A stretch of 64,000 nucleotides of DNA from an uncultured Gemmatimonadales bacterium (GCA_963798085.1 CAWCRS010000008.1:416001-480000), one strand, 5' to 3'; shown: positions 1 through 64,000, counted from the first letter of the stretch. Numbers and translations are program-made. The notes: generated from the sequence alone by a model not told the origin.

Positions 1-1398
1 TGTGGCACTGGCGCCGGCGGGCTTGCCCCAGTCGATCAGCCGGTCGGCGTGGCGCAGGAACGCCGCCAGGTCGATGCTGACCCGACGCTCGGGCGCCAGC
101 GTGAAGCCGGCCTCGCCGCTCCAGAAGCGCTCCGGCTGCAGATCGGGATTGCCAATGTTCGCGGGATCGCGGTAGAAGCGCTCGGTCCAGGTGGGCGCGC
201 GAAAGCCGCGTCCCGCGGACGCGCGCAGGCGCAGCGCCGGACGCACCCGCCATGCGCCCGCCACGGACGGTGACACGAATGAGCCGAACACGGAGTGCCA
301 GTCCAGGCGGGCGCCCGTCGTGAGCACGGCGCGCGCGGGGTCGCCTGCCGTAAGCTCGCCGAACGCGGCAGCACGCGATTCATCCAGATGCCCCAGGCGC
401 TCGCTGCGCAGAATCATGCGGTCCGCGCTGCCTCCCGCGGCCAGCCGCACGGCAGGCGAGGCCAGATAGCGCGCCACCACTTCCGAGGCCACACGCCAGT
501 TGGTGTGCAGATTCTCGTAAACGGAAGGATCATTGCGCAGCAGGATGAAGTCGTCGTGATGGCGACGCAGGCTCAAACCCGGTGTTATGGAGAAGCGGCG
601 GCTGGCCGGCGGCTGCCAGCGCAGCGACGCCGTGAGCGCGCGCGTTTCCTCGTACGAATCCCAGGGGCCGTAGAAATCGTTGGCGCCGAAATCGCGCGCG
701 CCGTACCCGAGGTCGCCGCGCAGCTGGCCGCCGCCCACCGGCAGATCGCCGCCGCCACGCGCCAGACGGACGCGATAGTCGGTGCCCGCGCGATGGCCAT
801 CGGAACGCGACCACGTGCCGCCGCCGTGCACCCGGGCGGAGCCCGCCTGCGCCGAGCCATCGCCTTCCACCAGTGCCGTGCCGAAGCTGCCGCCCTCCGC
901 GTGCAGCCGCGAATTCGTCACCGGCGCGGTCACGATGTTGATGGTGCCACCCACCGCATCCGGCCCGTACAGCGCGGAGCCTTCACCGCGCATCACCTCA
1001 ATGCGCTCCACCGACTCGAGCGGCACGGCCAGATCCAGATCGAAATGCCCGGTCTGATCGTCGCTCACATTCACGCCATCCACCAGCACCACCACCTGCT
1101 CGAAGCTCGAGCCGCGCAGCGCCAGGTCCGCCAATGCAGGCGAGCGCGCGAGCACGTCGGCACCCGTGATCCACGCCAGCAGCTCGGGCACGGTGCGCGC
1201 AGGAATGCGCTGCAGCGCGGCCCGGTCCAGTACCTCGACACTGCGCGCCACCGCAGGCAGCGTGGCCAGCGTGCGCGTGCCCACGGCCACCTGCACCGTG
1301 TCGAGCACAATGCCTTTCTCCTGCGCGGCCAGTGTCCCGTGCGCCACCGTCGAGAACAGCAGAATCGCCAGCAGTCCGGGGGTGATTCGCTCGGTCAC
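1..1398 (-). CDS. TonB-dependent receptor (3' end runs off the window)
   Basis: Hand-translated minus-strand frame. GTG start after a GAGGAG RBS, signal peptide, plug motifs LRGSSFEQVVVLVDG and VERIEVMRGEGSALYGPDAVGGTINI, barrel motif RGFRAPTWTERFYRDPANIGNPDLQPE. Missing from the ORF track because there is no stop in the window. Confidence 0.9.
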   Translation of the reverse strand, partial: MTERITPGLLAILLFSTVAHGTLAAQEKGIVLDTVQVAVGTRTLATLPAVARSVEVLDRAALQRIPARTVPELLAWITGADVLARSPALADLALRGSSFEQVVVLVDGVNVSDDQTGHFDLDLAVPLESVERIEVMRGEGSALYGPDAVGGTINIVTAPVTNSRLHAEGGSFGTALVEGDGSAQAGSARVHGGGTWSRSDGHRAGTDYRVRLARGGGDLPVGGGQLRGDLGYGARDFGANDFYGPWDSYEETRALTASLRWQPPASRRFSITPGLSLRRHHDDFILLRNDPSVYENLHTNWRVASEVVARYLASPAVRLAAGGSADRMILRSERLGHLDESRAAAFGELTAGDPARAVLTTGARLDWHSVFGSFVSPSVAGAWRVRPALRLRASAGRGFRAPTWTERFYRDPANIGNPDLQPERFWSGEAGFTLAPERRVSIDLAAFLRHADRLIDWGKPAGASAT

Positions 1399-1493
1399 GT
1401 GCGCAGCTCCTCTGCGGTTTCGGGTGGCCGCCAAGCTGAACGCGCATGTTCGCGCCGTCAATGCGTGCGTCTACGGATTCATTCGGCTCTTGC

Positions 1494-1517
1494 GCATGTC
1501 ATGTTTACCTGACATGC
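1494..1517. promoter_or_regulatory. Perfect inverted repeat GCATGTCA-N8-TGACATGC, putative operator
   Basis: 8-bp perfect arms in the divergent intergenic region, upstream of the operon that ends in an XRE regulator. Confidence 0.55.
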
Positions 1518-1576
1518 TGTCCATCGGGCCTCACGGCGCCACAACGGAACAATGGCGGGAAAGGAAGGACCAGGCG

Positions 1577-2317
1577 ATGAAGACAGTGTTAGTCGCGAGT
1601 CTCGGTCTCAGCGTGGCCGCGGGAGCGCTGCGCGCGCAGGGCACGGAGCGGCCCACAGCCGACCAGGTGGTGGAGCGTGCGCTGACGGCGGCGGGCGGGC
1701 GTGCCGCGCTCGGCAAGCGCAAGTCGCTGCACATCGTGGCGGCGTTCGAGATCCCGGCGCAGGGGATAACCGGGACACTGGAGACGTGGCGGCGTCGCCC
1801 CAGCCTGTTTCGTTCGAAGCTGGTGATCCCGATGCTGGGCACGATCGAGAGCGGTTACGACGGCAAGGTGGGCTGGAGCCTGAATCCTTCGACGGGTGCG
1901 CGCGTGCTGGACGGTGCCGACCTGGCGTCGGCGGAGCAGGATGCGCTCTGGTCCGATGATCCGACGGCCACGCGCTCGCGCACATTCGTGGGGGACACGA
2001 CGTTCGACGGTCGTGCGTGCTGGGTGCTCAAGGTCGTGGTGAAGAGTGGCGAGGAGCGCACCAACTACTACGACAAGGAGACCGGTCTGGCCGCGGGCAG
2101 TGAGTTCACACGAACGACCGCCGCAGGTGCAGTGCCGGTGACCGTGGTGGTGAGCGACTACCGGGATGTGGGGGGCATTCGTCTGGCGTTCCGGAATGTG
2201 CAGCACCTTGCCGGCGCCGAACAGGTGATTACGGTGCAGCAGGCGGAGTTCGACGCGAATGCGGAAGCGGCCGTGTTCGAATTGCCGAAAGAGATCAAGG
2301 CGCTCGTCGCAAAATGA
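1577..2317 (+). CDS. Secreted protein, outer-membrane lipoprotein-sorting/LolA-like fold family
   Basis: Signal peptide MKTVLVASLGLSVAAGALRAQ; family-like motifs TADQVVERALTAAGG, GYDGKVGW, YYDKETGL, SDYRDVGGI. Confidence 0.65.
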   Translation: MKTVLVASLGLSVAAGALRAQGTERPTADQVVERALTAAGGRAALGKRKSLHIVAAFEIPAQGITGTLETWRRRPSLFRSKLVIPMLGTIESGYDGKVGWSLNPSTGARVLDGADLASAEQDALWSDDPTATRSRTFVGDTTFDGRACWVLKVVVKSGEERTNYYDKETGLAAGSEFTRTTAAGAVPVTVVVSDYRDVGGIRLAFRNVQHLAGAEQVITVQQAEFDANAEAAVFELPKEIKALVAK

Positions 2318-2517
2318 TGAAGAACCGGCTGCGCGTGCTGCGGGCGGAACGGAGCTGGTCGCAGGCGGAGCTGGGCATTCGCGTCGGTGTTTCGCGGCAG
2401 GCGATCAATGCCATTGAAACGGGCAGGTTTGCGCCCAGCCTGCCGCTCGCGCTGAGGCTGGCGGACCTGTTCCGCTGCCACGTGGAGGAGCTTTTCGAAC
2501 TGGAAAAAGGGGAGTAG
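2314..2517 (+). CDS. XRE/Cro-C1 family HTH transcriptional regulator
   Basis: MKNRLRVLRAERSWSQAELGIRVGVSRQAINAIETGRFAPSLPLA; ATGA overlap with the upstream gene. Confidence 0.92.
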   Translation: MMKNRLRVLRAERSWSQAELGIRVGVSRQAINAIETGRFAPSLPLALRLADLFRCHVEELFELEKGE

Positions 2518-2770
2518 TGGGAGGCGTGGCCGGGCTGGAAATCCCCGCCGCGCTATGCGAATCGCCGCGTGGCCGGTTGTGCAAGTGACGCAGGCCCATG
2601 CGAATGCAGGGGCGCGATCCTTCTGCGCACTGTGGGGTACATCATTGTACGCATTTCGCGGGGTGCCAGCGGCACCGTACTGCTTCGCCGCCTCCCGCTT
2701 TCTCCTGATCGGCGCTTGCCGGACGCCGAGATGCGCAGCCGGTGGGCGCGTGACCCACGAAGGGAGACGC

Positions 2771-2959
2771 ATGTCCAGAAATATCTACGAAGTAGTTCCG
2801 TCGGGCGAATCCTGGCTTCTGCGCGAGCACGGCAGCAAGAAGGGTCGCGTTTTCGCGACGAAGGTCGAAGCGGTGGAGCGTGGCCGCGTGGAGTGCAGCA
2901 ATCACCGGCCCAGCACGCTGCGCATCGCGCGTGACCCGGAGCCTCGCCGCGGCAAGTAG
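2771..2959 (+). CDS. DUF2188-like small protein
   Basis: GGGAG RBS; MSRNIYEVVPSGESWLLREHGSKKGRVFATKVEAVERGR fits the DUF2188 pattern. Confidence 0.7.
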   Translation: MSRNIYEVVPSGESWLLREHGSKKGRVFATKVEAVERGRVECSNHRPSTLRIARDPEPRRGK

Positions 2960-3147
2960 GCGCCGCCGCCGCAGAGGTTCGGTGGGCGCAGCATTCGAGC
3001 AGGGAAGCCTCGACAGGATGTGGTGAGGGCAGGGCCGGGTGGAAACAGGAGAGTTAGCAGGCCTGCGCCAGAACGTCGCGTGAATGGCGCGACTCGCGCA
3101 ACCGCGATCGCGGCGCAGGCCATTCGCTGGGCGAGCCAGCCGGTTAT

Positions 3148-3193
3148 CGGATGCGCCGGGAGTGGATCGGGAGATCCGCTTCCGGCGCATTCG
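3148..3193 (+). other. Long RNA hairpin (about 21 bp, GGGA tetraloop)
   Basis: CGGATGCGCCGGGAGTGGATC-GGGA-GATCCGCTTCCGGCGCATTCG; all mismatches are G-U compatible on the + strand. Confidence 0.5.
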
Positions 3194-3352
3194 CATTGGG
3201 CGCCGGTGCGGTCATGGCGAGCTTGACGGCGCGCGGCCTGCGCGCCTATCTGATGAGACCAGCCATTGCGCGGGGCAGTGTGCTGACCCGGCATGCGGGC
3301 GAATTCGTCGGACGCCGCGCCTCGTGCGGCCATGATCGGGAAAGGTGACGGC

Positions 3353-3925
3353 ATGGCGCTTCTGTCTGACCGGAGCCTGAGGTCGCTGCTGCATGCGGGC
3401 GTGCGTGGCCTCGGTGCCGGCGCGCTGGCGGCCGCACTGCTGCTGGGCGGCAGGCCAGCTGCCGCACAAACCACGACGGTGATCCTGGTGCGCCACGCGG
3501 AGCCCGAGACCGGCTCGCAGGATCCGGGACTCAGCGCCGCGGGTCACGCCCGCGCTGATTCGCTGCTTGCCGCCGTGCATGCTGCCGGCATTTCCGCCAT
3601 CTACCACACACAATACCGGCGCACGCGCGAGACGGCGCAGGCGGTAGCTGACGGCCTGCACCTTGCGCTCACGGACTTCCCGGTGCGCGCAGGGCAGACA
3701 GCCACGCAGCACGCGGCCGATCTCGCTGCCGACATTCTGGCGAAACACGCGGGACAGACCGTTCTGGTTGTGGGTCACAGCAACACAGTACCGTTGATTG
3801 CGGCCGCGCTGGGTGTCGTGGATCCGCCGTCGATCAGCGAGCGCGAGTTCGACGCGTTCTTCGTCGCCATCAAGGATGGGACGCAGCCGGCTCGACTGCT
3901 GCACAGTCGTTATGGCGTGCGCTGA
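3353..3925 (+). CDS. Exported histidine phosphatase (phosphoglycerate mutase/SixA-like)
   Basis: VILVRHAE, RTRETA and VLVVGHSNT motifs; signal peptide; start uncertain. Confidence 0.85.
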   Translation: MALLSDRSLRSLLHAGVRGLGAGALAAALLLGGRPAAAQTTTVILVRHAEPETGSQDPGLSAAGHARADSLLAAVHAAGISAIYHTQYRRTRETAQAVADGLHLALTDFPVRAGQTATQHAADLAADILAKHAGQTVLVVGHSNTVPLIAAALGVVDPPSISEREFDAFFVAIKDGTQPARLLHSRYGVR

Positions 3926-4011
3926 GGCTCTGTCAGCGATGCGTCGTTGCGCGGGCGCGGGCTGTTCCGCAGCGTGCCGCGATCTCTGCGACTCTGACAG
4001 GAAGTGAGCGC

Positions 4012-6291
4012 ATGAGCGTAACCCCCGGCTTTTCTGTCGCGGTGTGGGCCGCCGCCGCCGTCAGCACGGTCCTGCTCACGAGTACGCCCATCCGTGCGCA
4101 GGAACCCGCCGCGTTGCGTGATTCATTGCGCACGGTAGTCGACACCGCTGCGTTGCGTTCGCGGCTGGCATCCTCGCCTGCGCGCACGGCCTCCGAGTTT
4201 GTGACGCGCGGCCTCATCGCGTTCCGCAGGTGGGAGCTGACGCACACCGCTGACGACCTGGACGCGGCGAAGCACGAATTCGAGCGCGCGCGCGACAAGG
4301 ATGGCAAGAACGTGTGGGCTGTCTACGGCGTGGGACTCTGTGTCGCGCGCAGTCCGAAGGTCCGATCGAACGGACCCACGCTGGTGCGCACGGGTCGCTC
4401 GCTTTCGAAAGAGCTGAAGATCGACGATTTCGCGGATGCGCGCCGAGCCATGGAGCGCGCGCTGAAGCTGGATGCGCATTTCGCGCCGGCCGCGATCGTG
4501 CTGGCGCAGCTCGCGGTAAAGGAGCGCGACCGCGACCAGCTCTACAAGGCGATGGACGCGCTCCGGCCCATCGCCATGGACCCCGCGGGTCCCGAGGATG
4601 CGAAGCTCGCGTTCGCGCAGGTGTACCTCGCGATGGGCGAAACGCGCGCTGCGGGCAATGTGGCGGGGCCGCTCGCGAGCCCGCCCGATGCATTGGCGGA
4701 AGCAAAGCACACCTTCGCCGTGGCACTGTTGAACTCGCCGGGCGATGAAGCGAAGGGCGCCGCGATGTACTTCCAGACGGTGGCGTCCATGACGCCGGCG
4801 GTGGAAGCGAAGCTGTTCGAGGAAGTGCGCTACATTGCCACGCCGCGTGAGCTGGCGGCGTGGGATTCGGCGGGCTATGCGCAGCGTCAGCTCTGGTTCC
4901 GCGACTTCTGGGAAATGCGCGCGGGCCTGTCCGGCGTGACGCTCGCCGAGCGCCTGGCAGAGCATTATCGGCGGCTGAGCACGGCGCTGGACCGCTATGC
5001 GCGTGTCAGCGACGGACCGCAGCCGGGCTACACGCTCGAGGACAAGCGCGATCCTGCGCCGCTCGACGATCGCGGCGTCATCTACCTGCGCCACGGCGAG
5101 CCCTTCCGCGTGATCAGCACGAAGGACTATCCGATGCGCACCAGCGCCTGCCAGATCTTTCTGCCGAAGCGAGGCACGAGAGTCTCTGGCGACACCTCGC
5201 GGCAGCGCGGGCAGAAGTGGGAGGCCGGCGAAGCGGAAGGCACCGCACTGGAAAACGAGTCCTGGGTCTACGTGAACCTGGACGGCGGCTATGAGATGTA
5301 CAACTTCTTCCGCTGCGACGGTCTTCCCGACTGGGTCATCCCGTACGACATCCCGTGCGATGCCGGACAGGTGCCGCTCTACGTCAACGACCGTCAGTAC
5401 TTCGAGAGCGAGATCCGCAACTGCGGGCACAACACCCGTGAGCGCATCCGCGAGTACGCACGCGAGGCCCTGCACTCGGACACGTACGCGCCCACGTTCT
5501 CACGCAAGGTGCCGGTCATCTTCGACCTGCTCGCGTTCCGCGGTGAGAACGGGCGCACGGACCTGACCACGCCGCTCGTCATCTCCGCCGATTCGCTGCA
5601 GCCGGATCGCGGCACGGACAATCAATACCGTGTAGGACTCACGGTCACGATCGTGGACACGGCCACGCGGCGGGTGGCGCGCAGCGAGACGAACTTCCTG
5701 GCGCGCACCACGGCGAGGGCCAATGGCGGCAGCTGGTTCGACACGTTCGTGCAGCTCTCCGCCCTGCCCACGAAGCGGGCGGAGCTGCGCATTGTGGTGA
5801 AGAACAGCGTCGCTTCCGACGGCAGTTTCTTCGGCTCGCCCATCAGCGTGCCCGACTACGGCGGCGACTCGCTCATGGTGAGCAGCATTGTGCTGGCGCT
5901 CCCCGTGGATGGCGGCAACTGGCGGCGAGGTAACACGACATTGCGGCTCATGCCGTACGGCGAGTACGCGGGCGGCGAGTTCCGCGCCTACTACGAGATC
6001 TACAACCTGCCCGAGAACCAGCCTTACAGTACGGAGCTGGTGGTGGAGCCGTGGCGCCAGGGCGCGAACGATCCCTTGCGGCCGCCGCCGGGCACGCCCA
6101 CCATCCGGCTGCAGTTCAACGGCCAGGCGCAGCGCGAGGCGGATGGTGCGGTGCGCGAGCTGCGCTCGGTGGAGAGCCACCTGCCGGCCGGCCGCTATCG
6201 TGTGACCGTGACCATAGTGGATCAGGTTACGGGCAAACGGGCCTCGAGCTGGCGCGCTTTCGTGGTGCCGCCGGCAGCAGGTGGCCGCTGA
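4012..6291 (+). CDS. GWxTD domain-containing exported protein with N-terminal helical repeats
   Basis: WFRDFW...ERLAEHYRR...DDRGVIYLRHGEP...NESWVY; C-terminal YYEIYNL and LPAGRYRVTVTIVD Ig-like domain. Confidence 0.75.
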   Translation: MSVTPGFSVAVWAAAAVSTVLLTSTPIRAQEPAALRDSLRTVVDTAALRSRLASSPARTASEFVTRGLIAFRRWELTHTADDLDAAKHEFERARDKDGKNVWAVYGVGLCVARSPKVRSNGPTLVRTGRSLSKELKIDDFADARRAMERALKLDAHFAPAAIVLAQLAVKERDRDQLYKAMDALRPIAMDPAGPEDAKLAFAQVYLAMGETRAAGNVAGPLASPPDALAEAKHTFAVALLNSPGDEAKGAAMYFQTVASMTPAVEAKLFEEVRYIATPRELAAWDSAGYAQRQLWFRDFWEMRAGLSGVTLAERLAEHYRRLSTALDRYARVSDGPQPGYTLEDKRDPAPLDDRGVIYLRHGEPFRVISTKDYPMRTSACQIFLPKRGTRVSGDTSRQRGQKWEAGEAEGTALENESWVYVNLDGGYEMYNFFRCDGLPDWVIPYDIPCDAGQVPLYVNDRQYFESEIRNCGHNTRERIREYAREALHSDTYAPTFSRKVPVIFDLLAFRGENGRTDLTTPLVISADSLQPDRGTDNQYRVGLTVTIVDTATRRVARSETNFLARTTARANGGSWFDTFVQLSALPTKRAELRIVVKNSVASDGSFFGSPISVPDYGGDSLMVSSIVLALPVDGGNWRRGNTTLRLMPYGEYAGGEFRAYYEIYNLPENQPYSTELVVEPWRQGANDPLRPPPGTPTIRLQFNGQAQREADGAVRELRSVESHLPAGRYRVTVTIVDQVTGKRASSWRAFVVPPAAGGR

Positions 6292-6356
6292 TTCGGGCAG
6301 CCCGCGGCCGCCGCGGGCGACCTTAACATACCGTTAGAGAGAGACCCGGAGCAGGG

Positions 6357-8384
6357 ATGCGACTGGTCGTGCAGTACCCCGACGATGCCGGGGTGCAGGT
6401 GGACGGCGAGCTAGTGGGCCGCACCAACAGCGTGCTGCGGCTGGGCCCGGGCACGCACCGGATCCGCCTGGCGGATGCGGGGGCCGCGCAGCCGGAAGAG
6501 CACCAGGTCACGGAAGACCCGTCGTCGCCTGACGCCGTCTGCTTCGTGCGCTTCGTGCCCCAGAATGCGGTGCTGGACCGCTTCTCCCCGCTCTACTGCT
6601 GCTACAACGGCTTCCTGCTGGGCCAGTTCCTGGCACTCAGTTTCGCCGCCTATGCGCGCGAAGGTTACGGCATTCGCCGGGCGCGCATGCAGGAATTCCT
6701 GCAGGAAATCGGCGTCGCGGAAACGCTGCCGGAAGAGCCGATCCCCTTCGGCTCGGACGCGTACGACACGCTGGTGCAGCGCATCCTCACGGCCGTGCAC
6801 GGCGCGAGCGAAGTGCTGGCCGATTACGCCTTCCTCGGCTTCGAAGCCATCTTCTACGGCCACCTCGCCGCCGTCCAGGATCCCACCGCGGAGCAGATGG
6901 CGGCGCACATGGAGGAGCTGCGCACGCGCCGGGGGCTGCCGCCGCTGGACCTGGCGACGCTGGTGCCGCAGCGGCACGGTGATAACGACACATTATCAAT
7001 CGACGACGTGCTCTCGCCCTCGCTGGCATGGCTGGCGGAAGTGGTGCAGGGCATGGAGCCGGAGCCGGACACGGCGTTCGTCATCATGCCGTTCGCGCCG
7101 CCCTGGGCCGGCTATTTCGCGACCTTCTACCGGCCCGCGCTGGAAGCCGCCGGCTGCCGCGCGTTCCGGGCGTGGGGCGGGCTCTCCAACGAGCAGTACG
7201 CGGACCTGCTGCTGGCGCTGATCGCGCGCTCGGGTCTGGTGTGGGCGGACATCTCGGAGCGCAATCCCAACGTGCTGTACGAAATCGGCGCGGCGCACGC
7301 GTTCGGCCGCATGGCCGTGCTGCTGGTGCACGAGGATCAGGCGGCCCTGGTGCCGGCCAACATTGGGCACGATGCGGTGATCACGTACTCGCCGTCGGCG
7401 GAAGATTTTCCGGACGGGATGGTGCGCCTCATGGGCATGCTCATTGGGGCCATGCGTCTCTCGGCGAAGCACGGCGAGCACTTCCGTGTGGGGCGCGGCG
7501 ATCTCGAGACAGCGATCGATGCAGCAGGCGAGCGGCTGAAGCAGATCCTGGTTCCGCCGGAAGCGCGCGAGGCGCTGCAGCACGGCCAGGAACTGCTGGA
7601 CAGCCAGCAGTTCGAGGCGGCGGAGACGGCCTTCACTGACGCCATCGAGCTGGGTCTGGACGATGCCGAGGCCTACGCCTGGCGAGGCCTGGCGCGCGTC
7701 GGGCGCGAAGAGTACGCGGCCGCGGCGACGGACCTCACCGAAGCGATCGAGCGCGGCTACCAGAAGCCGCCGCTGTTTCGCATGCGGGGCCTGGCGCGCA
7801 ACCAGATCGATGACAACGAGGGCGCGGACGCCGACTTCACGGCCTATCTCGAAGGCGCGCCCGACGACGCCGAGGTGTGGTACTTCCGTGGCGCGGCAAG
7901 GCAGTCGCTGGGGCGCTGGGCGGAGGCGGACATGGATTTCAGCGAGGCGCTGGCACGCGGCTTCGACAGCGCGGAGCTGCAGCAGTGTCGCACGTGGGTG
8001 AATATCCGGCTGGGTCATGCGGACGCCGCGCGGCACGCCTGGGAGCGGGCTGCGGCGCAGGCGCCGGATGCGGCCGCCACGGTAGCGCGGCAGGGGGACC
8101 TGCTGCTGGCGGATCACGAATACGGCGAAGCGGTTGCGGCCTACGAGCGGGCGCTGGCGGCCGAGCCACTGGCCGAGCGCCAGTTCGAGCTGGGTGTGGC
8201 GCTGCTGCTGGACGGCCGGGCGGGAGAAGCGCAGCCGCATTATGCGCAGGGCCTGACCACTGCCACGCCGCTGGAGGTCCGGCACGCGCTGGAAGAGCTG
8301 CGGTTCTGGGCCGAACAGGCGCCGGGTGCGGACCTGCTCCGGCAGGAGCTGGAAGCCACGGCCGGCGCTCCGGTTGCGGAGTAG
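6357..8384 (+). CDS. Multidomain protein: PEGA-like N-terminus, nucleoside 2-deoxyribosyltransferase/TIR-like domain, TPR repeats
   Basis: GVQVDGELVGRTNSVLRLGPGTHRIRL; AFVIMPF...ADISERNPNVLYEIGAAHA; repeated AYAWRGLAR / WYFRGAAR TPR helices. Confidence 0.7.
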   Translation: MRLVVQYPDDAGVQVDGELVGRTNSVLRLGPGTHRIRLADAGAAQPEEHQVTEDPSSPDAVCFVRFVPQNAVLDRFSPLYCCYNGFLLGQFLALSFAAYAREGYGIRRARMQEFLQEIGVAETLPEEPIPFGSDAYDTLVQRILTAVHGASEVLADYAFLGFEAIFYGHLAAVQDPTAEQMAAHMEELRTRRGLPPLDLATLVPQRHGDNDTLSIDDVLSPSLAWLAEVVQGMEPEPDTAFVIMPFAPPWAGYFATFYRPALEAAGCRAFRAWGGLSNEQYADLLLALIARSGLVWADISERNPNVLYEIGAAHAFGRMAVLLVHEDQAALVPANIGHDAVITYSPSAEDFPDGMVRLMGMLIGAMRLSAKHGEHFRVGRGDLETAIDAAGERLKQILVPPEAREALQHGQELLDSQQFEAAETAFTDAIELGLDDAEAYAWRGLARVGREEYAAAATDLTEAIERGYQKPPLFRMRGLARNQIDDNEGADADFTAYLEGAPDDAEVWYFRGAARQSLGRWAEADMDFSEALARGFDSAELQQCRTWVNIRLGHADAARHAWERAAAQAPDAAATVARQGDLLLADHEYGEAVAAYERALAAEPLAERQFELGVALLLDGRAGEAQPHYAQGLTTATPLEVRHALEELRFWAEQAPGADLLRQELEATAGAPVAE

Positions 8385-8494
8385 CGCCGAATGTGTCGAT
8401 CCTGAATGCAGTCGATTCTCCCACATCCAGGCCGGCAGGCCTCGCCTGACCGCCGACGGTCGGCGGCGGCCGCGGACAAGCCCGAGGTAGATTC

Positions 8495-9734
8495 TTGAGC
8501 GGAAGCACGCCGGTGGCGGAGGCTTTTTTTGCCCGGCAGCCCATCTTCGACCAGCAAGGCAACGCGCTCGCGTATGAGCTGCTGTACCGACCCTCGCCGG
8601 ACGCGACCAGTGCGGCGGGCGGCGATCCCATCGCGATGGCCATCCAGGTTGCGACCGATGCCATGCTGGGGATGAACCTGGAGACCGTGACGGATGGCCT
8701 GCCCGCATTCGTGAATGCGACGCGCGAGATCCTGATCGACGGACCGCTCGAGGGAATGGACCCCGCCAGGATCGTGATCGAGGTGCTGGAAACGGTCGAG
8801 CCGGACGAACAGGTGATGCGCGCCATCGCGAATCTGTCGAAGCGCGGGCATCGCATTGCACTGGACGACTGGTTCGAGAACGATCCGCGCACGCCCATGC
8901 TCGAGTACGCGTCCATCATCAAAGTCGATGTGCTGGACCGCACGGTGGCGGCGGCCGCGGAACTCGTGCGGCCGCACAGCGGCCGCAAGCTGAAGCTGCT
9001 CGCCGAGCGCGTGGAGACATCCGAGGTGCATGACGAGTCGGTGGCCGCGGGCTTCGAGTGGTTCCAGGGCTACTTCTATCGCAAACCCGAGATCGTGCGG
9101 CAGCGCGACCTGCGTCCCGAGCAGCTGTCCGTGATCCAGGCCATGAACCTGGTGCAGGATGACTGCGGTGCCGGACCATCGCATTGGCGCATTCTTCAAG
9201 CAGGATCCGTCACTCACGTACAAGCTCGTGCGCATGGCCAACGTCGCGCCGATGGGTGTGCGGCAGGTGGAATCGGTGGAGCACGCGGTGGCGATCGTGG
9301 GTCGCGCGGCGATCTTCCGCTGGCTGGCACTTCTGCTCGCGGGTTCCTTCCAGCGGGGCAGCGGCGTCAAGCGTGAGCTGCTGCGCGAGGCGCTGATCCG
9401 TGCAAAGGTCTGTGAGCTGCTCGCACCGGCGGCGCGCATCGGGCAGTCCGGTCACATGTTTCTGGTGGGGCTCTTCTCACGCATCGAAGCGCTGCTGGGC
9501 GTGCCCATCGAGTCGATCGTCAAGCACGTGGTGCTGCCGCAGCCGGTATCGGAAGCACTGACCAGTTCGGCGGGTCGCTACGGCGCCGTGCTGTCGTTAG
9601 CCGAAGCGTATGAGGATGCGCGCTTCGGAGAGATCCTCAAGCTGGCGGAAGCGGCGGGACTGGCGGCCGCGGAAGTGCCGAACGCCTACAGGCAGGCGCT
9701 CGAATGGTCGCTCGAGGTCAGCCGCACGATCTGA
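8495..9734 (+). pseudogene. EAL-HDOD domain protein (YuxH/PdeH-like), frameshifted near 9165
   Basis: ORF 8495 has ARQPIFD..AYELLYR, IALDDW, LLAERVET, FQGYFY. The HDOD half (QDPSLTYKLVRMAN, FLVGLFSRIEALL) continues in another frame (9159..9734). May be a sequencing error. Confidence 0.8.
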
Positions 9735-9738
9735 TCAC

Positions 9739-11271
9739 TCAGCGGAAGATGCTGCGTTCGCCGCTGATGCTGCGGGGACGGCTGGCCGACTGTGACGCAG
9801 CCAACTGGTCGAGCTGACGTGTCAGCTCGGGTGCGGAGTACCAGCGACCCTTCACCAGCACGCCGGACCTCGCCTTCACGTTGTGCACGTCCGCGAGCGG
9901 ATTGGCGCTGAGCAGCAGCAGATCCGCGCGCAAACCTTCCGCAACGGTACCGAACTCACCGGTCCGGCCCAGGAACTCGGCCGCGTTGCGCGTCGCCATC
10001 TGCAGCACCTGCGCGGGCGTCAGGCCGGCGGCCGCGAGCATCTCGAGTTCTTCATTGATGGCGAAGCCCGGCAGCACGTAGGGGAAGCCGCCATCCGTGC
10101 CCACCATCATACGCACGCCGGCATCGAAGAACGCCTTCGTCGACTGATTCTCGTTGGCGATGGTGGCGGCGCGCGCGGTGCCGCTGGCCCAGGGTCCCCG
10201 GCCTACCCAGTCGAAGATCAGGTCCTGCGGCAGGTAGCGCATTTCGGGTCTCGACTGGAACGCGGCCTCTTCCGCGGGCGTGAGCATGGCGCGCAGTGTG
10301 ACCAGCGTGGGCGTGCTCCACATGTGTGCGCTGACGAGTCGCTGTGCCAGCTGCCGCATCTTCGAGACGTCCAGTGATGTGTCCCAGCCGCCCTGCGCGT
10401 TGCCCGCGCTGCGCACTTCCGGAAGATAGGCGCCCGCCATGTGCTCGATGGACAGCTGACCCGACGCGAGCACGCGCGTGACGCCTGCCGCGAAGGGTGC
10501 GTGCCCGGCGAAGGCGATGCCACGACTGCGAGCGGAAGCCGCGACCGCATCGAATACGGGCGCAGAAAGATGCTCGTACACTTTCAGGAAGTCGTAACCC
10601 GCGGACTTCAGTAATGCGACGTTGGTATCGGCCTTGGCGGGATCGGTGATCAGGATCGTGCGCGGCCATTGCACGATGCCATCGATGCCGGGACTGGAGA
10701 CGAACATGCGCGGTCCGAGGATCTCGCCGGACTCGACGCGCGTGCGAAAGGCGAGATGACCGGTGGATCCCCACATCTCGCGCACGGTGGTGACACCGTT
10801 CGCCACGTAGAGCAGCGCTTCCAATGTGTAGACCATGTGCACGTGCATGTCGGCCAGGCCGGGCATGAGGAAGCGGCACGTGCCGTCGATCACCGTAGCC
10901 GTGGCCGGAGCCGCGAGCGTCGCGGCGCTGCCGATCCGCTCAATGACGCCGTGATCGAGCAGCACCGTGCGGTCGCGCTGCACAGCCTCGCCCGTCATGG
11001 GAATGATGTTGACGTGCGTGATGGCGATCTCGCCGGTGGCCGTGGTGGGCAGCACCTGGACCGGCGGATCGCAGTTGAGGTCCACGCTCATGGGATCGTC
11101 GTGACACGCGGCCAGCGCCAGCCATCCCACGAGCGTCACGGATTGCAGGCGACGACGCCGCGTCGATCTCTGCTTCCTGCTGTCTGACAATGTGTTTGGG
11201 CCGGCGGCACGCGCGGCCGGGCTGGCCGGTGGTGGCGCGCAGGCGGATGCGGGCAGGATGGTCGCTCTCAT
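9739..11271 (-). CDS. Metal-dependent amidohydrolase family protein (probable lipoprotein)
   Basis: LMPGLADMHVH, NGVTTVREM, MVGTDGG, GTVAEGLRADLLLLSANPL; LAAC lipobox; start uncertain. Confidence 0.88.
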   Translation of the reverse strand: MRATILPASACAPPPASPAARAAGPNTLSDSRKQRSTRRRRLQSVTLVGWLALAACHDDPMSVDLNCDPPVQVLPTTATGEIAITHVNIIPMTGEAVQRDRTVLLDHGVIERIGSAATLAAPATATVIDGTCRFLMPGLADMHVHMVYTLEALLYVANGVTTVREMWGSTGHLAFRTRVESGEILGPRMFVSSPGIDGIVQWPRTILITDPAKADTNVALLKSAGYDFLKVYEHLSAPVFDAVAASARSRGIAFAGHAPFAAGVTRVLASGQLSIEHMAGAYLPEVRSAGNAQGGWDTSLDVSKMRQLAQRLVSAHMWSTPTLVTLRAMLTPAEEAAFQSRPEMRYLPQDLIFDWVGRGPWASGTARAATIANENQSTKAFFDAGVRMMVGTDGGFPYVLPGFAINEELEMLAAAGLTPAQVLQMATRNAAEFLGRTGEFGTVAEGLRADLLLLSANPLADVHNVKARSGVLVKGRWYSAPELTRQLDQLAASQSASRPRSISGERSIFR

Positions 11272-11390
11272 GGTCCCGCCCTTCCAGCAGGTGTGCGAGA
11301 AGCAGATCCGTCAATCAGGGGAACGCATCGTCAGGATCGAACGAAACGCGCCGGCGCGCAAGTCACGCGAGCGCGCAACAAATCGTCGCA

Positions 11391-13100
11391 TCAGCGATTG
11401 TGCTCGAAATCGCGATGGGCGTTCTCGCGCCGATAGGCGGCGACGGCGGCGCACGACGCGTCGGCCTGCTCTGGTGTTACCTCGGCGGGCACGCGGAAGA
11501 GCCATGTGCGCGGCGGAAACACTTCCGCGACAGCGAGCTGGCGGCAGTTGGCCGCCACGAGATCCACCAGGCGAGCGGGCTCCATCAGCTCGAGGCTGCC
11601 CAGCAGGATCCACGCGGCCCCGCGCTGCTGCAGCCACGGCAGGAACGACGCACTGTCCTGCGAGAGTGCGCGCGCCCAGGAAACGGCCTGCCGGCCCGTG
11701 TAGCGATAGAGCGCACCCGATTTGACGGCGAGCAGGTGCGCATCGGGTGGTGTGTTCGCGCGGATCCAGCGCAATGCCTCGAAGTAGCTCTTCTGATCCG
11801 TGAACAGACAGGAAGCGGGCGGGAGGTCGCCGCTGCGGTCACACACCATGTTGGTGCGTGCCTGCGCGACGGAGCGCGCACCACCACTGATGCCCAGGAG
11901 CAGCGCGAGTGCCAGGGCCGCGGGTAACGCGAATGTTTGGCGCACGCGGCCGGCCAGCCACGCGGCACCGAGCAGCATGGTGACGATGAGCAGCGGCACC
12001 ACAGGCAACAGGAAGCGCTCGACGGCCCACAGCCACACGATCATCAGCAGCGCATAGCACAACAGATACAGCGCAGCCGGCCGCCAGCGCCGCCAGAGCA
12101 CCCACGCACCGGCACCGAGCGTCGCAGCCAGCAGCATGGCGAGGGCCACGTTGTCGATGGGCGTGCCCGCGACACTGGGCAGAGACAGCTCCCAGGGCAG
12201 TGCACGGGTGGCATAGAACGCGAGCGCATCGAGCGAGCGGCGAGGCAGTGGTGGCATGAAGGCGCTGCCGCTCCACAGCGAGCGCAGTTCCGCTGCATAG
12301 TTGGAGCCCACGGCGAGCGTTGGGCCGAGCGCGAGCGACACGAGCCACGCGCCCACCGCGCACACGCCGATGGTCGCAATGGGCACAACCATGCGCCAGC
12401 GTTTCTCCAGTGCCCAGTGCAGCAGCAGCGCAGCCAGCAGTGTGACGCCCACCATGCGCGTGAGGGAGGCATAAAGCGCTGCGACGGCGGCGAGTGCCAG
12501 CCAGCGTTGCGCGTGATGCGTGGGCAGGCGCGAGGCATTCGCGCCGAATGCGCCGGCGGATTCGCCCTCGCCTGGAGCGCCCGCCGCGCGCAGCACCGCG
12601 TAGAGCGCGAGCAGTGACAACAGCGTGTATGCGGCTTCCGAGCGGATGGCGCCGCCGAAGTGCACGAACTCGGGATTGAGAGCGGTCACGAGCGCGGCGG
12701 CCGCAGCCAGGCGAGGATCGGCAACGCGGCGTACCGCGAGGAAGATCACGATCAGGCTGCCCAGCGAGAGCAGCAGGCTGAGCGCGACGAGCGCATCGTA
12801 GCCATCGCCCAGCACGCCGCCCCAGAGCGCGAGCAGCACGGGATACCCGGGTGGGTACTGCGCCCTCGCCGGCGGATCGGAGCGGAAGAGGAGGTGGTAG
12901 CCGCCGTGTCGCAGCGACTGGCCGAGCACAATGTACTCGACGTCGTCCTGGCCGGTGAGAATACCGGGATCACGCGCGAGCCAGGCGAGCAGCGCGTGCG
13001 CGACGAGCGCGGCCAGGAGCAGGGCGAAGGCAATGCGACGCGCAGCCCAAGCCGCGTCGTCGCCTCGATCCCGGATCGCGTGAGCCGCCCCCATCATCAC
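11391..13100 (-). CDS. GT-C fold membrane glycosyltransferase (ArnT/PMT-like)
   Basis: DDVEYIVLGQSL, YPPGYPVLLAL, IRSEAAY, ERFLLPVVP; many TM segments. Confidence 0.75.
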   Translation of the reverse strand: MMMGAAHAIRDRGDDAAWAARRIAFALLLAALVAHALLAWLARDPGILTGQDDVEYIVLGQSLRHGGYHLLFRSDPPARAQYPPGYPVLLALWGGVLGDGYDALVALSLLLSLGSLIVIFLAVRRVADPRLAAAAALVTALNPEFVHFGGAIRSEAAYTLLSLLALYAVLRAAGAPGEGESAGAFGANASRLPTHHAQRWLALAAVAALYASLTRMVGVTLLAALLLHWALEKRWRMVVPIATIGVCAVGAWLVSLALGPTLAVGSNYAAELRSLWSGSAFMPPLPRRSLDALAFYATRALPWELSLPSVAGTPIDNVALAMLLAATLGAGAWVLWRRWRPAALYLLCYALLMIVWLWAVERFLLPVVPLLIVTMLLGAAWLAGRVRQTFALPAALALALLLGISGGARSVAQARTNMVCDRSGDLPPASCLFTDQKSYFEALRWIRANTPPDAHLLAVKSGALYRYTGRQAVSWARALSQDSASFLPWLQQRGAAWILLGSLELMEPARLVDLVAANCRQLAVAEVFPPRTWLFRVPAEVTPEQADASCAAVAAYRRENAHRDFEHNR

Positions 13101-13231
13101 GGCAGAAACATACGCGCTTCGGGCCGGGTCCGCCGCCCGGATCGCGCGCGGCCTTGACCGCGAGGCCCCACGGGGCCAAGCATCAGGCGCGACGACGGGG
13201 TGTGCGTCGCTGTACTACCGTTGCGTCAGGC

Positions 13232-13954
13232 ATGAACACGCGGCTCGAGCTGGAGATAGAGGGGCAACCCGACGACGCGTCCTGCGGGCCCGCCTGCCTG
13301 CACGCGGTCTATCGCTTTTTCGGCGACGACATCGCGCAGGAGCGGGTGATCGCCGAAGTGGAGCTGCTGGACACGGGCGGTACGCTCGCGGTGCTGCTCG
13401 CGCTGCACGCGTTGCGCCGCGGCTTTCGTGCGACCATCTACACGTACAACCTGCAGCTCTTCGATCCGACGTGGTTCCACGGCGGCGGTGTGAATCTGGC
13501 CGAGCGGCTGGAGGTGCAGGCGGCGGAGAAGGAGGACAACAAGCTGCGCTTCACGACGCAGGCGTACATCGAGTATCTGTCGCTGGGCGGCGTGGTCCGG
13601 TTCGAAGAGTTGAATCCCGGTCTGATCCGTTCCTTCCTCGAACGGCGCCTGCCGGTGCTGACGGGGCTTTCGGCCACATACCTGTACGACTGTGCCCGGG
13701 AGACCGGCTGGGCCAAGCTGGAATACGATGATGTGCGTGGCCACCCGACCGGTCATTTCGTGGTGCTGAGCGGGTACGACGCGGCACGCGACGAGGTGCG
13801 CGTCGCCGATCCGCTGAAGGACAATCCCGGCTACGGCACGCATGACTACGCCGTCGGCATGCAGCGCCTGCTGGGCGCGATCCTGCTGGGCGTGCTCACC
13901 TATGATGCGAACATCCTGATTCTCGAGCCCGGTCGTGGAGGCAGGCGCGCGTGA
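13232..13954 (+). CDS. C39-like papain-fold cysteine peptidase
   Basis: QPDDASCGPACL (Cys), GHFVVLSGYD (His), VADP (Asp). Confidence 0.85.
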   Translation: MNTRLELEIEGQPDDASCGPACLHAVYRFFGDDIAQERVIAEVELLDTGGTLAVLLALHALRRGFRATIYTYNLQLFDPTWFHGGGVNLAERLEVQAAEKEDNKLRFTTQAYIEYLSLGGVVRFEELNPGLIRSFLERRLPVLTGLSATYLYDCARETGWAKLEYDDVRGHPTGHFVVLSGYDAARDEVRVADPLKDNPGYGTHDYAVGMQRLLGAILLGVLTYDANILILEPGRGGRRA

Positions 13955-15426
13955 GAACGTTGCTGGTGGTGGAGAAACCGGAGCGCTGGCCGTTCGATGT
14001 GCCGGGCGCGCAGATCGTCTCGGGGTGGGACTACCTGACACGGGCACAGTACGCGGAAACGCGGCGCATTGCGGTCTACAACGCGTGTCGCGTGTACGGC
14101 TATCAGCGACTTGGCTATTACGTGTCACTGCTGGCCGCAGCGAGAGGCCATCGCGTGATGCCCGACGTGGAGACGCTGCAGGCGTTCGGCGTCGGACCCC
14201 TCGCGCGCATCGCATCAGAAGAACTGGACGAGATGATCCAGCGCGCGCTGGCGCCGCTCACCGAGAGCGAACTGGAGCTGAGCATCTACTTCGGGCACAA
14301 CGTGGCGCCGCGCTTCGAAACACTGAGCAAGGCGCTGTTCAATCAGTTTCCCGCCCCGTTCCTGCGCGCCATGTTCGCGCGCGGCAAGCACGAATGGCGG
14401 CTGGAATCGATCCGCCCGCTGGCGGGACACGATGTACCGGAAGAGCATCGCGATTTCGCCATCGAGAGAGCCAGTGCGTTCCTGGCGAAAGGCGGGCGCA
14501 CGCCGCAGCCGCCGCAGCCCGAACCCTGGGATCTGGCGATTCTCTGGGATGAGAAAGCGCCGGACAGCGCATCCGATGAAGCCGCCATCCGCCGATTCAT
14601 CCGCGTGGCCAAGAAGGTGGGCATTGATGCCGACATCATCGAAGCCGACGACTATCAGCGGCTGGCCGAGTTCGATGCACTGTTCATTCGCGATACCACG
14701 AGCGTCAACCACTACACGTATCGCTTCGCGCAGCGCGGCGTGGCGGAAGGCCTGGTCGTGATCGACGACCCGCAGTCCATCATCCGCTGCAGCAACAAGG
14801 TCTATCAGGCCGAGCTGTTCGTTCGCTACGACATCCCGCACCCGCGCACGCTCATCGTGCACGCCGAGAACGTGGACCGCGTGGTTGCCGAGACAGGCTT
14901 TCCCTGCGTGCTCAAGCGACCCGATGCTTCTTTCTCCGCGGGCGTGGTCAAGGCCGAGGACCAGGCCGCACTGGCGCAGCACTTGAAGTCGTTCTTCGAC
15001 TCCTCCATGATGGTGGTCGCGCAGGAGTACCTCCCCTCGGAATTCGACTGGCGCATTGGCGTGCTGGACGGCCGCGCACTGTACGCGTGCCGCTATTTCA
15101 TGGTGCGCGGACACTGGCAGATCGTGCACCGCCGCGATGGCGGAATGCACCGCTATGGCAAGGTGGAGACCGTGCCCATCGAGGAGGCGCCCGCGGTGGC
15201 GGTGCAGCTGGCCGTGCGCTGCGCCCGCCTGATCGGCAACGGCCTGTATGGCGTGGACATCAAGGAAGCGGACGGCAAGTTCTACGTGATCGAGGTCAAT
15301 GACAATCCGAACATCGACAGTGGTGTGGAGGACGAAGTGCTGAAGGACGATCTCTACCTGGCGGTGATGCAGCTCTTCCGCGATCGCCTGGATGCACGAC
15401 GCGCACCCGAGGAGGCCGTGAAGTGA
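13951..15426 (+). CDS. RimK-family ATP-grasp ligase with RLAN N-terminal domain
   Basis: YNACRVYGYQRLGYYVSLLAAARGH (RLAN); FDALFIRDTT, VLKRPDASFSAGV, QEYLPSEFDWRIGVL, YGVDIK, VIEVNDNPNID. Confidence 0.9.
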   Translation: MRTLLVVEKPERWPFDVPGAQIVSGWDYLTRAQYAETRRIAVYNACRVYGYQRLGYYVSLLAAARGHRVMPDVETLQAFGVGPLARIASEELDEMIQRALAPLTESELELSIYFGHNVAPRFETLSKALFNQFPAPFLRAMFARGKHEWRLESIRPLAGHDVPEEHRDFAIERASAFLAKGGRTPQPPQPEPWDLAILWDEKAPDSASDEAAIRRFIRVAKKVGIDADIIEADDYQRLAEFDALFIRDTTSVNHYTYRFAQRGVAEGLVVIDDPQSIIRCSNKVYQAELFVRYDIPHPRTLIVHAENVDRVVAETGFPCVLKRPDASFSAGVVKAEDQAALAQHLKSFFDSSMMVVAQEYLPSEFDWRIGVLDGRALYACRYFMVRGHWQIVHRRDGGMHRYGKVETVPIEEAPAVAVQLAVRCARLIGNGLYGVDIKEADGKFYVIEVNDNPNIDSGVEDEVLKDDLYLAVMQLFRDRLDARRAPEEAVK

Positions 15427-16295
15427 AACGCGTGCTGCGCTGGGGCGCCATCGGGCTCGCGGGCCTGGTGGTGCTGGTGCTCATCGCCGCGTGCACGCTC
15501 TGGATCCGTTCGCTGATGATCCGGCGCCACACGTACACGCTCGCGCTCGAGCCCTTCAGGGTGCCCACGGATTCCGCTTCCATTGCGGCCGGTGAGCGGC
15601 TGGCCACGATACACGGCTGTTATCACGGCTGTCACGGCACGCAGATGCAGGGGGACAGCGTGTTCATCAACGAGCCCATGCTGGCAGTGGTGGGCACGCC
15701 GAACCTCACGCGTGCGGTGCGTGAGTATTCCAATGGCGAGCTGGAGCGTGTGATCCGTCACGGCGTGCGCCGGAATGGCCGGTCGGTGTTCGTCATGCCC
15801 TCACAGACCCTGGCTCGCCTGACCAACGACGACCTGGGCAGGATCCTCGCCTTCATCCGCAGCAAGCCGGAACGCGAAGGTCCCGCGTTCCGCATGCGGC
15901 TGGGGCCGCTGGGCATCCTGGGTGTAGCCACGGGCCAGTTTCCGGCTGCGGCGAAGGTGATTCCGCCCAACACCCAGCACATCGCGCCCGATCTGTCGCA
16001 GCCGGCGGCGCTGGGCGACTACCTGGTGCACACCATCTGCTCCGAGTGCCACGGCCAGGACCTGCGGGGCAATGCGCAGTTCCCATCACCCAGCCTGGCT
16101 CTTGCCAGCACGTACCCGCTCGAGGATTTCCGCGCCTTCATGCGGACAGGCATTGCGGCCGGCGGCCGCGAGCTGAAGACCATGACGCCGGAGGCAAAGC
16201 AGAATCTGTCGGCGCTCACCAATGCGGAGATCGACGCCATCTACGGGTACCTGCGCTCGATCACGGGAGCGCTGGCGCGCATGGCGCAACGCTGA
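15423..16295 (+). CDS. Membrane-anchored diheme cytochrome c
   Basis: N-terminal TM helix; heme motifs CYHGCH and CSECH; PNLT and distal MP motifs; GTGA overlap with the rimK-like gene. Confidence 0.8.
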   Translation: MKRVLRWGAIGLAGLVVLVLIAACTLWIRSLMIRRHTYTLALEPFRVPTDSASIAAGERLATIHGCYHGCHGTQMQGDSVFINEPMLAVVGTPNLTRAVREYSNGELERVIRHGVRRNGRSVFVMPSQTLARLTNDDLGRILAFIRSKPEREGPAFRMRLGPLGILGVATGQFPAAAKVIPPNTQHIAPDLSQPAALGDYLVHTICSECHGQDLRGNAQFPSPSLALASTYPLEDFRAFMRTGIAAGGRELKTMTPEAKQNLSALTNAEIDAIYGYLRSITGALARMAQR

Positions 16296-16302
16296 CGGTG
16301 GC

Positions 16303-17544
16303 GTGAGCGAAGCAGCGCGCTACGGGCTGTTCGAGCGCTACGGCGTCGAACTCGAGTATATGATCGCGGACCGCGACACGCTCGCGGTGCGTCCCATTGC
16401 CGACCGGCTGCTGGTCGACGGGCAGGGCCAGCCGCAGTCAGAGATCGCGCAGGGTGCGCTGGCCTGGTCCAACGAGCTGGTGCTGCACGTGCTGGAACTG
16501 AAGACGGCGGAGCCGGCCGCGTCGCTGCACGGACTGGCGGACACCTTCCAGGCCAGTGTGGGCCATGCTAACGCGCTGTTGGAGGAACAGGACGCCTGCC
16601 TGCTGCCCACGGGCATGCACCCGCGCATGGACCCGGCCCTGGAGATGCGGCTCTGGCCGCACGAGTACGGCGAGGTGTACGAGACGTTCGACCGCATCTT
16701 CAACTGCAGCGGTCACGGCTGGGCCAACCTGCAGGCGGCGCACCTGAACCTGCCCTTCGCCGGTGCTGATGAGTTCCGGCGCCTGCACGCCGCTGTCCGC
16801 GTGGTACTGCCGCTGCTGCCCGCGCTGGCCGCCAGCTCGCCCATCATGGAAGGCCGCGTCACGCGTCTGCTGGACACCCGGCTGGAAGTCTGCCGCCACA
16901 ACGCCGACCGTGTGCCCTCTGTAAGCGGACTGTTAGTGCCGGAGCCGGCGCGCAGCGAAGGCGAGTATCAGGACACCATCCTGCGCCGCATCTACCGTGA
17001 TCTGGCGCCCCTCGATCCGGGCGGCGTGCTGCAGGAGGAATGGGTCAACGCGCGCGGCGCCATCGCGCGCTTCACGCGCGGCACCATCGAGGTGCGCGTG
17101 CTGGACGTGCAGGAGTGCCCCCTGGCCGACCTGGCCATCGCCGCCGCCATCACGGCCGTGGTGCGGCGACTGGCGGAGGAAGCCACGGCGCCGGTGCGGG
17201 CCATGGACAGCATGTCCACAGAGCAGCTCGCCGCCATCCTCGACGCCACCATCGAAGCAGGCGACGATGCCCGTCTCAATGCGCGTCCCTACCTCGACCT
17301 CTTCGGCTGGCCCCGCGGCTCCTGCAGCGCACGCGACCTGTGGAGCTTCCTGATCGAACAGGGCCTCGACGACGGCCCCGACCGCGCCCGCTGGGAGCAC
17401 GCGCTCGAACACATCCTCTCGCAAGGCTGCCTCGCCCGCCGCATCCTGCGCGTCATCGGGCCGGTCGTGGACGCAGACCGGATTGATCGGGCGTGGCGCG
17501 AGCTTGCGGATTGTCTGGAGCAGGGAGCGCAGCTGGCGACTTGA
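16303..17544 (+). CDS. Glutamate-cysteine ligase family 2 (GCS2) carboxylate-amine ligase
   Basis: YGVELEYMI, WSNELVLHVLELKT, LLPTGMHP, HGWANLQAAHLNLPF, LAASSP, NARGAIARF, IEVRVLDVQE. Confidence 0.88.
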   Translation: MSEAARYGLFERYGVELEYMIADRDTLAVRPIADRLLVDGQGQPQSEIAQGALAWSNELVLHVLELKTAEPAASLHGLADTFQASVGHANALLEEQDACLLPTGMHPRMDPALEMRLWPHEYGEVYETFDRIFNCSGHGWANLQAAHLNLPFAGADEFRRLHAAVRVVLPLLPALAASSPIMEGRVTRLLDTRLEVCRHNADRVPSVSGLLVPEPARSEGEYQDTILRRIYRDLAPLDPGGVLQEEWVNARGAIARFTRGTIEVRVLDVQECPLADLAIAAAITAVVRRLAEEATAPVRAMDSMSTEQLAAILDATIEAGDDARLNARPYLDLFGWPRGSCSARDLWSFLIEQGLDDGPDRARWEHALEHILSQGCLARRILRVIGPVVDADRIDRAWRELADCLEQGAQLAT

Positions 17545-17707
17545 ACGGCGGGCTGGTTGCGTCGGAGCAGTCGGCTCGCGTCAGCGTAGCCGGACTTGCC
17601 CGCCGGGTCGTACTCGACGAGCCCGGCAACATCGCAGTTCCATCCACTTCCCGCCAACCTGGGCGTAAGACGGACAATACAAACACGGTCACCCGGATGG
17701 AGGTTGC

Positions 17708-18370
17708 ATGTCAGACTCGTTTGAGACAGATCTGCGAATCCGTGCGCTCGAACGGCAACTTCAGTGGCATCGGCGAGTCGGTGGCGTAGCGGCGATCGTC
17801 GGAGCAATGCTGGCCTGGGCAGCGTTCCAGGCACCTGAACAGAGAGCGCGATTCACAGAAGTCAATGTGGAGCGGCTGAACGTTGTCGAGCCTGACGGCC
17901 AGCCGGTTCTCTCCATGGCGAATACAGCCAGGCTGCCCGCCCCGCTTCATGACGGCAAGACGGTGGCGACAGATCGAACCGGGCCCGGGATGATCTTCTT
18001 CAATGGGAAGGGGGAAGAAGTAGGCGGCCTGATTTATGGCGCCCGTCAGACCGCCGACGGATACGCTGCCGGCGCGCACTTGTCGTTCGATCAATTCCGT
18101 AGCGATCAGGTCGTGTATCTGGACTATCAGGACAATGGTACTACGCTCAAGGCAGCGGGGCTTTACGTCGTGGACCGCGACCGCAACGATCCATTGCGTA
18201 TTCCCAGCGCGCAACGGATCTTTGTCGGCTCCGTAAACGAGACGGCCATGGTTCGTCTGCGCGATCGTGGCGGCAAGGATCGCATTCGTTTGTCGGTGAG
18301 TCCTGAGGGCGTCGCAAGCCTGGAGTTCCTTGATGCGAACGGCAGGGTGGTTGATCGCCTTCCGAAGTAG
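17708..18370 (+). CDS. Hypothetical membrane-anchored protein
   Basis: GGAGG RBS, N-terminal coiled/TM segment, VERLNVVEPDG, RIRLSVSPEGVASLEFLDANG; more AT-rich codon usage than neighbours. Confidence 0.7.
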   Translation: MSDSFETDLRIRALERQLQWHRRVGGVAAIVGAMLAWAAFQAPEQRARFTEVNVERLNVVEPDGQPVLSMANTARLPAPLHDGKTVATDRTGPGMIFFNGKGEEVGGLIYGARQTADGYAAGAHLSFDQFRSDQVVYLDYQDNGTTLKAAGLYVVDRDRNDPLRIPSAQRIFVGSVNETAMVRLRDRGGKDRIRLSVSPEGVASLEFLDANGRVVDRLPK

Positions 18371-18386
18371 CCCCCACTGGCAGCAT

Positions 18387-19466
18387 TTGAATCCATTCGA
18401 TCTGACTCCGCGCGGTACCCGTCGGCCGCGGTGTCGCTGCGGAGCGGCCGCGGGTAAGGCTCTACGGGTCATCTCTCTGGGCCTGCTCGGTTCGCTCCTG
18501 GCCGCGCCCCGGGCTGGCTCGCAGAACGTGACATGGCCCGCGCCGCGGGCGCGGCATCACATGGTCTACGATCCGGGAACCCATCAGGTGCTGCTGTTCG
18601 GCGGGGCACGGCGCATGCCGGACGGGACTGGCCGCGACAGCACGCTGTGGAGCTGGAACGGCTCCAGCTGGTCATCGCAAACGACGGCACTTGCCGAGCC
18701 CGCGAATGACGCGGCGGCCTATGATCCGGAACGCAATCGGCTCGTCATGCATGGGGGCTCCGGGCTGGGTGCCGGTGTTGAGCTCGACGAAACGCTGGAA
18801 TGGGATCACCATGCATGGCAACTCATCCGTTCCGCCGGTCCAGGCGCGCGGGCGCATCACGCCATGGTTTACGATGCCGTGCGTAAGCAGATCGTGTTAT
18901 TCGGCTCCAGTGATGACACGCCAGACACCGATACGTGGGGTTGGGACGGCCATGCCTGGAAGAAGCTCGCAAGCGATGGGCCGCCTGCGCGGGGTGTGTA
19001 TGGCGTTGCGTTCGACACGCAACGCGGGGTGACGGTCATCTTCGGCGGCTGCTGTGCCCGGGGCGTCGGGCTTCTTGGCGACACGTGGGAATGGGATGGC
19101 CAGCGCTGGACACACATCCTCACGCCGAACGCACCTTCGCCGCGCTTCGATACGAACATGGCGTATGATCCTTTGCGCAGGCGCGTGGTGCTGTTCGGTG
19201 GACGAAGTGGCAATACCAATGTCGGCGACACGTGGGAGTACGACGGACGGGCATGGACGAAGCTCAATGTCGCCGGACCATCGCCCCGTAACGGCCACGC
19301 GCTGGTCTACGACCCCGACGCGAAGGCCATCCTCCTGTTCGGGGGCCGCAATGAGCCCACGTATTTCAACGACTTCTGGGCTTTCGACGGGGCCTGGAGG
19401 CAGATCCCGGAACGTCGAGCGGCACAGTCGCATCACGACCCGACCCTGACGATCGTTGAACCCTGA
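18387..19466 (+). CDS. Exported Kelch-repeat beta-propeller protein
   Basis: Six repeats of PxxRxxHxMVYD...VLFGG...DTWEWDG; start uncertain. Confidence 0.85.
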   Translation: MNPFDLTPRGTRRPRCRCGAAAGKALRVISLGLLGSLLAAPRAGSQNVTWPAPRARHHMVYDPGTHQVLLFGGARRMPDGTGRDSTLWSWNGSSWSSQTTALAEPANDAAAYDPERNRLVMHGGSGLGAGVELDETLEWDHHAWQLIRSAGPGARAHHAMVYDAVRKQIVLFGSSDDTPDTDTWGWDGHAWKKLASDGPPARGVYGVAFDTQRGVTVIFGGCCARGVGLLGDTWEWDGQRWTHILTPNAPSPRFDTNMAYDPLRRRVVLFGGRSGNTNVGDTWEYDGRAWTKLNVAGPSPRNGHALVYDPDAKAILLFGGRNEPTYFNDFWAFDGAWRQIPERRAAQSHHDPTLTIVEP

Positions 19467-19582
19467 CGAACGATCCGCGGTCGGCTGCGGCGCTCAGTGA
19501 ACCCATCAGCGGTCAGGCGTCATGACTTCCGCGTTCTGCAGAACAGAACGCTTCTAACAGAATATTACAGAAGGCCGGTGCG

Positions 19583-21082
19583 CTACGCCGCTCCGGGCGG
19601 TCCGAACCAGGTGGTCAGCGCGTCAGCGAGCCCCAGCCGGGTTCCTTCTCCCACCCAGGCCACATATCCGTCGGGCCGAATCAAGACGGCGCCCGGAGGC
19701 GTGACCGCCCCGAGTACCGGAAGCTCCCACAGGCCAGTGTATTCGGCGTCGATGAGTCCAACCCGATCTGCCCATGGACGGATGTCGAAGCTGCCGGGCT
19801 CACCGAAGTTGAGCAGCACAGGCCGCGCATCGTGCAGCAGCGTGAAGACTCGCAGCGCGCCGTTCGTGGTGACCAGGTCGAGATCGGGCATGCGCCGCCC
19901 GAGCAGCGGGTGTCCCTCGCCCAGGTCGTAATGAATGTCGAGACCCGACATCATCGCGGCGACCCGCTTGCGAGGCTCGTCCATGCCGAGCAGCTCGGAG
20001 ATGATATCGCGCAAGGCGTTGGTGCGATCATCGGTGCGGAGCAGCGCGACTTGCGCCATCGTATCGCGCAGCACGCGGGCCGCAATGGGATGCCGCTCGG
20101 CATGGTACGTATCGAGCAAGCTTTCTGGCGACGTCTTCCTGACGACCTGGGCCAGCTTCCAGCCCAGATTCACGGCATCCTGCACACCGATGTTGAGGCC
20201 CTGTCCGCCCACCGGGTAATGCACGTGCGCGGCGTCGCCGGCCAGCAGCACCCGACCCTTGCGGTAGGACGCCGCCTGCCGAGCCATGTCGGTGAAGCGC
20301 GAAATCCAGGCGGGCCTGTGAATCCCGAAGTCGGTCCCGTAGGCGGCGATCAGGGCCTCGCTCAGATCGCGCAGCGTGGGTTCGTCGGTGCGGCCGACGT
20401 GCGCTTCGGTCACCATGACGCGTACTGGCCCGCCATCCTTGAAGACCACCACGCCGTCGCGGATCTCGTACTCCAGCTTGCCGAGCGAATGGATGCCGGT
20501 GGCGTCGCGACGGACGCCCAGTTCCGGCTTCTCCGTCATCTCGACCTCCGCGATCACGTTGCTGATCGTCGCATCCCACCCGGGGAACTCGATGCCGGCG
20601 GCCTTGCGGATCAGACTGCGTCCGCCATCACAGCCGACGAGATACTCCGCTCGCAGTGAGGCGCCATCGGCCAGCTCTACGTCGACGCCGGTGTCGTCCT
20701 GCGCGAAACCCGTCACTTCGCGTCCGCAATGAATCGGCACCGCGAGTTCGCCGACCCAGTCGGCGAGTATGCGCTCGATGCGGTTCTGCCACAGCCCGAG
20801 GCCGTAGGCGTGGCGCGTGGGAAAGTCGCTGATGTCCAGACGGATCCAGCCGAACCCCGCGACCTGGGCCACCTGCCCCTGCGCGAGGAAGCGATCCGCG
20901 ATGCCGCGTTGATCGAGGACCTCGATCGTGCGTGCGTGCAGACCGCCTGCGCGCCCCCCGGGGAGGTCCTGACTCTCGCGTCGCTCGACAATCGCCACGT
21001 CGACGCCTGCCAGCGCCAATTCGCCCGCCAGCATCAGCCCTGTCGGACCTCCACCGGCGATCACCACGGCATGCCCGGTCAT
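19583..21082 (-). CDS. Class A FAD-dependent monooxygenase, rifampin monooxygenase (Rox)-like
   Basis: VVIAGGGPTGLMLAGEL, GLHARTIEVLDQRG, YLVGCDGGRS, RVLLAGDAAHVHYPVGGQGLNIGVQDAVNLGWKLA, HPLLGRRMPDL, LIRPDGYVAW, ALTTWFG. Confidence 0.85.
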   Translation of the reverse strand: MTGHAVVIAGGGPTGLMLAGELALAGVDVAIVERRESQDLPGGRAGGLHARTIEVLDQRGIADRFLAQGQVAQVAGFGWIRLDISDFPTRHAYGLGLWQNRIERILADWVGELAVPIHCGREVTGFAQDDTGVDVELADGASLRAEYLVGCDGGRSLIRKAAGIEFPGWDATISNVIAEVEMTEKPELGVRRDATGIHSLGKLEYEIRDGVVVFKDGGPVRVMVTEAHVGRTDEPTLRDLSEALIAAYGTDFGIHRPAWISRFTDMARQAASYRKGRVLLAGDAAHVHYPVGGQGLNIGVQDAVNLGWKLAQVVRKTSPESLLDTYHAERHPIAARVLRDTMAQVALLRTDDRTNALRDIISELLGMDEPRKRVAAMMSGLDIHYDLGEGHPLLGRRMPDLDLVTTNGALRVFTLLHDARPVLLNFGEPGSFDIRPWADRVGLIDAEYTGLWELPVLGAVTPPGAVLIRPDGYVAWVGEGTRLGLADALTTWFGPPGAA

Positions 21083-21192
21083 CGCCAGACTCCGGTCGGC
21101 ATCACGCTGGTCGGGATCGGCGCATCCCATTTCTCGTCAGCCGCGGCGACGGTGTCGAACCCGCACCCGTACGCCGGCCACAATACACGCAT
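21079..21192 (-). CDS. Putative leader ORF (37 aa) coupled to the monooxygenase
   Basis: AGGAGG RBS then ATG; MRVLWPAYGCGFDTVAAADEKWDAPIPTSVMPTGVWR; its TGA overlaps the downstream ATG (ATGA). Alternative in-frame ATG at 21222. Confidence 0.4.
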   Translation of the reverse strand: MRVLWPAYGCGFDTVAAADEKWDAPIPTSVMPTGVWR

Positions 21193-21252
21193 TGTGCGCC
21201 TCCTGTCCCGCACGTTCTGCATTTCTCCGGCCGGCAATCATGCCGGACGACC

Positions 21253-21271
21253 CGGGCTTGATACAAGCCCC
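21253..21271. promoter_or_regulatory. Rifamycin-associated element (RAE)-like palindrome
   Basis: cGGGCTTG-ATA-CAAGCCCc, 7-bp perfect arms, resembling the actinobacterial RAE GGGGCTTGCGGCAAGGCCC; lies upstream of the Rox-like gene. Confidence 0.65.
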
Positions 21272-21480
21272 CCGGTACCCACTACATTGGGGTGGAGCGG
21301 CAGGTACTTTCGCTGGTGCTCGGGCACCGGCGCGGATTTCGGCTAACACGTCATTTCAGGCTGGGGCCCCGAGCTGGCGAACCGCTGGGCGGCGGATTCG
21401 GCGTGGCGCTACGGCGTGTCGTGGGGTTGATCGCGTTCCTGCAGCCGGGTTGGCTTCCGGGCTGAACCCGCGTGCTTTGC

Positions 21481-22138
21481 TCAGGGCGGGTTCTTGCGTT
21501 TCGCGATAGCGAGAACGATCGGGGATTCGGCATAGTCCCTTCCGCCCGGCCCGGTGCCGGTCGGTACGCTCCCGAAACGCATGATCGTCCCATTGCGGAG
21601 GACACACATCGTGCGGGCGGTGCTCGCCGCGACCCATTGCACGTGGGTCAGTCCACGAACCGGCGCCGGCATCCCGCCCGGATGCCCCACTTCGCCCACC
21701 CTCGTGTCTCCCCACGAGACGACCGTGCCGGCCGAAGTGATCGCGACAATGTGCTCGGATCCCATGGCGAGCCGGGTGATCCCTTCGACGTCCCAACTCG
21801 CCCCGGAAGTTCGCACCCCAGGCGAGCACCTGCCCACCTCTGCTAAGCGCATACGTCGAATTGCCGGAGCACGCCATGGCGGCGATGTCACGCAGAGCCG
21901 GGATCTCGAACGCGGTGTACGCGGGCACCGGGTCCCTTGCGCCAAGGCCGAATCGACCACTGAGGCTCCTGCTGAGCGCCCATGCCTTGACCGTGCCGTC
22001 CGCTTCGATCAGGTAAGTGCTCTCCCCTGCCGTGATCAGCTGACCGCCGGGCGCCGCCCGCGCACGGCTCCGCAGCACCAGCGGCATGAGTCCCAGCACC
22101 GCCAGCGCCTCGCGCCTGCTGAGAACCGATCGGCTCAT
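21481..22138 (-). pseudogene. RCC1-repeat protein, broken near 21793
   Basis: Tat-like SRREAL leader. STYALSRGGQVLAWGANFRGELG is followed by a frame change to AMGSEHIVAITSAGTVVSWG; the usual inter-blade linker is missing. Confidence 0.65.
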
Positions 22139-22812
22139 GGCTGCATCAGCAGACGTCGAAATGGGATTGGGATCCGGCGGCAAGCCCTCCACAGCGGCCG
22201 GCACCGCCTGCAGAGCGGTCCTGCAACGGGGCCTGGCCGCATCATGGATTACCGTGAAATATGCGCCGGTTGCCGGGAGAGAGACAGTCTGACTGTTAGC
22301 AGCAAGGCGGCCCGAGCGCGCTTCCAGCGCATCGCCTGCATGCGGTCGAGGCGGGTGGCACCAGTCGCCTGCCGCGGCGCGTGGCCCCGCCCCGCGATTC
22401 GCCGCGCGGGGGTCATCGACAGCCCTGCTCCTTCGTTGACGACTCCATCACGCCCGACGTCGGGCCAGCCGGCAGCTCCCGGCTCGCGCGTCGACAGGAA
22501 TGCCCTTTGTCCCTAACCGAGCGTTAGAGCGGTGCGGTCCGGACGCGCATCGGGTGACTCCTCGGAACACCCGCATGAAGAGCAGGAGGAGCCGGGTCGG
22601 GAAGTTCGCCCAGAGTGGCCGCGGGATCACCTGCGCGCCATAGTTCTGCGCAGACTGGCGGGCGCGGGATCGTGGCGGGTGGGCTGACGCGTGGCCGCGT
22701 TGTCGTGAGCCGCCGCGACTGGCGCAAACCGCCCGCCGAGCGTTTCTTGGATGCATCAGGGTCGAACTGGTTCGACGCCACCCAGCAGCACAGCAGCCAC
22801 GCGGAGCCTGCA

Positions 22813-24225
22813 ATGCATTTGCGCGTCCGGTCATTCAGCGTTCTCATCGCCGCACTGATCGCTTCGCCCCTCAGCGCCCGGCAGCTCACGTCCGCGGAGC
22901 AGGCGCGTGTGGACAGCGCCGCCGAGGCCGTGCTCGCGGGCACGGGTGCGCCGAGCGCGTCCATCGCCATCGTGCGTAACGGCCGGATCGTGTACGAGCA
23001 CGCCTGGGGGCGCGGCCGGGTTGATCCCGACGTGCCGGCCACGACGGCAATGCGCTACGCGATCGGGTCCAACAGCAAGCAATTCTGCGCCGCCGCCATC
23101 CTCATGCTGGCCGAGCAGCACAAGCTGTCACTCGACGACCCCGTGTCGCGGTGGTTTCCGCGGCTCACCCGCGCCAACGACATCACCATCCGCGAGCTGC
23201 TGTCGATGACGTCCGGCTACCAGGACTTCTGGCCCCAGGACTACGTGATGACGGTGGACCCCGACATGCGCAAACCGGTGAGCGCGGACGACGTGATGCG
23301 ACGCTGGGCGATGATCCCGCTGGACTTCGAGCCCGGGACCCAGTGGCAGTACAGCAACACGAACTACGTGATCGCGGCAGCCATCGTAGAGAAGGTCAGC
23401 GGCATGAAGTTCATGGATTTCCTGCGGCAGCACATCATCACGCCGCTGCACATGACGTCGGTCGCCGACTTCGACGCGGGATGGATGAACGCGCAGGACG
23501 CGCAGCCGCTGCTGCGCAATGGTCTGGGCTCGCTGCGGCCGGCGCCCGACGGCGGCCCCGGGTGGATGTGGGGCGCCGGCGAGCTGGCGATGACGGCGCA
23601 TGACCTGGCGTTGTGGGACATCGCCATGATCCGGCAGTCGCTGATGCAGCCGGCGTCATACCGCGCACAGCAGACCGACATGCTGCTGACGAATGGCCTC
23701 GCCACGGGCTACGGTCTGGGAATCAACGTCGGCCGGTTCAACGGGCATCGCATGCTCTCGCACGGCGGTGCGGTCTCGGGCTACACCTCGCGCAACACGG
23801 TCTTCCCCGACGACTCGGCGGCAATCGTGGTACTGACGAACATCTATCCAGGCGCCGCCGGCGCGCCCGACCAGATCGCGGGCCGCATCGCCAGCATCAT
23901 CCTGCCCCAGGCGGATACGGCGGAGTCCGCGGCGCTTGCGCAGGTGCGTGCCATCTACACCGGGCTGATGCGCGGGACCGTGGACCGGTCGCTGTTCACG
24001 CCGAACTGCAGCGCCTACTTCGACGCGACCACGCTCCGGGACTACGCGGCGAGCCTCGGCCCGCTCGGCGAGCCCACGGAGATCACGCCGAGCGGCTACT
24101 CGCTGCGCGGCGGTATGGCGATCCGCTCCTATCGCATCCGGGCGGGCAATGTGGTCATGGGACTGACCACAATGACGATGCCGGACGGAAAGATCGAGCA
24201 GTACATCGTGTCGCGCGCCGGGTAG
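22813..24225 (+). CDS. Serine hydrolase, beta-lactamase/PBP-like family (S12)
   Basis: Signal peptide; IGSNSKQF (SxxK), WQYSNTNY (YxN), HGG motif. Confidence 0.9.
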   Translation: MHLRVRSFSVLIAALIASPLSARQLTSAEQARVDSAAEAVLAGTGAPSASIAIVRNGRIVYEHAWGRGRVDPDVPATTAMRYAIGSNSKQFCAAAILMLAEQHKLSLDDPVSRWFPRLTRANDITIRELLSMTSGYQDFWPQDYVMTVDPDMRKPVSADDVMRRWAMIPLDFEPGTQWQYSNTNYVIAAAIVEKVSGMKFMDFLRQHIITPLHMTSVADFDAGWMNAQDAQPLLRNGLGSLRPAPDGGPGWMWGAGELAMTAHDLALWDIAMIRQSLMQPASYRAQQTDMLLTNGLATGYGLGINVGRFNGHRMLSHGGAVSGYTSRNTVFPDDSAAIVVLTNIYPGAAGAPDQIAGRIASIILPQADTAESAALAQVRAIYTGLMRGTVDRSLFTPNCSAYFDATTLRDYAASLGPLGEPTEITPSGYSLRGGMAIRSYRIRAGNVVMGLTTMTMPDGKIEQYIVSRAG

Positions 24226-24337
24226 CGCCGCGTGACGGGACTGGCGCGCTGGACTTCGAGTCGAGTTGCGCGTTCCCAGCTCGAGCCCGAGAAACGATTC
24301 TCGAGAGGCCCGCGCACTCCGCAAGGGAGCGTGAACG

Positions 24338-26203
24338 CTATTCCTGCTCAGCCCGGCCGAGGATGCGAAAGCGGAGATTGAGCAGGCCCCGGCGGTAGCG
24401 GGTGCCCTCGCGGAACGGCTGGGGATCGCGCAGATGGAAGACGAGCGTCTTCGTGCGTGTGCGCTCGCCAAGGGACAGCACGCCGCCTGCTGCGGTCTCG
24501 AAGTAGAACTCCCCACCGGAAGCAGCGCGGCCATCGGCGTTGGCGACACTCACAGCGCCCAGTTCGGACTGGAGACTGCTCAGCTGCAGTGCGAACGGGC
24601 CCACCAGCGGTGCTTTCGACGCACTCAGCAGGCGGGTGCGCACGGTGATGGTGCGGCTGGCGCGATCGTACTGCGCGTCGAAGCTCTCCAGCGTGACGCG
24701 GCTTGTGATGTCGATGAGCGGGCTTCCCAACCCTGTGTTATAAGGCGAAGCGGGCGGTGCGTCCGCCATGGCGCGCACCAGGCGAACCGGGGCGGTCCAG
24801 ACCTGCGGGATGCCGCTGGAATTGTCGACCCAGACGGGATGGAACGTGCCCGCGGCATCAGCCACCAGGCCGGCGGTGTCGCCACCGAGGAACGTGAAGG
24901 TGTTGAGCGCCACTTCGAGCGTCCCCGCCTGGCCGGCCGGCTGGGCGGTGCGTGTCTCGAGGATCCAGCGATCGTCCGCGCCGAAGGTGGTGCCATGCTG
25001 CGAAACGGCCACGCTGGGCTGGAAGGTGTCGCCACCATCGAACGATGCGGCGAAGCGCACGTCCCAGCCCAGATCATCCGCGCGGTCGCGCCGGTCGTAC
25101 CAGCTCAGGCCCACCACGCCATCGCGGTTCACGTCAATGGCGGGCATGAAATCGTCGGCTGCACTCTGTACCGGTGCATCACGCACCGCGTGCGGTGCCG
25201 ACCAGGTGCGCCCGCGGTCCCGCGACACGCTCATGCGGATCGACGTGTGACCATCCTTGTACTCGGGCCAGACCACATACAGCCGGTCGCGATACGCACT
25301 GCTCGAAGGGTCCACCGCCAGCACGGGCAGGTTGCTGGTGTTGTTGTGCCCGCCCTTGCGACCGGAGACGAGAGCCACCGGCGCAATGTCGACCGGTGCC
25401 TCGAAGCTGGCGCCTCCGTCGCGTGAGACCGCAATGCGCAGCAGCGCGTGCATGGCGTCGTCACCGGGAGCGGCACCGGTGCGCTCCACAATGGCGCTGA
25501 ACAGCGCGACCACGGTGCCGTCAGAGAGTAATACCGTGTTACCCATGACGGGTGTGGCGGGCAGGCGCGGCACGCGGGAATCGACGAAGGTGCTGCCGCC
25601 ATCGGTCGAGTAGAAGCCCGCGAGGCTGCCCGCGCCCGGGCCGACGCGGCCATTGCCGACCACATAGACGCGTCCCCGGCGCGCGCCCGCTGACTGATCG
25701 ACGGCGATGTACTCGCGATCTGAATAGGTGAAGGGCAGCGGCCCGGTCCAGCTGTCGCCGCCATCGGCCGAGCGGTAGAGCAGCATGCGCCGGTCGGCGG
25801 CCACGGAGCCGGGCGCGAGGAGCGAGGCGACGAAGTACGCTTCACCATCCGGCCCGTACGCGACGGCTGGATCGCCGCTGAAGCTGCCCGCGAATGCCGC
25901 GGGCGGGGTCTCGAGCGTCGGCGTCCAGGTGTCGCCGCCATCATGCGAAACGTATGCAATGGAGCCGCTGGCACCGGGTGCGCCGCCGGGCTGGAACATC
26001 GAGCCCACCAGCAGGCGGGAGGCGTCTGTGGGATGCGCGGCCACCAGTACTTCGTAATGCGCATCGCCGCCGCGCGCGCGGCTCACGAGCACGTTCGGTC
26101 CCACGCTGACACGCCAGTTCGCGGCTGTTCCCTGTGCCGCGAGCGGGAGCGCGCACCGTAGCAGGAGCGCGGCGGTCAGAACGCCGGTGTCATGTTTTTT
26201 CAC
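24338..26203 (-). CDS. Exported sialidase-like/BNR (Asp-box) repeat protein
   Basis: Multiple SxDGGxTW Asp boxes (SHDGGDTW, SADGGDSW, STDGGSTF, SRDRGRTW, SFDGGDTF); signal peptide; start uncertain. Confidence 0.8.
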   Translation of the reverse strand: MKKHDTGVLTAALLLRCALPLAAQGTAANWRVSVGPNVLVSRARGGDAHYEVLVAAHPTDASRLLVGSMFQPGGAPGASGSIAYVSHDGGDTWTPTLETPPAAFAGSFSGDPAVAYGPDGEAYFVASLLAPGSVAADRRMLLYRSADGGDSWTGPLPFTYSDREYIAVDQSAGARRGRVYVVGNGRVGPGAGSLAGFYSTDGGSTFVDSRVPRLPATPVMGNTVLLSDGTVVALFSAIVERTGAAPGDDAMHALLRIAVSRDGGASFEAPVDIAPVALVSGRKGGHNNTSNLPVLAVDPSSSAYRDRLYVVWPEYKDGHTSIRMSVSRDRGRTWSAPHAVRDAPVQSAADDFMPAIDVNRDGVVGLSWYDRRDRADDLGWDVRFAASFDGGDTFQPSVAVSQHGTTFGADDRWILETRTAQPAGQAGTLEVALNTFTFLGGDTAGLVADAAGTFHPVWVDNSSGIPQVWTAPVRLVRAMADAPPASPYNTGLGSPLIDITSRVTLESFDAQYDRASRTITVRTRLLSASKAPLVGPFALQLSSLQSELGAVSVANADGRAASGGEFYFETAAGGVLSLGERTRTKTLVFHLRDPQPFREGTRYRRGLLNLRFRILGRAEQE

Positions 26204-26289
26204 GCAAACTTTCCGGTTGAGGCGGCCCGCGGGGATCGAGGCAAGATGGCTGCGCACCCCGGCCGCGGCCAATGGTCAAGGCATGGCTA

Positions 26290-26555
26290 TCGGACCGTCT
26301 TGGCATCCTTGGGTTTTGCTCCATGCCCCCATGATCGCGTCCCAGATGCACAGATGTGCCCCGCTTTCATGCTGTGCTGAGCCTCGTGGATAGTGGTTCC
26401 GGCCGAAACCCAAGAACGCCAGGACGGTCCGAACACAGGTTGGACTGAGCCGCGGGGATAGCCGTTCCCGCCAAGTCCCAGGAACGCCAGGACGGTCCGA
26501 ACACAGGTTGGCCTGAGCCGCGGGGATCGCGGTTCCGGTCGCGGCCAGGAATGCC
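26290..26555. repeat. 68-bp tandem repeat (about 2.6 copies) plus an upstream inverted partial copy
   Basis: Units start at 26377, 26445 and 26513; shared core GAACGCCAGGACGGTCCGAACACAGGTTGG in the first two units; 26290-26317 is the reverse complement of part of the unit. Confidence 0.85.
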
Positions 26556-26740
26556 GCACCAGACCGCATACGTCGGAGAGGGGCAGCCCGTGCGCACGTG
26601 TCCGGCGCGGGGAACGGTCGTCCCGCATGCGGTCGGCGACGGTCCCGGCGGCCCAGCGCGCATGGCCCTGCAAGCGCCAATGCAGCTTGCGCTTCAGGCC
26701 TGTGCTGCGGCGCGGTACGGCACTTGTTGGTGAGCGTTCT

Positions 26741-26785
26741 GGCTCTGGCGCTCTGGCGCTCTGGTGCTCCGGTGCTCCGGTGCTC
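26741..26785. repeat. 8-bp degenerate tandem repeat (GCTCTGGC/GCTCCGGT, about 5 copies)
   Basis: ggctctggcgctctggcgctctggtgctccggtgctccggtgctc. Confidence 0.75.
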
Positions 26786-26928
26786 ACCGCCACCTTGATC
26801 ATCACGATCACCGTGGTGCGGCGCTCGGTGCGCGAGGACCCTGACCCGCAGCACTCATGACCGGGAATGGTGCCGCAGCTGAGCGTCGCGACCGGCGGCC
26901 GAACGCGTTGAACCACGGGAGATGGACC

Positions 26929-29316
26929 ATGGAGCACCTCTGGCAGGATGTGCGCTTCGGCGCACGCGTGCTGATACGCAACCCGGCGCTGACACTGGTC
27001 GCGGTACTCACCCTGGCGCTGGGCGTGGGTGCCAACGCTGCGATCTTCACGGTTGTGAATGCCGTGTTGCTGCGGCCGCTGCCGTACCCGCACGCAGAGC
27101 AGCTCGTGCAGGTGTGGGAATCGGATCGCCAGCGCGGCGAGAACGGTCCGGTCTCGCCGCTCAATTATCGCGACTGGAAAGAGCAGAGCCGCACGGTCGA
27201 TCTGTCCGTCTACGAGTACGCGCGTTTCGTATTGACGGGCGAGGGCGAACCGCAGCCGCTGGTCGGGATTCAGGCGCCGCCGGATTTCTTCCGCATCATG
27301 CAGACGACGCCCGCGCTTGGACGCCTGCCGGACGGGCCGGACGATGCGCCCGAACCTTCCGTCGTGCTCTCGAACGGGCTGTGGCAGCGGCAATTCGGCG
27401 GCCGCGCGGATGTGATCGGAAAGAACATCACACTGAGCGGTCGCAGCTACACCGTCACGGGCGTGATGCCGGAGAGCTTCGTGCTGGGTGGCAACGTCAA
27501 TGCGTGGGCCACGCTGCAGATCGACTATGCGAACGAAACGCGCGGCAACCACTACCTCTACGGCATTGGCCGCCTGCGCCGGGGCGCCACGCTGGCGGGC
27601 GCGAGGAGCGAACTGGCCGCGCTGGCGCAGGCCATGTCGGAGAAGTATCCGGACACGAACCTGCGCTCGACCATCAAGCTCGTGCCATTGCGCGACCAGG
27701 TCGTGGGTTCGGCGCAGAATGCGCTGATCGCACTGCTCGTGGCCGTCGGCTTCGTTCTCCTGATCGCTTGCGCCAATGTCGTGAACGTGCTGCTGGCGCG
27801 CGCGTCGGGGCGCGCCACGGAAGTGGCGGTGCGCCGGGCGCTGGGCGCGGACACGCGACGCCTGGCCGGCCAGTTCCTGACCGAGGCGCTGCTGCTCACG
27901 ACGGTGGGCGGCGTCGCGGGCATGCTGCTCGCCGACTGGGGCGTGGAGCTGCTGGTCCGCCTCGCCGGCGGCGCATTGCCGCGCGCCGGCGAAGTACACA
28001 TCGACACCCGCGTGTTCGTTTTCACGCTGGCCTTGCTTACGTTGATCGCGCTGGTGCTGGGCCTGGCACAGGCGGCCGCGCTGGCGCGCACGGAACAGGG
28101 TGTTATCCTGCGCGACAGCAGCCGCAGCAGCACCGCGAGCCGCGGCAGACAGCGCACGCGTGCGCTGCTCGCGGTCGCGCAGCTGGCGCTGGCCCTGCCG
28201 CTGCTCACCGGAGCGACGCTGCTGCTCCGCACCGTATACGCACTGCAGCACGTGACGCCGGGATTCCAGGCGGGTGGCGTGCTCTCCCTGAACGTGTCGC
28301 TGCCGGCCGCACGGTACCCCAATGGCGCGCAGCAGGCAGCGTTCGTGCGCCAGGCCCTCGAGCGCATCAACAACATTCCCGGCGTTACCGCAGCGGGCAT
28401 GGTGAGCGATCTGCCGTTCGCCGGCTCGCGTTCAACCAGCTCGTTCGAGATTGACGGACGGCCGGAGGCGGAGGGTGGCAACGGGCCGGTCGCCGACTCG
28501 CACCGCGTAAGCCCGGGTTATTTCGCGGCCATGAACATCCCCGTCGTGCGCGGCCGCGGCATCCTGGACAGCAATGGCGCCAGCGCGCCCCGCACCATTG
28601 TCATCGACCAGGCCCTGGTCGCACGCTATTTCCCGGACGAAGAGGCGCTGGGCAGGACGATCGTGCTGTACGGCCAGAAGTGGCAGGTCGTCGGCATCCT
28701 GGGAAACGTGCTGCACGACGACCTGGAAGCACAGCCGGCACCCGAGTTCTATATCCCCATCCAGCAGATGCCACTCACACGGCTGTTTCTGGCCGTACGC
28801 ACCACCGGAGATCCGCTGCAGCTCAGCGAGCCGGTCAAGACAGCCGTGCGCGAAGTCGATCCCCAGCAGCCCGCCTTCTCCATTCGCACCATGTCGCAGC
28901 GGCTGGAGCAGTCGATCGCGCCGCAGCGGTCGACCCTGGTGCTGCTCGCCGTCTTCGCCAGTCTCGCCATCACGCTGGCTCTGGTGGGGTTGTACGGTGT
29001 GATTTCGTACGCCGTCGCACAGCGCATGCGCGAGATGGGCATCCGCGTGGCGCTGGGCGCGCAGCCGCGCGACCTGGCGCGCATGGTATACCGGCAGAGC
29101 ACACGCATCATTGCGACGGGCCTGGGCATCGGGCTGGCACTGGCAGTCGGCGTGTCCCGGGCGCTGCGCGGTCTGCTATTCGGCGTCAGGCCTGCCGATC
29201 CGCTGACGCTCGCGGGCGTGACCGTGCTGCTGGCGGCAGTCGCGCTGGTGGCGTGCGGCATCCCGGTGCGACGGGCCACCCGGGCCGACCCGATGGCCGT
29301 GCTGCGCCACGATTGA
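26929..29316 (+). CDS. ADOP-family duplicated ABC permease (2x MacB-PCD/FtsX)
   Basis: MEHLWQDVRFGARVL, TLALGVGANAAIF, LLIACANVVN, GLYGVISYAVAQRMREMGIRVALGA, DPMAVLRHD. Confidence 0.92.
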   Translation: MEHLWQDVRFGARVLIRNPALTLVAVLTLALGVGANAAIFTVVNAVLLRPLPYPHAEQLVQVWESDRQRGENGPVSPLNYRDWKEQSRTVDLSVYEYARFVLTGEGEPQPLVGIQAPPDFFRIMQTTPALGRLPDGPDDAPEPSVVLSNGLWQRQFGGRADVIGKNITLSGRSYTVTGVMPESFVLGGNVNAWATLQIDYANETRGNHYLYGIGRLRRGATLAGARSELAALAQAMSEKYPDTNLRSTIKLVPLRDQVVGSAQNALIALLVAVGFVLLIACANVVNVLLARASGRATEVAVRRALGADTRRLAGQFLTEALLLTTVGGVAGMLLADWGVELLVRLAGGALPRAGEVHIDTRVFVFTLALLTLIALVLGLAQAAALARTEQGVILRDSSRSSTASRGRQRTRALLAVAQLALALPLLTGATLLLRTVYALQHVTPGFQAGGVLSLNVSLPAARYPNGAQQAAFVRQALERINNIPGVTAAGMVSDLPFAGSRSTSSFEIDGRPEAEGGNGPVADSHRVSPGYFAAMNIPVVRGRGILDSNGASAPRTIVIDQALVARYFPDEEALGRTIVLYGQKWQVVGILGNVLHDDLEAQPAPEFYIPIQQMPLTRLFLAVRTTGDPLQLSEPVKTAVREVDPQQPAFSIRTMSQRLEQSIAPQRSTLVLLAVFASLAITLALVGLYGVISYAVAQRMREMGIRVALGAQPRDLARMVYRQSTRIIATGLGIGLALAVGVSRALRGLLFGVRPADPLTLAGVTVLLAAVALVACGIPVRRATRADPMAVLRHD

Positions 29317-29371
29317 GGCGAGGAAGCGGGTCAGAGGTGGATGGTCCGGGCCGCCACCTTTTAACGACTGG

Positions 29372-29791
29372 TTAGGACGGTGCGTGCCGCGGCAGGGCGG
29401 CCGCGGCTATGGCGCCATCCGGGCGGAAACGGGCGAATTCCACGCGACAGCCGCGTTCATCGGTCACGGCCAGCATCTCACCCGCAATGACAAAGCGATA
29501 GCCCGCCAGCTCGTGCGAGGCCGTGAACAGCACGAGGATATCGGGCGCATCCAGACGGTACATGCCACCGTCCCAGATGCTGAAGCGCTGGTCGGCCGCA
29601 CGCTGCGCCCGGTAGGTCTCCTCGAGGAACGCAATCTCTTCCGGATAGATGGCGGCACACGCCGAGCGCGTTTGCTTGCGCCAGTGGCCGCGCAGATCGG
29701 CGAGACCGATTTCACCTGCTGCGCTTTCGGTTGCCCGGTCGACGGCGCCGGACGCCAGCGGGTGCTGATTCACGGCATCACGCCCGCTCAT
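29372..29791 (-). CDS. Hypothetical protein
   Basis: Protein-like segment GHWRKQTRSACAAIYPEEIAF...FSIWDGGMY; family not recognised. Confidence 0.5.
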   Translation of the reverse strand: MSGRDAVNQHPLASGAVDRATESAAGEIGLADLRGHWRKQTRSACAAIYPEEIAFLEETYRAQRAADQRFSIWDGGMYRLDAPDILVLFTASHELAGYRFVIAGEMLAVTDERGCRVEFARFRPDGAIAAAALPRHAPS

Positions 29792-30100
29792 GCTGCCAAG
29801 ACTTCCACGTATCGTGCACTCCGCACGGGATGCCACGAGCCGACGCCCGAATGGACGCCAGTCTGGGTCAGCGGTTGCACCATCGCAGCCTGTCTGGAAT
29901 CAGAGGTCGCAGGTGAGCGGCGCGACCCCGTCCACCCGGCGGTGGGTGGTGGCGACGCGAATCTCTGCACCATGCGGTCGGTTGTCAAGCGGTTGGCCTG
30001 AGCGGAGCAAGCGGGCGCGCGCGAGGCGAGCGTGTGGCCGGCGGCAGCGGGCTTGCGTGCCGGGCCGGGCCGTACTATGTAGAAGTCAAAGGTAGGGACA

Positions 30101-30430
30101 ATGCCACCAAGAAACCTCGGCACCACCACCATTGCCGTGCTGCAGGCCGTCGCGGCCGGACAGCGCTACGGCTTCGAGATCATCGAGCGCACCGGCCTGC
30201 CCAGTGGCACGGTGTACCCGGCGCTGTCATCGCTCGAGCGGCGGGGTCTGCTGGCCGCGCGCTGGGAAGGGCAGGCGAGTGCGCGTGCCGAGGCCAGGCC
30301 GAGGCGCCGCTATTACCGTGTTACCGGTGCCGGCCAGGCGGCGCTGGATGCGGCGCTGGCGCGGCTGGAGGCGCTGGGTCTGGGTACGCCGGCGAGTCTG
30401 CGCGCCCGCCTGCGCGGGGCGCAGGGATGA
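30101..30430 (+). CDS. PadR-family transcriptional regulator
   Basis: YGFEIIERTGLPSGTVYPALSSLERRG...RRRYYRVTGAG. Confidence 0.9.
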   Translation: MPPRNLGTTTIAVLQAVAAGQRYGFEIIERTGLPSGTVYPALSSLERRGLLAARWEGQASARAEARPRRRYYRVTGAGQAALDAALARLEALGLGTPASLRARLRGAQG

Positions 30431-30509
30431 GCGGGGCGCAGCTGCGCAGGTGTGCGTACGCCCCGCCGTACACGCCGCGAGCTCGTGCGGGCGGGCGCGT
30501 AAGCACACC

Positions 30510-33161
<2,652 letters not shown>

Positions 33162-33267
33162 TCGGCGCAACGTCAACGGCACGCCGGCCGGACGTACGTT
33201 GCAGGCGACGACGTGACCTCGGCTGCGCGTGCGGTTGCTGCGCCCTGCGCGGCCGCTGACTACGGTG

Positions 33268-35961
33268 TCAGCGTTCCGTGCGCAGCGCGCTGGCCGGTGG
33301 AATGCGTGTGGCCCGGCCTGCGGGTACGAGGCACGCCAGGAACACCACCGCGAGCAGCAGCACAGTGGCGCCCGCATAGGTGAGCGGATCTGTGGGTTGC
33401 AGCTCGAAAAGCAGTGAGCCGAGGACGCGCGCGCCGGCGAGCGCCGCGCCCAGGCCCAGGGTGGCGCCGATGATGGAGGGTGCGAGTCCTTCACGAATCA
33501 CCATGCGCACCACGCGTCCGGCGCTGGCGCCCAGCGCGATGCGCACGCCGATCTCGCGCTGGCGCTGCGCCACCAGAAACGCCACCACGCCATAGAGTCC
33601 CACCGCGGCCAGCGCCACAGCCAGCGTGGCAAAGAGGGCGAGCAGCGCGAAGTAGAACGCCGGTCGCGCATTCTGCTCGTTGAAGGACTCGCTCAAGGTG
33701 CCCGCGTCACGCACCGGCATGTCGGGATCGAGCGCGTGCACCTGTGCGGGCACACTGGCGAGCGCGCTCGCCGGGTTCGCCGTGCGCAGCAGGAACGTGG
33801 GAAAGCTGGCGCCCGATTGGGCGAACGGCACGTAGACCTCGGGACTCGGCTGCTGTTTCAGATTCTCCGTGCGCACATCCTCGATCACGCCTACGATGGT
33901 GCGGGCATCGGGCTCGCGATACCCCATGGCCACACCCAGCGCCAGCGGTTTGCCGAGCGGATCCTCACCGGGAAAGAGTCGCTCCGCCAGCTTGCGATTC
34001 ACGATGGCCACGGGCAGTGCGCCGTTGCGATCCGCGGCCGTAAAGGCACGACCTGCTAACACGGCGACATCGAGTGTGCTGAAGAAGTTCTCGTCCACAA
34101 TGCGCAGTGCAGCCAATGGTGAGGTGCCCGGCTCGGGCGCAGGCCGGTCCGTGCGCCGCAGGCTGGACCAGAGCGAGCCATCGCTGAGCGGCGGGGCGAC
34201 CACGATCGCGACCTGGCGCACGCCGGGGAGCGCCTGCAGGCGCTGCTTCAGCTGATCCGCGAAGCCCACCGCCTGATCCGGGTTCGGATATTTCGCCTGT
34301 GACAGCGTGATGGAGAACCGTGCAATCCCGTCCACGGCAAAGCCCGGGTCGATGCGCTGCATGGCGGCAAAGCTGCGCAGCAGCAGGCCGGCGCCCACTA
34401 ACAGCATGAGCGAGAGCGCCACTTCCGCAATCAGCAGCAGCCCTCGACCGAAGCCCCGCCGGCTGCCGGCCGTGCGCCCGCTGTGCTCGCGCAACGTGCC
34501 CGCCACCAATGCGCGCGCCAGCTGCAGCGCGGGCACGAAGCCGAAAAGGAACGCGGTGAGAACGGTGAGGCCCACCGCGAACAGCAGCGCCGTGCCGTGC
34601 AGCCCGACCTCGCCGAGGCGGGGAATGTCATTGCGCGCGAGCAGCGGCAACGCGCGAATACCCACGCCGGCCAGGGCAATGCCGAGGGCGCCGCCGCACC
34701 CGGCCAGCACCAGGCTCTCGGTCAGCAGCTGCGCGATAATGCGCCGCCGTCCGGCGCCCAGCGCCACGCGCACCGCCAGCTCATCGCCGCGCCCGGCGCC
34801 GCGCGCGATCAGCAGGTTGGCCACATTGGCGCACGCAATCAGCAGCACCATGCCGACCGCGCCCAGCAGCACGAGCAGGGCGGCGCGCACGTCACCCACC
34901 ATCGTCTCCTGCAGTCCATCCAGTCCAATGCCACGATTCTTCACGGCGGAATACTCCGCGGAAAGGTGATCCGCGAGTGTGTGCATTTCCAGCTGCGCGT
35001 GGGCCAGCGTGATGCCGGGCGCGAGCCGGCCCACCGCATTGAGGTATACGCAGCCACGGCCGCAATTCTGGTCGTTGTTGCGCACGGCGAGCCAGAGACG
35101 CGCGTGCGACGGGTAGTCGAAGCCGCGCGGCGCCACCCCCACAATGGTGTGCTCCCGGCCGTTCAACTGGAGGGTGTGGCCCACCGCACTGCGGTCGCCA
35201 CCCAGCCGCTGCTGCCAGAACGCCCACGACACGACCACTCCTAACGGGCCGTTGGGAAGATCCTCCCGGTCGTTCAGCGCCCGGCCCAGCACGGGCTCGG
35301 CGCGGAAGACGCGGAAGAAGTCGGGCGTCACAATGGCGGCCTGCACGACTTCCGGCTCGCCCATTCCCGTCAGCGTGGGATTCTGTTCGGAGAACGCGGC
35401 CATCGACTCCAACGACTTCGCGGCTGCCTGCCAGTCCTTGAACACCACCGGCGAGACTGCGCCTCCCACCGGCGGCTGCGGATTGCGCCGATCGGTTTCC
35501 CACAGCAGCACCAGCCGGCTCGCATCGTCGTAGGGCAGGGAACGCAGCAGCACGCCTTCGACCACACTCCAGATGGCGGTGGTCGCGCCAATGCCCAGCG
35601 CCAGAGTCAGCACGGCAATGGCGGTGAAGCCGGGGCGGCGCCGCAGCGAGCGCAGCGCGAATCGCACGTCGTGGCGCAATGCATCCATGAATCGCTCTCC
35701 AGGCCGGCGCCGCGCTGACGCGGCGCTATCAATACCGAAGGGGCGAGGAAACGCGTCGCTCCAGCGTTCGCGCAGACCGCTGCGCAACACATCCAGGAAC
35801 CAGAGCCCGCTCACCCAGGCGACCGACCACCCGCCCCGTCTCGACGCGGCACGGATGTCATCCTGGAACAGCTGCTCCATCTCCACGCGGAAGCGCTGCC
35901 GCATGGCTGCGGGCTGCGCGTACAGCGCGAGGCGGAAGAGCGTGCGGGGCAGTGCGGGCAT
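33268..35961 (-). CDS. ADOP-family duplicated ABC permease
   Basis: HDVRFALRSLRRRPGF, LLIACANVANL, QREIGVRIALGA, PASALRTE. Confidence 0.92.
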   Translation of the reverse strand: MPALPRTLFRLALYAQPAAMRQRFRVEMEQLFQDDIRAASRRGGWSVAWVSGLWFLDVLRSGLRERWSDAFPRPFGIDSAASARRRPGERFMDALRHDVRFALRSLRRRPGFTAIAVLTLALGIGATTAIWSVVEGVLLRSLPYDDASRLVLLWETDRRNPQPPVGGAVSPVVFKDWQAAAKSLESMAAFSEQNPTLTGMGEPEVVQAAIVTPDFFRVFRAEPVLGRALNDREDLPNGPLGVVVSWAFWQQRLGGDRSAVGHTLQLNGREHTIVGVAPRGFDYPSHARLWLAVRNNDQNCGRGCVYLNAVGRLAPGITLAHAQLEMHTLADHLSAEYSAVKNRGIGLDGLQETMVGDVRAALLVLLGAVGMVLLIACANVANLLIARGAGRGDELAVRVALGAGRRRIIAQLLTESLVLAGCGGALGIALAGVGIRALPLLARNDIPRLGEVGLHGTALLFAVGLTVLTAFLFGFVPALQLARALVAGTLREHSGRTAGSRRGFGRGLLLIAEVALSLMLLVGAGLLLRSFAAMQRIDPGFAVDGIARFSITLSQAKYPNPDQAVGFADQLKQRLQALPGVRQVAIVVAPPLSDGSLWSSLRRTDRPAPEPGTSPLAALRIVDENFFSTLDVAVLAGRAFTAADRNGALPVAIVNRKLAERLFPGEDPLGKPLALGVAMGYREPDARTIVGVIEDVRTENLKQQPSPEVYVPFAQSGASFPTFLLRTANPASALASVPAQVHALDPDMPVRDAGTLSESFNEQNARPAFYFALLALFATLAVALAAVGLYGVVAFLVAQRQREIGVRIALGASAGRVVRMVIREGLAPSIIGATLGLGAALAGARVLGSLLFELQPTDPLTYAGATVLLLAVVFLACLVPAGRATRIPPASALRTER

Positions 35962-35973
35962 GTGTGAGCCGCG

Positions 35974-36297
35974 TCAGGTGGGGCGGGTACGGCGGGCCAG
36001 CCGGTACCGGCGGGCCCAGGCAATGTCCTGCTCCAGCTGCTCGACTTCGCGCGCCACCTCGGCCCGGCCGCCGGCCGTCACGCGGTAGAAGCGGCGCACA
36101 TCCGTGCCGCTCTCCGTCACCTCATCGATCCAGCCGCGCGCCAGCAGCCGCCGGATCAATGTGTAGAGCGTGCCCGGCCCCAGGTGCACCGCGCCCTGCG
36201 TGCGCTCCGCCACCGCGTCGCGGATGGCAGCGCCGTGCATGGCGCCGGCGAGCAGGGCCAGCAGGATCTGGAATTCGGAGACGGGCAGTCGTTCCAT
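35974..36297 (-). CDS. PadR-family transcriptional regulator
   Basis: FQILLALLAGAMHGAAI, LGPGTLYTLIRRL, RRFYRVTAGG. Confidence 0.9.
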   Translation of the reverse strand: MERLPVSEFQILLALLAGAMHGAAIRDAVAERTQGAVHLGPGTLYTLIRRLLARGWIDEVTESGTDVRRFYRVTAGGRAEVAREVEQLEQDIAWARRYRLARRTRPT

Positions 36298-36310
36298 GGG
36301 TGGGGTCCTG

Positions 36311-36342
36311 GTTATCGACGGTCGTTATCGACCGTCGATAAC
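36311..36342. promoter_or_regulatory. Perfect 14-bp inverted repeat, putative PadR operator
   Basis: GTTATCGACGGTCG-TTAT-CGACCGTCGATAAC, 13 nt upstream of the padR start. Confidence 0.7.
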
Positions 36343-36399
36343 TAACGGAACCCGACCCGTGCGGCAACCGCGGCGGGACGGACGGCGCGCGCGCCGGGT

Positions 36400-38022
36400 T
36401 CAGTCACGGCTGCTGGCGGGCGCCGCAGCCTCGCCCAGCGCCCAGCTGTAGAAAGCGCGTACATCGGTGGTGAGCTGCTGCCGTGCCGACTTCTCAATGT
36501 ACATCATGTGTCCGGCGGGATAGTAGGTCAGGCGGACGCGGTCGAGCAGCTTCGGGTCGCCGCCCAGGTGCGCGAACGTGTACTCGGTGGCGCCGAAGGG
36601 CGTGGCCATGTCGAACCAGCCGTTGGCGACGAGCACGTGCAGGTGGGGGTTCTGCGTCATGGCGGCGCGCAGGCGTTCGGCCACGTTGATGCTGTTGAGG
36701 TTGGTGTAGCCGGCGGAATCCCCGCCCCAGTTCCAGGGCTGCACGCGCCCGCCCAGCAGCTCGTAGGTGAGATCGTTGTGGTAGCCCAGCTCGTCGCGCA
36801 CGTAGTTGTTGAGCACGGCCGAGAACGGACCCTGGATGGCGGCGTAGCTGGGATCGTACTCGGGGCCTTCGCCGGCCATGTCGCGGTCGCGGCCGAGGAA
36901 GCGGGCATCGAGGCGGCCAATGGTGTGACCGTCGGCGCGCTCCAGCTCCTTGAAGAAGTGGGTGTCCGTGACGCGCAGGTCGGATTCCTCGAGGAAGCTC
37001 TCGCTGAGACCGGTGAAGCGCGCGAGCTGCGCCCTGATGCGCTGGCGCTCTGCAGCGGGCAGTCGGCTGCCCATCATGAGTGCGTGATTGTAGTCGCCCA
37101 TCGCGAAGGCGCGCGCCTGCTGCACGGCGGCCTCGAGTCCGGCGCTCTGCAGTTCGGCGGGCAGTTTCTTGTGATACCACGCGACCGCCGTGTACGAGGG
37201 CAGGTAGAGTGCATACGGGAGGTCGTGTCCGACGGCGAACTCGAGTGTTTTCAGGTCCAGCACGGACGAGATGAGCGTGATGCCGGTGACGTACATGCCG
37301 TGGCGCTGCTGCAGGTAGTTGCCCACGCCGGCGGAGCGGAAGGTGCCGTAACTCTCGCCCGCGAGGAACTTGGGCGAGGGCCAGCGCTGGTAGCGCGTGG
37401 TGTAGAGGCGAATGAAGTCGCCGACGGAAGCGATGTCCTCCTCGATGCCCGTGAACTGGCTCTTGTCCTGACCGGCCGCCGGGCGGGAATAGCCTGTTAG
37501 GACGGGGTCGATGAAGACGAGGTCCGTGAAATCCAGCCAGGTGTCGGTGTTGTCGACGAGCCGGTACGGTGCGGGCAATGCGTCGCCTTCATCCGACAGG
37601 AGTACGCGACGCGGCCCGAGCGCGCCCATGTGCAGCCACACGGAGGATGATCCGGGACCGCCGTTGTAGGCGAAGGTAATGGGTCGGTGCGCGGCGTCGG
37701 CGACGCCATCCAGCGTATACGCCACGAAGAAGATGCTGGCGCGCAGCTTTCCATCCTCGTCCTTCATGGGCAGCACGCCGGCCCGCGAGGTGTAGCGCAG
37801 AACACGGCCGTTGAGAGTGATCTGGCGGTGTCCTTCGACAATGGTGGTGTCGGCGGGCGAGGCGGCCGGCGTCGCGGCCGGCGCAGGCGGCGCCTTCTGC
37901 TGTTGCGCGGCGGCGCTGCCGGCGAGCGTGGCGAGGGCGAGCAGCCAGGCGCCGGCGTGCCGCGTCCGGCGATGGCGGCGGGCGACTGCGTGCGGGGTGG
38001 ACGCGATGCGGTGGTCGTTCAT
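36400..38022 (-). CDS. Peptidase S10 serine carboxypeptidase
   Basis: FAYNGGPGSSS, DLVFIDPVLTGYS, LAGESYGTFR, YYPAGHMMY. Confidence 0.92.
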   Translation of the reverse strand: MNDHRIASTPHAVARRHRRTRHAGAWLLALATLAGSAAAQQQKAPPAPAATPAASPADTTIVEGHRQITLNGRVLRYTSRAGVLPMKDEDGKLRASIFFVAYTLDGVADAAHRPITFAYNGGPGSSSVWLHMGALGPRRVLLSDEGDALPAPYRLVDNTDTWLDFTDLVFIDPVLTGYSRPAAGQDKSQFTGIEEDIASVGDFIRLYTTRYQRWPSPKFLAGESYGTFRSAGVGNYLQQRHGMYVTGITLISSVLDLKTLEFAVGHDLPYALYLPSYTAVAWYHKKLPAELQSAGLEAAVQQARAFAMGDYNHALMMGSRLPAAERQRIRAQLARFTGLSESFLEESDLRVTDTHFFKELERADGHTIGRLDARFLGRDRDMAGEGPEYDPSYAAIQGPFSAVLNNYVRDELGYHNDLTYELLGGRVQPWNWGGDSAGYTNLNSINVAERLRAAMTQNPHLHVLVANGWFDMATPFGATEYTFAHLGGDPKLLDRVRLTYYPAGHMMYIEKSARQQLTTDVRAFYSWALGEAAAPASSRD

Positions 38023-38359
38023 GAGCCGTCTCCATTCGGGCGCGCGGCGACGTGCCGGCGCGGGCTGCGGCGAGCACAGCGGGCAAGATCGTGGCGCGCA
38101 CGCCGCTGAACAAGTCGGCGCGCAGTAACGGGAAGGGCGTCCATCCCGCGCCGGCATCGGCTCACCAGACGGGCCGGCGAGGAGGCGATCATGATGGCCA
38201 TTGTTCCCCGCGCGGCGGCGGGTGCGCGCAGGCGGGCCAGGTCGGGCGCACCGTGCGCGGCGCCTGCGGACCGTGTACCTTGGCGGCGGCATTCGCAGTG
38301 AGCCGGCAGGGACGGAGCTGCTGCGAGAACCGGCCGCACCAATCGTCGGGAGACTGCGC

Positions 38360-40619
38360 ATGCGTTTCGCCATCCTGCTTGTTTCGGCGTGGGCCGGCAT
38401 GGCCGTGCCCGTCCGAGCGGTTGCACACGAATTGCCCGTCCCGTCGTCCGTTGCCATGGACACGCTGCGCGGGCGGGTCAGCGACGCGCAGGGTCAGCCG
38501 GTCGCAGGCGCGCGCGTCACGCTCATCGAGCTGAGTGGTGCGGCCGTCACCAATGCGCAGGGCACATTCGCGTTCTCCGTGCCGCGGGGGCGCTACACGC
38601 TGGTCGTGGAGCGTGCCGGATACGGCTCGGCCACACAGACCGTCACCGTGCCTGCGTCGAGTGTCGAGCTGACGCTGAGCACGAGTCCGCTGCGGCTGGA
38701 TCCGGTGAACATCACCGCGACGCGTTCGCCAGCCGGCGCGGGTAACTCGCCGCTGCCGGTCACGATCATGGGGGAAGATCGGCTGCGCCGCGAACACAGT
38801 GTGTCACTGGCGCGCGCGGTTTCCCGACTCGCGGGTGTGCACGCGGTGAGCACGGGCGAACAGATCGGCAAGCCCATGCTGCGCGGACTTTCGGGCCCGC
38901 GTGTCCTGGTGCTGGAGAACGGGCACCGGCTGGAGGACTACTCGTGGAGCGATGAGGATGGGCCCTCGGTGGAGTCGCGGCTGGAGCAGCGCATCGAGGT
39001 CATTCGCGGACCGGCCAGCGTGCTCTACGGCTCGGATGCCATCGGCGGCGTGATCAATGCACTGCCGCCGGCGTTGCCGGATGCGACGGCGCGTGGTTCC
39101 TTCAGTCGCGCCGACGCCGAGGTGTATGGCGCCTCCAACAACACGGAAGTGGGCACCGCGCTGCGCTACGAGGGTGCCTCGGGCAGCCTGGGCTGGCGCG
39201 GCTTCCTGGTGGGCCGTTTCGCGGAAGATCTGAAAACGCCGGCGGGAAAACTCGATAACACGGGGTTTGGCGCCTTCAATGGCGAACTGATGGTGGGCAA
39301 GCGCTCGCGCGCGGGCACCTCCACCCTGCGCTACTCACGCTACGCCGGCGAATTCAAGCTGCTGGAAGCGAGCGGACCGCCGCCGGGGACGCAGCAGGCG
39401 GAAGAGGAAGGCGGGCCGGAGCGCAAGCTGGCCGACGATCGCCTGCAGTATGACGGCAACTATCTGATCGGGCGCTATCGACTGGAGACCAAGGCGCAGG
39501 CGCAGCGACACTTCATTGCGGAAGTGTCCGATGATCTGTCCCAGGGCGGGAACACGATCGAGACGGAGGTCTTCAACCTGGTGCTCGGCACCTACACGGC
39601 CGACGTGCTGCTGCACCACGCCAGCGATCGCCTGGCGGGTACCGTGGGCGTTTCCGGCTTCTACCAGAACAACGACACGCGCGGACTGGTGCCACTGGTG
39701 CCGGACGCGCGCACCGGCTCGGTCGCCGGTTTCGCCTTCGAGCAGTGGACCATGGGCCGGCTGAGCCTGCTGGGGGGCGGCCGGGTCGAGCACCGCAACG
39801 TGGACGCCGCTGCAAACACCACGTTAGCGCTGACGGCACAGAAGCGCGCCTACAACGTGGGCGTGGCCAATGGCGGCGCGGTGCTGCGCGTGACGCCGGC
39901 GGTGGCGCTGACGGGCAACGTGGGCCGTGCCTGGCGCGCGCCCAATCTGTTCGAGATGTTCGCCAACGGCCCCCGCCTGGGTGAGGCGAGGTACGAGGTC
40001 GGCGATCCCCGCATGACGCCGGAAACCAGTCTGAATCTGGATGGCGGCATCCGGGTCGAGAGCGGCAATGTGCGCGGCGAGCTGTCCGCCTACCACAACA
40101 GGATCAACGACTTCATCTACGTGACGCCCACCTCGCAGTTCATCGATGGCCTGCGCGTCTTCCGCTACCTGCAGGGTGACGCCACGCTGGTGGGCGGTGA
40201 AGCCTCGCTCGAGGTGCAGCCGATACCGGAACTGACACTGCGCGGCCGCTACGATCGCGTGCGCGGCGACAATGACCAGACCGGCGAGCCGCTGCCGCTG
40301 ATCCCGCCCATCTACGGCGGGCTGGAAGCCGAGGTGCGGCCGCAACTGAGCTGGGCGGCGCAGCCCTACTTCGGGGTGGAGTCCGGAGATGGTGGCGGAC
40401 AAGACACGCATTGCCACCGACGAGGAGGAACTCGGCGGCTACACGCTATTGCACTTCGAAGCCGGCGCTGCGTTCCAGGTCGGGCCTCGCCAGCTGCGCG
40501 TGGATCTGCGCCTGCGCAACGCCACCAACCGGCAGTACCGCAATTTCCTGAGCCGCTACAAGGAGTTTGCCGACGATCCGGGCCGCAACATCGTGGTCCG
40601 TCTCTCGATCGGCCATTGA
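38360..40619 (+). CDS. TonB-dependent receptor, frameshifted near 40384
   Basis: Signal peptide, carboxypeptidase-regulatory-like domain, GKPMLRGL, IEVIRGPASVLYGSDAIGGVIN. The terminal strands (NATNRQY...PGRNIVVRL) are in another frame (40389..40619). Confidence 0.85.
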
Positions 40620-40715
40620 CGACGTGCGCAGCCCGCCCCGTTCACGACGGCGGCAGCGGGCTGCGCCGGCGCCGCCCGATGATCGAGTCACGAGTCACGC
40701 GGAGGTGCGCGCGCG

Positions 40716-41603
40716 ATGGTTGATGGGTGGCTGGGGAGGGCGAAGGATCAGCTGCTGCACGGCCGCTGGCTGACGGAGTTCACGGAACGGGCGCGGTTCG
40801 AGCTGCTGCATCCGCCCGACGGTCCCGTGATCGACGTGCACGCGATGGCCGGCGCGGGCGCGGCGGCTGTGCATGACGCGCTGCTCGCGCACTATCCCCG
40901 CTCCTCCATCTATCACACCTGTTATCTCAGCCAGCCCACCATTCGTGAATTCCATGAGCGCTACGCCCGCCTGCACGAGAACACGCACGGCGCCAGCGGT
41001 CTGGACGAGGAATTCCTCGCGGCGCGTTATCTGGCCGGCGCGCTGCACCGCGGTGTGCGCGCGAAATGGCGGGTTGTCACTCTCGTGCGCGAGCCCGTGA
41101 CGCGGACCATCGCGGCGTTCTTCCGGCGGTTCCCGCTCAACCATCCCGGGCTGGATGCGCATTTCCATGAGGATCCGGACAATGCGGGGAGGCTCATCGA
41201 GCTGTTCCTCGATCCCGGCGAGCAGGAGCGGCAGGTGATCTCCGAGTGGTTCGATCGCGAGGTGAAGGCGACCCTGGACATCGAGGTGTTCGCCTCGCCG
41301 TTCCCCGTCGCCGACGGCTGTGCGACCTTCCATTCGGCCGTGTGCGACCTGCTGCTGCTGCGTTACAAGGACCTGGGGACGCGCGGCGGCGAAGCGCTGC
41401 GCCGCTTTCTGGGCGCCGAGGCGCTGGAGGTTACGACCGCGGCCGGCGACGTGGAGCCCTGGGCGGAAGCACGCGAGCGCTTCGAGGCGGAAATCCAGCT
41501 GCCCCCGGCCTGGCTCGATGCCCTGCTGGAGTCACATTTTGCCCGCCACTTCTACACACCGGACGAACGCGCCGCATTCCGGGCGCACTGGTCCCGCGAC
41601 TGA
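40716..41603 (+). CDS. Putative capsular polysaccharide synthesis (NKWYS, sulfotransferase-like) protein
   Basis: VVTLVREPVTRTIAAFF, WFDREVK, DIEVFASPFP, HFYTPDE. Confidence 0.65.
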   Translation: MVDGWLGRAKDQLLHGRWLTEFTERARFELLHPPDGPVIDVHAMAGAGAAAVHDALLAHYPRSSIYHTCYLSQPTIREFHERYARLHENTHGASGLDEEFLAARYLAGALHRGVRAKWRVVTLVREPVTRTIAAFFRRFPLNHPGLDAHFHEDPDNAGRLIELFLDPGEQERQVISEWFDREVKATLDIEVFASPFPVADGCATFHSAVCDLLLLRYKDLGTRGGEALRRFLGAEALEVTTAAGDVEPWAEARERFEAEIQLPPAWLDALLESHFARHFYTPDERAAFRAHWSRD

Positions 41604-41627
41604 TTCCTGACATGGCGTTAGTACAGC

Positions 41628-44303
41628 TCATTCGCTGCGCAGCACGCGGATGGGATCGAGGCGCAGTGCGCGCGCCAGCGGCACCAGACAGGCGAGCAGC
41701 GCGCTCAACAGCATGACGCCCGTGACGCCGGCGAAGGTCAACGGGTCGAGCGGGCTGACTTCAAACAGCAGATTGCGCAGCACGCCCGAACCCGCGAGTG
41801 CGGCGGACAGGCCCAGCGCAATGCCGGCCAGCGTCAGCGCCAAACCATGGCGCAACACCAGCAGCGCGATGACGCCGGCGCGTGCACCCAGCGCCCGGCG
41901 TATGCCCAGCTCGCGCACTCGCTCACCGACAGCGCAGGAAAGCGTGCCGTAGAGGCCGATGGCGCCGAGCAGGAGCGCCAGTGTCGCGAACACCTCGAGC
42001 AGCTGCAGCGTGAAGCGCGGTCGCGCCAGCGAGCCGTGCATTACGTCTTCCATGGTCTGGAGGCCGATCACGGGCATGCCGGCATCGAGCGAGCGCACAA
42101 TGTCACGCAATGCGGGCGCGAGCGCGCCCGCGTCGCCGTCGGTACGGGCAACGAACGTCAGACCGCGCGGCGTGTAGCCCAGCGAGCCTGCGGACTGCGC
42201 CAGCGGGACGTACCAGGCGGGGCGCTGGTCGGCGTCCAGCAATGCGTAGCGCACGTCATCCACTACACCAACAACAGTGAGCCACGGCCCGCCGTCGAAA
42301 CCGCTCTCCCGCAGGCGCCGGCCGAGCGGGCTCTGACCCGGCCAGAACATGCGGGCCAGCGTGCGATTCACCAGCGCGACGGGCGCAGCGCTCTGGCGGT
42401 CCGCATCGGTAAACGCGCGTCCCTCCACCACACGGGTGTGCATGGCATCCAGATAGCCCGCCGAGATCGCAATGAGGTCCCCGCTGGAAGCCGGTTCGCC
42501 CGGTGCTCGCGGTGGGCGGCCCTCGACGTCGAAATCCGTATTGCCCGGCCGCCCGTGCAGCGGAAGCGTTGACGTCGCGCCCGCAGCGCGCACGCCGGGC
42601 AGCGCGCGCATGCGTTCGCGCATGGCATCCATGAAAGCGACGACGCGACTCGAGTCCGCGTAGTCCGCGCGCGGCAGCGACAGATCCAGGCTCACCACAC
42701 CGCGCACATCGAACCCGGGTTGCACGGCGGCAAGCGCGAGAAAGCTGCGCAGCACGAGACCGGCGGCGGAGACGAGCGTCATGGCCAGCGCCACCTGCGC
42801 CACCACGAGACCGCTGCGCAGGCGGGCGCGCCCGCCGCCCTGTGTGCTGCTGCGGTCGCCATCGCGCAACGCACGCTGCGGCTCGACGGCGGACGCGCGC
42901 CAGGCGGGCGCGCTGCCGGACAGCAGCGCGGCCAGCAGCGACACGGCGCTCGCGAACAGCACGACGCCGGCATCCACGCGGACGCCCGCGGCACGCGGCA
43001 GGGAACCGCCCGCGCTGGCCAGGATCGCGCCCAGCCCGGCCCGCGCGAAAAGCAGGCCCAGTGCACCGCCCAGCAGCGCGACCAGCAGGCCCTCGGTCAG
43101 GAACTGCTGCACGAGCCGGGCCCGGCCTGCGCCCAGCGCCGTGCGCACGGCTACTTCCCGGGCGCGCGCCGCGCCCCTGGCTAACAGAATGCTTGCGACA
43201 TTGGCGCAGCCGATGAGCAACAGTATGCAGACTGCTCCGAGCAGCACGAAGAGCGCCGGGCGCACCGGGCCCGTGACGTCATCCGTCAGGCTGCTCAGAT
43301 AGAGGAAGTGGCCGGTGTGGATGTTCGGGTACTCGATCTTCCACCGGGCCATGAGCGCGGACATTTCGCGGCTCGCGGAGACCAGCGTGCCCCCCGGCCG
43401 CAGGCGCCCCACAGCGGTGAGGAAGTGCGAGGAGCGGTTGTCGCGCACCGCCGGATCCAGGCCGAGCGTCGCCCACAGCTGCACGTTCTCATCGGGGAAG
43501 GCAAACCCCGCGGGCATCACGCCCACGACCTGCCATGGCTTGCCGTTGATGCGCACCGTACGACCAATGATAGTGGGGTCGGCGCCGAAGGCAGCGCGCC
43601 ACAGCGCGTTGCCGAGAATCGCGACCGGCGCACCGCCCGGCGCATCCTCCTCCACCGTGAAACTGCGACCCAGCTCGGGCGAGACACGCAACACGGCAAA
43701 CAGATTCGCTGTTATCAATGCGGCATGTACGCGAATGGGTTGGCCGTCGTCGCGCACCAGCGTGGCGCCGCTCACCTGACTGGCCGCGACATCCTCCAGC
43801 GAATGGTTCTGCGCGCGATAGTCGAAGTACTCGGGCGGCGAGAGCACGAAGCGCGGAAAATCGAAGCCGCTCTCGGGCAGGAACCGGCCCCACACCGAGA
43901 CCAGACGGTCCGCCTGCGGGTAAGGGAGTGGCGCGAGCAGCACGCCCTTCACCACGCTGAACAATGCCACCGTCGCGCCCACGCCGAGCGCCAGGGTGAG
44001 CACAGCAACCAGCGACAGGCCCGGTGTGCGTCGCAGCACGCGCAGCCCGTGACCCACATCGCGCACGAAGTCCTCAATGCGGCGGGTGCCACGGGCATCA
44101 CGCGTCTCCTCGCGAAACCGGTCGGCCGCGCCGAACGCGTGTGCCGCCTCGGCCCTCGCCTGCGCCGGCGTCATGCCCGCACCCACGTTCTCCGCGACCT
44201 GCGACTCCATGTGGAAACGCAGCTCGTCTTCCATTTCGCGCTCCACGCGACGCCGCAGCAGCAGCGAGCGCAGCACTTCCCACCAGCCCTGCAGCCGCGA
44301 CAT
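41628..44303 (-). CDS. ADOP-family duplicated ABC permease with permease-prefix domain
   Basis: RRVEREMEDELRFH...GMTPAQARAEA..AFG; LLIGCANVA; VRELGIRRALGA; DPIRVLRSE. Confidence 0.92.
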   Translation of the reverse strand: MSRLQGWWEVLRSLLLRRRVEREMEDELRFHMESQVAENVGAGMTPAQARAEAAHAFGAADRFREETRDARGTRRIEDFVRDVGHGLRVLRRTPGLSLVAVLTLALGVGATVALFSVVKGVLLAPLPYPQADRLVSVWGRFLPESGFDFPRFVLSPPEYFDYRAQNHSLEDVAASQVSGATLVRDDGQPIRVHAALITANLFAVLRVSPELGRSFTVEEDAPGGAPVAILGNALWRAAFGADPTIIGRTVRINGKPWQVVGVMPAGFAFPDENVQLWATLGLDPAVRDNRSSHFLTAVGRLRPGGTLVSASREMSALMARWKIEYPNIHTGHFLYLSSLTDDVTGPVRPALFVLLGAVCILLLIGCANVASILLARGAARAREVAVRTALGAGRARLVQQFLTEGLLVALLGGALGLLFARAGLGAILASAGGSLPRAAGVRVDAGVVLFASAVSLLAALLSGSAPAWRASAVEPQRALRDGDRSSTQGGGRARLRSGLVVAQVALAMTLVSAAGLVLRSFLALAAVQPGFDVRGVVSLDLSLPRADYADSSRVVAFMDAMRERMRALPGVRAAGATSTLPLHGRPGNTDFDVEGRPPRAPGEPASSGDLIAISAGYLDAMHTRVVEGRAFTDADRQSAAPVALVNRTLARMFWPGQSPLGRRLRESGFDGGPWLTVVGVVDDVRYALLDADQRPAWYVPLAQSAGSLGYTPRGLTFVARTDGDAGALAPALRDIVRSLDAGMPVIGLQTMEDVMHGSLARPRFTLQLLEVFATLALLLGAIGLYGTLSCAVGERVRELGIRRALGARAGVIALLVLRHGLALTLAGIALGLSAALAGSGVLRNLLFEVSPLDPLTFAGVTGVMLLSALLACLVPLARALRLDPIRVLRSE

Positions 44304-44305
44304 GC

Positions 44306-44653
44306 TCAGCCCTCCTGTGCGGAGAAGTGCAGAATGCGGTTCACCGCGCCCGCCGCGTTCTCCCACGCCGCGGATTCCGCCGCCAGCTGCTTGCGCCCGG
44401 ACGCAGTCAGCTCGTAGTAGCGCGCCCGCCGGTTGTTCGCCGTCACCCGCCACTGCGAGCGGATCCAGCCTTTCCGCTTCATGCGCTGCAGCGCCGGATA
44501 CAGCGAACCCTGGTTCACATCGAACACGCCCTGCGAGAGGTCGCGGATGCGCTGGGCAATGCCCCAGCCGTGCATCGGCTCCAGCGTCAGCGTCTTCAGC
44601 ACCAGCATTTCCAGCGTGCCCTGGAGCAATTCGGCGGGCGACGGCTCGGCCAT
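44306..44653 (-). CDS. PadR-family regulator (acidobacterial ADOP-associated type)
   Basis: ELLQGTLEMLVLKTL, MHGWGIAQRI, VNQGSLYPAL, NNRRARYYELT. Confidence 0.93.
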   Translation of the reverse strand: MAEPSPAELLQGTLEMLVLKTLTLEPMHGWGIAQRIRDLSQGVFDVNQGSLYPALQRMKRKGWIRSQWRVTANNRRARYYELTASGRKQLAAESAAWENAAGAVNRILHFSAQEG

Positions 44654-44670
44654 GGTCGGCGGGCTCCTGT

Positions 44671-44724
44671 TCCTGTTGGCGGTCGACAGAAATATGGGGC
44701 CACGAGTGTAGACCGTCAACAGGA
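44671..44724. promoter_or_regulatory. Pair of inverted operator-like boxes upstream of padR
   Basis: TCCTGTTGGCGGTCGACA (44671-44688) and TGTAGACCGTCAACAGGA (44707-44724) are reverse complements with 2 mismatches; each is itself quasi-palindromic (TGTnGR-N3-TCnACA). Confidence 0.6.
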
Positions 44725-44889
44725 GCGGGACGGCGCGGAGCGCACGCCGGGGCGGGCAGGCTTGACGCGCGCGCCCGGGGCGCTCGATTGTTGGGCCGGA
44801 GAAGGAACGCGAAACCCGTTCGCGGCCCCCGCCATCCAATGTTTTCGGGCGCTGTCGTGATGGACGGGACCACGGGACCAGGAGGCAAC

Positions 44890-47661
44890 ATGAGAGGCTC
44901 GCGGCTGCGGCGCAGTGGGCTGCTGACCCTGCTGTTCTGCCTGTACGCGGCTGCGCCGGCGCGGGCGCAGCAGAAGCCGGCGGTCACGCCGGAAGATTAC
45001 GGCAAGTTCGAGAACCTCGGCTTCGGCGGCGGCCTGTCGCCGGATGGCAAATGGCTGGCGGTTCCCATCGCGCGGGTGAACGACGAGAACGAGCTGCGCA
45101 TCCACCAGGTGGCGAGCGATTCCGTGGTCATCGTGCCCAACGGCCAGCAGGTGGCGTTTTCGCGCGATGGCCGCTGGGCGGCGTGGATCATCGGCCACTC
45201 CGGGAAGGAGCTGCAGGCAGCGGAGAAGACGCACCAGACGCTGCACGCGAAGCTGGGGCTCATGAACCTGGCGACGGGCCAGCTGGAGATGGTGAACGAG
45301 ATCGCCAGCTTCAGCTTCAGCGGGGACGGCCGGTTCCTGGCCATGCGCGGCTACATGGGGAAGGACCAGAAGAACAAGGGCGTGGACCTGATCGTGCGTG
45401 ACCTGGCGACCGGTACTAACACATCGTTTGGTGACGCCGACGAATACGGCTGGCAGGATCAGGGGCATCAGCTGGCGTTCACCATCGATGCCGGGACGCG
45501 GGCGGGCAACGGCGTCAAGCTGTACGACCCGTCCAGCGGCGTGCTGCGCAGCCTGGATTCCGACACGGCCGGTTACAGCAGCCTGACGTGGCGTCCGAAG
45601 TCGGCAGACCTGGCCGTACTGCGGGTGCACAACGACAGCACGCGCCAGGATCCCGGGTACGTGGTGCTGGCCTGGACCGGCCTGGGCAGCCCGAAGCCCG
45701 CCGCGTACACCATGGATCCGGCGCGCCAGGCCGGCTTCCCGCCCGACATGCGTGTGGTCGACTATCGCGGCCTGGACTGGGCGAAGGATGGCAACACACT
45801 GTTATTCGGGATCAAGGAATGGCTGCCGAAGGAGAAGCCGGATTCCGCCTCGAAGAACGAGGACAGCGACAAGCCGGGCGTGGAGATCTGGCACGCGAAA
45901 GACGTCGACATCATGCCCGAGCAGAAGCTGAGCGCCACGCGCGACCGGCAGCGCAACTTCCTGTCGGCGTGGCACCCGCAGAGCGGTCGCTTCGTGCAGG
46001 TCGCCAACGACCTGACCGAAGATGCGACACCGGCGCGTGCGGGGGACCGGGCCCTGGCCATGGACGCGACGCCCTACGAGCGCGAGAAAATGTTCGCGCC
46101 CGACTATCGCGATCTCTACGTGGTCGACATGAACACGGGCGAGCGCACGGAAGTGAAGAAGCGCGTGCAGTTTCCCATGGGCATCTCGCCCAGCGGCCGT
46201 TATCTGCTGTACCTGGACCAGGGCGCGTACCAGGTCTATGACGCCGTGAAGAAGACGACGACGAACATCACGGGCAGCATCAGGACCTCGTTCGTGAATA
46301 CGGACGATGATCACACGGTCAGCGAGAAACCGCCGTATGGCACGGGCGGCTGGACGACGGGCGAGGCGGGCGTGCTGCTGTACGACAAGTTCGACATCTG
46401 GGAGGTCTCGCCCGACGGGTCGAAAGCTACCCGCCTGACGGATGGCGCGGCGGACCAGGTGCGCTCGCGCATGGTCTATCTCGATCTCGATGAGGACTAT
46501 CGTGATCTGTCGAAGCCCAACTACGTGGCGCTGTACGGAGAACGTACCAAGAAGTTCGGCTACGGCACCGTGCAGCGCGGCAAGCCGGAGCAGCGGCTGG
46601 TGTACGTGGATCACAATGTGAGCCGTCTGGCGAAGGCCAAGGATGCGCCGGTGTTCGCATACACCATCATGGACTTCGACGACTCGCCCGACTTCTTCGT
46701 GGGCAGCCCGGCACTGACGGACGCCCACCAGGTCACGCACACGAACGTGTTCCAGGCGGATTACGCCTGGGGTCATGCGCAGCTCGTCGACTTCAACAAT
46801 GCCGAGGGCAAGCCGCTGCAGGCGTCGCTCTATTATCCGGCGAACTACGACCCCGCGAAGAAGTACCCGATGATCGTGTACATCTACGAGATCACGTCCA
46901 ACACCGTACACAACTGGACCGCGCCATCGGAACGCAATCCTTACGATCCATCGGTGTGGACGGCGGAAGGCTACTTCGTGCTGCAGCCGGATATCGTGTA
47001 CCGCGACCGCAATCCCGGTCTCTCCGCGGTGGACTGCATTCTGCCCGCAGTGGACCGGATCGCGTCCATGGGCCTCATCGATCCGAAGAAGGTGGGCCTC
47101 GTGGGCCACTCGTGGGGTGGCTATCAGACCGCGTTCGTGGGCACCGTAACAGACAAGTTCGCAGCCGCCGTGGCCGGCGCACCGCTCACCGAGCTGGCCA
47201 GCATGTACCTGTCGATCTACTGGAACTCGGGCGGCACCAATGCCCGCATCTTCGAGATCAGTCAGGGCCGCATGGAGGTTCCGCCCTGGCAGGACCCCAC
47301 GGACTACATGAAGAATTCGGCGGTGTGGAACATTGAGAAGATGACCACGCCCATGCTGGTGACGTTCGGCGACAAGGATGGCGCCGTGGACTGGCACCAG
47401 GGCATCGAGATGTACAATGCCGCGCGCCGCGCCGACAAGGAACTCGTGCTGCTCGTGTACGAGGGCGAAAACCATGGCCTGGCGAAGAAAGCCAATCAGA
47501 TCGACTATCACCGCCGCGTGATGGCCTGGTTCAATCACTACCTGCGTGGTGATCCCGCGCCCGACTGGATGACGAAGGGCGTGAAGTTCCTCGACAGGGA
47601 CAAGGAGATCAAGCGCGCGATTACCACGAAGCCCATCAGTGATGGGAGCCGCCACAACTGA
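44890..47661 (+). CDS. Exported S9 prolyl oligopeptidase/dipeptidyl aminopeptidase
   Basis: GGAGG RBS; propeller repeats (SPDGKWL); GHSWGGY nucleophile, GDKDGAV, GENHGL. Confidence 0.92.
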   Translation: MRGSRLRRSGLLTLLFCLYAAAPARAQQKPAVTPEDYGKFENLGFGGGLSPDGKWLAVPIARVNDENELRIHQVASDSVVIVPNGQQVAFSRDGRWAAWIIGHSGKELQAAEKTHQTLHAKLGLMNLATGQLEMVNEIASFSFSGDGRFLAMRGYMGKDQKNKGVDLIVRDLATGTNTSFGDADEYGWQDQGHQLAFTIDAGTRAGNGVKLYDPSSGVLRSLDSDTAGYSSLTWRPKSADLAVLRVHNDSTRQDPGYVVLAWTGLGSPKPAAYTMDPARQAGFPPDMRVVDYRGLDWAKDGNTLLFGIKEWLPKEKPDSASKNEDSDKPGVEIWHAKDVDIMPEQKLSATRDRQRNFLSAWHPQSGRFVQVANDLTEDATPARAGDRALAMDATPYEREKMFAPDYRDLYVVDMNTGERTEVKKRVQFPMGISPSGRYLLYLDQGAYQVYDAVKKTTTNITGSIRTSFVNTDDDHTVSEKPPYGTGGWTTGEAGVLLYDKFDIWEVSPDGSKATRLTDGAADQVRSRMVYLDLDEDYRDLSKPNYVALYGERTKKFGYGTVQRGKPEQRLVYVDHNVSRLAKAKDAPVFAYTIMDFDDSPDFFVGSPALTDAHQVTHTNVFQADYAWGHAQLVDFNNAEGKPLQASLYYPANYDPAKKYPMIVYIYEITSNTVHNWTAPSERNPYDPSVWTAEGYFVLQPDIVYRDRNPGLSAVDCILPAVDRIASMGLIDPKKVGLVGHSWGGYQTAFVGTVTDKFAAAVAGAPLTELASMYLSIYWNSGGTNARIFEISQGRMEVPPWQDPTDYMKNSAVWNIEKMTTPMLVTFGDKDGAVDWHQGIEMYNAARRADKELVLLVYEGENHGLAKKANQIDYHRRVMAWFNHYLRGDPAPDWMTKGVKFLDRDKEIKRAITTKPISDGSRHN

Positions 47662-47688
47662 TTTCCGGCGACGCTTCTCTTTCCAGTG

Positions 47689-47726
47689 CCGGCGCGGTGG
47701 GAGCCTGTCTGCCGCGCCGGTTTTTT
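47689..47726 (+). terminator. Rho-independent terminator
   Basis: CCGGCGCGGTGG...CTGCCGCGCCGG stem followed by TTTTTT, just after the S9 peptidase stop. Confidence 0.8.
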
Positions 47727-47896
47727 CGTTCTGACATGTTGACGACACAAACGGAACGCAGCCGTCAGGCGTCCTGTATCTCGGTCGCAGGGGCAACTGC
47801 GCTCGCCTTGCACAAGCAGGGCCCGCGCCGCGTGGGCGCGATCGTTTGCTGCCGCACGCGATGGAGTCGAGCACCATCCATGCAATCGGAGGACGG

Positions 47897-49418
47897 GTGA
47901 AGCAGGGGACGCCAACGCTGCGCGGGCGTGCCATGCCGGCATTGCTGGCGGCGCTGTTCACGCTGCCCGGATACGCAGCGCCGGCGGGTACGACGCAACC
48001 GGTGCGCGCGTACACGTTCCATCACGAGAACGTGCTGGGCACATCGCTCGAGCTGACGTTCGTCAGTGCATCGGCGGACGCCGCTGTCCGGGCGGAGTCG
48101 GTGGCGCTCGCGGAGATCGAGCGTGTGCGGCGCGTGATCAGCACGTGGGACAGCACCAGCGAGGCCTCACGCCTGATCGCGACAGGTCATCTGGACCCTG
48201 CCTCACCCGAGCTGCTCGACGTGCTCCGTCTGTATGACGCGTGGCAGGCGCGCAGCGGCGGCGCCTGGTCGGCGCGGGTGGGCGAGCTGACGGCACTGTG
48301 GCGTCAGGCCGAGCGCGCGGGCCGCGCGCCATCCCCAAACACTCTGCTAGACAGGGCAGCGGCCAGCGCCGGCCCGGCCTGGCGCATCGACCCGCGCACG
48401 GGCGGGGTCACGGCGCTCACCCGCCACGCGCTCGACCTCAACTCGCTGGGCAAGGGTTACATACTGGGCCGCGCCGAGGCCGCGGTCCGTGCGGCCGTGC
48501 CCGGGGTGCGCGGTGGCCTGCTCGACATTGGCGGCGATGTCCGCACCTGGGGTGATGCGCCCGCCGGCGCTGCCGGGGCATGGCGAGTCGCGGTCGCCAA
48601 CCCGCAGGATCCCGCCGACAATGCCGCGCCGCTCACACTGCTGCGCGTGCACGATGCCGCGGTGTCCAGCAGCGGCAGCTACGCGCGCGGCTTCGACATC
48701 GCTGGCCATCACTACTCGCATATCATCGATGCGCGTACCGGTCAGACCGCGGAAGGCAACAGCGGCGTTACCGTGATCGCAGCCGACAATGCCACGGCGA
48801 ATGCGCTGGCCACCACACTTTCCGTGCTCTCTCCCGCGGAAGGCCTGCGCCTGGTCGCCAGCGAGCCGGGCGCGGAAGCGCTGATCATCACGGGTCAGGG
48901 CGAACAGTATCGGTCGCCGGGTTTCGCGGCGTACGAGTCGCCGCCTGCGCAGCAGTCCGCAGCCCGCGACCCCGGGCCGGGCAGCGTCACCGCGGGTGAT
49001 GGAGATCAATGTGACGCCCGGCAGCTGGAACCGGCACCGCCCCTACGTCGCCGCCTGGGTGACGGACACGACGGGCCAGCACGTGCGCACGCTCGCATTC
49101 TGGGGCAACCGACCCAAGTACCAGCGTGAGCTGAGCCGCTGGTGGTCCCTGGCCGCCGGGGACTACGAGCTGATCAATGCGGTGACCCGCGCCACGCGCC
49201 CGGCGGGCAGGTACACGCTCGAGTGGGACGGCCTGGATCAGCAGGGCAAGGCTGTGCCGCCCGGACCGTACATGTTCTGGCTGGAAGCGGCGTACGAGAA
49301 TGGCCCGCACAGCTACAAGTCGGTCACAGTGAGCTGTGCCGCCATGGCGGGCAGCGGCAGCATCGACGCGGCGGCCGCCTTCACGGGCGCCCAGGTGCAC
49401 TGCGGAACGGGGAGTTAG
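47897..49418 (+). CDS. apbE: FAD:protein FMN transferase (ApbE) probably fused to DUF2271, frameshifted near 48995
   Basis: ENVLGTS, LDLNSLGKGYI, LDIGGDV, AVSSSGSYARG, SHIIDARTG. The DUF2271 part (RPYVAAWV, NAVTRATRPAG, WDGLDQQGK) is in the next frame (48996..49418). Confidence 0.8.
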
Positions 49419-49427
49419 GCGCCCGCG

Positions 49428-50011
49428 ATGCATCGTCCCTACAGTCACGTCGTCAAATGGAGCCGGACCGTACACATCTACGTGACCATGTACGCGTTCG
49501 TGCTCATGATGTTCTTCGCGTTCACAGGCTTCGTGCTGAACCATGAGGACTGGTTCACCCGCCACGAAGCAGCTCCCGTGGAAACGACCGTCACGATTCC
49601 GGCGCCGCTGCTGGCTGCGCCGGACAGGCTGGGGATCGTCGAGCTGCTGCGCGCCGACTACGGCGCGGTGGGCGCGGTGTCGACGTTCGACGTCGAGCCG
49701 GACGCGCTGCACATGGAATGGCCGGGCCGGGCAGGCACACGGACGTCGAGATCGAGCGCGCCAGCGGCGAGGCACGCATCACAGTCGAGCGCCGCGGCTG
49801 GCTCGTGCGCCTGGACGACCTGCATCGCGGCAAGAACAGTGGCAGGGGCTGGAGCTGGCTGATCGACATTTCCGCCATTGCCCTGTTCGCCGGCTCGCTC
49901 ACCGGCATCCTCATGTGGATCGGCCTGCCGCGGCGGCGCACGCTCGGCATCATTGCCCTGGCCGTCAGCATCGCCAGCTGCCTCGGGCTGTACTGGCTGT
50001 TCGTGCCCTGA
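49428..50011 (+). CDS. PepSY-associated TM helix protein, frameshifted near 49722
   Basis: SRTVHIYVTM..FFAFTGFVLNHEDWF, then in another frame LDDLHRGKNSGRGWSWLIDISAI. Confidence 0.8.
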
Positions 50012-50206
50012 CCACAAGTCAGGCGAGCGCGCCCGAACGGCTCGGCGTCGCTGCCGCCGCGCCCAGCGGCTGATCCGCCCCGTCGCCTGATCCCCCGCCG
50101 GTTGCGTTCCGTCCCGGCCGCGCTTGCCGCGCCCCGCATTACGCCGTTAGGCTGGCGCAGCGCCGAACGCGCCGGCGTCCGATCCCAGCTGCCCCGCGAG
50201 GAACGC

Positions 50207-52045
50207 ATGAAACAGCGAGTTGCGTTGTCGACACTCAGCTTGCTGGCGGCGACCGCGCTGCCCTGCGCGGCGAGGCGCGGGCCGGAGCACACTCGCCTGG
50301 CGAACGACGCACCCGCGGTGAGTGACGTCGCCTACGAGATCACATTCAATGCGGCGCTGGCCAGGGCGCGCATGGTGCACATCGCCATGTCGTTCACGGT
50401 GTCGGCGGCCGGTGAGGTCGGGCTGTCGCTGCCCGCGTGGACGCCGGGCGCGTACGAGATCAGCAACTTCGCGCGCAATGTCACGGCCTTCGCGGCCAAT
50501 GCGGCGGACAAGCCGCTGCGCTGGGACAAGCTCGACTTCGACACGTGGCGGGTGTGGCCCACGGCTGCGGGGCGCGTGCGCGTCAGCTTCGATTTCATGG
50601 CGGACTCGCTGGACAACGCCATGGCCTGGACGCGACCCGATTTCCTGCTGCTCAACGGCACGAACGTGTTCCTGTATCCGGAAGGCGGCACGTTCGAGTT
50701 TCCGGCCACGGTCACCGTGCGGACCGAGACCGGCTGGCACATAGCCACCAGCATGCACGCGCAGGGCGCGAACACCTTTCACGAGGCGAACTACCACGAT
50801 CTCGTGGACATGCCCTGGTTCATCGGCAACTTCGACCTGGACAGCATGCAGGTGGACGGACACTGGAGCCGGCTGGCCACGTATCCCGCCGGTGCGCTGG
50901 AGGGCGCGGCCCGCGACGAGTTCCGCGGGCAGATCGCGAAAATGACGCCGGCGCAGGCTGCGGTGTTCGGTGAGACCCCGTGGGACGTCTACAGCACCAT
51001 GATCATCTTCGACCCGAGCTACGGCGGGGGCAGTGCGCTGGAGCACCAGAGCTCGCACGTGGGCGTCTACAACCCCGGCTTCATCGGTAACCTCGTGTTA
51101 CCGCTGATCACGGCGCACGAGCAGTTCCACGCCTGGAACGTGAAGCGGCTGCGCCCGGCCGACATGTGGCCCTACCACTACAGCGCGCCGCAGCCCACGC
51201 CCTGGCTGTGGGTGAGCGAGGGGATAACCGACTATTACGCCGATCTCACAATGGTGCGCTCGGGCGTGGCGCCCGAGCCTGCCTTCTACGCCGTGACCTC
51301 GAGCAAGATCGGCTCGGTCGATCAGACGCCCGCCGTGGCGCTGGAAGACGCCTCGCTCAACGCCTGGATCCATCCGCGCGATGGCACGGACGCCATCTAC
51401 TACGCCAAGGGTTCGCTGGCCGGACTGCTGCTCGACATCCAGATCCGGGACGGCAGCGACAACCGCCACTCGCTGGACGACGTGCTGCGCGAGCTGTACC
51501 GATCGGATTACCGCAACGGCAGGGGCTTCACGGGCGACGACTGGTGGTCCGCCGTCGCGCGCGCCGCCGGCGGCCGTTCCTTCGCCGACTTCTACAGCCG
51601 CTACGTGGACGGGCGGGAACCGTTTCCATGGGCGGAAACACTACCCCTCGCCGGTATGATGCTGGTCGCGGACAGCGCGTGGCAGCCGCGCATTGGCGTG
51701 CAGATCGCCGAAGACTCGAGTGGCGTGCGCGTCAATGCCGTGACGCCCGGCAGCATGGCGGAGAAGGCAGGCGTGCAGCCCGGCGACTATCTCATCTCGA
51801 TCGGCGACATCGTGGTGAAGGATGTGTCCTTCGGCGACGCCTATCGCCGGCGCTACGACAGCGCGCAGGAAGGCACCGTGCTGCCCATCATGGTGCGGCG
51901 CGACGGCGGCGCGCTGACGCTCAACGGGCCGCTGCACCTGGAGCTGCAGGTCGAACGTCATGTGGAGCCGGATCCCTCGGCGGGCGCGAAGGCAGCGCGC
52001 ATCCGCGCTGGCATCATCCACGGCCACACCAATGGGGCGCGGTAA
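50207..52045 (+). CDS. M61 glycyl aminopeptidase with PDZ domain
   Basis: LPAWTPGAY, ALEH, AHEQFHAWNVKRLRP, LWVSEGITDYY, YYAKG; C-terminal PDZ (VTPGSMAEKAGVQPGD). Confidence 0.92.
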   Translation: MKQRVALSTLSLLAATALPCAARRGPEHTRLANDAPAVSDVAYEITFNAALARARMVHIAMSFTVSAAGEVGLSLPAWTPGAYEISNFARNVTAFAANAADKPLRWDKLDFDTWRVWPTAAGRVRVSFDFMADSLDNAMAWTRPDFLLLNGTNVFLYPEGGTFEFPATVTVRTETGWHIATSMHAQGANTFHEANYHDLVDMPWFIGNFDLDSMQVDGHWSRLATYPAGALEGAARDEFRGQIAKMTPAQAAVFGETPWDVYSTMIIFDPSYGGGSALEHQSSHVGVYNPGFIGNLVLPLITAHEQFHAWNVKRLRPADMWPYHYSAPQPTPWLWVSEGITDYYADLTMVRSGVAPEPAFYAVTSSKIGSVDQTPAVALEDASLNAWIHPRDGTDAIYYAKGSLAGLLLDIQIRDGSDNRHSLDDVLRELYRSDYRNGRGFTGDDWWSAVARAAGGRSFADFYSRYVDGREPFPWAETLPLAGMMLVADSAWQPRIGVQIAEDSSGVRVNAVTPGSMAEKAGVQPGDYLISIGDIVVKDVSFGDAYRRRYDSAQEGTVLPIMVRRDGGALTLNGPLHLELQVERHVEPDPSAGAKAARIRAGIIHGHTNGAR

Positions 52046-52083
52046 CGGCTCGCTAACGAGGAGTCAGGCGCGGCACCGGACTC

Positions 52084-52467
52084 CTAGGGTTTGAAGTCCT
52101 GATAGGCGCTGCGGCCGTCCGCCAGGTGGATGGTGACGCGGTACTGCACGCCGGCCGTGAGCACGCGCTCGGCGGAGGCGGTTTCCAGCGCGCCGGAAGG
52201 CACCACGCCCTGCGTCACGGGGGACTGGATGTTCTGATTGTTGGGGTCGGCCACGCGCCACACCACGACCGTCTCGTTCGACGTGCGCACCACATCCACC
52301 GAAAATGCCGCACCCGTGGTCCAGGTGTAGTTCGGCTGCATGCTGCCACCCACGGTGATCGAGAAGTCGCCACCCGAGCCATTGAGCGCATCCATCAGAT
52401 CCGTGCACGCGGTGAGCAGCAGTGCGGGCAGCACGACGAGACACAACACACGCGGCAGCGAGCGCAT
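52084..52467 (-). CDS. Hypothetical lipoprotein
   Basis: Lipobox LLTAC after a hydrophobic leader; GGAGG RBS. Confidence 0.65.
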   Translation of the reverse strand: MRSLPRVLCLVVLPALLLTACTDLMDALNGSGGDFSITVGGSMQPNYTWTTGAAFSVDVVRTSNETVVVWRVADPNNQNIQSPVTQGVVPSGALETASAERVLTAGVQYRVTIHLADGRSAYQDFKP

Positions 52468-52810
52468 CTTCCATTCCTCCCGGTCCGTCAGGTTCAGGCT
52501 TCGGTGGCACCGGCAGATCCACCGCTGCACGACCGTCGTTCGCGATCCCCGCAGCGCGGGGTAATGTAACCCCGAGCGACGGCCTCCGACCGGCGGACGA
52601 AGGCCCGGCGTGCCAACCCCGTGCCATCAGCTACCGCGCCGGGGCACGAAGCGTTCCTGCGCCGCGCCAGCGGGCGGCGCGCAAGCGGCTCAGCGCGCGT
52701 CTTCGTCCGCCGCTGCGCTACCGGCGGCGGGGTGCTCGCCGCGGCCCGCCCACGCCCTTACTTTCCGCCTGACCAATGGGGATGAACCCACAACCGTCAT
52801 GGAGCTGAGC

Positions 52811-53182
52811 ATGGCATCGGTGACCTTCACGCGCTGGAGCGACATACCCTGGGAGCGCCTGAACGAGAAGCTCGATCGCCGCCTGATCACCGGCGACTCG
52901 CTCATGCTGGCTCACGTGATGCTGCGCAAAGGCTGCGTCGTGCCTCGCCACCAGCACACGAATGAGCAGTTCACGTACATCCTGCAGGGCGTGCTCCGCT
53001 TCCGCATCGGCGAGGATGGCGGGGAAGTGATCGATGTGCACGGGGGCGAGGTGCTGCACATTCCGGCGAACGTCTGGCACGAAGCCGAGGCGCTGGAGGA
53101 CACGCTCGACATGGATGTGTTCTATCCGCCGCGCGAAGACTGGCTCAAGGGAACGGACGCGTACCTGCGCGGGAAGAAGTAG
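52811..53182 (+). CDS. Cupin domain protein
   Basis: VPRHQHTNEQ, IPANVWHEAEALED, DVFYPPREDW. Confidence 0.88.
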   Translation: MASVTFTRWSDIPWERLNEKLDRRLITGDSLMLAHVMLRKGCVVPRHQHTNEQFTYILQGVLRFRIGEDGGEVIDVHGGEVLHIPANVWHEAEALEDTLDMDVFYPPREDWLKGTDAYLRGKK

Positions 53183-53184
53183 CC

Positions 53185-53976
53185 GTGGACCTGGGACTGA
53201 AGGGCCGGGTCGCGCTGGTGGGCGGCTCGAGTCGCGGTCTGGGCCGCGCCATTGCCGAGGAGCTGGCGCTCGAGGGCGCCAACCTCGTGCTCGTGGCGCG
53301 CGGCCATGAAGCGCTCGAACGCACACGCCACGAGATTCATGCCGCTACCGGTGTGCACATCGTCGCGGTCGCGACGGACACCGCGACGCACGCCGGCGCG
53401 GAGCAGGTGATCGAAGCCGCACTGGGTGAGTTCGGTCGCGTCAATGTGCTGGTGACCAACACGGGCGGACCGCCCGCCGGGCCGTTCGAGAGTCTTGCGC
53501 CGGAAGCATGGCGCGACGCGTACGCCAACCTGCTGGAGAGCGTGCTCATCATGACGCGCGCCGTGCTGCCCGGCATGAAGCAGCGACGCTGGGGCCGCAT
53601 CATCCCCATCACGTCGATCGCGGTGAAGCAGCCCATCGACGATCTCATTCTGTCCAACAGCATCCGCGCCGCCGTGACCGGGTTCGCACGCACACTGGCC
53701 AACGAAGTCGCACACTTCGGCATCACCGTCAACACCGTGATGCCGGGCTACACGCGCACCGAGCGACTCGAGCACCTCGCGGAACACGTCGCCACGCGAC
53801 AGGGCCTGACCCACGCCGACCGACTGACGCTCTGGAACGCCGAGATCCCCATGCGCCGCATCGGCGAGCCCCGCGAGCTGGCCGCCCTCGTCGCCTTCCT
53901 CGCCTCCGCCCGCGCCAGCTACATCACGGGGAGCTCAATAGCCGTCGACGGCGGGTGGATCAGGTCGCTGCTGTGA
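53185..53976 (+). CDS. SDR oxidoreductase (3-oxoacyl-ACP reductase-like subgroup)
   Basis: MDLGLKGRVALVGGSSRGLG, NTGGPP, SNSIR, VDGG. Confidence 0.9.
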   Translation: MDLGLKGRVALVGGSSRGLGRAIAEELALEGANLVLVARGHEALERTRHEIHAATGVHIVAVATDTATHAGAEQVIEAALGEFGRVNVLVTNTGGPPAGPFESLAPEAWRDAYANLLESVLIMTRAVLPGMKQRRWGRIIPITSIAVKQPIDDLILSNSIRAAVTGFARTLANEVAHFGITVNTVMPGYTRTERLEHLAEHVATRQGLTHADRLTLWNAEIPMRRIGEPRELAALVAFLASARASYITGSSIAVDGGWIRSLL

Positions 53977-53987
53977 GCCGGAACGGC

Positions 53988-54210
53988 GTTGCTGGGGCTG
54001 GTTGCTGGGGCTGGTTGCTCGGGAACCGAAACGTGCTCATAACCATGCGTTAGAGTCGATGCACCGTGACGAGCGCTCCGTTCCTGCGAGGCTTCCCTCC
54101 TCTGACAAGGCATTGTCCGTTCCCCGGCAACCAGCCCGAGCCCCAGCAACGAGATCGAATCTGTTCTGTTCCGGCCGTTCCCCAGCAGTCCAGCCCCAGC
54201 AACCAGCAAC
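53988..54210. repeat. Intergenic REP-like element built from 13-bp GTTGCTGGGGCTG units in direct and inverted orientation
   Basis: Direct copies at 53988, 54001 and 54014 (partial); inverted (C)AGCCCCAGCAAC copies within 54119-54150 and 54177-54210. Confidence 0.75.
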
Positions 54211-54215
54211 GTCCG

Positions 54216-55160
54216 ATGAAGCCTGACGGACACGAAGCTCCACGCATAGCCTCCCTGCTGGCGAGCGCAACCGAGATCGTGGTCGCGCTGGGTCTGGAGG
54301 ACCGGCTGGTCGCGATCAGTCACGAGTGCGACTATCCGGCGAGAGTGCTGGACCGGCCACGCGTGAGCCGGCCGCGCTTCGATCCGGCGGGGCTGGAGAG
54401 CGGCGCCATCGATCGCGCGGTGCGTGAGGCCATGGCCGAGCACGGGAGTGTCTACCAGATCGATGGTGAGCAGCTGGCGGCGCTCGAGCCCACGCTCATC
54501 CTCACGCAGGCCGTGTGCGAAGTGTGCGCGGTGCCCACGCCGGGCGTGCGACAGGTGGTGGAAGAGCGGCACATCCCCGCCACGGTGCTGTCCCTCGATG
54601 CACATACCGTAGACGACGTACTGCATTCCATTGTTGCCGTCGGGGCAGCGGCGGGTGTGCCGGATCAGGCGCAGCGCGTCGTGGCGGAACTGCGCGCGCG
54701 CATTGAGCGCGTGCGTGAAGCAGTTGCGCCGTTCCCGCGCCCGCGTGTGCTCGCCATTGAGTGGCTGGATCCGCCGTTCGTGCCCGGGCACTGGGGGCCG
54801 GAGATGATCGAGCTGGCTGGCGGTCTCAATCTCGCCGGCGAAGCCGGCCGGCGCTCGCAGCAGCTCGCGTGGAGTGCGCTGGCCGGGCTCGATCCCAATG
54901 TGCTGCTGATCATGCCGTGCGGCTACGGTGTGGCCGGAGCGCTGGCCGATGCGGATCGCTTCGCGGACGCGCTGCGCGCGGTTGCGCCGCGCGCGATTGC
55001 GAGCGGCAACGCCTGGGCGCTCGATGGCTCGTCGTATTTCAATCGCTCGGGCCCGCGCGTGGTCGATGGCATTGAGATCCTGGCGCGTGTGCTGCACCCG
55101 GCGCTGGGCAGTCCGCCGCCGCAGGCGGCCGTGCGCTGGCCCGCGCCGTCGCAAGACTGA
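54216..55160 (+). CDS. Cobalamin/iron-siderophore type substrate-binding protein (BtuF-like)
   Basis: RIASLLASATEIV, SHECDYP, LTQAVCEVCAV, EWLDPP, GHWGPEMIELAGG, FNRSGPRVVDG. Confidence 0.8.
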   Translation: MKPDGHEAPRIASLLASATEIVVALGLEDRLVAISHECDYPARVLDRPRVSRPRFDPAGLESGAIDRAVREAMAEHGSVYQIDGEQLAALEPTLILTQAVCEVCAVPTPGVRQVVEERHIPATVLSLDAHTVDDVLHSIVAVGAAAGVPDQAQRVVAELRARIERVREAVAPFPRPRVLAIEWLDPPFVPGHWGPEMIELAGGLNLAGEAGRRSQQLAWSALAGLDPNVLLIMPCGYGVAGALADADRFADALRAVAPRAIASGNAWALDGSSYFNRSGPRVVDGIEILARVLHPALGSPPPQAAVRWPAPSQD

Positions 55161-55233
55161 CCGGCGCCGCACGCAGCCGCGCGCGGCGCACGCAATCGCC
55201 TGTTACCACAACCAGACACGCGGAGAACCACGG

Positions 55234-56940
55234 ATGCAGGCGCCAACCGGAAAGCCGGAAGCGGGACCCCTGGATCGACGGGCATTCGTCGCCTTCTTCA
55301 GTGGTATTGGTCTGGGCGGCACGCTGCTGCCGGGCGTGCTCTGGGCGCAGGCGCAGCCGCAGGGCGTGGTCACGACGGCGATGATCAGCGATGCGGAGAA
55401 GATCGCCGGCCTCGAGTTCACGGATGCGGAACGCGAGGCCATGGCCAGAGGCCTGGATCAGAATCTGCGCGCCTGGGAGCAGGTGCGCGCGGTGGAGCTG
55501 CCCAACGCCGTGAGCCCCGCCTTCATCTTCGATCCCGTGCCGCCGGGCATGGCGCTGCCGTCGGAGCGCCGCAAACTGCGTGTCAGTGATGCGCCGCGCG
55601 TCGAGCGGCCCGCCAATCTCGAGGAAGCGGCGTTCTGGAGCGTGCGCCAGCTGGCCGAGCTGGTGCGCACACGCGGCGCCACGGCTACGGAACTGACCCG
55701 GATGTACCTCGCCCGGCTGAAGCGCCACGGCCCCACGCTGCAGGCGGTGATCACGCTCACGGAAGAGCGCGCCATGGACCAGGCGAAGCGCGCCGACCAG
55801 GAGATCGCGGCCGGTCGTTATCGCGGACCCCTGCACGGCATACCGTGGGGCGCTAAGGATCTGTTTGCCGTGAGCGGCTACCGCACGACGTGGGGGGCGA
55901 AGCCGTACGCAGACCAGCTGCTCGATGTGGACGCGACGGTCGTGCAGCGGCTCGACGAAGCCGGCGCCATTCTCATTGCCAAGCTCACCCTGGGCGCGCT
56001 GGCGCAGGGCGATCAATGGTATGGCGGCCAGACGAAGAACCCGTGGAACCTGGAGCAGGGCTCGAGCGGCTCTTCCGCCGGATCCGCGGCGTGCACGGCC
56101 GCCGGCCTCGTGGGTTTCGCGCTGGGCACGGAAACGCAGGGTTCCATCGTCTCGCCGTCCACGCGCTGCGGCGTCACGGGACTGCGGCCCACGTTCGGGC
56201 GCGTCAGCCGCCATGGCGCCATGGCGCTGTGCTGGACCATGGACAAGGTGGGACCGCTCTGCCGCAGCGTGGAAGACTGCGCGCTGGTGTTCGCGGCCAT
56301 TCAGGGACCGGACGGCCACGACAACACGGTGCGTGACCTGCCCTTCAACTGGGACGCGACGGTGAAGCCCGAAGGCCTGCGCGTCGGCTATCTGAAGAGC
56401 GCGTTCGACGAGGATCACGAGACGAAGGTCTTCGACGACGCGTCGCTCGCCGTGCTGCGCCGCATGGGCGTGAACCCGGTGCCGGTGGCGCTGCCCGATG
56501 CCTACCCGGTGGCGCCGCTGCGCACCATCCTGAACGTGGAATCCGCAGCCGCGTTCGACGAGCTGACACGCAGCAACCGCGACGATCTGATGGAGCGCAG
56601 CACCTGGCCCAACAGCTTCCGCACCGCGCGCCTGATCCCCGCGGTCGAGTACATCCAGGCCATGCGCCTGCGCACCCGCGTCATGGCGGCCACTAACGAA
56701 GCGTTAAAGGACATCGACGTGCTGGTGGCGCCGTCGCTGGCCGGCAATCTCGTCGCGCACACCAATCACACGGGCCACCCGTGCGTGGTCCTGCCCAGCG
56801 GCTTCCGCGAGAACGGCACGCCCGTGAGCCTCTCGTTCATCGGCCGGCTCTACGGCGAGGCGGAGGCACTGGCGCTGGCGAAGGCGTACCAGGACGCCAC
56901 CGACTTCCACACGAAGCACCCGCCGCTGTTCCGCACATGA
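55234..56940 (+). CDS. Amidase signature family enzyme (Tat-exported)
   Basis: DRRAFV Tat motif; GPLHGIPWGAKDL, GSSGSSAGS, GTETQGSIVSPS. Confidence 0.92.
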   Translation: MQAPTGKPEAGPLDRRAFVAFFSGIGLGGTLLPGVLWAQAQPQGVVTTAMISDAEKIAGLEFTDAEREAMARGLDQNLRAWEQVRAVELPNAVSPAFIFDPVPPGMALPSERRKLRVSDAPRVERPANLEEAAFWSVRQLAELVRTRGATATELTRMYLARLKRHGPTLQAVITLTEERAMDQAKRADQEIAAGRYRGPLHGIPWGAKDLFAVSGYRTTWGAKPYADQLLDVDATVVQRLDEAGAILIAKLTLGALAQGDQWYGGQTKNPWNLEQGSSGSSAGSAACTAAGLVGFALGTETQGSIVSPSTRCGVTGLRPTFGRVSRHGAMALCWTMDKVGPLCRSVEDCALVFAAIQGPDGHDNTVRDLPFNWDATVKPEGLRVGYLKSAFDEDHETKVFDDASLAVLRRMGVNPVPVALPDAYPVAPLRTILNVESAAAFDELTRSNRDDLMERSTWPNSFRTARLIPAVEYIQAMRLRTRVMAATNEALKDIDVLVAPSLAGNLVAHTNHTGHPCVVLPSGFRENGTPVSLSFIGRLYGEAEALALAKAYQDATDFHTKHPPLFRT

Positions 56941-57608
56941 GACAGGAGCATCTCGCGGTCACGCGTCACGCCCGCCTCTGTCTCCTGGGCGAAGCCGGGC
57001 CCGGCGTGCGCGAGGTCTGGATCGCGGTCCACGGCTACGGGCAGCTGGCCGGGCGCTTCCTGCGACGCTTCGCCACGCTCGCGGACGGCACCCGCCTGAT
57101 CGTCGCGCCCGAGGCGCTCAACCGCTTCTACGTCGAGGGCGGGATGGGACCGCACGGGCCGGAGACACGCGTGGGCGGCACCTGGATGACGAGCGAAGAT
57201 CGGCTGGTCGACATCGACGACTACGTCGCCTACCTGGACGCCGTGCACGACTACGCGGTCCGGGGACTGGACCGGTCCGCCATGCGGGTAGTGGCGCTGG
57301 GCTTTTCGCAGGGGATGTCCACCATAGCGCGCTGGGCCGCGCGCAGTGCCGCACGGGTAGACGACCTGATCCTCTGGGCGGGGAGCTTCCCGCCCGAGAT
57401 GGACGTGCGGCCGGACCTGTTTGGCGGCGCTCGCCTGTCGCTGGTCTACGGCACACAGGATCGTTACGCGAACGAGGCGATGATCCTCGGGCTGGTGCAG
57501 CGGCTGCAGGCCGGTGGTATCGATCCCGCGATCGTGCGCTATCCGGGCGGTCACGAAATCGAGCAGGCGACGCTTCGCAGTCTGGCATCGCCGGCCGCTT
57601 CGCCATAG
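56937..57608 (+). CDS. Phospholipase/carboxylesterase alpha/beta hydrolase
   Basis: HGYGQLA, LGFSQG, GTQD, GGHEI; ATGA overlap with the amidase. Confidence 0.85.
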   Translation: MRQEHLAVTRHARLCLLGEAGPGVREVWIAVHGYGQLAGRFLRRFATLADGTRLIVAPEALNRFYVEGGMGPHGPETRVGGTWMTSEDRLVDIDDYVAYLDAVHDYAVRGLDRSAMRVVALGFSQGMSTIARWAARSAARVDDLILWAGSFPPEMDVRPDLFGGARLSLVYGTQDRYANEAMILGLVQRLQAGGIDPAIVRYPGGHEIEQATLRSLASPAASP

Positions 57609-57739
57609 GCCGCGGGCTTCTGCACAAGAGGCGGACGATCGGGGCGCAAGTCCGGGCCGCCGGTGTATGAAGGCCACGCCCCGCAGTCCAGGGGTCTGTC
57701 CGGAGGTCCCATCACGCATGTGCGGTACCGTGAAAAGCG

Positions 57740-58867
57740 ATGAAGCGTAACGGCCTGCCGGCCGCCCGGCCGGCCGAGCTTCCACCCGGCTGGGCGCTGC
57801 GCCGTTACGAAGTCGCGCTGATCCTGGCCGGCTGGTCCGCGGTCGGCATCGTCTTCACCGGGCAGCTGCTGGCGTACACGGCGCAGATCGGGCTGGGCTG
57901 GTCGATCTGGCAATCGGCAGCGGTGGCGTTCACGCAGGCGACGGCGTGGGCCATGATCACCATCGTCGCCTTCGCCCTGTCCCGCCGCTTTCCGCTGGAC
58001 CAGAAGCCTCGCCTGGCAAGACTGCTCATCCACACCGTTGCCAGCATGGTGCTCGCCACGATGGAAGTCGTCATCGAGTACGGGTTCGGCGTCATCGTGC
58101 GGCCCGTGCGGCCGGGTCCCTTCATGGAGGCGTTCTTCCAGGGTTTCCCGTTCAACGTGGTAGTGGTGTGGATGATGGTGGGCGTGGCGCACGGCCTCAT
58201 GTTCTACCGCCGGTACCGCGAGCGTGATGCGCAAGCCGCGGCGCTGACCAGCCGGCTGGCGCTCGCGGAGCTGCAGGTGCTGAAGTCGCAGCTGCACCCG
58301 CATTTCCTGTTCAATGCACTGAACACGATTTCCGCGCTCATGCACCGGGATGTGAAGTCGGCGGACCGCATGATTGCGCGGCTCAGCGATCTGCTGCGTG
58401 CCGCTCTGGAACACACGGCGGAGCAGGAGGTCTCACTGCTGGAGGAGCTGAATTTCCTCGAGTCGTATCTGGAGATCGAACGTACCCGCCTGGCGGACCG
58501 CCTCACCATCGAGGTGGATGTGCCGCCCAACGTGCTGGATGCGCGCGTGCCGCACATGATCCTGCAGCCGCTGGTGGAGAATGCCATTCGCTACGGCGTC
58601 GCGCCGCGCGCGGCGCCCGGTCACGTCACCATCCGGGCACGTGGCCGCCGCGACATGCTGGACATCGAAGTGCTGGATGACGGTCCGGGCATGCGTCCCG
58701 GACGGTCGCCTAACGGTGGGTTGGGCCTGGCGAACACCTTCGCCCGGCTGCAGAAGCTGTACGGAGAGCAGTTCAGTTTCGAGCCGCGCAATCGCGCCGA
58801 AGGCGGGTTTCGTGTCTCGCTGTCCATTCCCTTCGACCCCATCGACGAGGACGTAGCCGCCGAGTGA
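57740..58867 (+). CDS. LytS-family sensor histidine kinase
   Basis: Four TM segments; LKSQLHPHFLFNALN, LQPLVENAIRYG, GLGLAN. Confidence 0.93.
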   Translation: MKRNGLPAARPAELPPGWALRRYEVALILAGWSAVGIVFTGQLLAYTAQIGLGWSIWQSAAVAFTQATAWAMITIVAFALSRRFPLDQKPRLARLLIHTVASMVLATMEVVIEYGFGVIVRPVRPGPFMEAFFQGFPFNVVVVWMMVGVAHGLMFYRRYRERDAQAAALTSRLALAELQVLKSQLHPHFLFNALNTISALMHRDVKSADRMIARLSDLLRAALEHTAEQEVSLLEELNFLESYLEIERTRLADRLTIEVDVPPNVLDARVPHMILQPLVENAIRYGVAPRAAPGHVTIRARGRRDMLDIEVLDDGPGMRPGRSPNGGLGLANTFARLQKLYGEQFSFEPRNRAEGGFRVSLSIPFDPIDEDVAAE

Positions 58868-59640
58868 GGACGCCTGTGAAGATGAGAGTTCTGATCGCCG
58901 AGGATGAGCCGCTCGCGCGCGAGCGCATCCGTGCCCTGCTGAACGAAGAGACGGACGTGGAGATCGCCGCCGAATGCCCGGACGGCCGTTCCGCGGTCAA
59001 TGCCATCCGCCTGCACGATCCCGACCTGGTGTTTCTCGACGTGAACATGCCGGAGCTGAACGGTTTCAATGTGATCCGCGAGATCGGCGCCGAGGCCATG
59101 CCGCCCGTGATTTTCGTGACCGCGTACGACCAGTTCGCGGTGCAGGCCTTCGATGCGCACGCGCTGGACTACGTACTCAAGCCGTTCGATGAGGAGCGCT
59201 TTCGCACGGCCGTCGAGCGCGCGCGGGAAGCGCTGACGCGCAACAGCACGGATTCGCTGGACCGCCGCCTGAACGATCTGCTGCAGGGACTGGGCGGCCG
59301 CCCGCGCTACGTCGAGCGCCTGGCCGTGAAGTCCGGCGGCAAGATCATCTTCCTCAAGACCGAGGAAGTGACGTGGATCGGCGCCGAGGGCAACTACGCG
59401 CGGCTGCACGCCGGCAAGCGCTCCTACCTCATGCGCGAGACCATGTCCAACCTGGAGTCGAAGCTGGATCCCGGTCGCTTCATCCGTATCCACCGCTCGA
59501 CCATTGTGAGCACCGATGCGATTGCCGAGCTGGAGCCACTGTTCCAGGGTGACTACGTGGTGGTGCTGCGCGATGGCACTCGCCTCACGTCCAGTCGCGG
59601 GTACCGCGGCAACCTGCAGGCGTTCATGAACGAGGGCTGA
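58864..59640 (+). CDS. LytTR-family response regulator
   Basis: EDEPLAR, FLDVNMP, FVTAYD, LKPF, FIRIHRSTIV. Confidence 0.93.
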   Translation: MRTPVKMRVLIAEDEPLARERIRALLNEETDVEIAAECPDGRSAVNAIRLHDPDLVFLDVNMPELNGFNVIREIGAEAMPPVIFVTAYDQFAVQAFDAHALDYVLKPFDEERFRTAVERAREALTRNSTDSLDRRLNDLLQGLGGRPRYVERLAVKSGGKIIFLKTEEVTWIGAEGNYARLHAGKRSYLMRETMSNLESKLDPGRFIRIHRSTIVSTDAIAELEPLFQGDYVVVLRDGTRLTSSRGYRGNLQAFMNEG

Positions 59641-59697
59641 CCGCGCCCGCCCGGACACACGACAACAACCGCGGCGCGTGCCGCGCATCGGAGAAGC

Positions 59698-61284
59698 ATG
59701 AAACAGCTTGTCAGCCTGACAGCTCTGGCGATCGCGCTGGCCGCCTGCGCGGGCAACCCGCCGCTCGCCTCGACCCGGCGGCCGACGTCCACTGCGCAGG
59801 GCGCTAACAGTGCGTCAGAGAGCAGCAGCAGCGCCGCCCTGGCGCGCGCGGCCGCCACCATCACGCCGGAAGACATGTACCGGCGCATCGCCTATCTCTC
59901 CAGTGATGCGCTGGGCGGGCGTGACACGCCGAGCCCCGGCCTGGAGACGGCGGCCGCCTGGGTGGCCGATCAGTTCCGGACGTTCGGCCTGCGCCCCGCC
60001 GGCGACAGCGGCACGTACGTGCAGCGCTGGCCCTACAAGCGGTCCTCGTTCATCGTGAGCGGCACAACGCTGCGCATCGCCGCGGGCAGCAGCGCGGTGA
60101 CGCCCATCATTGGCGCCGACTTCTTTCTGCTGCCGGCGGCGGGCGTCCCCGGTGCGACCGGCACACTGGTGTGGGCCGGTACCGCGCACGCAGGCCGCGC
60201 CGCACTGGGACCCGAAGTGGCGCGCAGATTCGTCGCGTTCTTTCTGCCGGGCAAGGATACCGACAAGGACTGGCAGGCTGGCATCCAGGCCGCCGCCCTG
60301 GCCGCCCTGGGCGCCGGCCCCGCGGGCGTGATCGTCATCCTCGATCCCGCGTTCGACGATGGCGAGATCAGCCAGATCGTGGGCGAGACCGCCGCCCAGG
60401 AGCTGCCCGCGTTTCTGATCGGACTCAGTTACGCCTCCGCGAAGCAGGTCTTCTCGGCCGCGGGCCAGGACCTGGATGCGCTGCGCAGCGGGAAGGCGAC
60501 GACGCTGCTTCCGCTCTCCAACACCAATGTCAGCATCAGCGTGGCCCGCGAGGTGAACGAGTCGCAGCCACCCAACGTCGTCGGCATCCTCGAAGGCAGT
60601 GATCCCGCACTGCGCAACGAGTACGTCGTGGTGGGCGGCCACATGGATCACATCGGCATCGGTCCGCCCGATGCGTCCGGTGATTCCATCTTCAATGGCG
60701 CCGACGATGATGCCTCCGGCACTTCCACCATGATCGAAGTGGCACAGGCGTTCGCGTCGCTGCCGGCACGGCCCGCGCGCTCCATGATCTTCCTGGGCGT
60801 GAGCGGCGAAGAGAAAGGCCTGCTCGGATCCGCGTATTTCACGGAGCACACGCCCGTGCCCAGGGACCACATCGTCGCGGACATCAACCTGGACATGGTG
60901 GGGCGCAACGCGCCGGATACGGTCGTCGCCATTGGTCAGGACTACTCGTCGCTCGGCCCCGTGACGCAGAAGATCGCGAAGCAGCATCCCGAGCTGGGCC
61001 TGGTCGTCGCCCCCGATCTATGGCCCGAGGAAGGTCTGTTCTTCCGCAGCGATCATTTCAACTTCGCCAGGGCCGGCATCCCGGCCATCTTCTTCACCAC
61101 CGGCCTGCACCCGCAGTATCACAAGCAGTCCGATGAAGTGCAGCTGATCGACGAGGACAAGGTCAGCCGTGTCGGCAGGCTCGTCTTCTACCTCGCCTGG
61201 GAGGTGGCCAACGCGCCGCAGGCGCCGAAATGGACGGCGAAGGGGCTTTCCGACGTGCGCGCCATGACCGCCAACGTGCACTGA
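59698..61284 (+). CDS. M28 family metallopeptidase lipoprotein
   Basis: LAAC lipobox; GGHMDH, NGADDDASG, GEEKGLLGS, NLDMVGR, RSDH, YHKQSD. Confidence 0.92.
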   Translation: MKQLVSLTALAIALAACAGNPPLASTRRPTSTAQGANSASESSSSAALARAAATITPEDMYRRIAYLSSDALGGRDTPSPGLETAAAWVADQFRTFGLRPAGDSGTYVQRWPYKRSSFIVSGTTLRIAAGSSAVTPIIGADFFLLPAAGVPGATGTLVWAGTAHAGRAALGPEVARRFVAFFLPGKDTDKDWQAGIQAAALAALGAGPAGVIVILDPAFDDGEISQIVGETAAQELPAFLIGLSYASAKQVFSAAGQDLDALRSGKATTLLPLSNTNVSISVAREVNESQPPNVVGILEGSDPALRNEYVVVGGHMDHIGIGPPDASGDSIFNGADDDASGTSTMIEVAQAFASLPARPARSMIFLGVSGEEKGLLGSAYFTEHTPVPRDHIVADINLDMVGRNAPDTVVAIGQDYSSLGPVTQKIAKQHPELGLVVAPDLWPEEGLFFRSDHFNFARAGIPAIFFTTGLHPQYHKQSDEVQLIDEDKVSRVGRLVFYLAWEVANAPQAPKWTAKGLSDVRAMTANVH

Positions 61285-61433
61285 AGCGGGTGGCGTGACT
61301 GGCGCCCGCGGTTGCGGCGGGGCCCGTCGCCTTGACAGTTGTCGTTGCCGCGGCCAGAGGCGGGTGGGTGCGAAGCAGACCTGCATAACATGACATTATC
61401 AGGGAGCCGGGCCCTTCGTGAACGGAGAGGTCG

Positions 61434-62573
61434 ATGCGGGAGGAATTGCGGGAAGCGGTGCGCGCGCTGTGCCGGCGCTACGGCGAGGCGTACTGGCAGC
61501 GCATCGACCGCGAGCGGGCCTATCCGGAAGCGTTCGTACAGGAGCTGACCGAACAGGGCTGGCTGGCCTGCCTCATCCCCGCCGAATACGGCGGCGCCGG
61601 CCTGCACACCGCGGATGCCGGTGTCATCCTCGAGGAAGTGAACCGCTCGGGCGCGAATTCCGCCGCTTGCCACGCGCAGATGTACACCATGAGCGTACTG
61701 CTGCGCCACGGCTCGGAGCAGCAGAAGCGTGCGTATCTGCCGCGCATCGCCCGCGGTGAGCTGCGCCTGCAGGCGTTCGCCGTGACGGAGCCCGATGCCG
61801 GTTCCGATACTACCCGCATCAGCACGACAGCCGAGCGCAGCGGCGACCACTACGTGGTGCGCGGGCGCAAGGTGTTCATCTCCCGCGTGCAGCACTCCGA
61901 CCTCATGATCCTGCTGGCGCGCACATCGCCGCGCGAGCAGGCGAAGAAGAAGACCGACGGCCTGAGCGTCTTCCTGGTGGATCTGCGGCAGGCCGGGAAC
62001 GCCCTCAGCGTGCATCCCATCGAGACCATGATCAACCACGAGACGAACGAGGTGGTGTTCGATGGCCTCGAAGTGCCGGTGCAGAATCGCATTGGCGAGG
62101 AAGGCGAGGGCTTCACGTACATCCTGAGCGGCATGAACGCGGAGCGCATCCTGCTCGCATCGGAATCGATCGGCGATGCGCTGTTTTTCATCGACCGCGC
62201 CAGCGCGTACGCCGGCCAGCGCATCGTGTTCGACCGACCCATTGGCCGGAACCAGGGCGTGCAGTTCCCGCTGGCCGAGGCGTACATCCGGACCCGCGCG
62301 GCCGCGGCGCTGCGTGATGAAGCGGCCGCGCGCTTCGATGCCGGCGAGCCCGCCGGACCCGAGGCGAACATGTGCAAGTACGCGGCATCGGAAGCGGCGT
62401 GGCAAGCGGCGAATGCCGCCATGACCACGTTTGGCGGCTATGGCCTGAGCGCCGAATACGGCATCGAGCGCAAGTTCCGCGAGGCCCGCCTCTATCTCGT
62501 TGCGCCTGTCTCGAACAACCTGATCCTCGGCTACGTGGGCCAGCACGTGCTGGGCATGCCGAAGTCGTGGTGA
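61434..62573 (+). CDS. Acyl-CoA dehydrogenase
   Basis: FAVTEPDAGSD, RIGEEGEGF, FDRPIGRNQGVQFPLA, FGGYG, ERKFREARL. Confidence 0.92.
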   Translation: MREELREAVRALCRRYGEAYWQRIDRERAYPEAFVQELTEQGWLACLIPAEYGGAGLHTADAGVILEEVNRSGANSAACHAQMYTMSVLLRHGSEQQKRAYLPRIARGELRLQAFAVTEPDAGSDTTRISTTAERSGDHYVVRGRKVFISRVQHSDLMILLARTSPREQAKKKTDGLSVFLVDLRQAGNALSVHPIETMINHETNEVVFDGLEVPVQNRIGEEGEGFTYILSGMNAERILLASESIGDALFFIDRASAYAGQRIVFDRPIGRNQGVQFPLAEAYIRTRAAAALRDEAAARFDAGEPAGPEANMCKYAASEAAWQAANAAMTTFGGYGLSAEYGIERKFREARLYLVAPVSNNLILGYVGQHVLGMPKSW

Positions 62574-63424
62574 GCGCGACGATGCGCTGCCGCAGCCTGC
62601 TCTTCGTCCCCGGGGACCGGCCCGACCGTCACGCGAAGGCACTGGCCGCAGGCGCGGACTTCGTGTGCATCGACCTCGAAGATGCCGTGGCGCCGCCGGC
62701 GAAGGACGCTGCGCGCGTCGTCGCCTGCGATCTGCTGCGAAACGAGCCCGCTAACGCCGCGTCAGTGGCGATCCGGGTCAACGACATCAAGACGCAGGCC
62801 GGTGTGCGCGACCTGCTCGCGCTCGGCGAGGCGGATACGCCGCCCGCTTTGCTGGTGCTGCCCAAGGTGCGCTCGGCCGCGGAGGTCGAGTGGGCGCGCG
62901 GTGTGCTGGATCCCCGCCTTCCCGTTCGCGGCATCATCGCCATCATCGAAACCGTGGAGGCGCTGGCGTGTGCTGGCGCTATCGCGCGCGCGGGTGCCGC
63001 CGCCCTGATCTTCGGCGGGACGGACCTGTCCGCGGAGCTGGGGTGCCGGCCGGAATGGGAGCCGCTGCTCTACGCACGTTCACGGGTGGTGCACGCGGCT
63101 GCGGGCGGTGGCATTCCGGCGATCGATGTGCCGCTGCTCGATTTCCAGAACACGGATCGGCTGCAGCAGGACTGCCGGCGTGCACGCGACCTCGGCTTCA
63201 GCGGCAAGGCCGCCATCCATCCGGCGCAGCTCGCGTTCATCCACGCCGCCTTCACACCCTCGGCGGCGGAGACGGCGTGGGCCCGGCGCGTACTGGAAGC
63301 CTCCGACCAGGCGCGCGGCGGCGTGGCGACACTGGACGGTCGCATGATCAATGCCGCGGTCGTCCGCTCGGCGCGGCGCATCCTCGCGCTCGCAGGCACG
63401 GATGCGAACAGCAGGACAGGTTGA
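62570..63424 (+). CDS. CitE/HpcH family CoA-ester lyase (citramalyl-CoA lyase-like)
   Basis: RSLLFVPGDRP, IDLEDAV, LPKV, IIET, FGGTDL, GFSGKAAIHPAQ. Confidence 0.88.
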   Translation: MSATMRCRSLLFVPGDRPDRHAKALAAGADFVCIDLEDAVAPPAKDAARVVACDLLRNEPANAASVAIRVNDIKTQAGVRDLLALGEADTPPALLVLPKVRSAAEVEWARGVLDPRLPVRGIIAIIETVEALACAGAIARAGAAALIFGGTDLSAELGCRPEWEPLLYARSRVVHAAAGGGIPAIDVPLLDFQNTDRLQQDCRRARDLGFSGKAAIHPAQLAFIHAAFTPSAAETAWARRVLEASDQARGGVATLDGRMINAAVVRSARRILALAGTDANSRTG

Positions 63425-63510
63425 CCCGGGAGCGACAGCCGTGATCTCGCGCTAACGGGGGATTATCGTTTCGAGTTGAACTGCGGACGCGCATCGTTCA
63501 GAAGCCCTGG

Positions 63511-63692
63511 CGAACGCCGGGTCCGGTTGGTGGCGCTACCGCCAACGCATTGCTCGTCGAGCGCTGACCGGGACCGCATCACCGTGCGGGTCGTCTGCGA
63601 ACGCCGGGTCTGGGGTGGTGCTACCGCTACCAGATTGCTCGTCGCGCGCTGACCGAGACCGCCTCACCGTGGGGTCTGCGCGCAACGCGGGT
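63511..63692. repeat. Degenerate tandem duplication of about 87 bp (2 copies plus the start of a third)
   Basis: Units start at 63511 and 63598 (CGAACGCCGGGTC...GCTACCGC...ATTGCTCGTCG.GCGCTGACCG.GACCGC.TCACCGTG); a third CGCAACGCGGGT starts at 63681. Confidence 0.8.
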
Positions 63693-63860
63693 GGCATCGA
63701 ACACTGGAAGCCCGACGCCGACGCCGACTGCAAGCTAGTGCTGCTGCCGCCGTGCGCTTCGCGGCGATTCCGTTCAGCGGCGCCGCTGGAACGAGCCGCT
63801 CCGGCAACACAGCCCCGACGACGAGGCTGCGCGACTCCTGACCCCAACCATGATCCCGGG

Positions 63861-64000
63861 ATGACTGGCGACACGCAACCAGAGCTGCGCGACTGGATCG
63901 GGCGCACGCAAACCGAGCACGACGAGCTGGCGCTGTTTCCGGCGCGTGGCATGGCGGCGCTGCTGGACCGCGCTCCGGACGAGTTCGTGCGCGGTGCGCC
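63861..64000 (+). CDS. MaoC-type hydratase (itaconyl-CoA/mesaconyl-C4-CoA hydratase-like), 5' part only
   Basis: MTGDTQPELRDWIGRTQTEHDELALFPARGMAALLD fits the N-terminus of this family; runs off the window. Confidence 0.7.
   Translation, partial: MTGDTQPELRDWIGRTQTEHDELALFPARGMAALLDRAPDEFVRGA

Follow-up and report, generated by a model that had tools for sequence, protein, structure and literature searches.

The genome from which the 64-kb window (the whole stretch of DNA analysed here) derives carries the interrupted palindrome TAAC-N5-GTTA 322 times against 2.6 expected, a 124-fold excess, and with graded variants the total reaches approximately 2,000–2,800 sites. Other spacings of TAAC-Nk-GTTA occurred 0–5 times each, N6 excepted (83). 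These sites very probably serve a putative protein as docking sites and are maintained by some form of selection or drive. Our main reading, to which we assign a probability of about 45%, is that they are chromosome-wide docking sites for a predicted homodimeric protein with a chromosome-coating role.

The source genome (G000; Gemmatimonadota, probably Longimicrobiales; 6.2 Mb in 12 long contigs, 90% complete, with some split genes) was annotated with our own simple gene caller (4,984 genes, 80% coding), and its coding sequence was compared with eight within-gene synonymous shuffles and three dicodon-aware resamplings. Coding DNA contained 209 copies of TAAC-N5-GTTA, while the shuffles gave 0–7 and the resamplings 1–2, so the peak at a spacing of five persists and is not explained by codon or dicodon usage. 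Opposite a TAAC partner, enrichment was 179-fold for TAAC, 126-fold for TAAT and 44-fold for AAAC, and was weaker for TAAG (40-fold), CAAC (17-fold) and TGAC (13-fold). These preferences are graded and near log-additive, and two mismatches were tolerated about equally whether both fell in one half or one in each. There is also a non-additive rule, as pairs of half-sites lacking C at position 4 on both sides were seen 4 times where at least 20 were predicted. The first-pass annotation had postulated a dimeric, genome-wide factor; the two-fold symmetric, graded site agrees with this, while its matS/SBS/NBS-like and regulon details are not supported.

All 13 sites that had been listed for the window were found, the earlier coordinates falling one base ahead of the TAA (Table 1). 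Described as fully symmetric, seven of them are so (TAAC-N5-GTTA) and six are not, namely five TAAC-N5-ATTA and one TAAT-N5-GTTA. The same three core patterns gave no match in the window at any other spacing from 0 to 12. Six degenerate examples named earlier also match their description, and the graded variant classes used here were derived from the genome-wide enrichment in G000.

Table 1. Sites and a candidate gene in the window (positions counted from its first nucleotide)
Feature	Position	Strand	Context
Small XRE gene	2314-2517		candidate binder
TAAC-N5-GTTA	6324..6336	.	intergenic
TAAC-N5-ATTA	6983..6995	.	within TPR-repeat protein gene 6357-8384 (+)
TAAC-N5-ATTA	19555..19567	.	intergenic
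TAAC-N5-GTTA	22514..22526	.	not in any called gene
TAAT-N5-GTTA	25529..25541	.	within called gene 24338-26104 (-)
TAAC-N5-GTTA	29362..29374	.	right end overlaps 3' end of called gene 29372-29791 (-)
TAAC-N5-GTTA	32338..32350	.	within ADOP permease gene
TAAC-N5-GTTA	51088..51100	.	within PDZ-domain protein gene
TAAC-N5-ATTA	51225..51237		same PDZ-domain gene; 137 bp from the 51088 site, a rare close pair
TAAC-N5-GTTA	54040..54052	.	intergenic
TAAC-N5-GTTA	56694..56706	.	within amidase gene
TAAC-N5-ATTA	61386..61398	.	intergenic
TAAC-N5-ATTA	63453..63465	.	intergenic
Core and graded-variant sites, full set	575..63465		38 sites, ~1 per 1.7 kb
Graded variants (examples)	16569, 24728, 28093, 31622, 35242, 39256, 39814, 41608, 45417, 45792, 49405, 58711, 59805, 62752		

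The codon-preserving controls bear out the earlier proposal that the signal acts at the DNA level and uses rare codons. Sites occur in several reading frames of genes, and 1,423 of the 16,063 coding positions that synonymously permit a site are filled, against 103.5 expected from codon usage. Of the 1,065 TTA codons in G000, 432 (41% of this rare leucine codon) lie inside sites, and 24% of its TAA stops are attributable to the motif. When 230 orthologue pairs from a 400-kb sample of the motif-negative genome G001, a sample with no prominent gapped palindrome of any type, were compared, 47 sites were present in G000 against 2 in G001, and 45 of the 47 alignments were free of gaps. Site-making changes included both transitions and transversions, and amino-acid identity at the site codons (128/180, 71%) equalled the background of 71%. 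These alignments indicate that the sites arose through in-frame point changes, largely synonymous and without insertions. Thirteen of 46 ADOP paralogues gain a site at the same peptide through differing synonymous routes. In orthologues from G069, the only other genome with the motif, identity at site codons was below background (50/88, 57%, versus 70%), so variable residues are used or favoured at some of the sites. The gap-free alignments speak against a mobile-element, REP or MITE footprint, as does the lack of shared flanks: the 538 core sites have 255 different spacers and no flank common to more than five. A REP-like repeat family, separate from the motif, contributes a few sites.

Modification-mediated base-calling errors have been described in long-read assemblies (PMC10687267), and the 12 long contigs and split genes of G000 would suit a sequencing artefact of this kind, but we find it hardly credible. 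Site-initial TAA stops were followed by in-frame coding-like DNA in 0 of 71 cases, compared with 2.8–4.4% of other stops, the amino-acid identity at sites matches the G001 background, and a related motif exists in the independent G069 assembly. Moreover, errors would not shun each other at permissive positions, as these sites do. Within 150 bp of another site, only 21 of 1,308 permissive coding positions were filled (1.6%; observed/expected 2.3–3.5), compared with approximately 10% at more than 400 bp (observed/expected 13.5–17.6). Site pairs in successive 100-bp bins numbered 29, 49, 85 and 96 against 126 expected, with a fitted decay length of 337±57 bp, while control words clustered instead (first-bin ratios of 1.6–5.1). 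Beyond 1 kb, spacing was near random (gap CV 0.97), with no regular lattice, and helical-phase periodicity of 10–11 bp between neighbouring sites was absent (Rayleigh <1). A single Rayleigh peak of 7.2 appeared at 11.5 bp among the 10 periods tested.

The exclusion zone could also stem from a molecular drive, in which the motif would be a self-signal that aids uptake, protection or recombination of fragments and site-bearing alleles would spread by transfer; a second site on one short fragment would then add nothing. We judge this rather unlikely, although, as for uptake sequences (PMC2817400), sites lie in genes in several frames and are scarce in foreign-looking genes, and the palindrome HIP1 is reported as a transformation enhancer (PMC13756078). 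A ComEC-like gene is present in G000 (motif match), but ComEC is widespread and carries little evidential weight, and Terminase_6N, the one terminase family searched, had no match in G000 or G069. Uptake words are asymmetric and often form close inverted pairs in terminators, whereas the motif is a dyad and its close pairs are depleted, only 5 of 2,031 neighbour gaps being shorter than 60 bp. Its form, a gapped and graded palindrome with a spacer of 5 or 6, is typical of cytoplasmic helix-turn-helix (HTH) dimers and not of known uptake words.

Mutual repulsion would likewise follow if an enzyme marked the motif and biased repair fixed site-creating and removed site-destroying errors, since mutation would be lowered near sites. 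The C required at position 4 in at least one half could mark a modified base, and the A-to-T spacing of 7–8 bp fits bipartite methylation motifs. Four-fold-site G+C is ~1.3 points higher at 30–100 bp from a site, but this would equally be expected if strong sites keep weaker, A+T-rich ones out of their vicinity. A type IIG-like methyltransferase gene with an SNF2 helicase is present in G000, as is a Mod/Res pair that, as read from the sequences, is probably type III; the type IIG-like gene, however, occurs equally in the motif-negative G001 and G068 and in all four genomes compared, which eliminated it as a candidate. Methyltransferase targets are strict, while the motif shows graded preferences and two spacers, and the second A is not retained in the G069 dialect. 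Such a methylation- or repair-linked bias is therefore improbable.

The motif was found on every contig except one small one. With the genome in 12 contigs, density was 22–39 sites per 100 kb around a dif-like site (22–26 nearest to it) and 20–42 around parS, with a mean of 32.8. matS, SBS and NBS are confined to or kept out of the terminus region; the comparison with them drawn earlier was not borne out, because there was no exclusion from that region and at most a mild dip. KOPS and Chi are strand-polarised along replichores, a polarity not seen here: in most 100-kb bins the asymmetric variants fell about equally on the two strands, and a few bins on contigs C2 and C9 were skewed. Site density climbs with GC3, from 0.24 to ~0.5 per kb. 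Sites are sparse in mobile islands and foreign-looking genes, and several annotated site-poor gaps hold IS elements, CRISPR-cas, a broken type I RM system and toxin-antitoxin genes.

A global regulator had been among the first suggestions, and perfect sites are indeed 1.6 times denser in intergenic than in coding DNA (0.069 versus 0.043 per kb), with the same word serving as an operator elsewhere (PMC3572157, PMC2396416). No promoter regulon emerged, however: the intergenic excess was likewise seen at control spacings, and two thirds of the perfect sites (212/322) are intragenic. The motif was absent from the 250 bp upstream of recA and occurred at 7 of 89 padR promoters, which is background level. 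These sites also repel, whereas operators usually cluster, and a global transcription factor regulon is thus very unlikely.

Among 301 order-level genomes surveyed, including G000, the only other one with the motif was G069 (unpublished), which belongs to another genus and carries a dialect, RTA-N9-TAY, without the GTT core and the second A. Its positions differ: orthologues with ~70% amino-acid identity had 0/23 and 0/7 sites in common, in a comparison that included no close relative, and a dialect at unrelated positions would suit the drive described above. A same-genus genome lacks the motif, as do nearly all relatives checked, so it is not a lineage-wide trait. The motif seems to be a recent innovation within one genus; a second genus has a dialect, and there are close negatives for both. 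G020 was rejected as a positive (93 matches against 38 in a reversed-pattern control, yet no spacing peak in a 264-kb sample), as were G066 and G042, whose high counts are explained by composition alone. G068 is ambiguous, with 32 copies of TAAC-N5-GTT against 7 with N8 in one count and no excess in others. Repeats in L009 were a false lead flanking an IS-type transposase gene, and G039 has two motif copies upstream of an AbiEi-like antitoxin gene.

The dialect also bears on the idea that the motif, as an integron-integrase- or Xer-like core with a central region of 7–8 bp, is the site of a tyrosine recombinase or a scar left by one. Integron simple sites have a similar geometry, and G000 encodes an integrase accompanied by attC-like hairpins; in one of these hairpins the motif occurs in its N5 as well as its N6 form. 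Nevertheless, we see very little chance of this, as the sites show neither indels nor a strict 'written' half, the GTT core is missing from the dialect of G069, XerC/D are ordinary and a dif-like site is present, and integrases were not specific to positive genomes, a 90% identical integrase fragment being present in G001.

Thirteen guessed families were searched for a binder present in G000 and G069 and absent from G001 and G068, and none tracked the motif. LysR was rejected (no PF00126 match in the 90% complete G000, and sites mostly intragenic), as were HU/IHF (each of the four genomes has two ordinary copies) and ParB (PF02195 folds only; one canonical protein per genome, with a similar HTH in all four and adjoining parS-like sites). 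AbiEi_4, suggested by G039, is absent from G000; LexA is conserved, and the lexA and recA promoters bear a different direct repeat, kept at lexA in five genomes. The 89 PadR paralogues have unrelated promoters, CRP-type proteins of G000 had no counterpart among weak G069 matches, and AsnC ligand-domain matches occurred in all eight genomes searched (sequences unaligned). The histone fold PF00808 gave no match. The window's small XRE gene is a candidate with unclean tracking, since relatives were seen not only in G069 (58%) but in the motif-negative G013 as well (62%).

For the coating reading we propose that a predicted HTH-type homodimer would recognise TAAC(A)-N3/4-(T)GTTA, its affinity being graded, and that every site would confer a small benefit regardless of location, so that site-creating point mutations would have been fixed thousands of times despite G+C-rich codon bias, for the most part where the change was synonymous or fell in a stop codon or between genes. 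The benefit would saturate, a second site within ~150 bp adding almost nothing, with recovery by ~400 bp, as expected if the bound complex wraps, coats or organises such a stretch. We infer protein binding, the homodimeric state, and selection for chromosome organisation (not drive) as the force. Against coating, a chromosome organiser that is missing from a same-genus genome is not obviously expected; the negative search for a binder among the guessed families, the missing helical phase, the near-random spacing beyond 1 kb, the low identity at site codons against G069 and the position-4 rule weigh on the same side. A stricter version, which we hold tentatively and as somewhat unlikely, is a species-private code in which a new or re-tuned nucleoid protein would cover ~150–300 bp per site, would have driven the spread of thousands of sites, and would have done the same independently, with a shifted word, in the second genus.

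Our literature search, made mostly without subscription papers, gave no description of this genome-wide motif, in keeping with its having been called undescribed for the lineage. matS, SlmA SBS, Noc NBS, parS, KOPS and Chi are chromosome-wide, partly intragenic protein sites, but number tens to hundreds and are tied to ori, ter or strand, whereas the motif is far denser and unpolarised. HIP1 (GCGATCGC) of cyanobacteria is a palindrome over-represented 15- to 300-fold in genes and gaps, in several reading frames and with one-mismatch variants favoured, for which chromosome structure or DNA uptake is debated (PMC5861425, PMC13756078). Both are strongly over-represented genome-wide in coding and non-coding DNA with favoured variants, but HIP1 is a contiguous 6–8 bp palindrome with a methyltransferase target found in most of a phylum, while the motif is gapped (4-5-4), A+T-rich and graded, occurs in 2 of 301 order genomes and shows exclusion between sites at short range, with no methyltransferase found to match it. 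The DUS/USS of Neisseriaceae and Pasteurellaceae reach thousands of copies by point mutation in coding DNA, are absent from foreign genes and form dialects between lineages (PMC2817400); the motif is also made by point mutation, scarce in recently acquired genes and dialect-bearing. Cluster O mycobacteriophages carry 17-bp dyad repeats at 30–50 near-invariant sites per genome, also gapped with a variable centre, in genes and gaps, promoter-independent and with a dimeric binder predicted (PMC4351075), but here the sites are graded, number thousands and lie on a cellular chromosome, with no partner-less ParB. The operators of PcaQ (ATAAC-N5-GTTAT; PMC3572157) and HSR1 (CTAAC-N5-GTTAG; PMC2396416) and the CtrA site as written (TTAAC-N5-GTTAAC; PMC7232146) have an identical half-site and spacer, and HTH or winged-HTH dimers can thus read the word, but these are promoter operators, while the G000 sites are mostly intragenic. 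A supplementary table with 28 TAAC rows lists no TAAC-N5-GTTA pair, but gives GTAAC-N7-GTTAC in 13 copies for Acidobacterium capsulatum (PMC5217627); its method used 5-mers with spacers of at least 5 and is therefore blind to some forms of the motif.

Few hyper-abundant genome words exist; those such as HIP1 and the uptake sequences are old, most span a phylum or a family, and the cause of their accumulation is disputed. The present motif offers a natural experiment, in which a gene-by-gene comparison of four genomes should reveal the responsible protein, and its exclusion zone of 150–400 bp provides a length by which coating and uptake models can be told apart. Here a single DNA signal can account for 41% of all uses of a rare leucine codon and for 24% of the TAA stops. 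If the coating code is true, a nucleoid protein would have reshaped the codon and stop-codon use of this genome. The palindrome lattices of phages, themselves unexplained, would then have an equivalent on a cellular chromosome, and the motif would serve to position a wrapped particle where the genome has no histone-fold match.

All 13 sites listed in the window by the first-pass annotation were present, comprising seven TAAC-N5-GTTA, five TAAC-N5-ATTA and one TAAT-N5-GTTA, and among spacings of 0–12 nt these three patterns occurred there at N5 only. According to our own gene calls, six were intragenic and seven intergenic or at a gene end; when weaker variants were included, the window contained 38 sites. 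The window corresponds to G000:C8:416001-480000. Its source genome (G000, 6.23 Mb in 12 contigs, 90 % complete) probably belongs to the Longimicrobiales (Gemmatimonadota), judging from a single G000 protein whose top match among named genomes was a record of that order. In G000, TAAC-N5-GTTA was found 322 times, whereas 4-mer frequencies predict 2.6, and it ranked first by G-score among all 4-mer pairs at spacings of 2–12. As had been predicted, the number of copies peaked at N5, with a minor N6 form (83 copies) and 0–5 copies at each remaining spacing. Coding DNA contained 209 sites, while eight within-gene synonymous shuffles gave 0–7 and three dicodon-aware resamplings 1–2, which excludes dicodon usage as the explanation. 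The claimed use of rare codons was also confirmed, since sites hold 432 of the 1,065 TTA codons of the genome; 71 of its 296 TAA stops fall in sites. The total ranged from ~2,000 to 2,800, depending on the variants admitted. The motif is thus real and strong.

With TAAC as partner, fold enrichment decreased stepwise from TAAC (179) to TAAT (126), AAAC (44), TAAG (40) and TAAA (21), followed by CAAC (17), TGAC (13), TATC (12), GAAC (10) and TAGC (9). Double mismatches were tolerated roughly equally whether both were in one half or one in each, and a log-additive rule described most half-site pairs. This behaviour matches a symmetric dimer, as opposed to an element that writes one fixed half. 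The exception was that pairs without C at position 4 in both halves were nearly absent. After TAAC, A was preferred, more strongly in the N6 form.

To determine how the sites arose, we compared 230 gene pairs of G000 and a same-genus genome, G001 (400-kb sample), which carried 47 and 2 sites, respectively. Alignments were gap-free at 45 of the 47 G000 sites, ruling out insertions. Base-calling errors are almost certainly not the source of the motif, since amino-acid identity at site codons (128/180) equalled the 71 % background and none of the 71 site-bearing TAA stops looked premature. Site-creating changes were transitions and transversions alike. Among 46 ADOP permease paralogues, 13 carried a site over the same peptide, arrived at by differing synonymous choices. 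Against G069, a genome of another genus, site codons were less conserved than background (50/88 versus 70 %), so that some sites are not purely synonymous.

Neighbouring sites avoid each other. Pairs in successive 100-bp bins numbered 29, 49, 85, 96 and 103 as compared with 126 expected, and drew level at ~1 kb; in the same analysis, four sets of control words clustered. A cleaner test was restricted to coding positions whose protein sequence permits a site, of which 1,423 of 16,063 were filled (103.5 expected). Where another site lay within 150 bp, only 21 of 1,308 such positions were filled; the share was 35 of 794 at 150–225 bp and ~9–12 % beyond 400 bp. No 10–11 bp phasing between sites was found in G000, and long-range spacing was close to random.

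The 322 perfect sites were distributed as 212 intragenic, 86 intergenic and 24 at gene edges, and a regulon controlled through them is very unlikely. No general strand polarity was seen in G000. The large contigs had similar densities along their length, and the suggested relation to the terminus was not borne out, with a mild dip at most around a dif-like site. Density doubled between low-GC3 and high-GC3 genes. Lysine-rich small genes, used as a proxy for ribosomal proteins, had 2 sites in 23 kb versus 0.385 per kb elsewhere. Several annotated site-poor gaps contain IS elements, CRISPR-cas, broken type I RM genes and toxin–antitoxin genes, and some site-poor gaps contain ordinary genes.

Two members of the family, out of 73 genomes, had high counts of TAAC-N5-GTTA: 322 in G000 and 46 in G069; G001 had one copy. 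No further genome stood out among 401 at class level, a set without G069. In a 309-kb sample, the G069 dialect was RTA-N9-TAY; GTA-N9-TAC exceeded its N12 counterpart in G069 by 564 to 189, while the other 72 family genomes remained below 1.5-fold. All that is stated here of the dialect comes from G069, an unpublished genome. A pattern spanning both dialects beat its control in three of 301 order genomes, the third of which, G020 (likewise unpublished), failed on inspection. These scans covered the patterns named, so that differing dialects elsewhere would escape them. G000 and G069 shared no site at orthologous positions (0/23 and 0/7). The motif stands out as an apparently recent, patchily distributed signal whose copies avoid each other.

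The motif belongs with the hyper-abundant genome words. HIP1 (PMC5861425, PMC13756078) and uptake sequences (PMC2817400), in the available portions of these sources, are likewise hyper-abundant within genes, although the G000 motif has the defining form of neither. The motif also resembles 17-bp dyads that PMC4351075 describes in Cluster O phages and that likewise lack an explanation. The accessible parts of PMC5217627 and its supplement list no TAAC-N5-GTTA-type pair, and give a weak GTAAC-N7-GTTAC for Acidobacterium capsulatum. Our literature searches found no description of the motif as a genome-wide signal, and as far as searched it is undescribed.

Thousands of position-free sites that arose by point changes against codon bias point to a force acting at each site. 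Of the dimeric, genome-wide binder proposed in the first-pass annotation, the genome-wide extent of the sites is upheld (322 versus 2.6 expected); graded enrichment and symmetry point to a dimer, and the binder itself is putative. The same word is bound by helix–turn–helix dimers elsewhere, according to the sections available of reports on PcaQ (PMC3572157), HSR1 (PMC2396416) and CtrA operators (PMC7232146). We favour over all rivals, at roughly 45 %, a putative dimeric protein that would dock at the sites and coat or wrap the chromosome; the exclusion zone suggests that the benefit of each site would saturate across a few hundred bases. Drive through biased uptake or recombination of site-bearing DNA is the next most likely reading; a repair- or methylation-linked bias is improbable, and recombinase sites are very unlikely. 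None of 13 candidate binder families tested tracked the motif in the 90 % complete G000, from whose assembly the contig carrying the binder gene may be absent.

Other features of G000 and its relatives were recorded (table below). G000 has 89 PadR-family matches, and many padR promoters seem, by eye, to have their own distinct palindrome. A TTCGG direct repeat upstream of lexA, conserved across five genomes (loci L128–L132), is a candidate SOS box of this family; a similar repeat lies upstream of recA in G000 on the opposite strand. GAGCTC is strongly depleted in G000 (1,404 versus 4,194 expected) and CTAG occurs at 0.17 of expectation.

Features located in G000, the window and a comparison genome (L, extracted loci; C, contigs)
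Location	Strand	Feature
L059:7759-14681 (G000:C1:262-270 kb)		Type IIG-like methyltransferase (1,122 aa), then SNF2 helicase; methyltransferase (L059, L242-L244) in 4/4 genomes checked, ~55 % identity versus ~70 % for typical orthologues
L135:1501-2229 (G000:C7:1436756-1437484)	+	Winged HTH of LexA type in in-frame fusion with a TadA-like deaminase domain (242 aa); also in G001, G068, G069 and G010; HTH part fast-changing
G039:C5, L010:5625-7127		Two TAAC-N5-GTTA at a distance of 43 bp, immediately 5' of an AbiEi/AbiEii-like gene pair and probably serving as its operators
Window 30137-30430, 35974-36297, 44306-44653		PadR matches, all adjoining ADOP permeases
Window 19583-21130	-	Flavin monooxygenase; rifampin monooxygenase similarity below curated cut-offs
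L063, L071, L069, L070 (G000:C1:447-464 kb; C2:415-444 kb)		Integron-type integrase, attC-like hairpins, cassette-like arrays, plentiful toxin–antitoxin genes
G000:C5:189593-193300		22 tRNA genes arrayed within <4 kb
G000, e.g. C10:155.7-156.1 kb, C12:61.9-62.4 kb		Dispersed degenerate REP-like repeats with TGTGTGA as their terminal word; some overlap a site

There is a fair chance that the motif marks an uncharacterised chromosome-binding system.
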